Source: Eledone cirrhosa
Taxonomy: Eukaryota
Length of the DNA stretch: 64,000 bases
Reading direction: 5' to 3'
Assembly (NCBI GenBank): GCA_964016885.1
Contig: OZ024742.1
Span: 183,954,001 to 184,018,000, forward strand
Positions 1 to 64,000 of the stretch are shown in pieces. Under the pieces are notes generated by a model. That model did no database searches. It was not told where the DNA came from and saw nothing but the letters and a program-made list of their open reading frames with translations. How positions within the stretch are numbered: position 1 is the first letter of the stretch; each line of letters starts with the position of its first letter. A program made the position numbers and the translations under genes.

Positions 1-410
1 GAAAAGACTCCTTGTTTGGTGCATAAACCTGCAGCGTCCACAGAGACCTATGTTTCAGCCTAAACTTCAAGAGGAAAACCCTCCCTCCTAATTGGACACC
101 CACTCCTGTCTGTGTAGTATTTTCTGGCGCCAAATCTGAATAGTGGAGTTTTCATCTTCCATCCAAATCTACAGTGTCAAAGCCGCAGAACTTTGTTGAG
201 GAAACCTCGACTACATCTAGCAGGTAGTATCTAGCTTTCTCCACAAATTTCTGCTCCTATCCTGCTCCTATCCTGTAAGAGTTGTGATGTTTCAGGTTCT
301 AATTGTCAAGGTTTGCTCCCTTCCGAACCGTCTTTGGGGTCTCGGGATATGCAATATTTGTGTGTTCATCCCACGCCTCCCGGAACAGACCGCAGGCCCA
401 TAACCAGTTT
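1..410 (-). mobile_element. Decayed RTE-clade LINE: 5' region and APE endonuclease N-terminus, running off the window edge
   Basis: Manual minus-strand translation with stops: LTIRT*NITTLTG...ARYYLLDVVEVSSTK...KLHYS...TGVG...LQVYAPN, matching APE motifs (W-N-V, D-I-V, G-V-G, V-Y-A-P). Confidence 0.65.
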
Positions 411-1314
411 TTACATACTGAAATGGAGACCGATATATTTTTCGAATAGGCCCCTCACCCTCTGCCTAAGACCTTAACACATCTCCAGTTAACCCGTGGG
501 AAAGACGATAAGGTATGATTCTTTGCGTTTCCTCTCACCGTATTGCAGTTTTTGTCTTATTCATGCCAGTCATGAATCTCGTACATTCTCAGACCCGCGA
601 AGACTCGGCCTTTTTAGAGGCGGCCTTTACTCGCCTCGGTATAGCTATTTCACACACACAGACATATATGATATTCAACTATTAAACAATAAACCAATAA
701 AATAAGGTGAAGCAGTTAATTAATCCGTTGTTTTACGATCATTTCAAAGAGCAAAATGATCCATGTACTGACCAATCAATGGTAGTTATGAAATTCCACG
801 CCATAACCCTTATAAAAAGCATGTGTAATCTACTGTCAATCCTCAGAGACAATATAAAGTGAGGTTAAGGTAGTGAGAAATGAATAATAGTTTAGACATA
901 AAATTCGAAAATTTTACTACAGAAAAATACGGAACTCGCGCTCAATAGAATATAGAGGGAAGCTAGATTAATCTACGTGAAGATAAGGTTCCGAGCTCTG
1001 TTCTTTCTCTCTCGATTCCACTCGGTCGTGAGTCCACGCTGCTGCGCGCACGCACACGCAAGTTGACATATAAATATTTTTTTCTCCTTCCTATATTTTC
1101 TCCTTTGACTCAACCCTTGCGTATGCTATATTTATGTAATTTGCCCAAGGGTATACCTGGTCTTTGCCTGTTTTTTTTGTGTCCTAATGTGCACTGGAAT
1201 TAATGGTATCGACCTTAATAAACTGAAACCTTAGTGATTTCCAGTGGTTGAATGAGGAGATGGTACTGTTTGTCTTCCCGTTGTTTTTTCCTTTGTCTTT
1301 CACCTGTGTGCTCC

Positions 1315-1413
<99 letters not shown>

Positions 1414-1457
1414 AAGTTAAATAAAAGTCAAATGATTAAAATTTAGCTTCGTTTATT

Positions 1458-1512
1458 ACTGCTATATATATTTCAGTGACAGCCATCTTTGGCTGTGACC
1501 TCTTCAGGCAGT
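1458..1512 (-). ncRNA. Minimal type I hammerhead ribozyme
   Basis: Minus strand: ACTGC-CTGAAGA-ggtcacagcca/aaga/tggctgtcact-GAAA-tatata-TA-GCAGT, then AATAAA. Confidence 0.8.
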
Positions 1513-1710
1513 TTGAATTAGTATGGTATAGACAAGTACATATGTTATTTAGGTGTATAATATTGTCAATACTCTGATATGCCCAGTTCCTTGTTGGGTT
1601 GTTAGTTCCTCAGTGAATTAACAACCCAACAAGGAACTGGGCATATCAGAGTATTGACAATATTATACACCTAAACAACATATGTACTTGTCTATACCAT
1701 ACTAATTCAA

Positions 1711-1765
1711 ACTGCCTGAAGAGGTCACAACCAAAGATGGCTGTCACTGAAATATATATAGCAGT
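1711..1765 (+). ncRNA. Minimal type I hammerhead ribozyme
   Basis: ACTGC (helix I), CTGAAGA, helix II stem-loop, GAAA, palindromic TATATA, TA, GCAGT; AATAAA at 1766-1771. Confidence 0.8.
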
Positions 1766-1907
1766 AATAAACGAAGCTAAATTTTAATCATTTGACTTTT
1801 ATTTAACTTTATTTTACACTACTCCGGAGTAACCAAACCAACCTGCGCACTTCGTCAAGTGCTCCAGCCTGCATACTGAGGTGTTGGTATACAACCAACA
1901 TAAACTC

Positions 1908-2007
<100 letters not shown>

Positions 2008-2161
2008 GAAAATACTTTTGTTATGTTTTCCGAAGAAATAAATATTTTTCGAGTCACATACATTATATAGATGACCGAATGTAGTTGCTGAAACGAATGT
2101 AAGAAATAAAATAGTATAATTCATGTTTGTTGTTTTTATACCATCACTATGTGAGTGTGTG

Positions 2162-2208
<47 letters not shown>

Positions 2209-2806
2209 GCGTATGCGTACGTCAACTTTTTCCGTCTATAATGGTAATTTACCCAGTTTTCTAAACTATTATCTTTAATGAGCGACTATTGTTATAGCTA
2301 TTTTCTGTGGTGGAACTCTCACAATTTCAAATATTCTTATAATAAAATCATAGAAAAGTATTAGTTTATATTTCCTGGAATGAAAAGATTTTTTTAATTA
2401 TTATTGGGAGTGAGCATGATTCCAGTTCATTTTTCACTTGAATGCTTTATAAAGTCCAAATAATGCTTTGTAGAATTATATTCTTGATATGAAGCTCTAT
2501 ACTACTAAAGGGCTTTAAATGGCTTTAAATGGATTCCTGCTAGATAAAACACTTCACCAATGCATAATAAAGGATGAATCTTCCATCGGTTTTGACGATG
2601 AGCCTTCTTCGTCTATTAACTTGGCGTCTAACCTCCCTACTTATCACCATCGGCAGAGAGCTGGCTGCCCGCAGGTGTGAGCCTCACGCGCTGGAATGGC
2701 TCTTCCAGCGTATCTCCCACACCATCCTCCGGTGAACGCTTTCTGTATTCTGTCCGCCGGGGCCGTGGGGTGGCCAACGCGTGGGCCCCCATTTGCTCAT
2801 AATAAT

Positions 2807-2985
2807 TGTTTTTATTTGGCACAAGGCCAGCAACTATCCCAGTACATTACTGGTACTTTATTTTATCGACTCGGTATGGATGAAAGGCAAAGTTAACCTC
2901 GGTGGGATTTGAACTCAGATCATAAAGGGCGGTAACTCTATGCTGCAAAGCATGGCGTTCGACTCTCTAACGATACTGCCACTCC
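2807..2985 (-). mobile_element. tRNA-derived SINE, family 1
   Basis: B box GAGTTCAAATCC, 3' end GGCCTTGTGCCAAA...AACAATTATT; 13-bp TSD TGCTCATAATAAT at 2794-2806 and 2986-2998. Confidence 0.85.
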
Positions 2986-3169
2986 TGCTCATAATAATGA
3001 GAGATGGGGAAGAGAGGGAGAGACGGAGGCAGTGACAGTGGGAGTTTGGTTCCTCTGTGTTCGGACCTGGTGTACATGTGTGTGTGACTGATTTATTTGT
3101 CTAGGTTTTGGTATAAATATACCTGTGAATTAAGGTGTAAGTGTTATATTTTCCACAGAAACGTATACC

Positions 3170-3352
3170 ATTAATGTAATTCCTAAGCTGAATCTCCGTG
3201 ACGCAATGTCTGACAAGGCTGGAACTTTTGAATCACAGGTACAATCCTTTCGACTGGCTTCCATACAACTAATTTCCACTCATATTGCAATGGGATTGAA
3301 CCTGGTACCTTATGAGTGCAAAGGGAACTTCTTCACCACTCAATCATGCTTG
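3170..3352 (-). mobile_element. Decayed tRNA-derived SINE, other family
   Basis: Minus strand A-box-like TGATTGAGTGG and B box GGTTCAATCCC; resembles 51240-51500. Confidence 0.5.
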
Positions 3353-4563
3353 TGTCGACGCATAAATAAAACTCAATAAATATAACAATATTTGCTAAAA
3401 CGACGTTTTGGGGGGCTTTTTTTTTTTCATTCAATTTGAAGCAGAAGCGTTTGTAGCAAGTAGGTATAGAATTATATTTATTTACATTAAACTTTGTTTG
3501 GTTTTGCTAGAAATAATAGTATATTATTGGATAACCGAGACTTGTGTACTTTTTACGGTTTAAATACACAACAAATCTCCGTTATGCAAGTGGGCTAAAA
3601 AATGTCAGTAGGACATCCAGGAGTCATGACCTGGATGCAGTCCGGTCCCCTTAGAGTGTAAAAAGTTAAATGTCGAAACATATGTAAGAAGAGAGTTTCT
3701 TCTCTTTAGACCTTCTGCTATCCAGCTCACCTGAGAGTTTCTTTCCACTAAGTTGATATAGAATAATATTTATTTACATTAAACTCTTTGTTTGGTTTTG
3801 ATATAATATTATTTTAGAAATAATCGTATAAAAACAAATGTTATCAGAATAAAGTAATTCAAACTGTTTATGTTAATTTTGGAGTTCTACTTGTTTGGCA
3901 AGTGACTTGATTTGCGACTGTGTTGAAACTAAAACAATTACATCGTGGATGAGTCATTTTATCTATAGTTGTACTTGTCTAACACGTGACTTAATCTGAG
4001 ACTGCGTGTTCAACTTGAAACAATTACATCGTGGAAGAATCATTTTAGAAATTTAAAACCACACAATAACTTCTCTCTTTTCATTTATTTCGTTGTGTCA
4101 AAAAACTTTCGTCGCTCTGTTTGCGATCAGGCCATTGACATAATTCTACTACGATTCTGTAGTTTGAAATGAATGAAAAGTAAATTAGCCTTTATTGTGT
4201 GCTTTTGAATGACTAAAATTACTCTTACACGTTGTAATTACTTGCTGTGCATATTTTTCTGTGGGCCCCACAGTGGCATTGCAGGGACCCACAGTAGCAT
4301 TGCAGGACCCACTGTAGTATTTTAGGGACCAATGCTTTGCTTTCAAAAAATACCCGAAGTCTCAGAAAAAGAATAAATAAAAAAAATAAATAAATAAAAC
4401 AATTAGGCAAAGCATTTGGTCAACCAATTCCCCAGGGAATTAATAGAAACCAAAATATATGATAGTGCAAGTAGCTGGAACCAATGGATGTACATTGTAC
4501 TAAATCTAAAGCTTAGTGTATTCATTCATGCATGCAAACACACATATATAGACACACACAAGC

Positions 4564-4629
<66 letters not shown>

Positions 4630-4920
4630 TTACACACGAACTACTGACCAAATAATGTTTGATATCAATGGGTTAAAGACATCTGTCAAAATACATAATA
4701 TTTTTTTTATTGGGAAAGGTAAGGTATTTTTCCGCAAAAATTTGATTGCACTATTTTGTTTCCACTTATGCATATTTTTTTTTTAAATGCTATTTATTCA
4801 TTATAAAAATTAAATGATAGCATTCTATATGTAGGTGGACCCCCTTCATCTCTTGGCAACCAATATTTTTAGACCCAGTCCGACACTCTGTGTGTGTATG
4901 TGTGTATATATATATATATA

Positions 4921-5633
4921 TATATGTGAAAAAATGGGGAGAAGAATACTGCAGGTTGCATATGGATAACATGTTATAAAATGAGTCCCTCATCAGTGAT
5001 TTGCCGACGATCATAGATATTTCATTGCATTAAAAATCATATACCTCACGTCGGTGCAATAATAACTAAATTAAGTTATTAGGACAATTAAAACGCGTAA
5101 AGCGAGTGAGACAAGTAAACAACAACGAGGAAAGCTAACCGTAGAGAGGAAGGGAACAAGCTACATAGTTATTCTGTTAGCATAAGCTGGGTGAATATAT
5201 GAGCGCTTAGAAAAAAGACCTTTCGAGATGAATCCAAATGTAAGAAAGAAGGAAAATGTATTCGTCGCGAACGGGGTGAAGTGAGAAGGGGAGAAACAGT
5301 GAGTGAGTGAGTGAGTGGAAGTGTGAGGAAGAGTTAACTGACATGACAGAGGGGGCGAAAGAAAGTAGGAGAAACAGAGAGAACGAGGGAGCAGTAAGAG
5401 AGAGAGAGAGGAAAACAGAATCGCAGTTTAGGTAAATATATGTGAAAAAATGGGGAGAAGAATACTACAGGTTGCACATGGATAACATGTTATAAAATGA
5501 GTCCCTCATCAGTGATTTGCCGACGATCATAGATATTTCATTGCATTAAAAATCATATACCTCACGTCGGTGCAATAATAACTAAATTAAGTTATTAGGA
5601 CAATTAAAACGCGTAAAGCGAGTGAGACAAGTA

Positions 5634-5641
<8 letters not shown>
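4921..5641. repeat. ~205-bp direct repeat pair (4921-5125, ~5437-5641), pseudo-LTR-like, between (TA)n tracts
   Basis: Two copies with about 2 mismatches separated by a ~310-bp purine-rich spacer; CTGATGA on the minus strand but no intact downstream GAAA. Confidence 0.8.
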
Positions 5642-5726
<85 letters not shown>

Positions 5727-5914
5727 CTTCTGCGTTCACAGATTGATTTTTTTAGTTTCAGAAGATACCGTTAAGGGTGAAAGCAGCGATTCTTTGCTTA
5801 AACTTTAATCCGTTATTTTAATAAATATTTGCTCTAGGGTTCTTATATATTTGATATAAATTTATTCTTATCGAGCCCTCTTTCGATTTTAGTCTTCAAA
5901 TTTTTTATTTTTAC

Positions 5915-5945
<31 letters not shown>

Positions 5946-6229
5946 ATATAATGCCATTCATTGTAAGTTTGAATCTAACTGATATGCAAAAACATATATA
6001 TATATATATATATATATGATTAAGGTAAGCCCAAGTCAGAGTAGATTCAAATATCACAGATAGCGGGGGTGAGGTGCAACAGAAATGAAAAATGTAGTTT
6101 ATGGAACACCCAAATGACTTAGAAGTCGACCTTAAGTAGGAGCAATAACATTAAGAATGACATGAACGAAACCACATCATTTGGTTTTGAAAATTTTGAA
6201 AGTAGGTTTATAAGTATGAATTTTTATTA

Positions 6230-7500
6230 GATGTTCGTAGTTGTCTCTGTGGCCTAGCGGTAGGTAATAGAGACGGTGGAGATCCTGGGATTGGGTTCAA
6301 TTCTGGCCAAGAGGTAAATGTGATCTTCATCAGTTTTTATTTTACATCCAAATGTTCAAATATTTGGGCCAAAAGGTCCAAATATTTGAACATTTTACTT
6401 TCAAAAATTATCAAAAAAATATGGTTGAGACACCACCCCCGGCGATATGTCTGCTGTCGTGTGACAACGGCGTAAAAGTTGAGAGGAGGGTTACGTCGAA
6501 CACAGAAATTGACACAACAAACACCACCACAAACAACGTGAACAAAGACAGCAATGACAACAACACAGAACACTAATTTAAAAAAAATTACCACACCAAC
6601 GATAATAGTAACAGCGACAACCAAAATACAGACAACAGAAAAATATGACAACAAATGCAACAACGAAATTAACACCACTAACAAGAAAATAAACAACGAC
6701 AACACCAACAACAACAATACAAATTGCACCGACAACAACAACAAAGGTGGCTCCAAAAACACAACAGTGATAACAGCAACAACACCAACAACACTGTTTG
6801 TAGCAGTAGCAACAGTAACAGCAACAGCACCAACAACAAGACCAGTAGCAGCAGTAGCGGCAGCAATATCGGTGCCGCTGAAAAAGGGGCCACTTCTTTC
6901 GCAGGTGTGGCCCGAAATATAGAAACAGTGCTAGTCACGAGGGAGGAGATGGCAGTCGCAAGGGCCATGGTGACAAGAAATGATAATAGAGTTTCCCTGA
7001 AACCTCCACCCGATTCTTTCAAGGACCAGCAGCTACGGACGGTGACTTACCGCACCGTAAGCAAAATGTCACATCGGGTGGAGAGAGCCTCGGAGGCTCG
7101 AATCGAAAAGGCCTTGGGGTGTGTCTGAGCGCGCAAAATCCACATCACCCGAGGCAAAAAGTATGCCACAGTAGACGTACTTTTCGCCACCCCGCGAGAG
7201 GCGAAGTCTCACTCTTTGGAAACCCTGAACAGTGATGAGATAGACTTGGTGCCCTCATACTGCTGGCAGAAAATTGTGAAGGTCAAAGTGACCCAGATCC
7301 CGCCCGACGTGCCCATACCTTGGCTGGCCGCGTCTGTCCTTGGCTTGGATCTCGCCATACGAGCCATCTTACTGGACCCAGAAGGTAAGTCGGTGGTGCT
7401 GGACGTGACCGGCAGCGAAGACAATGCTTTCAGGCTAGTAGCCCTCTACGCCCCAACAGGGGTAGGACGGCCAGATTTCTTCACACGTCTAGAGACCTTT
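6230..7500 (+). mobile_element. Decayed chimeric Tx1/L1-like fragment (T0a): ORF1 5' half fused to a short APE segment
   Basis: SFAGVARNIETVL...TVTYRTVS...WLAASVL matches ORF1 at 26544, then jumps at ~7341 to GLDLAIRAILLDPEGK...YAPTG of ORF2. Confidence 0.8.
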
Positions 7501-10500
7501 TGGCCTACATATTTGAACTTTTTTACATATTAAAAAAATATCGAGAATAAAGAAACACAAAAAAAACATGGCTGATCCACGCCCCCCTCAACGATATGTC
7601 TGCTGTCGTGTGTGTGACAACGACGTAAAAGTTGAGAGGAGCGTTACGGCGAAATTAACAGAAATTGATACAACAAACACCACCACAAACAACGTGAACA
7701 AAGACAGCAATGATAACAACACTGAAAACTCTAATTTTGAAAAAAATGACACTAACAGCGACAACCAAAATACAGATAACAGAAAAAATGACAACAAATG
7801 CAACAACAATATCAACAGCACTAACATGAAAACAAATAGCGACAACAGCAACAATACCAACTGCACCGAGAACAACGGCGGCACCAAAGACAATAATGAT
7901 AACAGCGACAGTGATAACAACAACAACACCAACAAGAACAACGACAACAACAACACCACCAACGACAACAAGAAGAACACTTTCGCTGCGGCAACAGCCA
8001 AAAAGAGGCCATGCTTCAACATGGACCTCTCAAACAAAGATGAAAAGTTGGCCCAGGCCTGGAAGCTCATCAAGCAAGAGCAAACCTGGGAACTGTCCCG
8101 GCAGAAGCTATTGAGGCAGTGGAGCGAAGAACGGTGCATTATAGATGCATCTCAGTACAAACCAAAAGGGCAGCTTTAATCCCACAAGCAGATGTCGAAG
8201 TCGCGCTGAGGTGCATTAGGGATGACACCGAATACATAGCGAGGGGCAGACAATACGGCACCATTTCGGTGCTGTTTAAGTCAGAAGCCCTCGCTATGAA
8301 ACACGCTATGAAACACGCTATGACACCTTGCAAAACCAGCAAGGTCATAATGTACCCCTCCCACATGGGAAAAAGAACAGCCTGTCTCCGCATTCCCAGA
8401 ATCCCACCAGGACTTGACATGTGGTGGCTTCTGGGATGTGTGATTGTGGAGGGGACGGATACCGTCCCGATAGAAGTAACAAGAACTGCCAAAGAGGACT
8501 GGTCCGGGGTTGACCTGGAGATACTTCTCCAGATCAGGCTGGAGAATGGGACGGTCATACACATTATGACCGAGGACAAAAGGCCGCATTGTTTTGTTTG
8601 TGGGGAAAAACCCATTTGCGAGCCTTCTGCCCTCAACTGCTGAAAGATGCAAGCGGTCGAAGGGCTCCATTGCTGCCGACGCCGGGGCGAGGACCACAAC
8701 CAACACCAGCACCGGCAAAACCACCAGCAACAACACCAATAGAAAGACCACCACCAACATTGACCACCCAGAGGGGAAACGAGGGAAGTTGTCAACCTCC
8801 CCCCCCCCCCCAAACAAAAAATGCACATCAATAAAAACATAAACACACACACGGACACACTTACAGACACAGACTCCTTATCTACCAGTAGTGAAGATGA
8901 GGGAAAACCAAAATCCCCCAAAATACAAAAAAGGAAACACAAAAAGAAAAAAAAACAACTCAACAAAGCACAAAAACGCCCACAATAAAAAATGCAGACA
9001 CCACCCACGCAAACATCTCCCCAACAACACCAACATCAACACCACCATCACTATCACCATAATCCCCCAAACGCAAACAACCTAAACAGACGCAAGAACA
9101 AATACACACATAAATATCTGAAACCACAGGCACCGCACTTACAACAAACACAGACACAACCGAAACAACATCATCGAAACCATCACCACCACAGCAACAC
9201 AAACAAATAAAATCACACCAACAAAACATACAAAACTTCGTGCTCGTCAGGAGGGCCAACAAGGAACTGATGGCCCTCGTAGCACGAAGTGAAAATATAC
9301 AAAAAGAGGGGGAAATTTTTAAATCGAGCACATTTCGCGTGCCGGAAGATTTGGTTCTGGTGCGAATGTCGATCGAAGTATACAAAGAAATAGGAGACAG
9401 CTTTCCTCGGGACGTGGAAACCGCGAACGTAAAACCAACTTCAAGACTTTTAAAGGGGTTCCCAAAAGAAACCCCACCAACTATGGAGGTCGAACAAACC
9501 GACCTTCACAAGAGCCCGGAAGGTAAGTAAACCTTTCCTCTCTCTCTTTTTAACCTGCCAACATGGCCGTATTAAGAGTAGGATGTTTAAATGTTCGAGG
9601 CCTGGGATCGTCCTGGAAGCAGGGTCACCTGCTCAATGACCTCAGGTCTCTAGAAATGGATGTAATTGCCGTCAGCGAGACCAGGATTTTCGACACGCGC
9701 GCACTAGCCCCCATTTTCGACGACTATCAGATCTTTGCATCTGTTAGCCGGCCGGGAATGGGAGGCGGGGTGGCAGTGCTGTTTAGGAAAGGCCTGGATC
9801 TTGAGGTAAGGTCGATCTTCCGGGACCTGGACAGGAAGTTGGTGGTCCTGGACGTGAACAATAACGAAGGTGGTGCCTTTAGACTGGTGGTCGTCTATGC
9901 TCCTACTGGGGCAGGACGGCCGGACTTCTTTAGACGCCTGGAAACCTTTCTGGGCACGTCTCGCCCTTTACTGTTAGCGGGGGACTGGAACGGCATCTTA
10001 GACGCACGCTGGGACTGTGTGGGAGTAACTGATAGGAGCGGGGGTGCAAAAGCCTTAAGAACCTGATCAGCCAGTTCCAACTGTCTGACAGGTACCGACT
10101 AGATTTCCCTAATACGCCAGTGTGGACCTGGGCTAACCGCATAGGGTCATCTAGTTCGTATATAGACAGGATATTCATTAGGAAAATAGACAGAAATAAT
10201 GTAAGCTGTCCACGTTTTAAAACGGTCGCCTATTCAGATCACAAGTTTGTGATCTGTATAGTCGACCTAGATAAGACGCGTAGGTTAGGACCTGGTTACT
10301 GGAAGCTAAACATGTCATTTCCGGCACGTAAGGCTTACAGGGACCAGGTCAACAATTTAGTTAAGAAAAAGTTGACAGGGGGAGTCGTCAACAATAGATG
10401 GTGGGGGGAGGGGGGCTCTCAAAAGAAAGATTAGAGTAATGTCGATAGAGTTTAGCAAAGAAGTAGCGTTAGAGAAAAATAGAAAGGAGGGGGAGTTGGT

Positions 10501-11005
10501 AGATAAGTTAGCGAGGCTATTGGTAGTGGCATTGCAACTGACGTGCTAGCGGCGAGAATGGCATTAGACCATTTCTTCAATGCGAAACACGAAGGTTGCA
10601 TTGTCAGAGCTAAGGCGCGTGCTCTGAGAAACGAGGGAACCAAAGCTGTTCGATGGGCCCGCGTGGCAGAGGCGCAGCGTGGTAAAACCACGATTCGGTC
10701 TTTGACGGACCGAGACGGACACGAGCTGAGCGATTCCAAGCGGATGTGTGAGGCCTTTCGCCAACATTTTGCTCGGTTGTTCGGGGGAATTGGCGGGTCA
10801 GAGATGGTGGCGGACTTCAGTCCCTACCTCGATGGCTTGCCGCAACTCTCGACGGCTGACGCTGGGCGCTGCGAAAGGCCAATTACTTCAGCCTAGATTC
10901 AGGATGCCCTTGTCATATTGTTTACTCGATTTTTCTGTAAAACCCCAGTCCCAGTCTTTTGTATTGTCCCCTATATGTCGGCCCTTGTGGCCAATAAATG
11001 AAATC
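7501..11005 (+). mobile_element. Decayed Tx1/L1-like LINE, divergent subfamily (T0b), RT region deleted
   Basis: Frameshifted ORF1 (7568-9530) with knuckle CFVCGEK..H....C; ORF2 from 9563 (LNVRGL, SET, GDWN, SDH) breaking at ~10905; 3' end CCCTTGTGGCCAATAAATGAAATC + (ATT)n. Confidence 0.85.
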
Positions 11006-11158
11006 ATTATTATTATTATATATATAATAAATGTTATATAGCTGACCACTATGGAAATTCCACAAACCATTTAAATGTCATATTGATCTTTAATATTTGG
11101 CGGTTGCTTTTAATTACACCGTGGTCACCTATATAACATTTATTATCTCAAAAAGAAG

Positions 11159-11338
11159 GTGAATTGGCAGTATCGGTAGAGGGTTGGACGCCATGCTTTC
11201 TAGCATAATTACGTCCCTTTACAGTCTGAGTTCAAATCCCGCCGAGGTTAACTTTGCCTTTCATCCTTACGGGGTCGATAAAATAAAGTACCAGTAATGT
11301 ACTGGGTAATTGCTGGCCTTGTGCCAAAAGTAGAAACA
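11159..11338 (+). mobile_element. tRNA-derived SINE, family 1
   Basis: A box TGGCAGTATCGG, B box GAGTTCAAATCC; 17-bp TSD ATTATCTCAAAAAGAAG at 11142-11158 and 11339-11355. Confidence 0.9.
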
Positions 11339-12084
11339 ATTATCTCAAAAAGAAGCGATAAGTGTTTCTCTGTGATCTAAAAGTTCTGTAGAATCTGGCT
11401 GGGACAAGGTCCCGTTACATTCCCTACATTGTTCCTCCGGTACATTACCAAGATTCTGGTTGTTTATTTTAGCGGGGCTTACTTCTATGTAGATAATAGT
11501 GAGGTCTCCATATATGAGCTTTTGCATTGTAACAGTTATTGTATTATTTGTTATTCATATTTATAAATTATGCTAGTGTCACCTCAGTCGTGAGATATTA
11601 TTACAATTGTCGTAATGGAGGAAATCGCTTTCTCAGATTCGTGAATCGTACATGCGTTATTTGATTTCTATTTGAATGCTATGAATAAATTCAACTATCT
11701 ATTTCTGGTTATATTCCTGATGACAGAAATCGGAGCTGTACTTTAATTATAGACTCCACTATATGTTTATCTTCTCAGAAGAGATATTTTGAACCAAGTT
11801 TAACGTTGTAATGTCATTAAAAGACAGACCAATCACTAAAAAGTTATAAAACCAGTATAACTGGTCTTATATTCAGTTCAACTATAACTAGTAAGCACAT
11901 ATTCTTTCATTTTCATACATTGTATATGTATGGAACTGTAAACTCCTGATGAAATACGGCGTATCCTGAGCATTTTTAACCTGGCAGAGCGCATCCCTCT
12001 CCAAGTCTGAAAACAGCTGATTTCTTCCAGAGAATGAGCGAGAGGAAGTAAGAAAGATATATAGAGGAAGAATCGACACCAATA

Positions 12085-12225
12085 ATGAAATAACACTTTA
12101 TTTACCGTCTCCGAAATGACGAAAGGCAAAGCTGATTTTGGCGGGATTTGAACTTAGAGCACTAGAACGATTATTGTAAAGTATTCTATCTGTTTTTTTT
12201 CTAACGATTCTGCCAATCTGCCACG
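12085..12225 (-). mobile_element. Decayed partial SINE, family 1
   Basis: Contains GAAAGGCAAAG...GGCGGGATTTGAACT shared with 2807-2985 and 62472-62661. Confidence 0.6.
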
Positions 12226-12419
12226 TAGTTCAACTATTTGCTATAAATATATTTTCTTTCATTTTCAAACAACAACATTTTTAACTTATCACATCTCTCC
12301 ATTTCTCATGGCTTTCGATAAACTTTCCTTGAATCCTTGAAAGCGATTCACTCGACCATGACTTTGCACCAAAAAAATTCCTCTCCAAGTCGAAAGCCTT
12401 CACAAAGTGCTTTATAGAA

Positions 12420-12665
12420 GACCAACAGTCTCCTATAAATGTATGTCAACCCATCCCACACCATCGATGTTGTCCAAGGGAAAGACAAAGGCTGATACAG
12501 CTTGGCGCCATTGTTGTCGCAATTCATTTTTTCCAGCCGTGGACCAAAGCAATGTGAAATAAAATGTCTTGATCTAGGACACAGCGTACCGCTCATTCGG
12601 GAATCGAACTCACAGCCTTTGGATCGGAGCCCGCACATCCTAACCACTGAGCCAGGTGTCTTCAC
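12420..12665 (-). mobile_element. tRNA-derived SINE, family 2
   Basis: Minus strand A box TGGCTCAGTGG and B box GAGTTCGATTCC followed by a non-tRNA body; related heads at 15645-15770 (+) and ~14870-15040 (-). Confidence 0.7.
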
Positions 12666-12862
12666 ATTTGGCTACTACTTCTTAGAGGCTCCCTTGTTTG
12701 TTCATGGAGAGTAAATTAAATGGGGAATGATTGGTTTAAGTGAAGCAAGCTTTGCCTTGCAGCTAAATAGACATTTTAGAGCCATGAGTTTCTATCCATT
12801 GGGCCGATACTACTTCTTTATTGGTGAGAATATTTTCTTAATTGAATATAGAGCCTAAAGCT

Positions 12863-12934
<72 letters not shown>

Positions 12935-12986
12935 TATACATATATATACTTATATATGTATACACACACATACATACAAAAACCTG

Positions 12987-13073
<87 letters not shown>

Positions 13074-13619
13074 TTCTATATATATATGCATATATGTATG
13101 TATGTATATATGTATGTATGTATAGTGTTGTTACATGGAAGCAGAAAACCGCCTGGAGCAGGAGACAAACGATCAGCACTCTACAACACACGATGATATT
13201 AATGGCTTCATTTACATAAAATGAAACCTCTCAGACTCAGTGTTATAAAAGTAAGAGCTAGTTCTAGCTAGGTAGTGGCGTTCATGCCTGGCACCATAAA
13301 ATATATTTTCAACAACCATTCATCAAAGTAGCCGTTATGCCAGGGCTTCTCAAAATGGTTCATATAGACCCCTAGGGCGGATAGAATTTTGGCAGAGGTG
13401 ATTGAATAACAGCTTAGAGATTCTTGGTGATGGGTGAATTTACTAGTTTTGCATTTATTAATCCCTTTATAACGAGAGAACAAAAATTACTGGATCATGT
13501 AGACTAGCTGCCAAATATGGTATACATAGCAGAACCCCTGATTGGATGTAATGGCAGCTAGTGATCTGTCGTTCATAAATGATCCGTTGAAAACAAACCG
13601 ATCTTTTAAATGGATAAAC

Positions 13620-13966
13620 CAGAGGTTTTCTCACTTTTTGGGCCACCGCCCCCCTCACGGGCACTTAATACCCTCAGCGCCCACCTCCAACCCTATTTCC
13701 AGAGAGACCTGTCTACACTCAAGTTGTAAATAATATATTATAAATAAAATCGCTAGTTTGTATATAATAAATGATATAACATATATTATGTATAAATAAA
13801 TATATATTTTTTATTTTACTATATTTATTTATATGTATCATCTGATATTTAATATACTATTATATCATCTCTACTGCAAGCTCCACCACCACTCCCTTAG
13901 GCCCCAGCAGCTGCTGGACCTTCTCAACGCCCCCGGGGGCGGTAGCACCCACTTTGAGAACCTCTG
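13620..13966. mobile_element. Non-autonomous hAT-type DNA transposon (MITE)
   Basis: TIRs CAGAGGTT(T)TCTCA / TGAGAACCTCTG with perfect 8-bp TSD GGATAAAC (13612-13619, 13967-13974). Confidence 0.9.
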
Positions 13967-14494
13967 GGATAAACGATCCGGCTCTAACTGAAAAGATCCA
14001 TCAATATTTTCGATTAGAATAATTCAGGCATTTAATGTTACGTTGGTATTTATACTTTACTGATTCTATTCTGATCTTCTCTCAAGTTGTATTAAATGCA
14101 GACAAATTAGTTGTATTTTGTCATTTTATATTAGATTAATTTGTCTGGGAGTTTAATAGAAATTATATTATATTACAAGGGTTCTATTTAGTAAAACGTA
14201 TGAGAAGACTTACTTCAGGTGGTCATTCGATCTGTTAGAAAGAGCAGCCATATTTTCTCAAACCACACTCTACTTTCTTAACAACGAAAGGACACATTGG
14301 GTAATGTAGTTCTAGATATAAAATGACGGTATGACGGTATGACAATGGAGTAAACAACAATAACAGAATATTGTTTTCTTAAACATACGCTATATTTGAC
14401 TTTTTCTAATAAAAAAAAACTGTATTAATCTATATATCTATGGTGGCAGTTATTCTCTCATGTGCGTGTGTGTGTGTGTCTTTTATTAAAGACA

Positions 14495-14692
14495 CAGAAA
14501 GCGGTGTATTGATAGTATCGGTAGAGCGCCAGACAAAATCATTTGCGCTATTTGATCATGATGTTCAGCGTTTTTAGTTCAAATCCCAACGAGGGCAACT
14601 TTGCCTTTCTTCCTTCCAGTTTCGTAATTAGATCAATATAATAGACTTTCCTCTCCCCAAAATTGTTGGCCTTGTGCCTAAAGCGAAAACAA
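14495..14692 (+). mobile_element. tRNA-derived SINE, family 1 (older copy)
   Basis: B box AGTTCAAATCC, 3' end GGCCTTGTGCCTAAAGCGAAAACAA; 12-bp TSD TTATTAAAGACA at 14483-14494 and 14693-14704. Confidence 0.8.
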
Positions 14693-15139
14693 TTATTAAA
14701 GACAAGATTAAATTTTTTATCAGTTTTTCGTATCTACTTGTAATGTGATATGAGTACCGCCTCCATAATTAATCGTCTACTTTTGTTGAGAATTTTGTAT
14801 AATACGAATGTGTTGACCATCAGTATTTTCATATTCAGTTCTGTTTTGTGGCGTATGGTGTAGAGTGCTTCAATTGCCTCTCTAAGTCTAAAGTCTGCTA
14901 TTGCTGGAACCCATTTTCAGTTGAGTATACTGAAGCAACGGGAAATGAAGTGTTTTGCTCAAGAACGCAACACGCAGCCCTGCCCAGGAATCGAATCCAC
15001 GACATTATAATCGTAAGTCCAACACCTGCAATTGCTCCCTCCTGTAAATGTATCGTGAGCTTTTGAGAGAGTGTTGTACTTGTATGGCCAATGTAAAAGT
15101 TGGAGTCAGGGAGTTTATAATTTATAAATCACATTGCTT

Positions 15140-15355
15140 CAGCAATCGGTCATCAGAAGAAGGGAAGAGGTGTAAAGCCAAACTTGCTGTCTTCAATTCG
15201 GTGTCCGTATCAACCCTTATCTATGGTCATGGATCTTGGGTGATAACTGAAAGAATACTATCGCGAATACAAGCGGCCGAAATGGGTTCCTCCGAGGGGT
15301 CTTTGGAGTAAAGTTACTCGATTGCGCAGCTCGGAGATCAGAGAGTCACTCCATA
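15140..15355 (+). mobile_element. RTE-clade LINE fragment (post-RT region)
   Basis: KAKLAVFNSVSVSTLIYGHGSWVITERILSRIQAAEM is typical of RTE ORF C-terminal regions. Confidence 0.75.
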
Positions 15356-16165
15356 AGTTTAAATACCGCAGAGGTCAACTTTGCCTTTCATCGTTTCGGG
15401 GTCGATAAGTACTAGTAACGCACTGGAATCGATTTAATCGACTTTCGCCTTGTGTCTATATCAGAAACCATTATCAACTGTAATAGATAGCAACATCTGT
15501 AGCGCGGCTGATATATTTCTATTACGGTATTCGCTACATATATTTCTTTTCTGAGTTCAAATCCTGCCGAAGTATACTTTTGGAGCTGACATAATAAAGT
15601 GTCAGTCAAATACTAAGGCTGGTTTCGTTAAATATCTTCGAGAGGGAAGACGCCTGGCTTAGCCGTAGTGTGTTGGACTGATCCTCATAAGGTCATTGGT
15701 TCGATTTCTGAACCGACAGGCGGGCTGCTTTCTTGAGCAAGTCGTTTCATATCACATCACGTTTCATGATAGAACTGCACTCCTATCATTAACACACCCA
15801 AGAAACCTCACATCCGAAGGTTTATAGGAGACTATCTAAACATAAAGGTGCCAGCCGTAATAACATTTTTTTATCAAATATTTACTAGCGAAGACGAGTT
15901 ATTTAGAAAATCGTACGAATATAGAAAAGATTATCTCCCCCTTCCTTCCACTTCATCCTTTTTTTTTTTTTTACTGCTGTATAAGATTTCTTAATTCCCT
16001 TCCTGTAATAAGATAGAGTGGGAAAGTAATTGGGCGATTTATGTACCAATTGTTAAATGTAAAAGAGTGGCAAGTTAGATTGCCTACATCAATAACATTT
16101 ACACTCAGATGCATACACGCACACACAAACTGACACACAGACACACATAAATACACGTCTCTCTC

Positions 16166-16312
<147 letters not shown>

Positions 16313-16314
16313 TA

Positions 16315-17265
16315 AAAGTGACAAAGGCACTGTGTGGTTACTAATAAATATTATTTAGAAAACATAAGTCGGACATAGGACGGATTAGCAAGTAACTGTT
16401 GGACCGTATTATACCTCGGATTATGGCACATTCCCGCTGTAACCTCTGGATTAACACAACCGAAGTTATCGACTGGTTCCAACAAATTAGCAACAAAAAT
16501 TTGACATTGAGAACTATTATGCTTCAATCACCCTCCCATTCTGAAGAGGGTCATAGACTTCACCATGACCTAAACTACAATAGAGGACTCTACATATGAA
16601 ATTATATTACACGCACGCCACACGCTCCTGAGCTACACCGGGTCACTTCGGGCCAAGCAGTCACTTGACTCCTCCTTCGATGTGACCATGGGAGCTAGTG
16701 ACTCGGTGGAGGTCACTGACATGATTGGACGCTACTTACTGTCTAAATTAAAATATCGCTTCCCACAGATAGGAGGGGGATTGTACAGCGACGATGGTCT
16801 ACTCACCTACCACATCTTCAGCCGCGGTGTAACCGGCCGAACCAGAAAAGATCTCCTGAACTTTTTTTTACCGACCTGGGATTACGGATTACCATCCACC
16901 GCCACCTGAGTTCAGTGGACTTCCTCAACGTCACACTGAACCTTGAAACCGGACTATACTACGTGTAGCATAACAGAACTCCAACCATCCCCGTTCCATA
17001 ACTAATAACCTGACTACAAACGTCTCCATCCGTATCTGTCGGCTGTCCACGACCGAGCAGATCTTCCATGAACATGCGCCTATTGCAACGACACCCTCCG
17101 ACACAGTGGATTTAACCAAGACATAGAATTCGTCGGACCCCAAGGGGCGCGAAACCACCACAAGAAACAGAAAACACCAGAATAAGGACGTGGCAACACC
17201 CTTCACTCGGATATTCTTCTGGATGATCCGGAGACACTTTCCAGCACAGCACCGGCACCACAGAA
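16315..17265 (+). pseudogene. Decayed Penelope-like element reverse transcriptase
   Basis: Frameshifted motifs NLWINTTEVIDWF, FDVTMGASDSVEVTDMIGRYLL and GLYSDDGL (cf. PLE FDVTMGSxDGAE...GLYRDDGL). Confidence 0.8.
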
Positions 17266-17574
17266 TATTATATATATATAGAGAGGGAGAGTGTAAACTC
17301 GTCCGAATGAGAAGACATATATATATATATATGAGGAATTTGTAGTTTACTTGAAATATTGTATATGATATGAAGAATTCGAAGTTGGAAAGCCACGACA
17401 ATGCAGGTTTAGCATGGTATAGCAAGCCGTATCGGACACTGGAACAGTTCTCCGAAGAAGAGATAGTAATCTCGAAATATCCGGGTTCTTATAGAGCCCG
17501 GTCATTGAAATGTGCATAATGTTTATAATAAACCTTTAAGGAATTTCACCAGTCCAGCCTCCTGTCATTTTACT

Positions 17575-17683
<109 letters not shown>

Positions 17684-17734
17684 TATATAAATATACATAT
17701 ATACATATATACATATATATATATACATATATAC

Positions 17735-17765
<31 letters not shown>

Positions 17766-17825
17766 CATATATACATATATATATATATACATATATACAT
17801 ACATATATACATAGTGGGGAAATAA

Positions 17826-17906
17826 GCTGTCTGAAGATTCATTTCTTTACATTGGAAATTCTCTGGATGTCCAATCTTTTGGAATGATGAAACCGTCGGT
17901 AACAGC
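17826..17906 (+). ncRNA. Type I hammerhead ribozyme (PLE-type)
   Basis: GCTGT-CTGAAGA-helix II (tcatttc...ggaatga)-GAAA-ccgtcgg-TA-ACAGC; diverged inverted partial copy at ~18288-18365. Confidence 0.7.
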
Positions 17907-18123
17907 AATAGAACAGGTGATTATTTAAATCGTTTTTTAATTTATTTAGAGAATTGTTTGATAACCGCTTGCTCAGGTATTTTTATATTGTTCTGGTATC
18001 TCGAATTAGTACCATTGAACCACAAATATTATAAACACCTTGCACATTTCTACAAGAACATAGTGCCTGTTGAAGTATTCATCCACTTTTATATATATAC
18101 ATATATATATATTTATGTATATA

Positions 18124-18217
<94 letters not shown>

Positions 18218-18368
18218 CCATTGAACAACAAATGTATTATATACACCCTATATATTTCCGTAGGTACTTACTACCTGAGGGGATATTAATCTTCACCTGT
18301 TCAAAATGCTATTACCGATGGTTTCGCTTCACAAAAGATTGGAAATCCAGAGAATTACCAACGGAAAG

Positions 18369-18434
<66 letters not shown>

Positions 18435-18553
18435 GCTCGGACCTACTCGTTTGAATCTTAGAGCTTATTTTGCGGGTGATATGGGGTATGTCTTTATGGC
18501 ATGACACCCATAATTTTGATTTAGGTTAAATTCATTTGATTTATCTTAATTTT

Positions 18554-19160
<607 letters not shown>

Positions 19161-19504
19161 GAAATATCTAGACATGCCCTCTGAGACACACATCTACTCA
19201 CACACTCCAATCATTATCATATATGTGTGTGGGTGGGGTGTGGGGTGGGGGTGGGGGTGGGGGTGGGGGTAATTGTTTTCTTTCACTTCATTGTATAATT
19301 TTTTTTCGTTTCTCACAAATCACAATTTCCTACGCTAATATTCTCTTTCTCCTCAAATATTTCATGAAACAGTTTTGTCTCCCATACCTTTCTTTGTTCA
19401 GGACCAATTTTCATTGCAGGATTCATAACATTTTTATGAGGAAATGAGTTCAGATTATTTTGAAGATAAATAAAGTAGAAACAATTATTACCATTATTAT
19501 TATT

Positions 19505-19600
19505 GAGGTTTACTTTGCCTTTAATCCTTACGGGGTCGATAAAATAAAGTACCAGTAATGCACTGGGTAATTGCTGGCCTTGTGCCAAAAGTAGAAACAA
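19505..19600 (+). mobile_element. 5'-truncated SINE family 1, sitting in the ATT tail of an earlier SINE end (19474-19504)
   Basis: Nearly identical to the 3' half of 11159-11338; preceded by GTAGAAACAATTATTACCATTATTATT and followed by (TTC)/(TTA)n. Confidence 0.85.
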
Positions 19601-19622
19601 TTCTTCTTCTTATTATTATTAT

Positions 19623-21744
19623 AGTTGCATTTATCTTGATTTATGTACATAGGAGTTATCACCAAGTCACAACCAGTGACCTCAAGACACAACAAGGTCC
19701 GCCATGTTGAAGAAAGAACATACATACACACACATGCATCTTTAGGTGTTTAGACTTGTGATGTACTTATATTGACAGAATCTTCCTTAGTATATGGGCA
19801 GTTCCCATTAGTACTATCTTTTGTATTTCTCCTATACGCGGGTTTCCTGGGATTTGCGATAAGTAATCATTAGACCCCTTAGGTATCATTCCTAGAGCGC
19901 CTACAACCACTGGTATTGTTTTAGTTCTCAATTTCCACATTTTTCCAATTTCTATCTCCAGGTCCTTATACTTGCTCAATTTTTCAAATGTTTTTATAGA
20001 TACATTCTTGTCTATTGGAACGGACATATCAATTAGCAGGCATACCCTCTTTTTAAAGTCCTTCAGTATTATATCAGGTCTATTTGCATCTATTTTTCGG
20101 TCTGTTTGGATGCTAAAGTTCCACAAGATTGAGATGTGATCTTTTTCAAGTATGGGAGGTGGTTGTTGCTCCCACCAATTCTTTTGATGGGGCAGGTCAA
20201 AATGCTTACACATTATCCAATGTATGTATTGTGCAGCTCTGTCATGCCTGTTTAGGTATTCGGTTGGAGCTATAGGACTGCATATTGAAATTATATGATC
20301 AATGGTCTCTGGTTATTTTTTACATACACGGCATAATGGGTTGCATCCATTTTTTATTATGTTGGCTTGGTAATTTTTTGTTGGCAGACACTGATCTTGT
20401 GCTGATATAATCAGTCCTTCAGTCTCAGATTTCAGTCCAGAGGATGCCAACCACTGATGGGTTAAAGTTTTGTCAACATCAGGATTGTTAGCTCTTTCTG
20501 GGTATTTTCCATACAGAGGCTTTTCTTGCCATTTCTTAGCCAGTTTCTGTAGCAGTTCTTTCTTTGCAGTTATTTTACCTGCTTTGCTTTTTCTGTGTTT
20601 TCCATTTCAGCAGTAAATGGGACTTCTGAAATTTGTAGTCCATTACTGTATCTTTGTGCATCTTTTGTAATGGAGTATGATCTTTTGGTGCTTTCGTGTT
20701 TCAAAACGAGTTTGATCATCCAATCATGTGATTCCCTTAGATATGTAGATAATCCAATTCTTGCAGTTTTCAACGCAATATCTAACTGGATTAACCCACG
20801 TCCTCCTTCTTTCCTAGGGAGATATATTCTATCTGTATCTGCCTTAGGGTGATGCATTCTGTGCATGGTTAATAATTTTTCTAATTTTTGTATCGAGCCT
20901 ACGGATCTGTGCTTGACCAGTTGATGATATTGTAACTGTAGGTTACTACTGGTATGGCAAGCGTGTTTATGGCATCGATCCTATTCCTTGCATTCAATTC
21001 CGTTCTTAAGATTGCTCTTACTCTGCGATAACATTCCTTCCTTATCCTTTACCTCATTGTCGAGTGTTTGATTCCATCTCCTTCACAAACACCTAGATAT
21101 TTGTAAGTTTCCTCTTGATCAAATTCTCTTATCACATTCCCCCGATCAAGATTAATGTCTGAACTTTTCAGCAGCTTTCCTCTGGTGAACGTTGCTTTGG
21201 CGCATTTATCTAGTCCAAACTCCATTTTAATGTCATCACTGAACTGCTCCACAGTGGATAATAGTCCTTGCAATTGTTCATCATTTTTTGCAAATAGTTT
21301 CAGGTCATACATGTAGAACAAGTGATTAATGGTTTTGTCAGAGACTTTGTATCCATGTTTTGTTTCATTGAGCATTTTACTTAATGGTATAAGTGCGATG
21401 CAGAATAAAAGCAGTGATAAAGAGTCACCCTGAAAAATTCCACAATTAATATTAACTTCTCCAGCTTCCAGTGATTTTGTTTCACTATTCAAAAGGAGTG
21501 TCGTTTTCCATGTCTTCATACTGAATGACAAGAACCTCCTGACAACGGGAGATATTTTGAAAATCTCTAAACATTTTTCAATCCAACTGTGTGGCAAACT
21601 ATCGAATGCTTTTTTATAATCTATCCAAGCAATTGATAGATTTTTGTGTCTATTATGACAATCTTCCAGTATCATTTTGCTAACCAAAAGCTGATCCTTA
21701 CAGCCATATGAGCCTCGTTTACACCCTTTCTGCTCATTGGGAAA
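19623..21744 (-). mobile_element. 5'-truncated R4/Dong-type RLE retrotransposon, family A
   Basis: RT ([18 protein letters not shown]), RKEGGRGL, zinc-knuckle region, RLE RPDIIL...LIDMSVP...EKLSKYKDL; (TAA)n tail; frameshift near 20910. Confidence 0.9.
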
Positions 21745-21769
21745 TATTATTATTATTATTATTATTATT

Positions 21770-24700
21770 CCTTGAATCTCAGTCATTGATGTTGGTTAAC
21801 TGGAAAGTCCGTTGGATTGAATATCAAGCCACTACCTGCAGCCTCAGATATTCAGGACGTATCGGAGGGTTCTTGCTGTTCCAAGCAAGCATGCCTTTTG
21901 AAGCGTTCCAAAAAGCGTGAAGGGGCCGATTTTCTTTAACCATCCCTGGAAACTTTTGGAGATAGTCCCCAGTGCGCCTATGACAATCGGGATCACTTTG
22001 ACTTCATGGCAGTTCCAAATCCTTTTCACCTCCCACTTTAGGTCCTGGTATCGGTTAATTTTCTCCCTCTCCTTCTCTTGCACTCTCGTGTCGAACGGGC
22101 AGGCCACATCCACAATCAGGCACGATCTTTTTTCTTTGTCCACAACCACCAGGTCAGGTCTATTGTGTTCCAGTTTTTTGTCCATCTGTATCCTAAAATC
22201 CCACAGCACCTTCACCTGATTGTTCTCCATCACCGCCTCTGGCCTATGCTCATACCATTTCTCAGAATGTGGTAGATTGTTTACTTTGCACAGGTGCCAG
22301 TGGATCACCCTGCCCATCACATCGTGTCTCCAGCCCTTATAGTGGGTCTGGGCTAGGTGTTTACACTCGGACACAATGTGAGCCACAGTCTCCTCTCTCT
22401 CTCCACAGATCCTGCACAGTGGGCTAGCCTCCTCCTTGTAGATATGGTGCTTCAACCACTTCGTTTTGAGGGCCTGCTCCTGCGCAGCCATTAGCATTCC
22501 TTCTGTAGCCTTTTTGAGGTCTCCTCTTCTCAACCAGTTCCATGTCTGTGGATCTCTAAATTCAGTTTTCTCAAAGAAGGTACAATGAAGGGATTTTCCC
22601 TTAAGGCTGCTCTTCCTCCTTGATGTTATTTCCTCCCTGGACATCCCCTGGCCTACTGTCCCCTCCTTCAGTACAGTTCTGAGCATTGGCTCCTTACTAT
22701 AGGTCACGTATTTGTATAGGTTGTTTTTCTCCATCTGAACACAGTCCTCTATGCTGATAAGACCTCTTCCACCCTAAGATCTCCTTAGGTAGAGTCTATC
22801 GACATCACTCCTCTTGTGGAACATGTTGTAGATAGTCAATAGCTTCCTAGTCTTCCTATCCATTTCTTTTTGTTCAGCAACATTCCATCTCAGAATTCCC
22901 GCACTGTACCTAATAATAGACACAGCTCGGGAATTTACTGCGCTTATGGCATTTCTGCTGTTCAGATGTGACTTCAATACGCTCCTTACTCTCCGAATGT
23001 ATTCAGTTCTTAACAATTCCTTCATTTTTTTGTTCTTTATGCCATCAGCCTCCAGAACGCCCAAATACTTGTATCCTTCCTCAGAGTCAATTTCCTTTAT
23101 CATCTCACCTGTTGGTATCTGGATCCCGTTACTTCTGCTCAACCTACCCCTCTTCATCACAATGACTCCACATTTACCAATACCAAACTGCATACATATA
23201 TCACTGCTGAAAATACGGACAGTGTCAACAAGCACATCCAACTCCTTCTCACTTTTCCCGAAGAGCTTAAGATCGTCCATGAAGAGGAGGTGATTGATGG
23301 TAAGCTCTCCCCTTCCCAACTTGTATCCTGCTCTCACTTTTCGCAGCATAATGGTCAAGGGCATCAGGGCAAGGACCAACAACAGAGGGGACAGGCTATC
23401 TCCCTGGAAGATACCTCTCTTGATCTTCCCGCTTCCCAAGGATACTCCAGTTGATGTCAACTCTGTCTCCCAGGACCCCATACTCCTGCCTAGCAACTGT
23501 CTGATGTTATCCGCCACCCTGAAGATCTCCAGGCTTTTGGTGATCCAGGAATGAGGCACCATGTCAAATGCCTTTCTGTAGTCTATCCATCCCATGGCAA
23601 GATCAGTGTGTCTCCTCCTGCAATTCCCCATTACCATCTTATCAATAAGCAACTGGTCCTTTGTACCACGTGACTTCTTTCGGCATCCTTTCTGTTCGTC
23701 CGGTAACAAGTTGTTTGTGTGGAGGTGATGGTAGATTTCCTCAGACACAATGCTCGTCAACAGTTTCCACATTACGGGCAGACATGTGATAGGTCTATAG
23801 TTGGTAGCATCATTACCCTTGATTCGGTCTTTCATTATCAGAACTGTGGTACCTTTTGTCAACCACTCTGGCACCTCACCCGACACCAAGCAGTCATTGA
23901 ACATGGCCGTCAGCTTCGGGTGGAGGGATGTTAGATGTTTAATCCAATACCCCTGCACACCATCTGGGCCTGGTGATTTCCAGTTGGTTAGTTTTTTGGT
24001 TTGCCCCTTAAGAGTTTCAACTGTGATACTCAAATCAGTCTGTTGCTGTGCCTGCTCACCGATCTCCCTCTGTACTGTCTCAATCCACCCTGCCTGGGCA
24101 TTGTGTCTAACATCCTGCTCCCATATTCCTCTCCAGAATGTTTTAGTTTGTTCCGCCCCAGGGATCAAGTCGTTGCCTCTTTCTTTGCCCTCAAGCTGTC
24201 CAAACAGCATCTTCTGGTTGTTGTCGAACATGCGGTTCTGTTTATACTGACTGACTCTGTTCTCGTATCGCCTGATTTTTGCACTCTTTGCTACAATGCG
24301 TTGCTTCAATTCCTCTATGATAATATTTAGCTTTTTACTCCTAGTTTTGTATTTTATTTCCAGTCTATTTTTAGTGCCTATGTTTTTTAGTGTCCCATTC
24401 AGTAGTGACTCAAGCTTTCCTATGTCATTTCTCATTTCCCCGATTTGCCCACTCAGTCGCTTCTTCCACCACGGCTCTGCTCTTTCTTGTCTGTTGTTTC
24501 CTCTCGCTTTTATACCAAGTAGTTTCCTCACCGTATTTGCTGTTGCTCTGAGGATATTGTTGCACTGGTGAAGGCTCCTCGCCTCAAGGTATGGGATGAC
24601 TTTGTTTACCTTAGCTGTTGTTTCTTTTAACTTTTTCCTGTCTACAAATCTTAGGTTCATAGGTCTCCCACTATCATTGTTCAATTCATCTACCACTAAA

Positions 24701-26310
24701 TTTAGGATGTCAACCGAATCTTGTCCTAGCCCGTCAGCATTCATCTCCTCAGTGGCCGTATCTCTGTTCCAGGTATTATTTATCTCAGTACTCAGATCAT
24801 TGTCTGCTTCGGGTGGTTCCTCCGTTCTCAGGACCTCCTCACCTTCATTTCCCACCGGCTCGCTTGTCTGGCATACTACACCCGCCATCTCCAAGCCATT
24901 CTCTCTGCTCAGTTCCTCCAGTTCCAGCTCGCTTATCCACCCATTAGTTCTTATTACCCGAGCCTGCCCGGCCAATTTTTGTTCATCTAATTTAAATAAA
25001 CCAATCTCGTTCCAGATGTTATGCATCCGTCTCCTGTAGCCCCTCTCCTTGGGGTTACTTTTCAGGTAGCATTGCATAACAGTTCTATTCAATTCTTTCG
25101 TCCAGTTGGTTCTGGCCCCTTTCCTTCTTCTCCTTCCTCCAACATCAGCAGTATTTGGTTGACAGTCAGGTTCCTGCTGCTGAGCCAGGGGGCACCTGTT
25201 GGGTGAGAGTCTGTCACATGACGTTCTAGTCTCCATTTCACCGTTATTCGAACTGTTTATGTTCGATATTTAAACACTCTTATCGAGGATTGGCGAATGT
25301 ATGTTTACATAGCCATCTGTGGATCCGCCATCCCACTTGGCCCTTGTGTGGCATTATCACCACGCTGTATACGAACACACATAAACAAACAAACACACAG
25401 GCAGAAAGGGCCCCAAAAATGCATATGCATAAGTTTCATTGTAATGTAGTGTTCGAATGTCTGACTTAGTTTTAGTTTTTTAAGTTTTACTTTTTCCCCC
25501 CTCTTCTCTGTCCGTCCGCCTGCTTCTTTCTTCATTCTTATTTTCTTTACGTTTTTGGGGTTTCTTTTTTTTGTTTTTGTTTTTCTCTGTTTGTTTTTCT
25601 CGTTTTTTGCTGTTGTTGCTGTGCTGCTTTGGTTTTGTTGTTTGTTTTTTCTTTTTTCTTTTGAGTCTATCTATATATTTTGATGCCTTCCTCTTTGTTA
25701 GTAGTAGGAATTCTATAATGTGGAAGTAGCAGCCAGCAGGGGGAAGTGGGAGACTGGCGGCGTTAGCGATACTGAGACAGTGGTGGTGGTGATGTCGATA
25801 CCGAGGCAGTGGTGGCGGTGATGTGACCGTATTACTGTAGTGATGGTGCTGTAGCGGAGTCAAGGGGTGGTGGCGGCGGTGATGGGATAGTGGTGGTAAT
25901 GATGGCCGTAGTGAGCGGTGGCGGTGAAGGTGAAAATGTGTCGTTATCTGGCTGTTGTGTTTAGTGTACACAGATGATGGGGTGGGTGGTGTATCTAGTT
26001 TCTGGTGTTGGTGAGTTTAGCTGTCCTATATAGTGTAGCCAGAGGAGAGGAGGGGGGGGGGGGTTCTTCTTCCATTTATAGCCATTTTTTTTTTTTTGGA
26101 TATACAGTGTACAATACAAAGTTGAATATTTGAATATTTGAGCCTTATAACAATATATTTTGGGTCCGAATTTTTTGGGGCTCAAGCCGGGTGCTTTACG
26201 TAGCATTTGTACTAAGAGTTGTTATTTCACAAATGGTTTAAATATGTTAAAAATTCAAAACTTACGGGAGCGATTTCATGACCTCCGTCACCTCGTGCGT
26301 CTTCTTCCCT
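21770..26310 (-). mobile_element. Full-length R4/Dong-type RLE retrotransposon, copy B1
   Basis: ~1.07-kb 5' UTR, single long ORF, short 3' UTR, (TAA)n on both sides; 5' end identical to B2. Confidence 0.92.
21844..25236 (-). pseudogene. RT-CCHC-RLE polyprotein (1130 codons) split by one in-frame TAG at 22774-22776
   Basis: 820-aa and 296-aa ORFs in the same frame, 13 sense codons apart. Motifs [56 protein letters not shown]. No N-terminal zinc fingers. Confidence 0.9.
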
Positions 26311-26543
26311 TTATTATTATTATTATTATTGAATGCCATGGTTGACGGAGGCTCGGCTCTGTAAGGTATAGTAATTTTTAACCGTTAAAACAATTGTAAA
26401 TTGTTTAAAACTTGAACCAAATTGTTGATAAAGACACCCTCCTCCTCGTGAGAGGGGTCTTTCTGTCCGTTATTTGGCCCTTCGGGGTTAAATAGCCAGT
26501 TATTGGGGTTTTGTACCCAAAATTTCATTTTAAACAAAACAAC

Positions 26544-28643
26544 ATGGCTACCAAAAAAAAAAAATTTCATACGTCACTCCCACTCATTCCGTCTTCTTCT
26601 TCCTCAATCATCACTACAGGAGAGAGAAGATTGTCTCTCTCCCTCCCTTCTTTAAATGTGTCTCTCTCCCTACCTTCTCTTTCGCAAGCGACGAAAGAAA
26701 AGAAAAGTCTCGTGCAAAGCGTGCAAGGTTTCTCCACGACGACGACGACAGCGACGAAACAGGTGTGCGGGAAATACGAAAACCCAGTTCATTCGTCTGA
26801 CGTCAGGAATAATAGCAGTAGCAGCCGTAATAACAACAGCAACAGTGACAATGAAAACAACAGTAGCAGCCGCAACAGCATCACCAGCAGCATAAACAAC
26901 AACAGCATTAGCAGCAGCAACACCAACAACAACCACAGCAACAGCGGCGGAGGCAGTAGTCGTAGTACCTGCAGCAACAACAAAAGTACCAGCAGCTCTG
27001 ACGACAACAACAACAGCAGAGAAAAACCAATCTCATTTGCAGGTATTGCGAAAAACCTGGAAACAATCCTCATAACAAATGAGGAATTAGAGGAAGCGAA
27101 GAAGATGGTGACAAAGAACGGACACCGAGCAATCTGCAAGGCAGCGAAAAATTTTTTCGAAACCCAAGAGCACTGTACGGTCACGTACCGTACAGTAAGT
27201 ACAAAATCCCGTAGGGTGGAAAGAGCCACAGAGGCCCAAATACAAAAAGCCTTGGGGTCTGTGTGGCAGAGGAAAACGCACATCACCCGAGGCAAAAAAT
27301 ACGCCACCGTAGACGTACTTTTTGCCACACCCCAGGAGGCAAAGGCCCAATCAGTAGTGACCCTAAGGAGCGAGGAAATGGTGTTGGTGCCCTCCTACTG
27401 CGGGCAAAAAATTGTGAGGGTCAAACTGACCCACGTCCCCCCCGGAATGACCCCTTCTTGGCTGGCCGCGTCTGTCCTCGTCGGAATCGAGGACAAAACA
27501 ACTGTACTGCAAGTACAGAAAAAAGTAAGAGAAGATTGGGTCGGCTCCTCCATTGAGATGCTAATCCAAACCAACCAGGAGTGCATCGAAGCTATCCCGG
27601 ATGTGATAGACTTCGATAACGGCACTCAACTGCCCATAAGTGTTGAGGGCAAACGCCCGAAATGCTTTCGCTGTGGATCGAAGACTCACCTCAGGGCCTT
27701 CTGCAACGAGAAGACCCTGAGAAAGGAGAAAACCCCCCTCCTCCCGAATCCGGTTCCACGGCTACCAGCAACAGGACAAGCGGCAACCAGGAACGATAGG
27801 TCCGTGGCACCCATACCCACTCCACGGAAATCAAAGACAGCAGCAGCAGTGGAAATATTAACAACAACAACAGCAATACCAAATGCAGCTGCAACAGAGA
27901 CTCCAGTGCAAACATCACCAACAACAACAAGTGAAAGAGTGGAGCTGGTACCCCTCCCCGACCTTACAGAATCAGACATGGAGTGTGAGGTGGGAGAGGG
28001 ATGGCAAAAGGTCTCAAGAAGGCACAAACGCAGAAGCAGCGCATCGTCGCCTTTGAAAAGGGAGGAAAGAAATGAGAAAAGGGTAAAGTCTACTGCAAAG
28101 AGACCCACAGCAGCAACACCACCAACACCATCACCACCCACACCAGCACCACCATCACCACCGGCGACAACCCCACCGCCAACAACACCTTCAACACCAC
28201 CACCACAAGCACCAACATCGCAAACACAACAACAAAACACACACACCCAGCAACAACGACAAGAAAATAGCAGAACCACACCCCACCCCCAGAAAAACAA
28301 ATGCACGGCAATAAACACACACAACAAGAAACTAATGACTTACATAATTGAACACACAGACATTTCACAACAGGACTACATAATACCAGCACCAATCAAA
28401 ACGCCAACTAACATAAGACTGCTAAAAATAGCACAGAAACAATACACAAACATTAAAACGAAATTCCCCAACGCAGTTGGTGATTTCAGGGACCTAGGAG
28501 GAACCATTAATCGAAGAGTATATTCAGACATTCTCTTAGAAGAGCCGACGACCAGCCGAAGGGACGATTCAACGGTCCCTTCACCAGACGATCAAGTGAA
28601 AAGGGATGTAAAAACCATCCCTCCTCTACCAAAAATACGGTAA
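26544..28643 (+). CDS. LINE ORF1 protein (gag-like nucleic-acid-binding), ~699 aa
   Basis: First ATG at 26544 in AACATGG context; Ser/Asn-rich N-terminus, CX2CX4HX4C knuckle CFRCGSKTHLRAFC, basic patch, Pro/Thr-rich tract. Confidence 0.9.
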   Translation: MATKKKKFHTSLPLIPSSSSSIITTGERRLSLSLPSLNVSLSLPSLSQATKEKKSLVQSVQGFSTTTTTATKQVCGKYENPVHSSDVRNNSSSSRNNNSNSDNENNSSSRNSITSSINNNSISSSNTNNNHSNSGGGSSRSTCSNNKSTSSSDDNNNSREKPISFAGIAKNLETILITNEELEEAKKMVTKNGHRAICKAAKNFFETQEHCTVTYRTVSTKSRRVERATEAQIQKALGSVWQRKTHITRGKKYATVDVLFATPQEAKAQSVVTLRSEEMVLVPSYCGQKIVRVKLTHVPPGMTPSWLAASVLVGIEDKTTVLQVQKKVREDWVGSSIEMLIQTNQECIEAIPDVIDFDNGTQLPISVEGKRPKCFRCGSKTHLRAFCNEKTLRKEKTPLLPNPVPRLPATGQAATRNDRSVAPIPTPRKSKTAAAVEILTTTTAIPNAAATETPVQTSPTTTSERVELVPLPDLTESDMECEVGEGWQKVSRRHKRRSSASSPLKREERNEKRVKSTAKRPTAATPPTPSPPTPAPPSPPATTPPPTTPSTPPPQAPTSQTQQQNTHTQQQRQENSRTTPHPQKNKCTAINTHNKKLMTYIIEHTDISQQDYIIPAPIKTPTNIRLLKIAQKQYTNIKTKFPNAVGDFRDLGGTINRRVYSDILLEEPTTSRRDDSTVPSPDDQVKRDVKTIPPLPKIR

Positions 28644-28645
28644 GT
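28640..28645 (+). promoter_or_regulatory. Candidate 5' splice site overlapping the ORF1 stop codon
   Basis: CG|GTAAGT; the same hexamer lies at the ORF1 stop at 9523, 39727 and 44677. Confidence 0.55.
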
Positions 28646-28678
28646 GGTCTTTCCCATCTTTTCCACTCTATTTTAAAC

Positions 28679-31600
28679 ATGACCTCACTCAGAATAGGCA
28701 GCATAAATGCGCGTGGCTTGGGGTCGTCATGGAAGCAGGGTCACCTGCTCAACGACCTCAGGTCACTAAACATAGATGTAGTGGCCATCAGCGAGACCAG
28801 AATCTCCGAAGCACGGGCCTTCGCACCGATCTTCGGCGGCTACGATGTGTACGCATCTCCCAGCCGTCCTGGATCGGGTGGAGGAGTTGCTGTGCTTTTT
28901 CGGAGAGGTTTGGATCTCGCCATACGGGCCATCTTCCTGGACCCAGAGGGTAAGCTGGTGGTGCTGGACGTGACCAGCGGAGACGGGCAAGCTTTCAGGC
29001 TAGTGGCCGTCTATGCCCCGACAGGAGCAGGGCGGCCTGATTTCTTCCGGCGTCTGGAGACCTTTCTTGGAACGTCGCGCTCTTTAGTGTTAGTGGGCGA
29101 CTGGAACGGGATCTTAGATGCACGCTGGGACTGTGTGGGATTAGCGGATAGGGGTGGAGGGTGCAAGAGCCTCACCAACCTGCTCAGGCGTTTTGAACTG
29201 TCTGACAGGTACCGATTGGATTTCCCGAATGTGCCAATGTGGACTTGGACAAACCGCATAGGGTCATCCAGATCATATCTAGATAGAGTATTTTGTAGGG
29301 AAATAGATAGGTCTAGCATAGGCTGTCCACAATTCAAGATAGTCAGCTACACGGACCACAAATTCGTGATCTGTGTGCTTGACTTAGATAGGCTTCATAG
29401 ACGAGGACCCGGCTACTGGAAGCTAAACGCGTCCTTACCAGCGCGCAAGGCCTACAGAGACCGGATTAGCGAACTAGTTAAGCGGGCGTTGACGGGGGCC
29501 ATCGTCAACAACAAGTGGTGGTTTGCTCTGAAAAGAGCGATTAGAATAGAATCGATTAGGTTTAGTAAGGCTTTAGCAATAGAGAAAAATAGAGCAGAGG
29601 GAGAACTAGTTAGAAAATTAGACGAGGCGCTTAGCAAAGGCATTGCGACCGACGTGCTTGCGGCGAAATTGGCCCTTGACCAATTCTTCAATGCAAAGCA
29701 CGAAGGCTGCGTTGTCAGAGCTAGGGTGCGTGCTCTCAGACACGAGGGGACGAAAGCCGTTCAATGGGCCCGAGTGGCGGAGGCGCGTCGTGGCAACAAA
29801 GCCACGATCCGGTCTTTGGTGGACCACGACGGGCGCATGCTACTCGATCCCGGGCAAATGTGTGAAGCTTTTCAGCGACACTTCGCTCAGCTGTTCGGGG
29901 GCAGCGGGGGGCCGGGTAGAGGGATGGACTTTAGTGTCTACCTCGACGGACTGCCGCGGCTCTCGGCCACTGAGGCGAAGTGTTGCGAAAAGCCGATAAC
30001 AGCCGCTGAAGTAAGGGAGGCAATGACTGGCTGCACAAGGGGTAAATCGCCTGGTTTGGATGGTCTGCCCTATGAACTTTACGTACAGATGCCAGACTTG
30101 TTCGGAGGCCTCTTGGCGGACGTCTACTGCAACTGGCAACAGAACGGGAGAATTCCCAGTTCTGTGAGCCGAGGAGCGGTGGCACTGCTGAGAAAGGATC
30201 CGAACAAGGGGGATAACATAGAAAATTTCCGGCCCATAACTCTGCTAAACACAGAGTTTAAGATTTTGGCCAAGGTGCTAGCAAAGAGGTTGGCGCTTGT
30301 CGTTGGTGGTCTGGTGGGAGAGGCGCAGACATGCGCCATTCCCGACAGATCCATCCACGACAACCTCCACCTCATGCGATACATCGTAGAGAGGGTAGCT
30401 AGGGAACCTGGCACGGGTGGGTCCTTGATCAATTTAGATCAGTCGAAAGCTTTCGATAGGGTCGACCATCGTTACCTAGCGGCAGTCCTGAGGGCGGCTG
30501 GCTTTGGGCCCGTCTTCAGAGGCTGGATCGCTGCCATGCACAGCGACATCTGCTCTGTGGTGAGAGTGAACGGTCACCTGTCGGAACCGTTCAACATCAT
30601 GCGCTCGGTCCGCCAAGGATGTCCCCTCTCGTCCCTCTTGTACGTATTGACTCTCGAGCCATTACTGCACAAACTGGAGACGTTGAGGGGAGTCCCGCGC
30701 GAACTAGGATGCGGAAGATCCGTGTCAGCATATGCGGACGATGTCACCGTAGTGGTGTCGAACGCCAAACACATCGAGGCGATCGGCACTACACTAAGAG
30801 AATACGAAGCGGTGACAGGAGCAATGATCAACCAGGAAAAGTCAGTGGGCCTGCAGCTCGGCACCTGGAGAGGCAGGTCCATGCCGTCCAACAGCGTCGT
30901 CGGGCGCTGGACGGACGGACCGGTTAAATTGCTAGGGGTCTGGTTCGGTCCGGACCTCCAGACGGACAAAAACTGGGACGAGGTGACGAGCAGGGTGGCT
31001 TCTCTCACCCAGAAATGGGCGGAGAGGAAGCTATCCCTGAAAGGTCGAGCGGAGGTGGCTAACGCGTACATCGCGTCTGTCATCTGCTACCGCCTAACCG
31101 TCGTACCTTGTCCTAAGCCTCGCCTGACTGCGCTGGAGCGTTTGCTCTTTCGCTTTTTGTGGAAGGGACGTGCTCCGATGGTCAGGCGGTCCATCTGTTG
31201 TCAACACCCGCTACGTGGAGGGCTGGGCATGCCGTGGCTGATGATGCGCAGGCACGCGCTCAGGCTACGACATCTCCACCTCTTCCTCGACGGTGATCAG
31301 GTGTGGTCGCCGTTTGCTAGACGCGTTTTTCCCCAGCTCGTTTCCTTGACGGAGCTGCAGTCCTGGGTCAAGCGAAGACCGAGAGGGAGCGCCTGGAGAC
31401 TGGAATGTCTTCAGGCGCTCACAGCCCTCGACCAATCGGGCAATGTGATCGGTGGAAACTCCACCTCGGCGTTCTATAGAGGATTAGTGGAGGGGAAGAG
31501 CGACGACGTACTTGGGGAAACTCTAGGCGTCGACGAAAATCAACTAGCCAATCTCTTCGGAAGAACCTTCGGGCCAGGGCCTATGGACAACTTCCAGAAA

Positions 31601-32098
31601 TCTCTGGCCTGGCAGTGCTACCGAGGAGCCTTGCCAGTTCGGGATAAACTCTACAGGCATGGAGGTGCCGTCAGCCGGGCATGTCCGAGATGCGCGCAGG
31701 GCGACGAAACCGTCCTGCACGCACTCGTCCAGTGTCCGAAAATTGCTGACTTGTGGGTTTATGTCGAACACCTGCTGTCGCGTTTAGGACGGATCCAGCT
31801 ATCATCTGAGTCTATCGTGAGGATTGCCCCGCCCTCCTCCTTTAGCCGGGAAGGGCAGGCAGTTTTTATCTGTCTGGTGGCCATGGCGAAAGAGATAGTA
31901 TGGTGGACACGTTTGAAAGGGCTGAAGACGAGCACTTACCTCTTCGGTGATGCTCTGATTGACTTTTTCAAATTTCATTTGAAAAGGAAAATCAGAGTAG
32001 AGAAGGAAGTGCTCTCTTCCCAGCATTTTGTTGAAAGATGGGTGAGAGAAGCAAGAATGGCCCGAGTGAATGGGCCGACTCTGAGTATATATCTGTAA
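28679..32098 (+). CDS. LINE ORF2: APE endonuclease + reverse transcriptase + C-terminal zinc finger, 1139 aa
   Basis: SINARGL, SET, GDWN, YLDR, TDH; GYWKLN; KSPGLDG, FRPITLLN, LDQSKAFDRV, VRQGCPLS, YADD; CPRC...ETVLHALVQC. Confidence 0.95.
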   Translation: MTSLRIGSINARGLGSSWKQGHLLNDLRSLNIDVVAISETRISEARAFAPIFGGYDVYASPSRPGSGGGVAVLFRRGLDLAIRAIFLDPEGKLVVLDVTSGDGQAFRLVAVYAPTGAGRPDFFRRLETFLGTSRSLVLVGDWNGILDARWDCVGLADRGGGCKSLTNLLRRFELSDRYRLDFPNVPMWTWTNRIGSSRSYLDRVFCREIDRSSIGCPQFKIVSYTDHKFVICVLDLDRLHRRGPGYWKLNASLPARKAYRDRISELVKRALTGAIVNNKWWFALKRAIRIESIRFSKALAIEKNRAEGELVRKLDEALSKGIATDVLAAKLALDQFFNAKHEGCVVRARVRALRHEGTKAVQWARVAEARRGNKATIRSLVDHDGRMLLDPGQMCEAFQRHFAQLFGGSGGPGRGMDFSVYLDGLPRLSATEAKCCEKPITAAEVREAMTGCTRGKSPGLDGLPYELYVQMPDLFGGLLADVYCNWQQNGRIPSSVSRGAVALLRKDPNKGDNIENFRPITLLNTEFKILAKVLAKRLALVVGGLVGEAQTCAIPDRSIHDNLHLMRYIVERVAREPGTGGSLINLDQSKAFDRVDHRYLAAVLRAAGFGPVFRGWIAAMHSDICSVVRVNGHLSEPFNIMRSVRQGCPLSSLLYVLTLEPLLHKLETLRGVPRELGCGRSVSAYADDVTVVVSNAKHIEAIGTTLREYEAVTGAMINQEKSVGLQLGTWRGRSMPSNSVVGRWTDGPVKLLGVWFGPDLQTDKNWDEVTSRVASLTQKWAERKLSLKGRAEVANAYIASVICYRLTVVPCPKPRLTALERLLFRFLWKGRAPMVRRSICCQHPLRGGLGMPWLMMRRHALRLRHLHLFLDGDQVWSPFARRVFPQLVSLTELQSWVKRRPRGSAWRLECLQALTALDQSGNVIGGNSTSAFYRGLVEGKSDDVLGETLGVDENQLANLFGRTFGPGPMDNFQKSLAWQCYRGALPVRDKLYRHGGAVSRACPRCAQGDETVLHALVQCPKIADLWVYVEHLLSRLGRIQLSSESIVRIAPPSSFSREGQAVFICLVAMAKEIVWWTRLKGLKTSTYLFGDALIDFFKFHLKRKIRVEKEVLSSQHFVERWVREARMARVNGPTLSIYL

Positions 32099-32239
32099 AC
32101 TAAAGGTGGAAAACTGGGAGAGGGCACTTGCCTTGGTGGTCAGGGTCATTGTGGCTTTTTACTGGGCTTTCTCCACAAATGTTCCTCCGAAGTCTCCCCC
32201 CTATTGGGGAATTTTTCATTGTTATTTTCATTGTTATTT

Positions 32240-32276
32240 TTGTTACATCCTCTATTTTTGTTTTTTTTACACGCAG
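32240..32276 (+). promoter_or_regulatory. Candidate 3' splice site in the Tx1 3' UTR
   Basis: ~80-nt AG-free pyrimidine-rich tract ending TTTTTTTTACACGCAG; equivalent AG at 48301-48302. Confidence 0.45.
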
Positions 32277-32359
32277 AAATGCCCATTTGTACCGTCCTGC
32301 ATTGTCCTGCACTGTCCTTAATGTCTACTTTATGTAAACCCTTGTGGTTAATAAAGAAA

Positions 32360-32421
<62 letters not shown>

Positions 32422-32427
32422 ATTATT

Positions 32428-35400
32428 GTTCTTTGAGTCTCAGTCATTGATGTTAGTTAACTGGAAAGTTTGTTGAAATGAATATCAAGCCACTACCTGC
32501 AGCCTCAGATATTCAGGACGTATCGGAGGGTTCTTGCTGTTCCCAGCAAGCATGCCTTTTGAAGTGTTCCAAAAAGCGGGGCGGGGCCAATTTTCTTTAA
32601 CCGTCCCTGGAAACTTTTTGAGATAGTACCTAGTGCGCCTATGACAATCGGGACACTTTGACTTCATGGCAGTTCCAAATCCTTTTTACCTCCCACTTTA
32701 AGTCCTGGTATCGGTTAATTTTCTCCCTCTCCTTCTCTTGCACTCTCGTGTCGAATGGGCAGGCCACATCCACAATCAGGCACGATCTTTTTTCCTTGTC
32801 CAAAACCACCAGGCCAGGTCTATTGTGTTCCAGTTTTTTGTCCATCTGTATCCTAAAATCCCACAGCACCTTCACCTGATTGTTCTCCATCACCGCCTCT
32901 GGCCTATGCTCATACCATTTCTCAGAATGTGGTAGATTGTTTACTTTGCACAGGTGCCAGTGGATCACCCTGCCCATCACATCGTGTCTCCAGCCCTTAT
33001 AGTGGGTCTGGGCTAGGTGTTTACACTCGGACACAATGTGAGCCACAATCTCCTCTCTCTCTCCACAGATCCTGCACAGTGGGCTAGCCTCCTCCTTGTA
33101 GATATGGTGCTTCAACCACTTCGTTTTGAGGGCCTGCTCCTGCGCAGCCATTAGCATTCCTTCTGTAGCCTTTTTGAGGTCTCCTCTTCTCAACCAGTTC
33201 CATGTCTGTGGATCTCTAAATTCAGTTTTCTCAAAGAAGGTACAATGAAGGGATTTTCCCTTAAGGCTGCTCTTCCTCCTTGATGTTATTTCCTCCCTGG
33301 ACATCCCCTGGCCTACTGTCCCCTCCTTCAGTACAGTTCTGAGCATTGGCTCCTTACTATAGGTCACGTATTTGTATAGGTTGTTTTTCTCCATCTGAAC
33401 ACAGTCCTCTATGCTGATAAGACCTCTTCCACCCTAAGATCTCCTTAGGTAGAGTCTATCGACATCACTCCTCTTGTGGAACATGTTGTAGATAGTCAAT
33501 AGCTTCCTAGTCTTCCTATCCATTTCTTTTTGTTCAGCAACATTCCATCTCAGAATTCCCGCACTGTACCTAATAATAGACACAGCTCGGGAATTTACTG
33601 CGCTTATGGCATTTCTGCTGTTCAGATGTGACTTCAATACGCTCCTTACTCTCCGAATGTATTCAGTTCTTAACAATTCCTTCATTTTTTTGTTCTTTAT
33701 GCCATCAGCCTCCAGAACGCCCAAATACTTGTATCCTTCCTCAGAGTCAATTTCCTTTATCATCTCACCTGTTGGTATCTGGATCCCGTTACTTCTGCTC
33801 AACCTACCCCTCTTCATCACAATGACTCCACATTTACCAATACCAAACTGCATACATATATCACTGCTGAAAATACGGACAGTGTCAACAAGCACATCCA
33901 ACTCCTTCTCACTTTTCCCGAAGAGCTTAAGATCGTCCATGAAGAGGAGGTGATTGATGGTAAGCTCTCCCCTTCCCAACTTGTATCCTGCTCTCACTTT
34001 TCGCAGCATAATGGTCAAGGGCATCAGGGCAAGGACCAACAACAGAGGGGACAGGCTATCTCCCTGGAAGATACCTCTCTTGATCTTCACGCTTCCCAAG
34101 GATACTCCAGTTGATGTCAACTCTGTCTCCCAGGACCCCATACTCCTGCCTAGCAACTGTCTGATGTTATCCGCCACCCTGAAGATCTCCAGGCTTTTGG
34201 TGATCCAGGAATGAGGCACCATGTCAAATGCCTTTCTGTAGTCTATCCATCCCATGGCAAGATCAGTGTGTCTCCTCCTGCAATTCCCCATTACCATCTT
34301 ATCAATAAGCAACTGGTCCTTTGTACCACGTGACTTCTTTCGGCATCCTTTCTGTTCGTCCGGTAACAAGTTGTTTGTGTGGAGGTGATGGTAGATTTCC
34401 TCAGACACAATGCTCGTCAACAGTTTCCACATTACGGGCAGACATGTGATAGGTCTATAGTTGGTAGCATCATTACCCTTGATTCGGTCTTTCATTATCA
34501 GAACTGTGGTACCTTTTGTCAACCACTCTGGCACCTCACCCGACACCAAGCAGTCATTGAACATGGCCGTCAGCTTCGGGTGGAGGGATGTTAGATGTTT
34601 AATCCAATACCCCTGCACACCATCTGGGCCTGGTGATTTCCAGTTGGTTAGTTTTTTGGTTTGCCCCTTAAGAGTTTCAACTGTGATACTCAAATCAGTC
34701 TGTTGCTGTGCCTGCTCACCGATCTCCCTCTGTACTGTCTCAATCCACCCTGCCTGGGCATTGTGTCTAACATCCTGCTCCCATATTCCTCTCCAGAATG
34801 TTTTAGTTTGTTCCGCCCCAGGGATCAAGTCGTTGCCTCTTTCTTTGCCCTCAAGCTGTCCAAACAGCATCTTCTGGTTGTTGTCGAACATGCGGTTCTG
34901 TTTATACTGACTGACTCTGTTCTCGTATCGCCTGATTTTTGCACTCTTTGCTACAATGCGTTGCTTCAATTCCTCTATGATAATATTTAGCTTTTTACTC
35001 CTAGTTTTGTATTTTATTTCCAGTCTATTTTTAGTGCCTATGTTTTTTAGTGTCCCATTCAGTAGTGACTCAAGCTTTCCTATGTCATTTCTCATTTCCC
35101 CGATTTGCCCACTCAGTCGCTTCTTCCACCACGGCTCTGCTCTTTCTTGTCTGTTGTTTCCTCTCGCTTTTATACCAAGTAGTTTCCTCACCGTATTTGC
35201 TGTTGCTCTGAGGATATTGTTGCACTGGTGAAGGCTCCTCGCCTCAAGGTATGGGATGACTTTGTTTACCTTAGCTGTTGTTTCTTTTAACTTTTTCCTG
35301 TCTACAAATCTTAGGTTCATAGGTCTCCCACTATCATTGTTCAATTCATCTACCACTAAATTTAGGATGTCAACCGAATCTTGTCCTAGCCCGTCAGCAT

Positions 35401-36967
35401 TCATCTCCTCAGTGGCCGTATCTCTGTTCCAGGTATTATTTATCTCAGTACTCAGATCATTGTCTGCTTCGGGTGGTTCCTCCGTTCTCAGGACCTCCTC
35501 ACCTTCATTTCCCACCGGCTCGCTTGTCTGGCATACTACACCCGCCATCTCCAAGCCATTCTCTCTGCTCAGTTCCTCCAGTTCCAGCTCGCTTATCCAC
35601 CCATTAGTTCTTATTACCCGAGCCTGCCCGGCCAATTTTTGTTCATCTAATTTAAATAAACCAATCTCGTTCCAGATGTTATGCATCCGTCTCCTGTAGC
35701 CCCTCTCCTTGGGGTTACTTTTCAGGTAGCATTGCATAACAGTTCTATTCAATTCTTTCGTCCAGTTGGTTCTGGCCCCTTTCCTTCTTCTCCTTCCTCC
35801 AACATCAGCAGTATTTGGTTGACAGTCAGGTTCCTGCTGCTGAGCCAGGGGGCACCTGTTGGGTGAGAGTCTGTCACATGACGTTCTAGTCTCCATTTCA
35901 CCGTTATTCGAACTGTTTATGTTCGATATTTAAACACTCTTATCGAGGATTGGCGAATGTATGTTTACATAGCCATCTGTGGATCCGCCATCCCACTTGG
36001 CCCTTGTGTGGCATTATCACCACGCTGTATACGAACACACATAAACAAACAAACACACAGGCAGAAAGGGCCCCAAAAATGCATATGCATAAGTTTCATT
36101 GTAATGTAGTGTTCGAATGTCTGACTTAGTTTTAGTTTTTTAAGTTTTACTTTTTCCCCCCTCTTCTCTGTCCGTCCGCCTGCTTCTTTCTTCATTCTTA
36201 TTTTCTTTACGTTTTTGGGGTTTCTTTTTTTTGTTTTTGTTTTTCTCTGTTTGTTTTTCTCGTTTTTTGCTGTTGTTGCTGTGCTGCTTTGGTTTTGTTG
36301 TTTGTTTTTTCTTTTTTCTTTTGAGTCTATCTATATATTTTGATGCCTTCCTCTTTGTTAGTAGTAGGAATTCTATAATGTGGAAGTAGCAGCCAGCAGG
36401 GGGAAGTGGGAGACTGGCGGCGTTAGCGATACTGAGACAGTGGTGGTGGTGATGTCGATACCGAGGCAGTGGTGGCGGTGATGTGACCGTATTACTGTAG
36501 TGATGGTGCTGTAGCGGAGTCAAGGGGTGGTGGCGGCGGTGATGGGATAGTGGTGGTAATGATGGCCGTAGTGAGCGGTGGCGGTGAAGGTGAAAATGTG
36601 TCGTTATCTGGCTGTTGTGTTTAGTGTACACAGATGATGGGGTGGGTGGTGTATCTAGTTTCTGGTGTTGGTGAGTTTAGCTGTCCTATATAGTGTAGCC
36701 AGAGGAGAGGAGGGGGGGGGGTTCTTCTTCCATTTATAGCCATTTTTTTTTTTTTGGATATACAGTGTACAATACAAAGTTGAATATTTGAATATTTGAG
36801 CCTTATAACAATATATTTTGGGTCCGAATTTTTTGGGGCTCAAGCCGGGTGCTTTACGTAGCATTTGTACTAAGAGTTGTTATTTCACAAATGGTTTAAA
36901 TATGTTAAAAATTCAAAACTTACGGGAGCGATTTCATGACCTCCGTCACCTCGTGCGTCTTCTTCCC

Positions 36968-36968
<1 letters not shown>
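32428..36968 (-). mobile_element. Full-length R4/Dong-type copy B2 (B1-type body, B3-type 3' end)
   Basis: Near-identical to B1 at offset 10660, including the TAG at 33434-33436; the 3'-most ~390 bp instead match 37040-37430, with C-terminal frameshifts. Confidence 0.92.
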
Positions 36969-37033
<65 letters not shown>

Positions 37034-37039
37034 ATTATT

Positions 37040-38731
37040 GTTCTTTGAGTCTCAGTCATTGATGTTAGTTAACTGGAAAGTTTGTTGAAATGAATATCAA
37101 GCCACTACCTGCAGCCTCAGATATTCAGGACGTATCGGAGGGTTCTTGCTGTTCCCAGCAAGCATGCCTTTTGAAGTGTTCCAAAAAGCGGGGCGGGGCC
37201 AATTTTCTTTAACCGTCCCTGGAAACTTTTTGAGATAGTACCTAGTGCGCCTATGACAATCGGGACACTTTGACTTCATGGCAGTTCCAAATCCTTTTTA
37301 CCTCCCACTTTAAGTCCTGGTATCGGTTAATTTTCTCCCTCTCCTTCTCTTGCACTCTCGTGTCGAATGGGCAGGCCACATCCACAATCAGGCACGATCT
37401 TTTTTCCTTGTCCAAAACCACCAGGCCAGGTCTATTGTGTTCCAGTTTCTTGTCCGTCTGTATCCTAAAATCCCACAGCACCTTCACCTGATCGTTTTCT
37501 ATCACCGACTCTGGCTTATGCTCATACCACTTCTCAGAATGTGGTAAATTGTTTACTTTGCATAGGTGCCAGTGGATCACCCTACCCATCACATCATGTC
37601 TCCAGCCTTTATAGTGAGTCTGGGCTAGGTGGTTACACTCGGATACAATGTTTTCCAGGACTTCATACTTTTGCTCAACAACTGTCTGATGTTATCTGCC
37701 ACCTTGAAGATCTCTAGGCTTTTGGTGATCCAAGAATGAGACACCATGTCAAATGCCTTTTTGTAGTCTATCCATGCCATGCCAAGACCAGTGTGTCTCC
37801 TCTTGCAATTCCTCATTACCATCTTATCAATAAGTAACTGGTCCTTTGTACCACGGGACTTCTTTCGGCATCCTTTCTGTTCGTCCGGTAACGAGTTGTT
37901 TGTGTAGAGGTGATGGTAGGTTTCCTCAGACACAACGCTTGTCAACAGTTTCCACATTACGGACAGACATGTGATAGGTCTATAGTTTGTAACATCATTA
38001 CCCTTGATTCGGTCTTTCATTACCAGAACTGTGGTACCTTGTCAACCACTCTGGTACCTCACCTGACATCAAGCAGTCATTGAACATGGTTGTCAGTTTC
38101 GGGTGGAGGGATGTTATATTTTTAATCCAATACCCCTGCACACCATCTGGGCCTGGTGATTTCCAGTTGGTTAGTTTTTTGGCCTGCCCCTTAAGAGTTT
38201 CAACTGTGATACTCAAATCAGTTTGTTGGTGTGCCTGTTCACTAATCTCCTTTTGTACTGTCTCAATCCACACTGCCTGGTCATTATGTTTAACATCCTG
38301 CTCCCATATTCCTCTCCAGAATGTCTTAGTTTGTTCCACCTCAGGGATCAAGTCGTTGCCTCTTTCTTTCCCTTCAAGCTGTCCAAACAACATCTTCTGG
38401 TTGTTGTCAAACATGCGGTTCTGTCTATACTGACTGACTCTGCTCTCTTATCGACTAATTTTTGCACTCTTTGCTACAATGCGTTGCTTCAGTTCCTCTA
38501 TGATAATATTTAGCTTTTTCCTCCTAGTTTTGTACTTTATTTCCAGTCTATTTTTAGTGTCTATGTTTTTTAGTGTCCCATTCAGTAGGGAATCAAGCTT
38601 TCCAATGTCATTTCTCATTTCCTTGATTTGACCATTCTGTCGTTTCTTCCACCAAGTTTCTGATCTTTCTTGTTTGTTGTTTCCTCAGTCGTTTCTTCCA
38701 CCAAGGTTCCGATCTTTCTTGTTTGTTGTTT
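37040..38731 (-). mobile_element. 5'-truncated, internally deleted R4/Dong-type copy B3
   Basis: Diverged relative of B1; at ~37651 the RT (SMKSWK) is joined directly to the zinc-knuckle region, a ~1.1-kb deletion. Confidence 0.88.
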
Positions 38732-41700
38732 ATCGACGCTATCCCCGATATCATAGACATCGAGGAAGGACTCCAACTCCCTATAAGTATAGAAGGAAGA
38801 TGGCCAAAATGTTATCTCTGTGGGTCGAAGGGTCACTTCAGGACCTTTTGCCCGCAGAAGACAGCGAAGAAGGCCCCTCTCCTTCCAATACCTGGTCCGC
38901 TGCTACCAAGAGCAGGGCAGGCAACAAACGAAGAAGCCCCTTCCACGGTGAGTAGGAGGGCAACGTCCGTAGCACCCGTACCAAGGCCACGGACAACTAA
39001 AGCAGCATCATCAGTGGCAGCAACACCAATAGCTACATTTGAAGTAACTAAAATAGCAACAGAATTGCCGAAGAGGGCTCCACTACCACCACCAACAGCC
39101 GTGGAGCACATACCCCTCCCAGACACCACAGAATCCGACATGGAGTTTGAGGCGGGAGTGAAGTGGAAAACGGTCTGCCACAAAAAAAACAAAAAGGAAA
39201 AACTCCTTAGATTCACCCTCCAAAAGCGAAGGCATACAAAGAGGGTTAAAGGCAGAAAGGAAACTTGCAGCAACACCACCACCATCACCACCACAAGCAC
39301 CACTGACAACAACAACCACACCACCACCAGCATCACTAAAAACACCAACAACGCAAACACAACAAGACACACACACCAAACAGCAACAAGAAGAAAACAG
39401 CAACAAAATCACCCCCCCCCCCCCCAAAAAAAAAAGTACAAAGCCATAAACATGGCAAAAAAAAGAACTCATACAATATATAAAGAAGCACACAGACATC
39501 ACAGAAAAAAACTATTACACCCCACCAACACCAAGAACTCCCCCGACAAACATAAGCATCATCGAAATCTCAATAGAACAGTACAAACCTTTAAAACAAA
39601 AATTCCCCAACGCAGTTGGAGACTTCAGAGGGTCGGTTACCAAGAGGATATACACTGACATCCTCTTGGAAACACCCATGACCAGCGAAAGGAACGGTTA
39701 TACTGTCCCTTCACCACACGATCAAGGTAAGTGACCCTTTCTCACTTGCCCCGTTTCTCATCCAACATGGCCGTACTCAGAATAGGCAGTATAAATGCAC
39801 GTGGCCTGGGGTCATCTTGGAAGCAGGGTCACCTGCTCAACGACCTCAGGTCACTAAACATAGATGTGGTGGCTATCAGTGAAACCAGAATCTCCGAAGC
39901 ACAAGCCTTCGCACCGATCTTCGGCGGCTACGATGTATACGCATCTCCCAGCCGTCCAGGATCTGGGGGAGGGGTTGCCGTCCTTTTTCGGAGAGGCTTG
40001 GATCTCGCGATACGGGCCATCTTCCTAGACCCAGAAGGTAAGTCGGTGGTGCTGGACGTGACCGGCAGCGAAGGCAATGCTTTCAGGCTATTAGCCGTCT
40101 ACGCCCCAACAGGGGCAGGACGGCCAGAAGTCTTTTGACGTCTAGAGACCTTTCTTGGAACGTCCCGCTCTTTAGTGTTAGTGGGAGACTGAAACGATAT
40201 CTTGGATGCACGCTGGGATCGTGTGGGGCTAGTGGATATGGGAGGAGGGTGCAAGAGCCTCACCAACCTGCTCAGACGTTTTGAACTGTCTGACAGGTAT
40301 CGACTGGATTACCCGAATGTGCCAATGTGGACATGGACATGCCGCATCGGGTCATCCAGATCGTATCTCGATAGGGTATTCTGCAGAGAACTAGATAAGG
40401 CTAGTATAAGTTGTCCACAATTTAAAATAGTCGACTACACAGACCACAAATTTGTGATCTGTGAGATCGACATAGACAGACTTCATAGACAAGGGCCTGG
40501 TTACTGGAAGCTGAACGCGTCTTTCCCGGCGCGCAAAGCCTACAGAGACCGGATTAGCGTATTAGTTAAGCGGGCGTTGACGGGAGCGGTCGTCAACAAC
40601 AGGTGGTGGTTCACCCTGAAAAGGGCAATTAAAGTAGAGTCGATTAGGTTTAGCAAAGGAGTAGTGATAGAGGAAAATAGAGTAGAGGGAGAGCTAGTCA
40701 GAAAGCTGGAAGAGGCGTTTAAGACAGGCATCGCAACCGATGTGCTTGCGGCGAGATTGGCACTCGACCAATTCTTCAACGCAAAACACGAAGGCTGCGT
40801 TGTCAGAGCTAGAGCGGGTGCTCTGAAACACGAGGGGACAAAAGCCGTCCAATGGGCCCGGGTGGCAGAGGCGCGACGTGGCAACAAAGCCACAATTCGG
40901 TCTTTGTCTGACCAAAACGGGTGCGTGATGCTCGAACCCGAGCGGATGTGTGAAGCTTTTCAGCAGCACTTTGCTGAACTGTTCGGGAGCGGCGGCAGCC
41001 CGGATCGGGGCATGGACTTCAGTGCATACCTCGACGGACTGCCTCGGCTCTCGACGACTGCAGCACAGTGTTGCGAAAAGCCAATAACAGACGGTGAAAT
41101 ACGGGAAGCGATGGCTAACTGCACAAGGGGTAAATCGCCAGGTTTGGATGGTCTGCCCTACGAACTTTATGCATTTATGCCAGACTTGTTCGGTGACCTC
41201 TTGGCAGACGTCTACTGCAACTGGCAGCAGAACGGGAGCATTCCCAGTTTTGTGAGCCGGGGAGCAGTGGAGCTGCTGAGAAAAGACCCGAACAAGGGGA
41301 TGTTATCGATAATTTCAGGCCCATAACCCTGCTAAACGGAGAGTTCAAGATTTTGGCCTAGGTGTTAGCAACGAGGTTGGCGCTTGTCGTCAAGGGTCTG
41401 GTGGGAGAGGTGCAGACATGCGCCATTCCGGACAGATCCATACACGACAACCTCCACCTCATGCGATACATCATAGAGAGGGTGGTTAAGGAACCTGGCA
41501 AGGAGCAAAGGAACAAAGCATTCGATAGGGTTGACCATCGGTACCTGGCGGCGGTCCTCGAGGCAGCCGGTTTCGGGCCCGTTTTCAGGGGTTGGATCGC
41601 AGCAATGTACAGCGACATCTGCTCAGTTGTGAGGGTGAACGGTCACCTGTCGCAGCCGTTCAGCATCATGCGCTCAGTCCGCCAGGGTTGTCCCCTCTCG

Positions 41701-43458
41701 TCCCTCTTGTACGTATTGGCTCTCGAACCGTTACTGCACAAACTGGGGGCGATGAGGGGCGTCCCACGCGAACTAGGATGCGGGAAATCCGAGTCGGCTT
41801 ACGCTGACGACGTCACCGTGGTGGTGTCGAGCACCATACACGTCCAGATGCTCGGCACAGCTCTAAAGGAATACAAAGCGATGACAGGAGCAAAGATAAA
41901 CCAGGATAAGTCGTTGGGCCTGCAGCTCGGCACCTGGAGAGGAAAGTCTATGCCGTCCGACAGCGTCGTGGGGCGTTGGACGGACGGACCGTTAAATTGC
42001 TCGGGGTATGGTTCGGGCCGGACCTCCAGATGGAGAAAAACTAGAACGAGGTGACGAGCAGGGTGGCCTCCCTCACCCAGAAATGGGCCGAGAGGAAGCT
42101 GTCCCTGAAAGGTCGTGCGGAGGTGGCGAATGCGTACATCGCATCCGTCATCTGCTACTGCCTCACCGTCGTCCTTTGCTCCAGCCCAACTCTCACCAAA
42201 ATGGAGCGCCTCCTCTTCCGCTTTTTGTGGAAGGGACGTGCTCCCATGGTCAGACGATCCATCTGCTGTCAACACCCGTTGCGTGGAGGACTGGGCATGC
42301 CATGGCTGATGATGCGCAAACATGCGCCATCTCTGGGGCTTCCTTGATGGTGAACAGGTGTGTTCGCCGTTCGCGAGGCACGTATTCCCACAGCTCGTCT
42401 CCTTGACGGAGCTGCAGTCCTGGGTCAGAAAAAGACCGAGGGATAGCGCTTGGAAACTGGAATGTCTCCAGGCGCTCACTGCCCTCTGCCAGCCAGGGAC
42501 CAGTATCGGTGGAACATCCACCTCGGCGTTCTATAGAGGACTAGTGGAGGGGAAAAGCGACAACATTCTCGGAGAGATCCTGGGCGTCGAAGAAGATCAG
42601 CTGTTTGCTCTCTTCCGGAGAACTTTCAGCCCGGGGCCTATGCATAACTTCCAAAAATCCCTGGCCTGGCAGTGTTACCGGGGAGCGCTGCCGGTTCGAG
42701 ATAAGCTCTACAGGTACGGAAGTGCCGTCAGCCGAGCCTGTCCGAGATACGCGCAGAGCGACGAAACCGTCATGCACGCACTCGTTCAGTGCCCGAGCAT
42801 TGTTGACTTGTGGAGCTATGTCGAACAGTTGCTGTCGCGTGTAGGACTGATCCGGTTGTCGACTGAGTGCATTGTGCAGATGGTCTCGCCGTCTTCCTTC
42901 GAGGAGGAAGGTCAGGCGGTTTTCATCTGCCTGGTTGCCATGGCGAAAGAGATTGGGTGGTGGACAAGGTTAAAAGGGTTAAAGACAGACACTTTCCTCT
43001 TCGGCGAATCCCTAATTAACTTTTTCAAGTTTCACTTGAAGAGGAAAATCAGGGTGGAGAGGCAAGTGCTGCCTTCTAGCAAGTTTGTTGAAAGGTGGGT
43101 GAATGTAGCGAGAATGGTCCGAGTGAACGGGACCGCTCTGAATATACGTCTGTAGTTTGAGAGATGGAAAAATTGAGAGAGGGCGCTTGCCCTGGTGGTC
43201 AGCGTGGCCGTGGTCTTTTGTGTGGTTTTCGCCACGAGTAACCCTCGGAGGTTTCCCCCCTATTGGGGAATTTTTCATTGTTTCAATTTTCATTTTTATT
43301 GTTTATATATATATATGTTTCTATGTCCTTTTTTTTTCTTTTCTTATATACATAATAAAAATATTTACTAGCATAAAACCCACATCGTACCGTCCTGTAC
43401 CGTCTTGTGCCGTCTGTAATGTTTTTCTTGATGTCAGCCCTTGTGGCCAATATAGAAA

Positions 43459-43460
<2 letters not shown>
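38732..43460 (+). mobile_element. 5'-truncated decayed Tx1-like LINE, second subfamily (T2)
   Basis: Starts mid-ORF1 (IDAIPDIID, CYLCGSKGHFRTFC); ORF2 from 39767 broken by stops and frameshifts; 3' end CCCTTGTGGCCAATATAGAAATC + (ATT)10. Confidence 0.9.
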
Positions 43461-43490
<30 letters not shown>

Positions 43491-46400
43491 GAATGCCATG
43501 GTTGACGGAGGCTCGGCTCTGTAAGGTATAGTAATTTTTAACCGTTAAAACAATTGTAAATTGTTTAAAACTTGAACCAAATTGTTGATAAAGACACCCT
43601 CCTCCTCGTGAGAGGGGTCTTTCTGTCCGTTATTTGGCCCTTCGGGGTTAAATAACCAGTTATTGTGGTTTTGTACCCAAAATTTCATTTTAAACAAAAA
43701 ACAACATGGCTACGAAAAAGAAATTTCATACGTCACTCCCACTCATTCCGTCTTCTTCTTCCTCAATCATCACTACAGCAGAGAGAAGATTGTCTCTCTC
43801 CCTCCCTTCTTTAAATGTGTCTCTCTCCCTCCCTTCTCTTTCGCAAGTGACGAAAGAAAAGAAAAGTCTCGTGCAAAGCGTGCAAGGTTTCTCCACGACG
43901 ACGACGACAGCGACGACACAGGTGTGCGGGAAATACGAAAACCCAGTTCATTCACCAACAACAACAAGTGAAAGAGTGGAGCTGGTACCCCTCCCCGACC
44001 TCACAGAATCAGACATGGAGTGTGAGGTGGGAGAGGGATGGCAAAAGGTCGCAAGAAGGCACAAACGCAGAAGCAGCGCATCGTCGCCTTTGAAAAGGGA
44101 GGAAAGAAATGAGAAAAGGGTAAAGTTTACTGCAAAGAGACCCACAGCAGCAACACCACCAACACCATCACCACCCACACCAGCACCACCATCACCACCG
44201 GCGACAACCCCACCGCCAACAACACCTTCAACACCACCACCACAAGCACCAACATCGCAAACACAATAACAAAACACACACACCCAGCAACAACGACAAG
44301 AAAATAGCAGAACCACACCCCACCCCCAGAAAAACAAAAGCACGGCAATAAACACACACAACAAGAAACTAATGACTTACATAATTGAACACACAGACAT
44401 TTCACAACAGGACTACATAATACCAGCACCAATCAAAACGCCAACTAACATAAGACTGCTAAAAATAGCACAGAAACAATACACAAACATTAAAACGAAA
44501 TTCCCCAACGCAGTTGGTGATTTCAGGGACCTAGGAGGAACCATCAATCGAAGAGTATATTCAGACATTCTCTTAGAAGAGCCGACGACCAGCCGAAGGG
44601 ACGATTCAACGGTCCCTTCACCAGACGATCAAGTGAAAAGGGATGTAAAAACCATCCCTCCTCTACCAAAAGTACGGTAAGTGGTCTTTCCCATCTTTTC
44701 CACTCTATTTTAAACATGACCTCACTCAGAATAGGCAGCATAAATGCGCGTGGCTTGGGGTCGTCATGGAAGCAGGGTCACCTGCTCAACGACCTCAGGT
44801 CACTAAACATAGATGTAGTGGCCATCAGCGAGACCAGAATCTCCGAAGCACGGGCCTTCGCACCGATCTTCGGCGGCTACGATGTGTACGCATCTCCCAG
44901 CCGTCCTGGATCGGGTGGAGGAGTTGCTGTGCTTTTTCGGAGAGGTTTGGATCTCGCCATACGGGCCATCTTCCTGGACCCAGAGGGTAAGCTGGTGGTG
45001 CTGGACGTGACCAGCGGAGACGGGCAAGCTTTCAGGCTAGTGGCCGTCTATGCCCCGACAGGAGCAGGGCGGCCTGATTTCTTCCGGCGTCTGGAGACCT
45101 TTCTTGGAACGTCCCGCTCTTTAGTGTTAGTGGGCGACTGGAACGGGATCTTAGATGCACGCTGGGACTGTGTGGGATTAGCGGATAGGGGTGGAGGGTG
45201 CAAGAGCCTCACCAACCTGCTCAGGCGTTTTGAACTGTCTGACAGGTACCGATTGGATTTCCCGAATGTGCCAATGTGGACTTGGACAAACCGCATAGGG
45301 TCATCCAGATCATATCTAGATAGAGTATTTTGTAGGGAAATAGATAGGTCTAGCATAGGCTGTCCACAATTCAAGATAGTCAGCTACACGGACCACAAAT
45401 TCGTGACCTGTGTGCTTGACTTAGATAGGCTTCATAGACGAGGATCCGGCTACTGGAAGCTAAACGCGTCCTTACCAGCGCGCAAGGCCTACAGAGACCG
45501 GATTAGCGAACTAGTTAAGCGGGCGTTGACGGGGGCCATCGTCAACAACAAGTGGTGGTTTGCTCTGAAAAGAGCGATTAGAATAGAATCGATTAGGTTT
45601 AGTAAGGCTTTAGCAATAGAGAAAAATAGAGCAGAGGGAGAACTAGTTAGAAAATTAGACGAGGCGCTTAGCAAAGGCATTGCGACCGACGTGCTTGCGG
45701 CGAAATTGGCCCTTGACCAATTCTTCAATGCAAAGCACGAAGGCTGCGTTGTCAGAGCTAGGGTGCGTGCTCTCAGACACGAGGGGACGAAAGCCGTTCA
45801 ATGGGCCCGAGTGGTGGAGGCGCGTCGTGGCAACAAAGCCACGATCCGGTCTTTGGTGGACCACGACGGGCGCATGCTACTCGATCCCGGGAAAATGTGT
45901 GAAGCTTTTCAGCGACACTTCGCTCAGCTGTTCGGGGGCAGCGGGGGGCCGGGTAGAGGGATGGACTTTAGTGTCTACCTCGACGGACTGCCGCGGCTCT
46001 CGGCCACTGAGGCGAAGTGTTGCGAAAAGCCGATAACAGCCGCTGAAGTAAGGGAGGCAATGACTGGCTGCACAAGGGGTAAATCGCCTGGTTTGGATGG
46101 TCTGCCCTATGAACTTTACGTACAGATGCCAGACTTGTTCGGAGGCCTCTTGGCGGACGTCTACTGCAACTGGCAACAGAACGGGAGAATTCCCAGTTCT
46201 GTGAGCCGAGGAGCGGTGGCACTGCTGAGAAAGGATCCGAACAAGGGGGATAACATAGACAATTTCCGGCCCATAACTCTGCTAAACACAGAGTTCAAGA
46301 TTTTGGCCAAGGTGCTAGCAAAGAGGTTGGCGCTTGTCGTTGGTGGTCTGGTGGGAGAGGCGCAGACATGCGCCATTCCCGACAGATCCATCCACGACAA

Positions 46401-48386
46401 CCTCCACCTCATGCGATACATCATAGAGAGGGTAGCTAAGGAACCTGGCACGGGTGGGTCCTTGATCAATTTAGATCAGTCGAAAGCTTTCGATAGGGTC
46501 GACCATCGTTACCTAGCGGCAGTCCTGAGGGCGGCTGGCTTTGGGCCCGTCTTCAGAGGCTGGATCGCTGCCATGCACAGCGACATCTGCTCTGTGGTGA
46601 GAGTGAACGGTCACCTGTCGGAACCGTTCAACATCATGCGCTCGGTTCGCCAAGGATGTCCCCTCTCGTCCCTCTTGTACGTATTGACTCTCGAGCCATT
46701 ACTGCACAAACTGGAGACGTTGAGGGGAGTCCCGCGCGAACTAGGATGCGGAAGATCCGTGTCAGCATATGCGGACGATGTCACCGTAGTGGTGTCGAAC
46801 GCCAAACACATCGAGGCGATCGGCACTACACTAAGAGAATACGAAGCGGTGACAGGAGCAATGATCAACCAGGAAAAGTCAGTGGGCCTGCAGCTCGGCA
46901 CCTGGAGAGGCAGGTCCATGCCGTCCAACAGCGTCGTCGGGCGCTGGACGGACGGACCGGTTAAATTGCTAGGGGTCTGGTTCGGTCCGGACCTCCAGAC
47001 GGACAAAAACTGGGACGAGGTGACGAGCAGGGTGGCTTCTCTCACCCAGAAATGGGCGGAGAGGAAGCTATCCCTGAAAGGTCGAGCGGAGGTGGCTAAC
47101 GCGTACATCGCGTCTGTCATCTGCTACCGCCTAACCGTCGTACCTTGTCCTAAGCCTCGCCTGACTGCGCTGGAGCGTTTGCTCTTTCGCTTTTTGTGGA
47201 AGGGACGTGCTCCGATGGTCAGGCGGTCCATCTGTTGTCAACACCCGCTACGTGGAGGGCTGGGCATGCCGTGGCTGATGATGCGCAGGCACGCGCTCAG
47301 GCTACGACATCTCCACCTCTTCCTCGACGGTGATCAGGTGTAGTCGCCGTTTGCTAGACGCGTTTTTCCCCAGCTCGTTTCCTTGACGGAGCTGCAGTCC
47401 TGGGTCAAGCGAAGACCGAGAGGGAGCGCCTGGAGACTGGAATGTCTTCAGGCGCTCACAGCCCTCGACCAATCGGGCAATGTGATCGGTGGAAACTCCA
47501 CCTCGGCGTTCTATAGAGGATTAGTGGAGGGGAAGAGCGACGACGTACTTGGGGAAACTCTAGGCGTCGACGAAAATCAACTAGCCAATCTCTTCGGAAG
47601 AACTTTCGGGCCAGGGCCTATGGACAACTTCCAGAAATCTCTGGCCTGGCAGTGCTACCGAGGAGCCTTGCCATTTCGGGATAAACTCTACAGGCATGGA
47701 GGTGCCGTCAGCCGGGCATGTCCGAGATGCGCGCAGGGCGACGAAACCGTCCTGCACGCACTCGTCCAGTGTCCGAAAATTGCTGACTTGTGGGTTTATG
47801 TCGAACACCTGCTGTCGCGTTTAGGACGGATCCGGCTATCATCTGAGTCCATCGTGAGGATTGCCCCGCCCTCCTCCTTTAGCCGGGAAGGGCAAGCAGT
47901 TTTTATCTGTCTGGTGGCCATGGCGAAAGAGATAGTATGGTGGACACGTTTGAAAGGGCTGAAGACGAGCACTTACCTCTTCGGTGATGCTCTGATTGAC
48001 TTTTTCAAATTTCATTTGAAAAGGAAAATCAGAGTAGAGAGGGAAGTGCTCTCTTCCCAGCATTTTGTTGAAAGATGGGTGAGAGAGGCAAGAATGGCCC
48101 GAGTGAATGGGCCTACTCTGAGTATGTGTCTGTAAATTAAAGGTGGAAAACTGGGAGAGGGCACTTGCCTTGGTGGTCAGGGTCATTGTGGCTTTTTAAT
48201 GGGCTTTCTCCACGAATGTCCCTCGGAAGTCTCCCTCGTATTGGGGAATTTTTCATTGTTATTTTTTTGTTACATCCTCTGTTTTTGTTTTTTTACACGC
48301 AGAAATGTCCATTTGTACCGTCCTGTATTGTCCTGTACTGTCCTTAATGTCTACTTTATGTAAACCCTTGTGGTTAATAAAGAAAG
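43491..48386 (+). mobile_element. Defective Tx1-like LINE (T3), same subfamily as T1
   Basis: Intact 5' and 3' ends; ~1.12-kb ORF1 deletion at ~43953, CAA>TAA at 44267, TGG>TAG at 47341 in ORF2. Confidence 0.93.
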
Positions 48387-48411
48387 TATTATTATTATTA
48401 TTATTATTATT

Positions 48412-49735
48412 GTTCTTTGAGTCTCAGTCATTGATGTTATTTAACTGGAAAGTTTGTTTAGATGAATATCAAGCCGCTACCCGCAGCCTCAGATATTCAG
48501 GACGTATCGGAGGGTTCTTACTGTTCCCAGCAAGCAAGCAGGCCTTTTGAAGTGTTCCAAAAAGCGGGGCGGGGACTAATCTTCTTTAACCATCCTTGGA
48601 AACTCTTTGAGATAGTACCTAGTGCGCCTATGACAATCGGGACGACCTTGACTTCATGGCAGTTCCAAATCCTTTTTAACTCCCACTTTAAGTCCTGGTA
48701 TCGGTTAATTTTCTCCCTCTCTTTTTCTTGCACTCTCGTATCAAATAGGCAGGCTACATCTACAATGAGGCACGATCTTTTTTCCTTGTCCAAAACCACC
48801 AGGTTAGGCCTATTGTGTTCTAATTTCTTCTCCGTCTGTATCCTAAAATCCCATAGCACCTTCACCTGATCGTTTTCTATCACCGACTCTGGCTTATGCT
48901 CATACCACTTCTCAGAATGTGTTAAATTGTTTACGTTGCATAGGTGCCAGTGCATCACCCTGCCCATCACATCATGTCTCCAGCCCTTATAGTGAGTCTG
49001 GGCTAGGTGTTTACACTAAGATACAATGTGAGCCACAGTCTCCTCTCTCTCCACAGACCCTACACATCGAGCTAGCCTCCTCCTTGTAAATATGGTGTTT
49101 CACCCACTTCGTTCTGAGGGCTTGCTCTTACGCAGCCATTAGCATTCCTTCTGTAGCTTTTTAAGGTCTCATCTTTTTAACCAGTTCCATGTTGTGGATC
49201 TCTAAATTCAGTTTTCCTAAAAAAGGTACTATGAAGGGATTTTTCATGAAGGTTGCTCCTCCTCCTTGTTGTTATTTCCTCCTTGGTCATCCCCTGGTTT
49301 ATTGTATTCTCCTTCAGTAAAATTTTGAGCATTGGCTCCCTACTGTCAGTCACATATTTGTGCAGATTGTTTTTCTCCATCTGAACACAGTCCTCTATGC
49401 TGATAAGACCTCTTCCACCTTCAGATCTCTTTAAGTAGAGTCTATCGACATCACTCCTCTTGTGGAACATGTTGTAGATAGTCAATAGCTTCCTAGTCTT
49501 CCTATCCATTTCTTTTTGTTCAGCAACATTCCATTTCAGAATTCCCGCACTGTACCTAATAATAGACACAGCTCGGGAATTTACTGCACTTATGACATTC
49601 CTACTATTTAGATGTGATTTTAATACGCTCCTTACTCTCCTTGTGTACTCAGATCTTATCAATTCCTTCATTTTTTGTTCTTGATGTCACCTGCCTCCAG
49701 AACACCTACATATTTCTATCGCTCTTCAGTGTCAA
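48412..49735 (-). mobile_element. 5'-truncated decayed R4/Dong-type copy B4
   Basis: Homologous to the B1 3' third (DVDRLYLKRSEGGRGL, RPNLVV..IVDVAC) with frameshifts; (TAA)n tail. Confidence 0.88.
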
Positions 49736-49744
49736 TTATTATTA

Positions 49745-50016
49745 TCTGTTTACTCATCAGTTCATCCTTCTCTACCGGCATATGAAGCGGTGTTCTGCGG
49801 CCTTAAGTATATTTGGCACCCTTGATATGATTCTTGCTGTGCCATGCAGACAAGCTTTCTCGAGAGTCAGGAAATTCACCTCTTTGTCCAACATCTTTAA
49901 CCAATCCTTCAAACAACTGACTTCTGTCCCTAAGTCTCCTATAACAATTGGGATGATAAACAATTTGCGACAATTTCTGATTTTCTGTATTTCGTATTTC
50001 AGGTCAAGGTACTTTT
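49745..50016 (-). mobile_element. Short 3' fragment of a third RLE-type family (C)
   Basis: KYLDLKYEI...IIPIVIGDLG...LEKACLHGTARII, an RLE C-terminal signature, following a short ATT run. Confidence 0.7.
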
Positions 50017-50034
50017 CTACTACTGTTACTACTA

Positions 50035-50255
50035 GAGCGGTAAATTAGCAGTGTGGGTAGAGCATCGGACGAAATGCTTTGAGGTATTTAGATACGACTT
50101 ATGCGTTCTGATTTATAATTCGTCGAGGTTAACTTTGCTTTTCATCCTTACGGAGTCGATAAAATAAAGTGCCAGTAACACAATGGGGTCGATTTAACCG
50201 ACTTTCTCCTTCCATTCAAATTGCTGGTCTTATGCCAAATGTATAAACAATTATC
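50035..50255 (+). mobile_element. tRNA-derived SINE, family 1 (older copy)
   Basis: Shares GAGGTTAACTTTGC..TCATCCTTACGG.GTCGATAAAATAAAGT and the 3' end GGTCTTATGCCAAATGTATAAACAATTAT. Confidence 0.8.
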
Positions 50256-50451
50256 ATTGATAAAGTAGAAGTCACGCTCGTCTATGTTCAATGCATATTT
50301 TTTTGCATTCATAAGACATTATTATATCTAATATCTTCTATTTCAGGTCATTAAATTGCCATGCAATACTTCAACTCTCATCTAATTGTTCCGCATATTT
50401 ACATTATACGGTTTCTGTTTCTTTCTAAAACTGATTACATCCTTATCTCTC

Positions 50452-50587
50452 ACAATAAATAAGTAAATAAGTAAATAAATAAATAAATAAATGAATGAAT
50501 AAATAAATAAATGAATAAATAAATAAATAAATAAATGAATGAATAAATGAATAAATGAATAAATGAATAATTAAATAAATAAATAAA
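50452..50587. repeat. (TAAA/TGAA)n tetranucleotide repeat
   Basis: Direct reading. Confidence 0.9.
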
Positions 50588-51239
50588 AGCTTTTTTGAGA
50601 AATAAATGCCATCTCTTCACTTCACGCTCATAACCTAAACATTGGAAAGAGAAAAAAAAAGCTTGAATTTCAGTTGCCACTTAATTCTATTACAGATATT
50701 TTGGCCGAAATAGACTGAAGTGTCATAAGAAAATCTTAGTAATGTCAGATATCTCAGACATAAAACAGGTACCCACTTCAAATTCTGCTGCCATATTTCC
50801 GAGCCACTTCAATCTAATGGACTATATTATATTAATTAGTTATTTTTCGAAAACTGGAATATTTCAGTATTTTAGTAACCAGAGAATCCTAAGACTGGCA
50901 TAGCGTGATTATTGTTAAAGATTGAACATATAGCTCTGGGCATCTAATTCTTTTGCAATGTTGTGGAAGATTTAATAGTTAAATTTGATTATACATTCCC
51001 TCGGACAGGGCTGCATTAGCCATTAAGAAAAATAAACACATGCTTAAAGCATCAAGTGAAGACGGGCACCATTTTATTTAAATGAAATGTATTTTTCATT
51101 ATATAAATATTTGCTGCAGACTTTATATATGGAGGACATCGTAATTTTTTAAGAGCTTAGGGCCTCAAAGGGATTTAATCTAGCCTTACTCTGAGACACA
51201 GTACTGTGAGTAGATAGTTGTATACTTATAAAGGGAAAC

Positions 51240-51500
51240 AGGTATGACTGAATGATTAAGAAGTTTACATCGTAATTATGACATCTTAGGTTTCATCCCA
51301 CTGTGACACAGCTTCGGCAAGTTTTTTTTACCAAAGCGTAGGATCGACTCAAACCTTGTGATTTAAATTGAATAGACAGAAAGTTTGTGGTAGCCCATTG
51401 GTTGGTCTGTACTTGTAATTCAATGGTCCAGCCATGTCACATTACTTATTACGTCATGCTGATTTGGTTTTGGAATTATATTAAAGTTACACGTGACTGG
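51240..51500 (+). mobile_element. Decayed tRNA-derived SINE
   Basis: Degenerate A and B boxes (TGACTGAATGA, GGTTTCATCCC); similar to 3170-3352. Confidence 0.45.
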
Positions 51501-52155
51501 GAATAATCAATACGTTCATTTACGAGTAGCACGTTTAGCTGCTCGTACAATTGAATGCTCACCGTTGAGACCAGGGGAAGATATCTACTACCCAACGCAA
51601 TACAATTGTAGAGCTTCTGAAAATGGTTTATATGATTAAAATTGGGTTGTAGTAGTAATATTAGTAGTATATGATGTCTGATAAATAGTTTTATTCATGA
51701 CATTTTCAAAGTGTTCACCACGATTGTGCTCCTCCTTCCAACTCCAGGTAACGTGGTTATTTTTTGTATATGACAGAATAAAAAAATAAACATAATCATA
51801 AACAGTCATTTTATGAAATGGATGTAAAATAAGAAAGCAATTAATCAGAAAGTTTAGTTTATACATTGAAACGATACATAAATTTACTTTAAATTATTCA
51901 TGGAGTTAAATAAACAGCTACTTTATAAAATATGTATCTCTAATAAACTGGTGCTTATACTATAGCTATCAGTTACAAACATGTAGCCAAGGGATAACAT
52001 ATAAAAATCAACGTTTCTGTCGATTTTATGTATAGTTATGTAAGTGCCGGGTTAAATGATTTTATATAGTGAGGAATGAAATAGAATTCACTTTCGGTGT
52101 TTCGAGGACAGCGGATCAGCTTACTCGTGTAATTAACGTGTATATGTCTGTGCAT

Positions 52156-52490
52156 TCACCAGGTATGCCACCCTACCTTTACCTCTGTTGTGGATGGCGG
52201 AGGTTTTCTGTCACATGTATCAGGATTTGATTCCTTGTTGAGTACTTCTTTAAAGTGCTCTGTCGAACACTTTATTATATCCTGCCGTTCTATCAAAATA
52301 TCGTCAACTGATAGGATGGGAGAGCATCCATCCCTGCTTGATCCAAATACTCTCTTCAAATTTCGATAAAATGACTACATGTCATAACTATCAAACGATT
52401 CCTGAAGTGCTTTTACTTTTTCCTCTCACCATGTTTGCTTCATTTTATGTAGCTTTGCTTGAATTGCATTTTTTTGGCCACTTTGTAATG
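52156..52490 (-). mobile_element. RTE-clade LINE fragment (EN-RT linker)
   Basis: LKRVFG...SPILSVD..LIERQDIIK..EHFKEVLN; ~128 bp of it recurs at 53105-53235. Confidence 0.65.
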
Positions 52491-52499
52491 CTTTTTTCT

Positions 52500-53104
52500 T
52501 TATGTTTTTTATAGCCCTGGTTTCTCTTTCTGTCCTCTCTTTTCATGGGAGAATTTGAGTTCATTTTCAGTTTGAAACTGTGCTTGCTTCAATCGAGATT
52601 TCGTTTTGTTCCTTATTTGTGTATGTAGCCGGTTTGAGAGCTTCGTTCTTCTCTTAAGGCTTCCCCTGTCTCTGGGAATAATAATTTTGTGTCTGTTGGC
52701 TTTTCATTCCGGGGCAGCCTTAAAGCATATGGCTTGTGTTATTCCCATGAATTACTCAAGTTGTATGTTAACATCTTCCATAGAGAGACTGTTGGTCCAG
52801 TTTTGCTTCAGGAGCTCCTCCTGAATCCTTTTCCAGTTAGCTTTGGGGAAGTTTAAGCTAGATAGAGACCGAGTGCTTCCCGTCGGCTGCATATCTACAA
52901 TCTTCCTTGGACTATACATTACTATGTTATGGTCCGAAAAAGTTATTCGTGAAGCAGAGATCCAGGATATCCTCATCTATTGTTGGATGGAGTACTATTT
53001 GTTTCGTGAAGAGTCTGTTTGTAAGGTCCAACAAGGATTCTGTCTGTCTTTGTTCAAGTGACGTCAATCCTAAGAGTCAAAAATCAATACGGGACCTGTG
53101 TAGT
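52500..53104 (-). mobile_element. CR1/jockey-group LINE fragment (APE C-terminus and linker)
   Basis: QIVLHPT..DILDLCFTN, FSDHNIV, LNFPKANWKRIQEEL. Confidence 0.7.
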
Positions 53105-53235
53105 CTGTAACATGTATCAGGATTTCATTTCTTGTTGAGTACTTCTTTAAAGTGCTTTGCCCAACACCTTATTATATCCTGCCGTTCTATCAAAATATCG
53201 TCATCAACTCATAGGATGGGAGAGCATCCATCCCT

Positions 53236-53709
<474 letters not shown>

Positions 53710-53718
53710 ATGTATGTA

Positions 53719-53785
<67 letters not shown>

Positions 53786-53790
53786 GTATG

Positions 53791-56310
<2,520 letters not shown>

Positions 56311-56591
56311 AAAAGATGGCGTAGACATACAATACAACAGGAGGAAACATAATAGCACCACTGACGATGTTGCAGATGTGCAACGAAAGAACTTTGTTAG
56401 ACTATATATATGTGTTTGTGTCTATATTATATCTGTATTTTTGACCGTTGATCAGTCACTGGTAAACATTGAGGAACGAATAAATTAACTGATATAAAAG
56501 ATACAGAAGCGAAAACCAACCAAACAGTGAGTGTGTTCTGTTATTAATTCTGGGAATATTATTACAACAATATGACCCTCCCCAATATAAC

Positions 56592-56624
<33 letters not shown>

Positions 56625-56850
56625 AGATACTATTTATAGTTATGTATGTATATACTATACTATACTATAAACAACTATAAACAACTATAAACAGGGAAGG
56701 TCAATAATTTATTACTACCTTATTTCCAGTAAGAGAAATAACTCAATGTAAGAACATCAGTTGTTTTACAGAATAGTAGTATAGAATACACAAGTATCAA
56801 AGTTATTTTTAAAACATTTAATGTTTTAAACATAACTTTGATACTTGTGT

Positions 56851-56903
<53 letters not shown>

Positions 56904-57577
56904 GCGGATGTCTCCCCTTCTGTATGTATAAAGTATAAATGCAGATATATAAGTGTTACATGTATGGATGGAGAGAGGCAGCGAGATGGCTGAATCTCTC
57001 TACACTTATATTTCTTTTATCTATAGTACTTCAAATAGTTATCTATACTTATCTGTTTATTTATGTCTGTGTCTAATTGTTTTATGCACACACAGAGGCG
57101 TATACACAGACTGACATACACATGCGCACAGGCGCATAGACACACACACGCACGCACAAACCCATACAAGCATATACACCCACGCACGGTGTCACATATA
57201 CAAACACACACGTACATAAACGTTACTCAAACTCTATTGTTTTCACGTGATAAAATGGCGACAATAATCTTAACAAATCCATAGTAGTGTGTTTACGATA
57301 TATCTAAACCGAACTCTATACAACACGTATTCCTATTGTACTGTCTTCATATTAGATCAAATCCTCACTCTATGCAGCATGTATATTTTACAAACTACTA
57401 CTATATTTTATAACCGCTAGAAATTATATATCTTCTCTATCAATAAATCTCTCTATATATATCTGTACATCTAACTAATTATTTATGAATCTATCTATCT
57501 ACCTGTCCATGTCTCTCTCTCTCTTTGATCCCCCCCTCTCTCTCTCTCTCTCTTTATATATATATACATACACACAT

Positions 57578-57610
<33 letters not shown>

Positions 57611-57676
57611 AGCACACACACACACACATACGTACATGTGACAGAAACAACAAAAGTCATGTGTAAAATAAACAAG

Positions 57677-57757
<81 letters not shown>

Positions 57758-58240
57758 TGTATATATTGTATGTACTATATATTGCATACATATTAGACGG
57801 TAATAATACAAAATTATTTGTTTCAACACGTTTCTCCAGCCTGATCAATTTTATATCAAATACAATGTAATCAACTACTATGTGTTAACATGCTACAGCA
57901 AAGTTCCTACAACTATATACAACACACCTAAACTAGTCAAAAACACAACACCCAAAATACAGTCACCCAGTTAAACAAAATTACACTTACAGCCCTCTAA
58001 TCATACTGCTCTTAAGAAACGAATTTCACCGGGCCACAATTGTCCTCAATAGCTGGTGTCTGTCCAGTTGTGAGAAACAGATAAATTAATATCAGGAAGG
58101 CTCTTCAGATCAGAGATCTTTCAACAGACATCTTAGATCCTAGATAGGTATGATACAATATATATAATTACATTTACAATATATATAATTACGTTTACAA
58201 ACGCACCCATGCAAAATACACAGCAAAATACAACCCTAAA

Positions 58241-58293
<53 letters not shown>

Positions 58294-58803
58294 TACATAC
58301 ATACACACACCCGTATCCGCGAGTTGGAGTGGCTTTTCCAGCGTGTCTCCCTTGCCGTCCTCCGGGGAAACGCCTTCTCCATTCTGTCCGCCGGGGCTGT
58401 GGGTGGGCCCCATCGCGTACCAATACATTAGTTAAATACCATTCTTTCATCTGATATAACCCTATATGGTATTTGTATTTACATATTTGTTGTTCGAGTA
58501 ACGCTTCACTGGATAAATTGGCAACTGTTTCAAAAAAAAAAAAAAAAAAAAAAATGAATTATCAAAACATTTCTAACGGGTTTCTTTCGTAATTTTCTCC
58601 TAGCGTCCAATGAGAGGCCAGGATTGAAACGGATCCTTCACTACACAGTGAAGGCTATAACTGGCTATAACTGGCCACCGAAATCTAAGGTCACGCATAC
58701 ATATTAAGTGCATGAAAATTTTAATTATATTTAATAAGTTCTCTTGTACTAGATACTAGATAGATTGAGCATTGTTTTCCTTGGCTTTTTATCTACGGAT
58801 ATC

Positions 58804-58861
<58 letters not shown>

Positions 58862-58900
58862 ATGTATGTATATATATAAATGTATGTGTATATATATATG

Positions 58901-58933
<33 letters not shown>

Positions 58934-58952
58934 GTATATGTATATATATATG

Positions 58953-59015
<63 letters not shown>

Positions 59016-59061
59016 GTATGTATATATATATATATATGTATGTATATATATATGTATATGT

Positions 59062-59670
59062 ATGTCAGGTCACCAGTTGGTGCTACTGGTAACATGTATC
59101 CCAGTACAACCTGTCTCATGGTCGGGTCGTTGGCGACTAAACTGGCAACCCCACCAAGGTTTCTTGGTGAGGAGGGTGACTTTGGACATCCTGCAGGACT
59201 AAAAACAAAACCTGTCAAAGGGCAAAGGAGCTCTTAAGAGTCAATGGCCATCCAAAATCACAGGGAGAGATGACCCCTTAGCTTTTGTCAAGGCAGAATT
59301 CTAGGATAAGGAAAACTCTGATATAACACCTGCAACTCTGATGGTATCCAATGATGTTGACTTGTTCTTCTTTTTGGTAAATATCATCTTAGTTAAGAGA
59401 GTGGGACTGGCTTTGTGCAGTGCCTTTGCTCACTATAAAAGCTTCACGGCACAGGCATTGCTTTATATCTGGAGATCTCTCTGCACTTGTCGTCACATGG
59501 TACCATGGGCCCAGCACTATGTGTCAATAATTGTCACAAGTGTAGTGTTTGTACCAGAGTTTTCAAGTCGCTGGCTGGACTAAAAGTCACACTCGTTCAG
59601 CGCATCGGTAGGGGTGCTCCTACATGGATATAAAGTAGTGGCCGTACTCGAAAACGAGTTGGCAGCCACC
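59062..59670 (+). repeat. ~600-bp non-coding interspersed element in (TA)n, copy 2
   Basis: Matches 53927-54524 except for the orientation of the first 35 bp. Confidence 0.85.
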
Positions 59671-59675
59671 ATATG

Positions 59676-59743
<68 letters not shown>

Positions 59744-60379
59744 TATATACATACATTATATATATAAATATACATAGACACATACAGTGAGTGTAAGTGG
59801 AGTGACACAGAAACACAATTCTGTCACTAAAGAGAATTGTAAAGCTATGAGGTAATATTAATAATATTTTCTGAAATGTGGTATATCAAGATTTCCTTTA
59901 CCTTTTATTTCTTACTTGAGATTAATGTAGCATCCACGAAATATTTATAGTAAGTAACCCACTCTACTATATTAATACATAAGTCCTTTGTTTTATGGGC
60001 GGCATACGCAATATTCGATTTCTACACCAAACTTCAACAAAGTTATGTAGACAAACAGAGAAAGGCAGATAGACACCCTTGGTAGAGCACATTTTAAGTC
60101 GTTTGCACAACAACCATCCTTTTTTCTTACATTTGTGTCCCATATATTCTTAGAAAACAAAAAGAAAGTTATTCAGACTGTGCTTAATGTTTAAGTGACA
60201 GACGGTCAAAAAGGCTCTGGAGATATTAAAGTATAGAACAGCTGAGATTATTCGTTGATCGTATAACCTAGGGACACACTCCATTGTGGTCCCGATTTTG
60301 ACCCAGCTTTTAAAGAAATCATCTACAGAGCTAAACTAAACACCTTCTATTATTAAAATCTTAAAGCTAGTCTATGATC

Positions 60380-60523
60380 ACAACGTTCAGTGAGTGAACG
60401 CTAAATCCCAACAACATAACTATTAGTAATGGAAGTATCAGCAATCATTTCAATATAGATATATGTGTTGAAGATCATGGCATTGAACATGAGTTGGAAC
60501 TAAAATATGAGAATAGGCTGAAC
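60380..60523 (+). mobile_element. Decayed RTE-like APE N-terminus
   Basis: TTF..TLN...NIDICVEDH..EHELELKY; continuation (SAWK...VGMLFSPR..KYLNSVEKI) found inverted at ~61590-61744. Confidence 0.55.
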
Positions 60524-60695
60524 TCATCAAGGGGCTCAAGGAGATAAAGTAGATTCGATTTCTTTGAGCATTTTACTAAAGATTTCATAAAGAAATATTT
60601 TCGGTATATTTACGAAATACTTATTCCAAATACTATTATATATATATATTTCTATAATATATATATATAATATTATATATATATATACATATATA

Positions 60696-60727
<32 letters not shown>

Positions 60728-60733
60728 CATATA

Positions 60734-60842
<109 letters not shown>

Positions 60843-60881
60843 ATATTAAATAAATGGAAACTATATTTATAAAACCATATT

Positions 60882-60942
60882 TATTCTATTATATATATTT
60901 CAAGGGCACCAAAATATTGGTACACTCTCATCAGATAAAATA
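60882..60942 (-). ncRNA. Minimal type I hammerhead ribozyme
   Basis: Minus strand: TATTTTAT-CTGATGA-gagtgtaccaa/tatt/ttggtgccctt-GAAA-tatata-TA-ATAGAATA. Confidence 0.8.
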
Positions 60943-62471
60943 CAAAGTTTGTTTTATAAATATTGACATACCAGGAAATAATAACTTAACGGTTCAAGTT
61001 TTTCCTGGATATCCCTTTTGCTTATATATATATATATATATATATATAATAGTATTTGGAATAAGTATTTCGTAAATATACCGAACATATTTCTTTATGC
61101 AATCTTTAGTAAAATGCTCAAAGAAATCGAATCTACTTTATCTCCTTGAGCCCCTTGATGAATTTTGCACGAGGAAATATTTTTTGTTATATTCACGAAA
61201 TATCTATTACTCATGCTAATATCATGCTCTTTTTAAATTTTAATATTTAATTTTAAATTCCGGAGATGGACCACTTTTAAGGGAAAGTGTATTCGAGATT
61301 TTATAACTTTTCGACTGGTCTTGATACATTCTGGTTTGAATCAGTGTTAATCCCAGCGTGTATTCGATCAGTAATTATCTTATACTGTTTAAGTATACCT
61401 CATGATGAAGGTATGTCATATGTGCATAATTTCTCTACACATCAACAACAGAACCATGGATCTATATCTGGGGGTAATATATAGAATAAATATATTCCCA
61501 GTGATAATAATACACACTTGAACTCAGTCGAGTACATTTCCACTCTTCTTAAACAAAAGAGTCATCATTTGGACATGTCTGCTCAGATTATGGGAGAATT
61601 TTCTCCACACTGTTTAGATATTTTACCGTACGGGGGCTGAAGAGCATTCCTACACTTTCATTTGTTAATTTCATTGAACCTTTCCACGCTGAACCAGATA
61701 TAAAAGTTAAGCCTATTCTCATATTTTATTTCCAACTCATGTTCAGAAATTAATTCAATAATACATTTTAAAAGGCTAGACAAGAAGAATTTTAATATTT
61801 AATATATTTTCAAACAATAAAGTGATGACAAGCAAAAAATATAGAATTAAATATTAAATTAATAAAAAGAAAAATAAGGTTTAGAAGTTTAGCAAAGATA
61901 CATTTTACAAATAAATAACTATCATCATTTCTGAATTCTGTTTGGTTTAATTAGTAAAATAAAATCCTCGGTTTAATTATCCAAATGATAATAAAAGCAA
62001 TGTTGTATTGTACTGTCATTACTTTCCCAGCAAATTAACTTTAAATTATACTGTGAATATTTTATTCTATAAATCAAGGGAAAATATTGGCATATCAAAG
62101 ATACTAAATGTTAAACTTTTCGTGACCCTATTAAGAATGAAATACATTGTATTCCAGTTAATTAGCGAACAGTTTAGAGGAATTATCAATCAATAAAATG
62201 GTAATTACACTATAACATAACAAAAGATATATAACCTATGTTATATGAATTTACTTTATACAAAAACCCATTAAAACGGTGGTGTGTGTGTGTGTGGGGG
62301 GGGGGGAATCATAGAACCTAAAACACTTTGGAGGGATCTGTTCAAAAGGATTAAGCTTTGTTCTTTTTGCATTTTTGGATTTTTTTAGAGCAGTAGATCT
62401 GAGAAGACAATCTGAAAGTTTATAATTCAAAGATGGACCAATAATGGATCATATATTAACATGTGAAATAA

Positions 62472-62661
62472 TTGTTTCTACTTTAGGCACAAGGCCAGCA
62501 ATTACCCAGTGCATTACTGGTACTTTATTTTATCGACCCCGTAAGGATGAAAGGCAAAGTCAACCTCGGCGGGATTTGAACTCAGATCGTAAAGGGACGT
62601 AACTATGCTGGAAAGCATGGCGTCCGACCCTCCACTGATACTGCCAATCCAACGCCTTTTT
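62472..62661 (-). mobile_element. tRNA-derived SINE, family 1
   Basis: Close to 11159-11338; 12-bp TSD CATGTGAAATAA at 62460-62471 and 62662-62673. Confidence 0.9.
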
Positions 62662-63106
62662 CATGTGAAATAACATTTATTAAAAAGATTTTCAAAGAAG
62701 AAAAAAAAAGCAATGGGATTTGATACCGTTGGTTTTCATGCACATGTACCTCCCTAAATTTAATGCACAGGGAGATTCCATATGAAACTATCCGTCCGAA
62801 GGGCCGACAAATATTTTCCACCTTCCAAATGATAATCAGAAAAGAATTGGGTCGACCCGATGCGCTGGTAAAAGACACTTGCTTAAGATATTACTCAGTT
62901 GGATCAAATCCGAGACCTAATCATTTCGAAGTGACCTGTTTAATCATTCTGCCATGCAGCGTCTATTACTTACGAATGGGGAAATATACATATATAAGTG
63001 TGTGTGTAAGTATATACATATGTAAGTGTGTGTGTGTGTAAATATATAAGTAAGTACGGTTTCATGAGCCATCAATGGCGGCTCATCTAAATGTATATAT
63101 ATATAA

Positions 63107-63141
<35 letters not shown>

Positions 63142-63290
63142 TGTATGTATGTATGTATGTATGTATGTATGTATGTATGTATGTATGTATGTATGTATGT
63201 ATGTATGTATGCATATATACATATATATATATGTGTATATATATATTAATTCAAAATATTAACAAAAAAGAACTTCTTGTGATCAAGTAT

Positions 63291-63355
63291 ATTTTATTAT
63301 ACATATTTCAGAGGTACTGAGCTAACTTCAACAGTACGTCCTCATCAGATAAAAT
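63291..63355 (-). ncRNA. Minimal type I hammerhead ribozyme
   Basis: Minus strand: ATTTTAT-CTGATGA-ggacgtactg...cagtacctct-GAAA-tatgta-TA-ATAAAAT. Confidence 0.8.
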
Positions 63356-64000
63356 AAGATGATGCATGACATACCCTGACATAGTAGATGGTTAAGATTC
63401 AGTCATGGTAGTGAGTAAGATATGACAAAACTCAATATTTATATACCTTAATATTGAGACATGAAAAAACTTACATATAATACATATAATACAGAGGGTG
63501 CGTGTGAGAAAGCTTAAAAATACATAACACCAATTTACATAACTGTTAGAGATTCAAATAATTTAAATTATTGAAGAAAGAGGAAAGAAAAAAGCAAGAC
63601 AGAGAGAAAACAGATGAGGGGATAATATAGCTAGAAGAAGTATAGAGAGCAAAACAGAATTGATCAAGGAAAGAGAGACAAAGAGGAATATTTTTTATAG
63701 TGTAAACATAGGGAGGGATGAATTATATATATCTATACAGAACTATACATTTGGGCATAGCTTTGCGAAAGAGTAAACTCGAATCTTTGAATTATTGAAT
63801 TATCTAGAAGTATTCATCAATCTAAATCTTAAATATAACTGGGTGTAATTATATGAAGGTTAATTTCCAGTCCTTAGTTAATTAGTTATATATACTATCC
63901 AAACGTATCCGATTGACCGTTAACTTTCAAATCATTTAAGTTAGTTCAGAGTAATGAATTAATCAAAGTGTATAATATTTCAGGCTATAAAAGTTTATAA

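Follow-up and report, generated by a model that had tools for sequence, protein, structure and literature searches.

A tRNA-type SINE and L1/Tx1-group LINEs with a shared predicted terminal hairpin: a candidate stringent pair amid ATT repeats

Stringent LINEs read the stem-loop at the end of their RNA, the loop by its sequence and the stem by its shape (PMC4176376). In the passages describing eel UnaSINE1/UnaL2 and zebrafish ZfL2, a 3' tail is shared, a stem-loop precedes a tandem repeat, the loop is constant and the stem stays paired (PMC4176376, PMC3747384). Ohshima's table holds 58 tail-sharing SINE/LINE pairs, three of them with L1-clade partners and all three from plants or algae, and as excerpted it contains no animal L1 or Tx1 (PMC3747384); the bivalve SINE partners named in the relevant passages of PMC11481361 are CR1, CR1-Zenon, L2 and Nimb, with Tx1 unmentioned there. 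Whether ancestral L1-group elements recognized RNA structure stringently has been posed as an open question (PMC3747384). Our literature search, which left Repbase Reports, Dfam and subscription papers outside its scope, did not turn up any SINE of tRNA type that has a Tx1 tail, or any tail-based SINE partnership with the L1/Tx1 group in animals; the sole Tx1-linked SINE that it returned was SINEU, described without a shared tail in the parts of PMC4494074 concerned.

Here we analysed a 64-kb stretch of DNA (the window) that holds copies of one SINE together with two kinds of LINE in (ATT)n runs (Table 1). The SINE and the plus-strand LINEs show at their ends the predicted anatomy of a stringent pair, and we consider it rather probable that a LINE family of the L1/Tx1 group mobilizes the SINE through the predicted hairpin and through pairing of the tail with the target.

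Table 1. Features of the window (positions of the 64-kb stretch)
Feature	Position	Strand	Remarks
SINE copy S11142	11159-11338	+	~180 nt; boxes (next two rows) read from sequence
A box-like motif of S11142	11165-11176	+
B box of S11142	11230-11238	+
5' TSD copy of S11142	11142-11158	+	17 bp, starts ATTAT
3' TSD copy of S11142	11339-11355	+	17 bp
Predicted terminal hairpin of S11142	11314-11326	+	CUUGU loop on 4-bp stem; loop-to-tail distance 16 nt
SINE copy	2794-2998	-	13-bp TSD starting ATTATTAT; predicted hairpin 2817-2829
SINE copy, older, longer subfamily	14483-14704	+	12-bp TSD starting TTATT; predicted hairpin ~14667-14679
SINE copy	62460-62673	-	12-bp TSD starting TTATT; predicted hairpin ~62485-62497
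SINE copy S19505, 5'-truncated	19505-19622	+	ATT runs at flanks; left edge of LINE nest
SINE copy, older	50036-50255	+	TSD not found; right edge of LINE nest
SINE copy, old, 5'-truncated	15356-15475	+	hairpin degraded; TSD not found
T1a, full-length putative L1/Tx1-group LINE	26331-32361	+	between (ATT)6 and (ATT)19
T1a ORF1	26544-28643	+	CCHC knuckle; open
T1a ORF2	28682-32098	+	endonuclease, RT, zf-RVT; open
T1a predicted terminal hairpin	32337-32349	+	AACC/GGUU stem, CUUGU loop
T2, second subfamily, 5'-truncated, frameshifted	38733-43460	+	78-80% identical to T1; predicted hairpin 43436-43448
T1b, second T1 copy	43491-48387	+	97-99% to T1a; ORF1 deletion, ORF2 stop; predicted hairpin 48363-48375
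T0a/T0b, third subfamily, rearranged	6330-11005	+	~74% to T1
T0b predicted hairpin	10980-10992	+	GGCC/GGCC stem, then (ATT)4
Dong/R4-like LINE copy A	21770-26310	-	RT and restriction-like endonuclease; (TAA)n tail; same ATT runs
Dong/R4-like copy B	32428-36968	-	99.4% to A, with which it shares the in-frame stop
Dong/R4-like copy C, internally deleted, 5'-truncated	37040-38732	-	head-to-head fusion with T2
Dong/R4-like fragments D and E	48412-50012	-	(ATT)3 between them
Divergent Dong/R4-like fragment	19623-21745	-	tail adjoins tail of SINE S19505

SINE copies and LINE families of the window

Eight copies of the SINE, ~180-200 nt long and of two length variants, could be aligned in the 64-kb window; they are conserved in a head with an A box-like motif and a B box, in the centre and at the 3' terminus; this family has the SINE2 features of being short, non-coding, dispersed, high in copy number and flanked by target site duplications (TSDs). 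The A and B boxes of S11142 lie 53 nt apart, a spacing that exceeds that of most tRNAs. ARAGORN reported 0 tRNA genes in the SINE and Rfam gave no tRNA match down to E 10; SINE heads are frequently too diverged for tRNA detection by either. Since neither returned a tRNA, the derivation from tRNA proposed in an earlier sequence-only reading of this DNA has the A and B boxes as its evidence. Two words from the centre of the SINE, taken as a check for a CORE or Meta domain, were absent from the MetaSINE supplement, and a search of the PMC5804259 supplement gave no matches. A SINE-core pattern found 0 loci in viral and prokaryote contigs and one in metagenome contigs, with head and tail differing from those of the window SINE. 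A 28-nt central word of the SINE lies in an unrelated-looking metagenome contig, L001 (1630-1657, minus strand), between another head and tail, which hints at a central domain common to several SINE families. In the window, a short remnant that looks like a SINE 3' end with an internal deletion and is followed by ATT repeats (19465-19504) lies just upstream of S19505. If the host is an octopod, the window SINE may be octopus OR1/OR2 or a relative, which we give as a lead only. OR1 and OR2 are tRNA-derived CORE-SINEs whose partner LINE goes unnamed in the passages citing them (PMC4758252, PMC4824008).

The plus-strand LINEs T0, T1 and T2 form three subfamilies 73-80% alike. Their ORF2 carries the Pfam domains PF03372, PF00078 and PF13966 and, among solved structures, is closest to human L1 ORF2p (E 1e-52, against E 2e-21 for R2). 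The T1 ORF1 translation contains CX2CX4HX4C, gave no Pfam match and has CCHC and ZCCHC3-type clusters as Atlas look-alikes (0.90-0.93, a lead only). A CCHC knuckle in place of the mammalian L1 ORF1 domain is, we assume, a feature of Tx1-clade ORF1, and T1 ORF1 fits it. The nearest named relative of the LINE RT is a cuttlefish protein (49% identity). T1 falls into a 14-row clade with a cuttlefish protein (SH-aLRT 99) in a quick tree of 51 RT stretches, made from 49 stored proteins and two window proteins, with the named Tx1 references Tx1L, Keno, Kibi and Koshi not among them. Protein searches and cluster look-ups for relatives of the LINE returned no named Tx1 element, and no ORF2 relative with DNA was found in prokaryote or viral contigs. 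On the basis of the ORF2 domains, the likeness to L1 and the CCHC ORF1, T0, T1 and T2 would belong to the L1/Tx1 group. Directly upstream of the T0a 5' end lies a single-copy stretch (6240-6330) whose A- and B-box motifs resemble those of a tRNA, followed downstream by a short inverted repeat (~6350-6390); the boxes are possibly a Pol III head on the LINE or a separate SINE.

The minus-strand LINE with RT and a restriction-like endonuclease, which by its architecture we take to be Dong/R4, encodes a protein closest to R2. It alternates with the plus-strand Tx1-type LINEs in a nest of ~30 kb (~19,480-50,260) in which ten LINE pieces lie in (ATT)n runs with SINE copies at both edges, so that two unrelated endonuclease types occur in one microsatellite. 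Of the 24 sites at which copies A and B differ, 22 lie in the ~400 bp next to the 3' end, and the two copies have a stop codon in common, which indicates that part of the nest array stems from duplication or conversion. Near its 3' end copy B resembles copy C (97%). The Dong-like 3' ends have a predicted hairpin of their own with an 11-nt loop, unlike that of the Tx1-type LINEs (21764-21810 and 32422-32468, both minus). At 38636-38733, truncated copy C and T2 meet head to head at a junction with a ~46-bp tandem duplication; this junction may reflect a deletion that took away both 5' ends. Dong-R4, L1-Tx1 and abundant SINEs are described in the repeat complement of Octopus (PMC13282606, PMC8967140); taken with the cuttlefish relative of the LINE RT, this points to a cephalopod as the probable host. 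The window is repeat-rich, with long (TA)n microsatellites beside which we found direct repeats of 342 bp (96%, 53975-54316 / 59123-59463) and 209 bp (99%, 4917-5125 / 5433-5641). An inverted repeat of 143 bp (60521-60663 / 61023-61164, 96% identity, ~360 bp apart) is possibly a MITE or small DNA transposon.

The shared end and its predicted hairpin

The SINE and LINE termini quoted in the sequence-only reading were found where it had placed them, and its alignment of the SINE end with the ends of T2, T0b and T1 stood as a match above chance, with the reservations that the match is short, at an ungapped identity of 16-20/31 nt (52-65%), and weak for T1 taken alone. End-anchored scores of S11142 were 22 with T2, 18 with T0b, 12 with T1 and 0-2 with Dong-like ends; among 42,130 other window positions the three higher values were reached at 2, 25 and 408, respectively, and among the 2,397 with ATT-like sequence directly after them at 1, 5 and 31 (a null based on a slightly shorter query and banded alignment). 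The T1 match score alone was reached by 21 of 3,000 shuffles. A better fit of the SINE tail to another LINE had been named as the observation that would speak against the pairing. Run against the Dong-like LINE, this comparison gave scores of 0-6 across seven SINE copies and four Dong ends and no better fit, and the orientation of the SINE tail agrees with the (ATT)n of the Tx1-type LINE and not with the (TAA)n of the Dong-like one. The comparison covered the LINE ends within the 64-kb window, with RTE, CR1 and L2 ends outside it, and no RTE element was found among the 18 window ORFs scanned. With a covariance model built from the three LINE ends only, five of the eight non-LINE matches, including the top three, fell on SINE ends (E 0.4-4.4); as a sequence-only model placed six SINE ends among its 13 non-LINE matches, structure contributes little to this score. 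A joint model of SINE and LINE ends (R1) was dropped as evidence because it recovers its own training set by construction. The tail match is real at a position fixed beforehand and would be inconspicuous in a blind search. Bivalve SINE/LINE pairs reach 72-95% over 35-61 bp (PMC11481361), and the window pair lies lower; its low identity suggests that the real partner is probably a Tx1-type subfamily older than, or other than, T0, T1 and T2.

When aligned with MAFFT and without guidance, six SINE and four LINE ends fall in register, and RNAalifold predicts on this alignment one 4-bp hairpin with a CUUGU loop and double changes in three of the four pairs. At pair 2 the SINE has GC where the LINEs have CG, pair 3 is GC and in T1 AU, and the outer pair 4 is UA in the SINE, GC in T0b and AU in T1, and broken in T2 (A-C) and in two SINE copies (U-U). 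In total, 37 of 40 stem cells are paired (92.5%, against 20-55% for slid controls), and the covariation score was reached by 0 of 500 shuffles; two of the five measures, pair counts and type counts, were not above shuffles (179/500 and 311/500), and the rows stem from about four lineages. The distance from loop end to tail is 16 nt in the SINE, T1 and T2 and 17 nt in T0b, in ungapped register. Among 144 CTTGT sites on both strands of the window, nine have a stem of at least three Watson-Crick pairs, and these are five SINE and four LINE ends. The motif is conserved at the ends of three LINE subfamilies only 73-80% alike. In longer context the predicted pairing probability is, for five SINE copies, 0.09, 0.01, 0.06, 0.11 and 0.85, for T1a 0.62, for T2 0.90 and for T0b 0.01 (without span limit); forcing the hairpin in SINE copies costs 0-2.6 kcal/mol, and folding z-scores are unremarkable (-1.5 to +1.0). 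An extended 7-pair stem, 85% paired, was rejected since one of its outer pairs is broken in each of the six SINE rows and RNAalifold leaves it out, and we therefore limit the claim to the 4-bp stem. The double, pair-keeping changes by which the SINE stem differs from that of the LINEs suggest selection on the fold after the split, and a constant loop on a variable and paired stem fits the pattern of stringent recognition (PMC4176376). The pairing of SINE and LINE is better supported than the sequence-only reading had argued, since the 25-30 nt in common are predicted to fold into a covarying hairpin whose distance from the tail is fixed. At position 10986 a T-to-G loop variant (CUGGU) seen in public contigs accounts for about a quarter of the depth in run X5 and ~13% in X6; it possibly marks a LINE subfamily with another loop.

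In public data, the SINE is at least partly present in 20 of the 24 runs listed, from 14 studies, and in eight runs with at least half of its words. Three contig sets and one read set were mapped on a stretch of 541 nt (10880-11420); the raw-read run X21 contributed five reads, none on the SINE, and was left out. The three contig sets gave 198,054, 259,969 and 25,804 records, with a depth peak over the SINE that speaks for its very high abundance, and in all three the consensus after the SINE end starts TATT (agreement ~0.4). All of the 15 joints listed, with 1,276 more and no control for chance adjacency, are same-strand returns, 14 of them leading from the SINE end directly into another SINE, complete or truncated at its 5' end. 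The last 55 nt of the T0b end have, in each of the three contig sets, a depth at least 10 times that found upstream, which fits conservation of the terminus across subfamilies. The summed contig depth of the SINE exceeds that of the T0-type LINE end 30-55-fold, which is not a ratio of copy numbers, since contig depths do not equal these and low-complexity tail matches contribute.

ATT target, candidate mechanism and rival partners

A TSD was identified in four of the seven SINE copies examined: ATTATCTCAAAAAGAAG for S11142 (17 bp, 11142/11339), ATTATTATGAGCA (13 bp), TTATTTCACATG (12 bp) and TTATTAAAGACA (12 bp). All four were found at the places given in the sequence-only reading, and their starts (ATTAT, ATTATTAT, TTATT and TTATT) are in ATT phase. 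Such 5-mers make up 497 of 48,626 in the background (1.0%) and 497 of 6,397 among A/T-only 5-mers (7.8%), whence p ~1e-8, or ~4e-5 when A/T richness is allowed for. The (ATT)n tail that had been ascribed to the SINE itself is absent from the copies with TSD: only 0-1 nt separate body and TSD, so that the ATT taken for a tail is the target duplication, and because ATT-phase bases already stand in the upstream flank, the TSD start is not an artefact of how the tail is defined. An ATT preference common to SINE and LINE, as proposed, holds for the SINE (4/4 TSDs) and, for the LINE, comes down to the 5' ends of T1a and T1b, which are near-identical. Each T1 copy lies between (ATT)n runs, the 5' side of the T0 block shows neither an (ATT)n run nor a readable TSD, and the 5' end of T2 is truncated; with the array partly due to duplication or conversion, the T1 copies are what is left to argue for an ATT preference of the LINE. 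ATT runs also serve as target of the unrelated Dong/R4-like LINE on the other strand. The SINE TSDs of 12-17 bp lie inside the 7-18 bp range of L1-clade elements (PMC6007223). A T stretch of RTE type ~10 nt upstream of the TSD was seen at one of the four SINE sites, a small sample. Tail repeat and TSD start correlate in RTE pairs as well (PMC6007223), and TSDs starting with ATT are hence not diagnostic of Tx1.

On the preferred reading, Pol III would transcribe the SINE from its A and B boxes, which are observed. By analogy with zebrafish L2, ORF2p may then bind the hairpin and recognize the sequence of its loop and the shape of its stem (PMC4176376). The endonuclease would nick beside ATT-phase sequence and the freed DNA end could pair with 5-8 nt of the AUU tail of the RNA, an overlap that is observed, so that reverse transcription would be primed right behind the conserved end, where we observe a tail of 0-1 nt. 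A second cut 12-17 nt away would yield TSDs of the lengths observed. The LINE would prefer long (ATT)n runs, and the SINE would accept single ATTAT or TTATT sites and the tails of earlier SINEs. The proposal of the sequence-only reading that a Tx1-like family mobilizes the SINE draws on the shared tail and predicted hairpin and less on ATT-starting TSDs or ATT runs, which are not peculiar to Tx1. Its further proposal that the SINEs scatter ATT landing pads is weakened by isolated copies, which duplicate existing ATT and add no run, and gains some support from the tandem SINEs and from the 30-kb nest that starts from a SINE tail.

The partner could instead be a LINE absent from the window (RTE/BovB, CR1 or L2), the likeness to the Tx1-type end being convergent or due to a shared tail module. 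Table 1 of PMC13282606 lists recent activity of RTE and CR1 families in Octopus vulgaris, which bears on the matter if the host is an octopod; TSD starts follow the tail repeat in RTE pairs (PMC6007223), three of the four SINE TSDs measure 12-13 bp and one has the T stretch upstream, and the SINE outweighs the T0-type end in summed contig depth (not copy number). We regard a partner of this kind as unlikely, since the same 5-nt loop, stem length and tail distance would need to arise twice; for RTE in particular, one TSD has 17 bp and three of the four sites lack the T stretch; among the 18 loose-end rows listed, with 1,240 more, no class shares the SINE tail alone. Of similarly low probability is a vestigial Tx1-type tail, with relaxed mobilization, by this or another LINE, through pairing of the AUU tail with the target only. 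The low tail identity, the marginal predicted hairpin in most SINE copies and the outer mismatches (U-U in two SINE copies, A-C in T2) would be explained in this way, and SINEU is tied to Tx1-Mar without tail homology (PMC4494074), but the changes between SINE and LINE stems are double and pair-keeping (GC vs CG, UA vs GC or AU), and none of the 40 contig variants listed, with 16 more, falls in the last 35 nt of the SINE.

That the tail match is a chance likeness of A/T-rich ends, and the ATT start a matter of base composition, appears very improbable: the match, ~25-30 nt long, was spotted post hoc and is for T1 alone equalled at ~1% of positions, but the T2 score recurs at two of the 42,130 positions (one of the 2,397 with ATT-like sequence next), the hairpin descriptor matches SINE and LINE ends only, and the TSD starts remain significant among A/T-only 5-mers (p ~4e-5). 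Mobilization by the Dong/R4-like LINE of the same ATT arrays, the commonest LINE there and one with a fragment whose tail adjoins a SINE tail, is largely refuted by tail score and orientation ((TAA)n, on the opposite strand) and has a different predicted hairpin with an 11-nt loop against it, and we give it next to no weight.

Comparison with described SINE/LINE pairs

With a 13-nt predicted covarying hairpin in the SINE and in three LINE subfamilies, and with open ORFs in T1a, the question of ancestral recognition becomes testable. We tentatively put forward the broader possibility that an animal L1/Tx1-group LINE with stringent hairpin recognition drives one of the dominant SINE expansions of its host via the 5-nt loop, and that SINE tails seed the ATT sites nucleating 30-kb nests of two unrelated LINEs on opposite strands. 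If true, this would provide a natural system with intact ORFs in which to test how stringent recognition was replaced by relaxed recognition of poly(A), as in mammalian L1, and, if the host is an octopod, a candidate engine for the SINE class that makes up 11.6% of the O. vulgaris genome (PMC13282606).

Compared with UnaSINE1/UnaL2 and ZfL2 as described in the passages cited above, whose tail anatomy the window pair resembles, the partner here would be of the L1/Tx1 group, the TSDs are 12-17 bp long, the shared segment is shorter and less alike, and the case is sequence-based. Crocodilian SINEU and Tx1-Mar (Kojima 2015, PMC4494074) are similar in that a Tx1 partner is linked through a shared target and in the tandem insertions around the TSD; in SINEU as described there, the heads are of snRNA type, the tails poly(A) and the target Mariner, and a LINE-derived tail is absent, whereas the window SINE has Pol III type boxes, an ATT target and a predicted tail hairpin that it shares with the LINE. 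In ZmSINE2/3 with LINE1-1_ZM and SINEX-3_CR with L1-1_CR, too, the partner is of the L1 clade and the 3' end is shared, and the L1-tailed SINEs of maize and sorghum have, as here, a hairpin with compensatory changes; their hosts are plant or algal, and the tails of ZmSINE2/3 and SINEX-3_CR are poly(A) or poly(T) and not (ATT)n, according to the corresponding passages (PMC3747384). Two families of the Tx1 type, Kibi with (TC)n and Koshi with (TTC)n, are also LINEs that lie in, and end in, a microsatellite, the unit of the target being ATT in the present case, in a comparison made by description (PMC4494074).

Follow-up and report, generated by a model that had tools for sequence, protein, structure and literature searches.

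Positions 19474 to 50255 of the analysed stretch of Eledone cirrhosa DNA (64,000 nucleotides, hereafter the window) hold a strand-polarised stack of two unrelated classes of retrotransposons. Dong-type elements with a restriction-like endonuclease (RLE) lie on the minus strand and L1/Tx1-type elements with an APE endonuclease on the plus strand, and most of them meet at ATT tracts. Our preferred reading, to which we give a probability of about 0.68, is that the stack was built by repeated target-primed insertion into ATT tracts, with nicks on opposite strands for the two classes, followed by one unequal crossover. Target-primed reverse transcription is an established mechanism. The nick positions and the order of events that we infer are as follows. 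For the Dong-type families A, B and C the nick would fall on the (ATT)n strand, which would give them minus orientation. The Tx1-type elements, and with them the SINE for which they are the likely source of mobility, would acquire plus orientation by nicking the (AAT)n strand at a short ATAA(T) site. With target left on both sides of each insertion, elements of either class arriving later could insert between those already present. The direct contact of B3 with T2 is likely the product of a later deletion. Because the strand is set at insertion, be it chosen by the endonuclease or by RNA-tail pairing, a fixed polarity would arise without selection.

Open reading frame lists, self-comparison and translated searches reproduced the order and strands that a sequence-only reading of this DNA had proposed. 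From left to right these are SINE end, SINE(+), A(-), B1(-), T1(+), B2(-), B3(-), T2(+), T3(+), B4(-), C(-) and SINE(+). As that reading had also claimed, almost no unique DNA is left (30,471 of 30,782 bp is element sequence) and nearly every junction is a plus-strand (ATT)n tract, namely nine of the 11 internal junctions. These nine account for most of the ATT tracts of at least three units in the whole 64-kb window (n = 11). No array junction carries AAT on the plus strand, and the sole AAT tract of the window lies outside the array at 52677. The two junctions lacking ATT are B3|T2 (38730), where two 5′-less ends meet beside a short local duplication in a deletion-like joint, and C|SINE (50020-50036). 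All six RLE pieces are minus and all three APE copies in the array are plus. The fixed opposite polarity of both classes in ATT tracts thus stands; it has to be qualified for a Tx1-like 5′ head of B1 and B2, which lies on the minus strand. The array type is described here from this window, a single locus.

The minus-strand pieces belong to three Dong-type families. B1 (21770..26310) is full length and has one ORF (ATG at 25236) with reverse transcriptase (RT; RVT_1, E 1e-21), CCHC and PD..D..K endonuclease. Its C-terminus aligns to the R2 endonuclease with E 0.007-0.01, the CCHC and PD..D/E.K motifs being visible. A (19623..21744) is a 5′-truncated, frameshifted element of a separate family (32-48% amino acid identity to B1) with TAA on both sides; a contig of run X5 extends 634 letters beyond its truncation point. 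B3 (37040..38730) is internally deleted and 5′-truncated and differs from B1 by 6-8%, B4 (48412..49734) is a 5′-truncated B about 10% from B1 with ATT on both sides, and C (49746..50020) is a 3′ fragment of a third family, 48% identical in amino acids to the B1 C-terminus. Repeat flanks are present on both sides of A, B1 (ATT on the left at 21745..21769, 25 nt) and B4. A and B4 are 5′-truncated and still carry ATT at either end; as a tail by itself would not produce this, it points to insertion into a tract.

The ORF of B1 is interrupted by a TAG at 22774-22776. At 22776 the family letter in run X1, mapped on 19400-32385, is C (354,107 of a depth of 354,379); several letters private to copy A have zero depth in X1, so this run does not vouch for the locus itself. 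Only 3 and 9 reads of the raw-read runs X22 and X23 matched 19400-32385, and in the contig runs the matching pieces end at the ATT tracts. Programmed read-through of the TAG in B1 and B2 was rejected, as B4 and the family have a sense codon at this position.

B fits Dong (R4 clade) in its single ORF, with RT followed by a C-terminal CCHC motif and restriction-like endonuclease, and it fits Dong in its target, as it is inserted into (TAA)n in coding-strand orientation with TAA at both junctions. The label Dong-type stands for these features and not for a place in an RT tree with named Dong/R4 elements; database matches to B are unnamed or 'uncharacterized'. The available text of PMC3812793 gives TAA as the target of Dong in silkworm (Bombyx mori), mosquito (Anopheles gambiae) and snail (Biomphalaria glabrata). 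This part of the result was already known. Apparent animal DNA within prokaryote assemblies yielded 14 B-related loci, of which six carry a TAA-type tract of at least 12 nt and eight carry none. All six tracts are on the coding strand; they lie at element junctions in L055, L057, L060, L061 and L063 and less clearly so in L062, which upholds the claim that the RLE side targets TAA. B differs from Dong in its 5′ head, which resembles a Tx1-type UTR. It may also differ with respect to the HDV-like ribozyme that PMC3774820, in the part available, reports for Dong of B. mori. Neither Rfam nor two descriptors, used without a positive control, detected such a ribozyme in B, and Rfam gave no match in five relatives either. 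A helix of 7 bp near 25416 in B1 did not fit the HDV-like descriptor. The Rfam matches that did appear were TA-repeat noise. Viral contigs yielded no relatives of T or B.

On the plus strand, T1 (26331..32361) retains two open reading frames, ORF1 (26544-28643, 699 aa, CCHC) and ORF2 (28679-32098, 1139 aa, APE-RT-zinc finger). The best solved relative of ORF2 is human L1 ORF2p (E 1e-52) and its closest named relative is an Argonauta hians protein (70%); part of ORF1 resembles CCHC/ZCCHC3-type clusters at 0.88-0.93. By its sequence T1 is in the L1 group, and its predicted architecture, RNA-binding folds with a CCHC knuckle in ORF1 and APE-RT-zinc finger in ORF2, is that of Tx1. We take the T elements to be probably of the Tx1 clade from this architecture, with no named Tx1 reference among the matches. 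T3 (43491..48386) belongs to the T1 subfamily, from which it differs by 0.9%; it has a 1.1-kb deletion in ORF1 and a nonsense codon at 47341-47343 and is preceded by ATT30 and followed by ATT25. That T1 and T3 are DNA duplicates of one another was rejected, as their neighbours differ on both sides and the 0.9% differences are spread out. T2 (38731..43460) is 5′-less and degraded, 18% from T1, and abuts B3 without ATT. Outside the array, T0 (about 6300-11019) is an older rearranged Tx1-type relic; it ends in ATT14 at 11019, and its 5′ side shows neither an ATT tract nor a duplication. At T ends the tail is directly preceded by AATAAA or a variant of it. According to the available text of PMC4494074, a Tx1 family counts as target-specific when >20% of its copies are flanked by one target. 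Both intact T 5′ ends of the array are at ATT, which the relic T0 is not, and none of 54 metagenome loci distantly related to T (21-48% best-segment identity) has an ATT or TAA tract.

B2 (32428..36968, minus strand) is a mosaic of B3 and B1. Over 32420-32836 (417 bp, including the imperfect tail) it shows no difference from B3 and 23 from B1, and over the remaining 4.1 kb it differs from B1 by two substitutions and a poly-G length, with an identical 5′ junction. The switch falls within 22 identical bases (32815-32836). B1 and B2 share the TAG, which nearly all mapped family depth lacks, and they also differ in tract lengths. B2 is therefore likely a DNA-level duplicate and not a separate insertion, contrary to the assumption that each copy had inserted on its own; the six RLE pieces would then represent at most five independent insertions. 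An unequal crossover in which the 3′ end of B3 recombined with that of B1, an allele carrying T1 (B1-ATT-T1-ATT-B3) pairing with one lacking it (B1-ATT-B3), would produce B2. The same structure is predicted if B2 is an assembly artefact in which haplotypes with and without T1 were joined in tandem through B3 and B1, whose 3′ ends are 94% identical. The differences between B1 and B2 (two substitutions, poly-G and tract lengths) are indeed allele-like, and no mapped piece spans B1-T1-B2-B3. The switch in B2, however, is clean within its 22 identical bases and the sequence to both sides of it is free of mixed letters; we consider a mis-join unlikely.

Crossover and mis-join alike leave both forms of one site in view. 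B1|ATT21-T1-ATT66|B2 is its filled form (plus-strand tracts at 26310..26330, 21 nt, and at 32362..32427, 66 nt with an imperfect end) and B2|ATT72|B3 its empty form (36968..37039, 72 nt, plus strand, with the same imperfect end). T1 hence entered a pre-existing tract and left target on both sides, as the sequence-only reading had supposed for T insertions. Subtracting the empty from the filled form, (21+66) - 72, implies a T1 duplication of 15 nt, within the 12-17 bp of the SINE duplications, although this figure is soft as tract lengths slip. The mosaic also indicates that recombination (or mis-assembly) can lengthen such stacks, and that the number of insertions is lower than a count of copies suggests.

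The SINE links these tracts to short sites elsewhere in the window. Within the array it is represented, always on the plus strand, by a 3′ end matching the SINE terminus (19474..19487), by a 5′-truncated tRNA-type copy (19505..19599; 97% to the SINE at 11244-11341) with ATT12 (19493-19504) ahead and (CTT)3(ATT)4 behind, and by an older full-length copy without ATT on its 5′ side that closes the array (50036..50250). ARAGORN reported no tRNA. Seven SINE copies were examined for target-site duplications; four have one of 12-17 bp and the other three have none. All four are dispersed outside the array: one at 11142..11355 on the plus strand, with a 17-bp duplication beginning ATTAT, and the others at about 2806-2985, 14495-14690 and 62474-62651. 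Each of the four duplications starts with (A)TTAT in unique DNA, against a background TTAT frequency of 0.93% per position; only 4-8 nt of ATT-like sequence is used, and the duplications keep one phase.

The last 22 or so nucleotides of the SINE are shared with Tx1-type ends. A terminal motif before ATTAT recurs at the ends of all four T elements and of seven SINE copies, the pattern being drawn from both. When a matrix was built using just the T ends, with a gap of one base permitted because the SINE had suggested it, four SINE ends ranked 5th-8th among 127,910 positions, directly after the training sites, and two more ranked 12th and 21st. Pairwise similarity of SINE tails was significant against T2 only (0 and 4 of 1000 shuffles), with non-significant values of 74-430 of 1000 shuffles against T0, T1 and T3. 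The SINE is likely mobilised by Tx1-type T. If so, the T machinery would want a short motif in which (ATT)n is merely dense, and the APE-side target looks like (A)TTAT and not a long microsatellite. This goes against the view of the APE element as a microsatellite specialist, since its likely partner uses the motif in unique DNA. Similarly, SINEU of crocodilians was probably moved by a Tx1 family, Tx1-Mar, with which it shares a target preference (PMC4494074, in the text available); the present case differs in its tRNA-type SINE, the shared 3′ terminus and the (A)TTAT site.

The proposal that an RLE and an APE endonuclease converged on opposite strands of one triplet repeat is supported in part: elements of the two classes do occupy ATT tracts in opposite fixed polarity, but the microsatellite specialism of the APE element is not supported. 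Convergence would not apply if the Tx1-type endonuclease were loosely selective and pairing of the RNA (AUU)n tail with the nicked end picked site and strand, leaving only Dong truly sequence-specific and no convergence of endonucleases. We regard this as possible, at clearly less than even odds. It would account for the few ATT-like nucleotides that suffice for SINE insertion in unique DNA, for the ATTAT at the end of every T and SINE copy and for the T0 relic without a 5′ tract, and annealing of RNA to target has been proposed for SART1 (PMC7265360, in the part available). On the other hand, T1 and T3 start at one identical base after ATT, the SINE duplications hold one phase, and the available text of PMC4494074 credits Tx1-clade targeting mainly to the endonuclease.

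The 5′ head of B1 (26043..26292, minus strand) resembles a Tx1-type 5′ UTR and ORF1 start (nhmmer E 4e-5, 18 bits), and B2 has the same head at 36703-36950, also on the minus strand. In this comparison of the first 250 nt with a profile of three Tx1-type heads, 40 local shuffles reached at most 4.5 bits and the best E of the reversed window was 5.8; each head as sole query gave E 0.2-1.3, with a high bias score. Either B captured a Tx1-type 5′ UTR, or the 5′-most 0.9 kb of B1 and B2 is a separate minus-strand Tx1-type insertion that would break the polarity. The homology to Tx1-type heads, the low-complexity ORF1-like sequence that follows and the fact that Tx1-like sequence is not expected in a Dong UTR all speak for a separate fragment. 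We find it doubtful all the same, as neither an ATT/AAT tract nor the Tx1 3′ motif lies between the head and the B ORF, and another Dong relative, L055, likewise has a foreign-looking head. Mapped depth, which is not copy number, falls smoothly through the head in two organisms (X1, X5), much as in 5′ truncation, and weakly favours capture. A captured head would fit a three-party ATT niche in octopods, with a Tx1-type endonuclease cutting (AAT), an abundant partner SINE scattering ATT seeds, Dong cutting the other strand and Dong B using a captured Tx1-type 5′ promoter. This is rather unlikely in full; if true, it would be the first RLE/APE pair dividing one microsatellite by strand, together with a promoter swap across clades.

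A further possibility, which extends a suggestion of the sequence-only reading, is that selection retains the array as a safe harbour and as a piRNA source on both strands, since read-through of either class is antisense to the other. The convergent pairs T1/B2 and T3/B4 would suit such a role, and molluscan piRNA clusters are rich in transposons (PMC6128900, in the part available). Insertion chemistry alone, however, explains the polarity, the T elements end with AATAAA-type signals just before the tail, and TE hotspots are frequent in octopus, with 288 windows in one genome (PMC13282606, available text). Both ideas are unnecessary, and we consider them very improbable.

TRAS and SART are R1-clade elements. 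In (TTAGG)n of B. mori they likewise form two families in one repeat with opposite orientations (PMC7265360, available text); they differ from the present case in that both are APE elements of one clade at telomeres, whereas the triplet repeat here is interstitial and serves RLE and APE elements alike. Utopia (RLE) and Keno (Tx1, APE) arrived in parallel in U2 snRNA genes (PMC4640811, available text), at an identical site and 3′ flank and not on opposite strands of a microsatellite. Tx1 families that target TC, TTC, TTCC and TTTC repeats are described in PMC4494074. These families, Kibi at (TC)n, Koshi at (TTC)n and crocodilian ones at (TTCC)n/(TTTC)n, resemble T in their two ORFs, APE endonuclease and repeat on both sides; T differs in an ATT-type, apparently short target that is common to an RLE element, and the available text names no ATT target among them. 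In Octopus vulgaris, Dong-R4 (1129 recent insertions) and L1-Tx1 have been recently active, and 288 TE hotspots are reported with no targets given in the available text (PMC13282606). Nothing bearing on the array appears in the accessible parts of PMC4758252, PMC3747384, PMC5786205 and PMC8967140. The searched literature contained no ATT-targeting Tx1, mixed Dong/Tx1 array or Tx1 partner for an octopus SINE; Repbase, Kojima and Fujiwara 2004, figures and most supplements may hold one. Each component is known by itself: Dong at TAA, the use of one repeat on opposite strands from TRAS/SART, and the convergence of RLE and Tx1 elements from Utopia/Keno. Their joint occurrence on ATT, together with a SINE partner, did not turn up in the searched literature, and the underlying principle is not new. 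The ATTAT/ATT repeats are likely a new target for L1/Tx1-type elements, and T is a candidate source of mobility for a SINE that is very common in octopods. As two unrelated enzymes use one substrate, the array also offers a natural test of endonuclease choice against RNA-tail pairing.

The ORF1–ORF2 interval of the plus-strand Tx1-type copies in the array (T1, T2 and T3) and of an older relic outside it (T0) contains a splice-donor-like GGTAAGT, located at window positions 28636, 39722, 44673 and 9522, respectively; behind it come a run of pyrimidines and then AACATG. This stretch is present in all four even though the ORF1 frame across it is not the same between families, and it may serve as an RNA-level signal. 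T0 (6300–11019), composed of one or more Tx1-type relics, matches T1 at approximately 73%. It has a palindromic head, internal deletion(s) and a 3′ end made up of the shared tail and ATT14. Upstream of T0, at approximately 6240–6310, a tRNA-promoter-like stretch with A and B box look-alikes was recognized by eye.

The joint between B3, a truncated minus-strand Dong-type piece, and T2 at 38730 lacks ATT. A tandem duplication of approximately 47 bp found here (38600–38735) suggests a repair scar.

Loci L055–L064, related to Dong-type element B, are animal-type Dong retrotransposons within assemblies of bacterial genomes; these records are probably contaminated by host DNA. In L055, TAA93 precedes the element start, and the head region (38–300) resembles the 5S rRNA internal promoter plus the CORE motif CCTTGGGAAAG. 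This head is possibly a SINE head captured by a Dong-type element; an Rfam search with it gave no match. L057 carries two Dong 3′ ends in tandem within AAT tracts.

In the window itself, outside the array, a near-perfect inverted repeat of 410 bp (97.8%; 1407–1816) adjoins a TA tract and would represent either a MITE or an assembly fold-back. LINE-like fragments occupy approximately 52200–53590, and very long TA tracts (53509–59776) have duplicated flanks (53655–54631 versus 58807–59776, 91%).

Follow-up and report, generated by a model that had tools for sequence, protein, structure and literature searches.

A predicted 5' splice site lies at the end of ORF1 in every sampled subfamily of a LINE family from Eledone cirrhosa. 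The conserved donor is real, coding does not account for its conservation, and selection very probably acts on the motif as a nucleotide signal. The preferred explanation is that part of the RNA is spliced from this donor so that ORF2 is removed, which would give an ORF1-only mRNA as in copia; the odds on it are about even (a probability of roughly 0.5). An ORF2-spanning intron had been proposed by an earlier model-made annotation (the sequence-only reading). That proposal is partly supported, in that constraint on the donor supports a splice-signal role. As judged from the DNA it is a reasonable prediction, but its acceptor needs revision for most of the family.

The window is the whole stretch of DNA that was analysed, 64,000 nt of contig OZ024742.1. 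It contains four copies of the family, T0 to T3 (Table 1). T1 and T3 are 96% identical and belong to one subfamily, so three subfamilies are represented, as had been noted before. T1 is an ordinary L1-group LINE. Its ORF2 carries APE, RT and C-terminal zinc domains (Pfam PF03372, PF00078 and PF13966), and the nearest solved structure is human L1 ORF2p (E 1e-52, residues 5-854). The element also has an upstream ORF1, a poly(A) signal and a simple-repeat tail, and LTRs are absent. A Pfam search with T1 ORF1 gave no match; named relatives of this protein are found in Octopus sinensis, O. bimaculoides, O. vulgaris and Argonauta hians. The Tx1 label is taken from the sequence-only reading and from target preference: an (ATT)n 5' flank is present in all 18 E copies with a located 5' end (20 were fetched). 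The junction of ORF1 and donor in T1 has 1,521 exact copies in the genome; this is a young LINE.

Table 1. Positions in the window of the LINE copies and of the features discussed
Feature	Position	Strand	Description
T0	~9.5 kb		subfamily A
T1	26331..32418	+	full-length L1/Tx1-type LINE, subfamily E, (ATT)n tail
T2	~38.7-43.5 kb		subfamily B
T3	43491-48411		subfamily E
T1 ORF1	26544..28643	+	699 aa, one CCHC knuckle, low-complexity tail
T1 ORF2	28679..32098	+	1139 aa; APE endonuclease, RT, zf-RVT; stop is TAA in subfamily E
T1 predicted 5' splice site	28637..28645	+	ACG|GTAAGT over the ORF1 stop, phase 2; sole donor of at least 8/9 in T1
T0 donor	9520..9528	+	AAG|GTAAGT, subfamily A, phase 1
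T2 donor	39724..39732	+	AAG|GTAAGT, subfamily B, phase 1
T3 donor	44674..44682	+	subfamily E
T1 inter-ORF spacer	28644..28678	+	pyrimidine-rich, AAC at its end before the ORF2 ATG
T2 proximal candidate acceptor	43153..43160	+	TAG stop of ORF2; TGA next, in the phase of the donor
T1 predicted 3' UTR hairpin	32198..32211	+	within the predicted intron of T1; conserved across subfamilies
T1 T-rich tract and distal candidate acceptor	32212..32276	+	CAG; C/D/D2/E clade only
T1 predicted last exon	32277..32361	+	19 codons, stop 32335-7, AATAAA 32350-5
T3 distal candidate acceptor	48295..48302	+	
T2 ACTAG	43367..43371	+	private change

Thirteen subfamilies (A, A2, A3, B, B2, C, D, D2, E, F, G, H and I/J; the labels are our own) were sampled from the 3.0-Gb genome of the animal by ORF2 patterns together with protein or DNA searches. 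They are deeply diverged: identity at four-fold sites is 0.52-0.70 among deep subfamily groups, and 20 of 89 four-fold ORF2 sites are invariant (13 columns, with I and J separate and D omitted). Splice donors were scored against the consensus MAG|GTRAGT. At the ORF1 end, the representatives of all 13 subfamilies (one each) match it at 8 or more of the 9 positions. The site lies 25-53 nt upstream of the ORF2 ATG and is the best or tied-best donor of the whole element in every representative. By comparison, the 52 other invariant GT columns reach a donor score of only 6/9 at best, and 0.7-0.8% of random stops would be expected to overlap a donor of at least 8/9. Conservation of the donor is above chance. 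Subfamilies G, H and I/J provide a prospective test, having been recovered from an ORF2 pattern alone; all carry the donor.

In the window, G|GTAAGT is found at 9523, 28640, 39727 and 44677, and the ORF1 stop stands in the registers that the sequence-only reading gave for these copies. That reading also held that coding does not explain the conservation, and anticipated that the donor would be kept over many family members. Both points are supported by the 13 subfamilies, in which the motif occurs in three phases. The phase is 2 in C, D, D2, E, F, G, H and I/J, 1 in A, A3, B, B2 and older A2 copies, and 0 in seven of the eight main A2 copies; for the decayed F, H, I/J and B2 it is derived from a few intact copies plus homology. 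In the phase-0 copies of A2, ORF1 continues for nine codons beyond the donor, which there encodes neither the final residue nor the stop. ORF1 stops associated with the donor are TAA or TAG, and TGA in two stray copies. The final stretch of ORF1 varies in sequence and length between subfamily groups.

Two distant ORF1 relatives, with only about one-third identity to the T1 protein, terminate in QGK (P0095) and EGKS (P0098, from Argonauta), which at the protein level is the translation of a phase-1 donor. Another relative ends in GKKWKQN, and five more distant ORF1 proteins have no end of the QGK or EGKS type. Twenty-five distant L1/Tx1 loci from metagenomes were examined; such a donor is present in only one of the 15 with a clear ORF1 end, so the donor is a trait of T1's lineage. 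A relative (25%) on a metagenome contig has GGG|GTGAGT over its ORF1 stop in phase 1 (L204:1925-1935), which at 1/15 is compatible with chance.

Under partial splicing, U1 would bind the donor at the ORF1 end, and a fraction of the RNA would be spliced from it to a proximal or a distal acceptor. Most subfamilies would take as acceptor the AG within the stop codon of ORF2 (CTRTAG|, with a GA-rich tract and an almost immediate stop behind it), so that the spliced RNA would encode nearly the same ORF1 protein. The C/D/D2/E clade, with T1 and T3, would have lost the proximal AG (TAG to TAA) and would use a strong distal CAG. The spliced product would be a short ORF1 mRNA with its stop in the last exon. 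In unspliced RNA, ORF1 would end in or just past the donor; this RNA would allow ORF2 to be made and would be the template for transposition. The purpose would be a surplus of ORF1 protein from the short mRNA, like Gag in copia. The fuller claim is more tentative, at somewhat below even odds: a LINE lineage may have converged on the copia strategy, with the whole of ORF2 as a retained intron between the ORF1 and ORF2 stops, and in T1's clade the acceptor may have moved past the 3' UTR hairpin.

The ORF1:ORF2 ratio of two-ORF LINEs is generally thought to be set in translation from one RNA. A selected splice that removes ORF2 would add an RNA-processing route so far known from LTR elements, and ORF1 reads in octopod RNA-seq would then not imply transposition-competent RNA. 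Should the site act without splicing, the family would still provide a new cis-element, namely a U1 site retained over deeply diverged LINE subfamilies. A literature search, thin on subscription papers, found no comparable case; this does not prove the case unpublished.

ORF2 ends in CTRTAG followed by a GA-rich stretch in the nine subfamilies outside C/D/D2/E. The stop is TAG in 59 of 59 copies tabulated from these nine (a few single copies in which this stop is mutated, among them L333, L400, L414 and L418, were excluded) and TAA in 21 of 22 copies of C/D/D2/E. When the donor is joined in silico to the ORF2-stop AG, the donor-matched frame runs into a stop within three codons for 9 of 10 types (0-3 codons in A, A3, both A2 types, B, B2, G, H and I/J), against 4 of 20 non-matched frames; the rows of the 9/10 count are related, hence a count by independent clade, which is 3/4 (p about 0.11). 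For G, H and I/J the predicted protein is the same as that of unspliced ORF1. F is mismatched and would gain a tail of 27 codons. The stop 3 nt past ORF2 is also kept in C/D/E, for which it would serve no purpose. Among about 265 AGs per element the ORF2-stop AG ranks from 1 to 24, being first in G and H; its acceptor score is weak (about 0) in A, B and I. A compensatory frameshift in A2 was considered and is weakened, as the +1 after the acceptor is already present in phase-1 A2 copies; TAG is found in 4/5 phase-1 versus 3/10 phase-0 copies (p 0.12). Conserved acceptors within ORF2 were rejected as candidates, those found being mostly codon-forced.

The distal candidate is the one named by the sequence-only reading. 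The tract ending ACACGCAG is present at 32275-6 in T1 and 48301-2 in T3; the AG-free stretches are 84 and 73 nt long. Joining 28639 to 32277 in silico does keep ORF1 open, add 19 aa and stop 12 nt before AATAAA (32350). This CAG outscores every other AG of the element in C, D, D2 and E (by a crude score with approximate weights), and 7,922 3' ends in the genome bear it. Its strength is specific to that clade, however. The T-rich tract is family-wide and is kept in F, H and A3, where no YAG stands behind it; G has only a polymorphic YAG there, beside the poly(A) signal. The distal AG does not stand out from its surroundings in conservation: it never varies among 71 3' ends, and the same is true of 38 of 78 neighbouring positions. 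The ACTAG once proposed for T2 (43370-1) is rejected as a family acceptor, since it is private to T2; the other B-type 3' ends examined (L100, L111, L112 and L113) read ACGCAC at this place, which contains no AG. Likewise the distal ACAG of one F copy (L293) is private and absent from the other 15 aligned F 3' UTRs. A stop in the distal tail is found for phase 2 in 61 of 68 ends and for phase 0 in 66 of 68, and does not discriminate. Seven of 66 matches are deletions or truncations ending at the distal acceptor, with zero at a GT; in the control 30 of 332 matches were read, diluted by an amplified variant.

Each subfamily thus carries one of two candidate acceptors, the distal one being confined to the clade without the proximal one; they are split across complementary clades, and none is common to the whole family. 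One copy (L114) has both. An older acceptor at the ORF2 stop, switched to the distal site in T1's clade, would fit as a post hoc account. The sequence-only reading supposed that the ORF1-only mRNA retains the 3' end. In C/D/E it would keep part of it but lose the conserved hairpin at 32198-32211, which is predicted in all 13 subfamilies (though only weakly for the folded copies of G and H). Spliced RNA of T1's clade would then drop a likely reverse-transcriptase recognition signal and could not compete as template.

Precisely spliced genomic copies, whose absence the sequence-only reading counted against itself, were found in 0 of 166 anchored matches. The donor-anchored patterns (an ORF1 end without the normal donor) gave 7, 24, 22, 7, 1, 2, 14, 15 and 8 matches; all 100 were read and are point changes, small indels or breaks in unspliced copies. 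The acceptor-anchored patterns (the last exon without the preceding CAG) gave 59 and 7 matches, and none of these 66, all read, is joined to an ORF1 end. For the T1-type end this result is set against 7,922 intact 3' ends. The patterns were exact and left out C-type joins, A2 GCTAG joins, and F/G/H/I joins with A at +3. Internal deletions were rejected as splice products, with GT-AG ends in 0 of 53 rows (some duplicated); the internal ORF2 deletion of T0 does not have them either. An ORF1-only family carrying this junction was not found. The negative is softened by the need of an ORF2-less RNA for ORF2p in trans, and by the preference of L1 proteins for their own RNA (PMC5860796; this and the other PMC articles are cited from partial texts). 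It is softened further in that none of the sampled ORF2 deletions was seen again at an independent locus, and in that spliced RNA of C/D/E would be without the hairpin. It still weighs: if trans-mobilisation ran at a few tenths of a percent, as for L1, abundant spliced RNA would be expected to leave tens of copies.

Some copies have lost the donor. A GT-to-AT change is found in six E copies. Three donor-dead copies (L469, L470, L472) lie on three contigs with different flanks, have an intact ORF2 and form a clade (support 100/93) with three variants missing from the 15 intact-donor copies compared. Given these dispersed loci, either a donor-less copy probably transposed or gene conversion spread the tract, and a round of transposition probably does not require the donor. 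This lineage comprises only 3 of about 1,528 copies.

Several other roles for the motif can be weighed against partial splicing. U1 snRNP might bind it without productive splicing and act in cis on full-length RNA, for instance against premature cleavage and polyadenylation or for stability, the ORF1 end being the sole non-coding spot. This chief rival is unlikely, although it requires no conserved acceptor, predicts the observed absence of spliced copies and offers a directly selectable cis effect; in the Arabidopsis Ty1/copia element EVD, U1 suppresses premature termination (PMC5580714). It leaves the phase-matched stops unexplained, and the C/D/E clade has fixed a textbook acceptor yet is very abundant, which would be costly if splicing were waste. 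Nor is there a conserved AATAAA near the donor: those upstream are about as frequent as composition predicts, with none in B, C, H and I. HIV-like shielding of an upstream AATAAA was rejected for the same lack of conservation. It is more improbable still that the motif is not a splice signal and that its letters are inherited or held by other constraints, such as a basic last residue, a strong stop context or short divergence. ORF1 does end in R or K in most subfamilies, EGK codons at ORF2 +271 yield the same 9-mer in B, B2 and D2, and the donor-dead clade exists; loss of the +1 G after insertion (7 of 1,528) has no demonstrated difference from neutral decay. But the motif is retained in three phases, A2 included, and its variants (GTAAGT, GTAGGT, GTAATT, GTGAGT, GTTAGT) stay donor-like. 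By a crude, post hoc estimate, p is ~0.017 for three free positions staying fixed and ~1e-4 with the donor start included.

There is little probability that the donor is spliced elsewhere or without benefit, be it to acceptors in the host or the next copy, across a mini-intron in the spacer or with ORF1 and ORF2 as mutually exclusive exons. The spacer is pyrimidine-rich in all subfamilies and contains TCT-initiator-like motifs. It had been described as free of AG, which is true of the four window copies; A2, A3, B2 and C, however, carry YAG directly before the ORF2 ATG (spacer homologues in L098, L275, L101 and L350). In A2, A3 and C this YAG scores near the top of all AGs. Such a spacer resembles a mini-intron or an acceptor for an ORF2-only RNA, and copies are often in tandem. 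Against it, the AG is missing from the spacer of A, B, D, E, F, G, H and I, and the intron would be only about 30-50 nt. Evasion of HUSH is a poor rationale for the donor, since introns protect from HUSH without splicing and deletion of the 5' splice site left protection intact (PMC8770142).

Partial splicing has its closest parallel in copia. Drosophila copia and Arabidopsis Ty1/copia elements produce a spliced GAG-only RNA; in Drosophila copia the intron is ~3 kb and the RNA terminates at the natural 3' end, and U1 also protects full-length RNA of copia-type elements (PMC5580714). The LINE resembles these in having a donor at the end of the structural gene and a predicted removal of pol (here ORF2). 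However, they are LTR elements with one polyprotein in which splicing creates the GAG stop, whereas the LINE has two ORFs, its unspliced RNA already stops ORF1, and its splicing is predicted from sequence. Splice sites inside L1-group RNA are also known from the SpIREs and SpORF2 of human L1 (PMC5860796, PMC2896524). Those events remove the 5' UTR or ORF1 and keep ORF2, while the product predicted here is ORF1-only. SpIREs are described as dead ends and occur as genomic copies (PMC5860796, PMC2896524); here, in contrast, the donor is conserved and spliced copies are not found among the anchored matches. HAL1 (half-L1) is likewise an ORF1-only product of an L1-group element, but as a genomic non-autonomous derivative rather than an RNA (PMC5753468). 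TART is a non-LTR element with spliced transcripts, as predicted here, but its introns are reported in antisense RNA (PMC1636488). Kibi and Koshi, microsatellite-targeting elements of the Tx1 clade, share with this family two ORFs, the APE, RT and zinc domains, insertion into simple repeats and tandem arrays; they differ in target, which here is (ATT)n, or (ATCT)n-like in F/H/I (PMC4494074). L1-Tx1 families are listed as recently active in Octopus vulgaris (PMC13282606). The string 'splic' is absent from the part of that article available, and neither 'splic' nor 'intron' is present in the part available of PMC11203168.

Further variation is seen within the family. The tail and target switch between subfamilies, from (ATT)n in A-E to (ATCT)n-like repeats in F/H/I (L339-L345, L390-L423), and the G copies (L331-L338) are embedded in one longer tandem repeat unit. 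A3 is another very young subfamily: a long open ORF1 frame of its type (627-670 codons) is found at at least 73 loci, L430-L459 among them, several of which are in tandem. Two copies are chimeric, L104 with an A-type 5' part and a D2-type 3' end and L116 with a C-type 5' part and an A2-type 3' end, pointing to recombination among subfamilies. ORF1 of T3 has a large in-frame internal deletion (window 43706-44269, corresponding to T1 positions ~26794 to ~27915). The E 5' UTR (window 26331-26543) is unmatched upstream of the other subfamily copies tested, save for 24 nt in D2, which suggests 5' UTR replacement in E; close to its start is a donor-like AAG|GTATAG.

A second, unrelated non-LTR element, which we take to be R4/Dong-like, lies on the minus strand. 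Two copies (21745-26330 and 32406-36988) are 99.3% identical, and fragments extend to 49737; it encodes an RT (PF00078) and a C-terminal zinc and nuclease-like motif. Copies of this element and of the Tx1-type LINE alternate at the same (ATT)n repeats, so the two families have one common microsatellite target.
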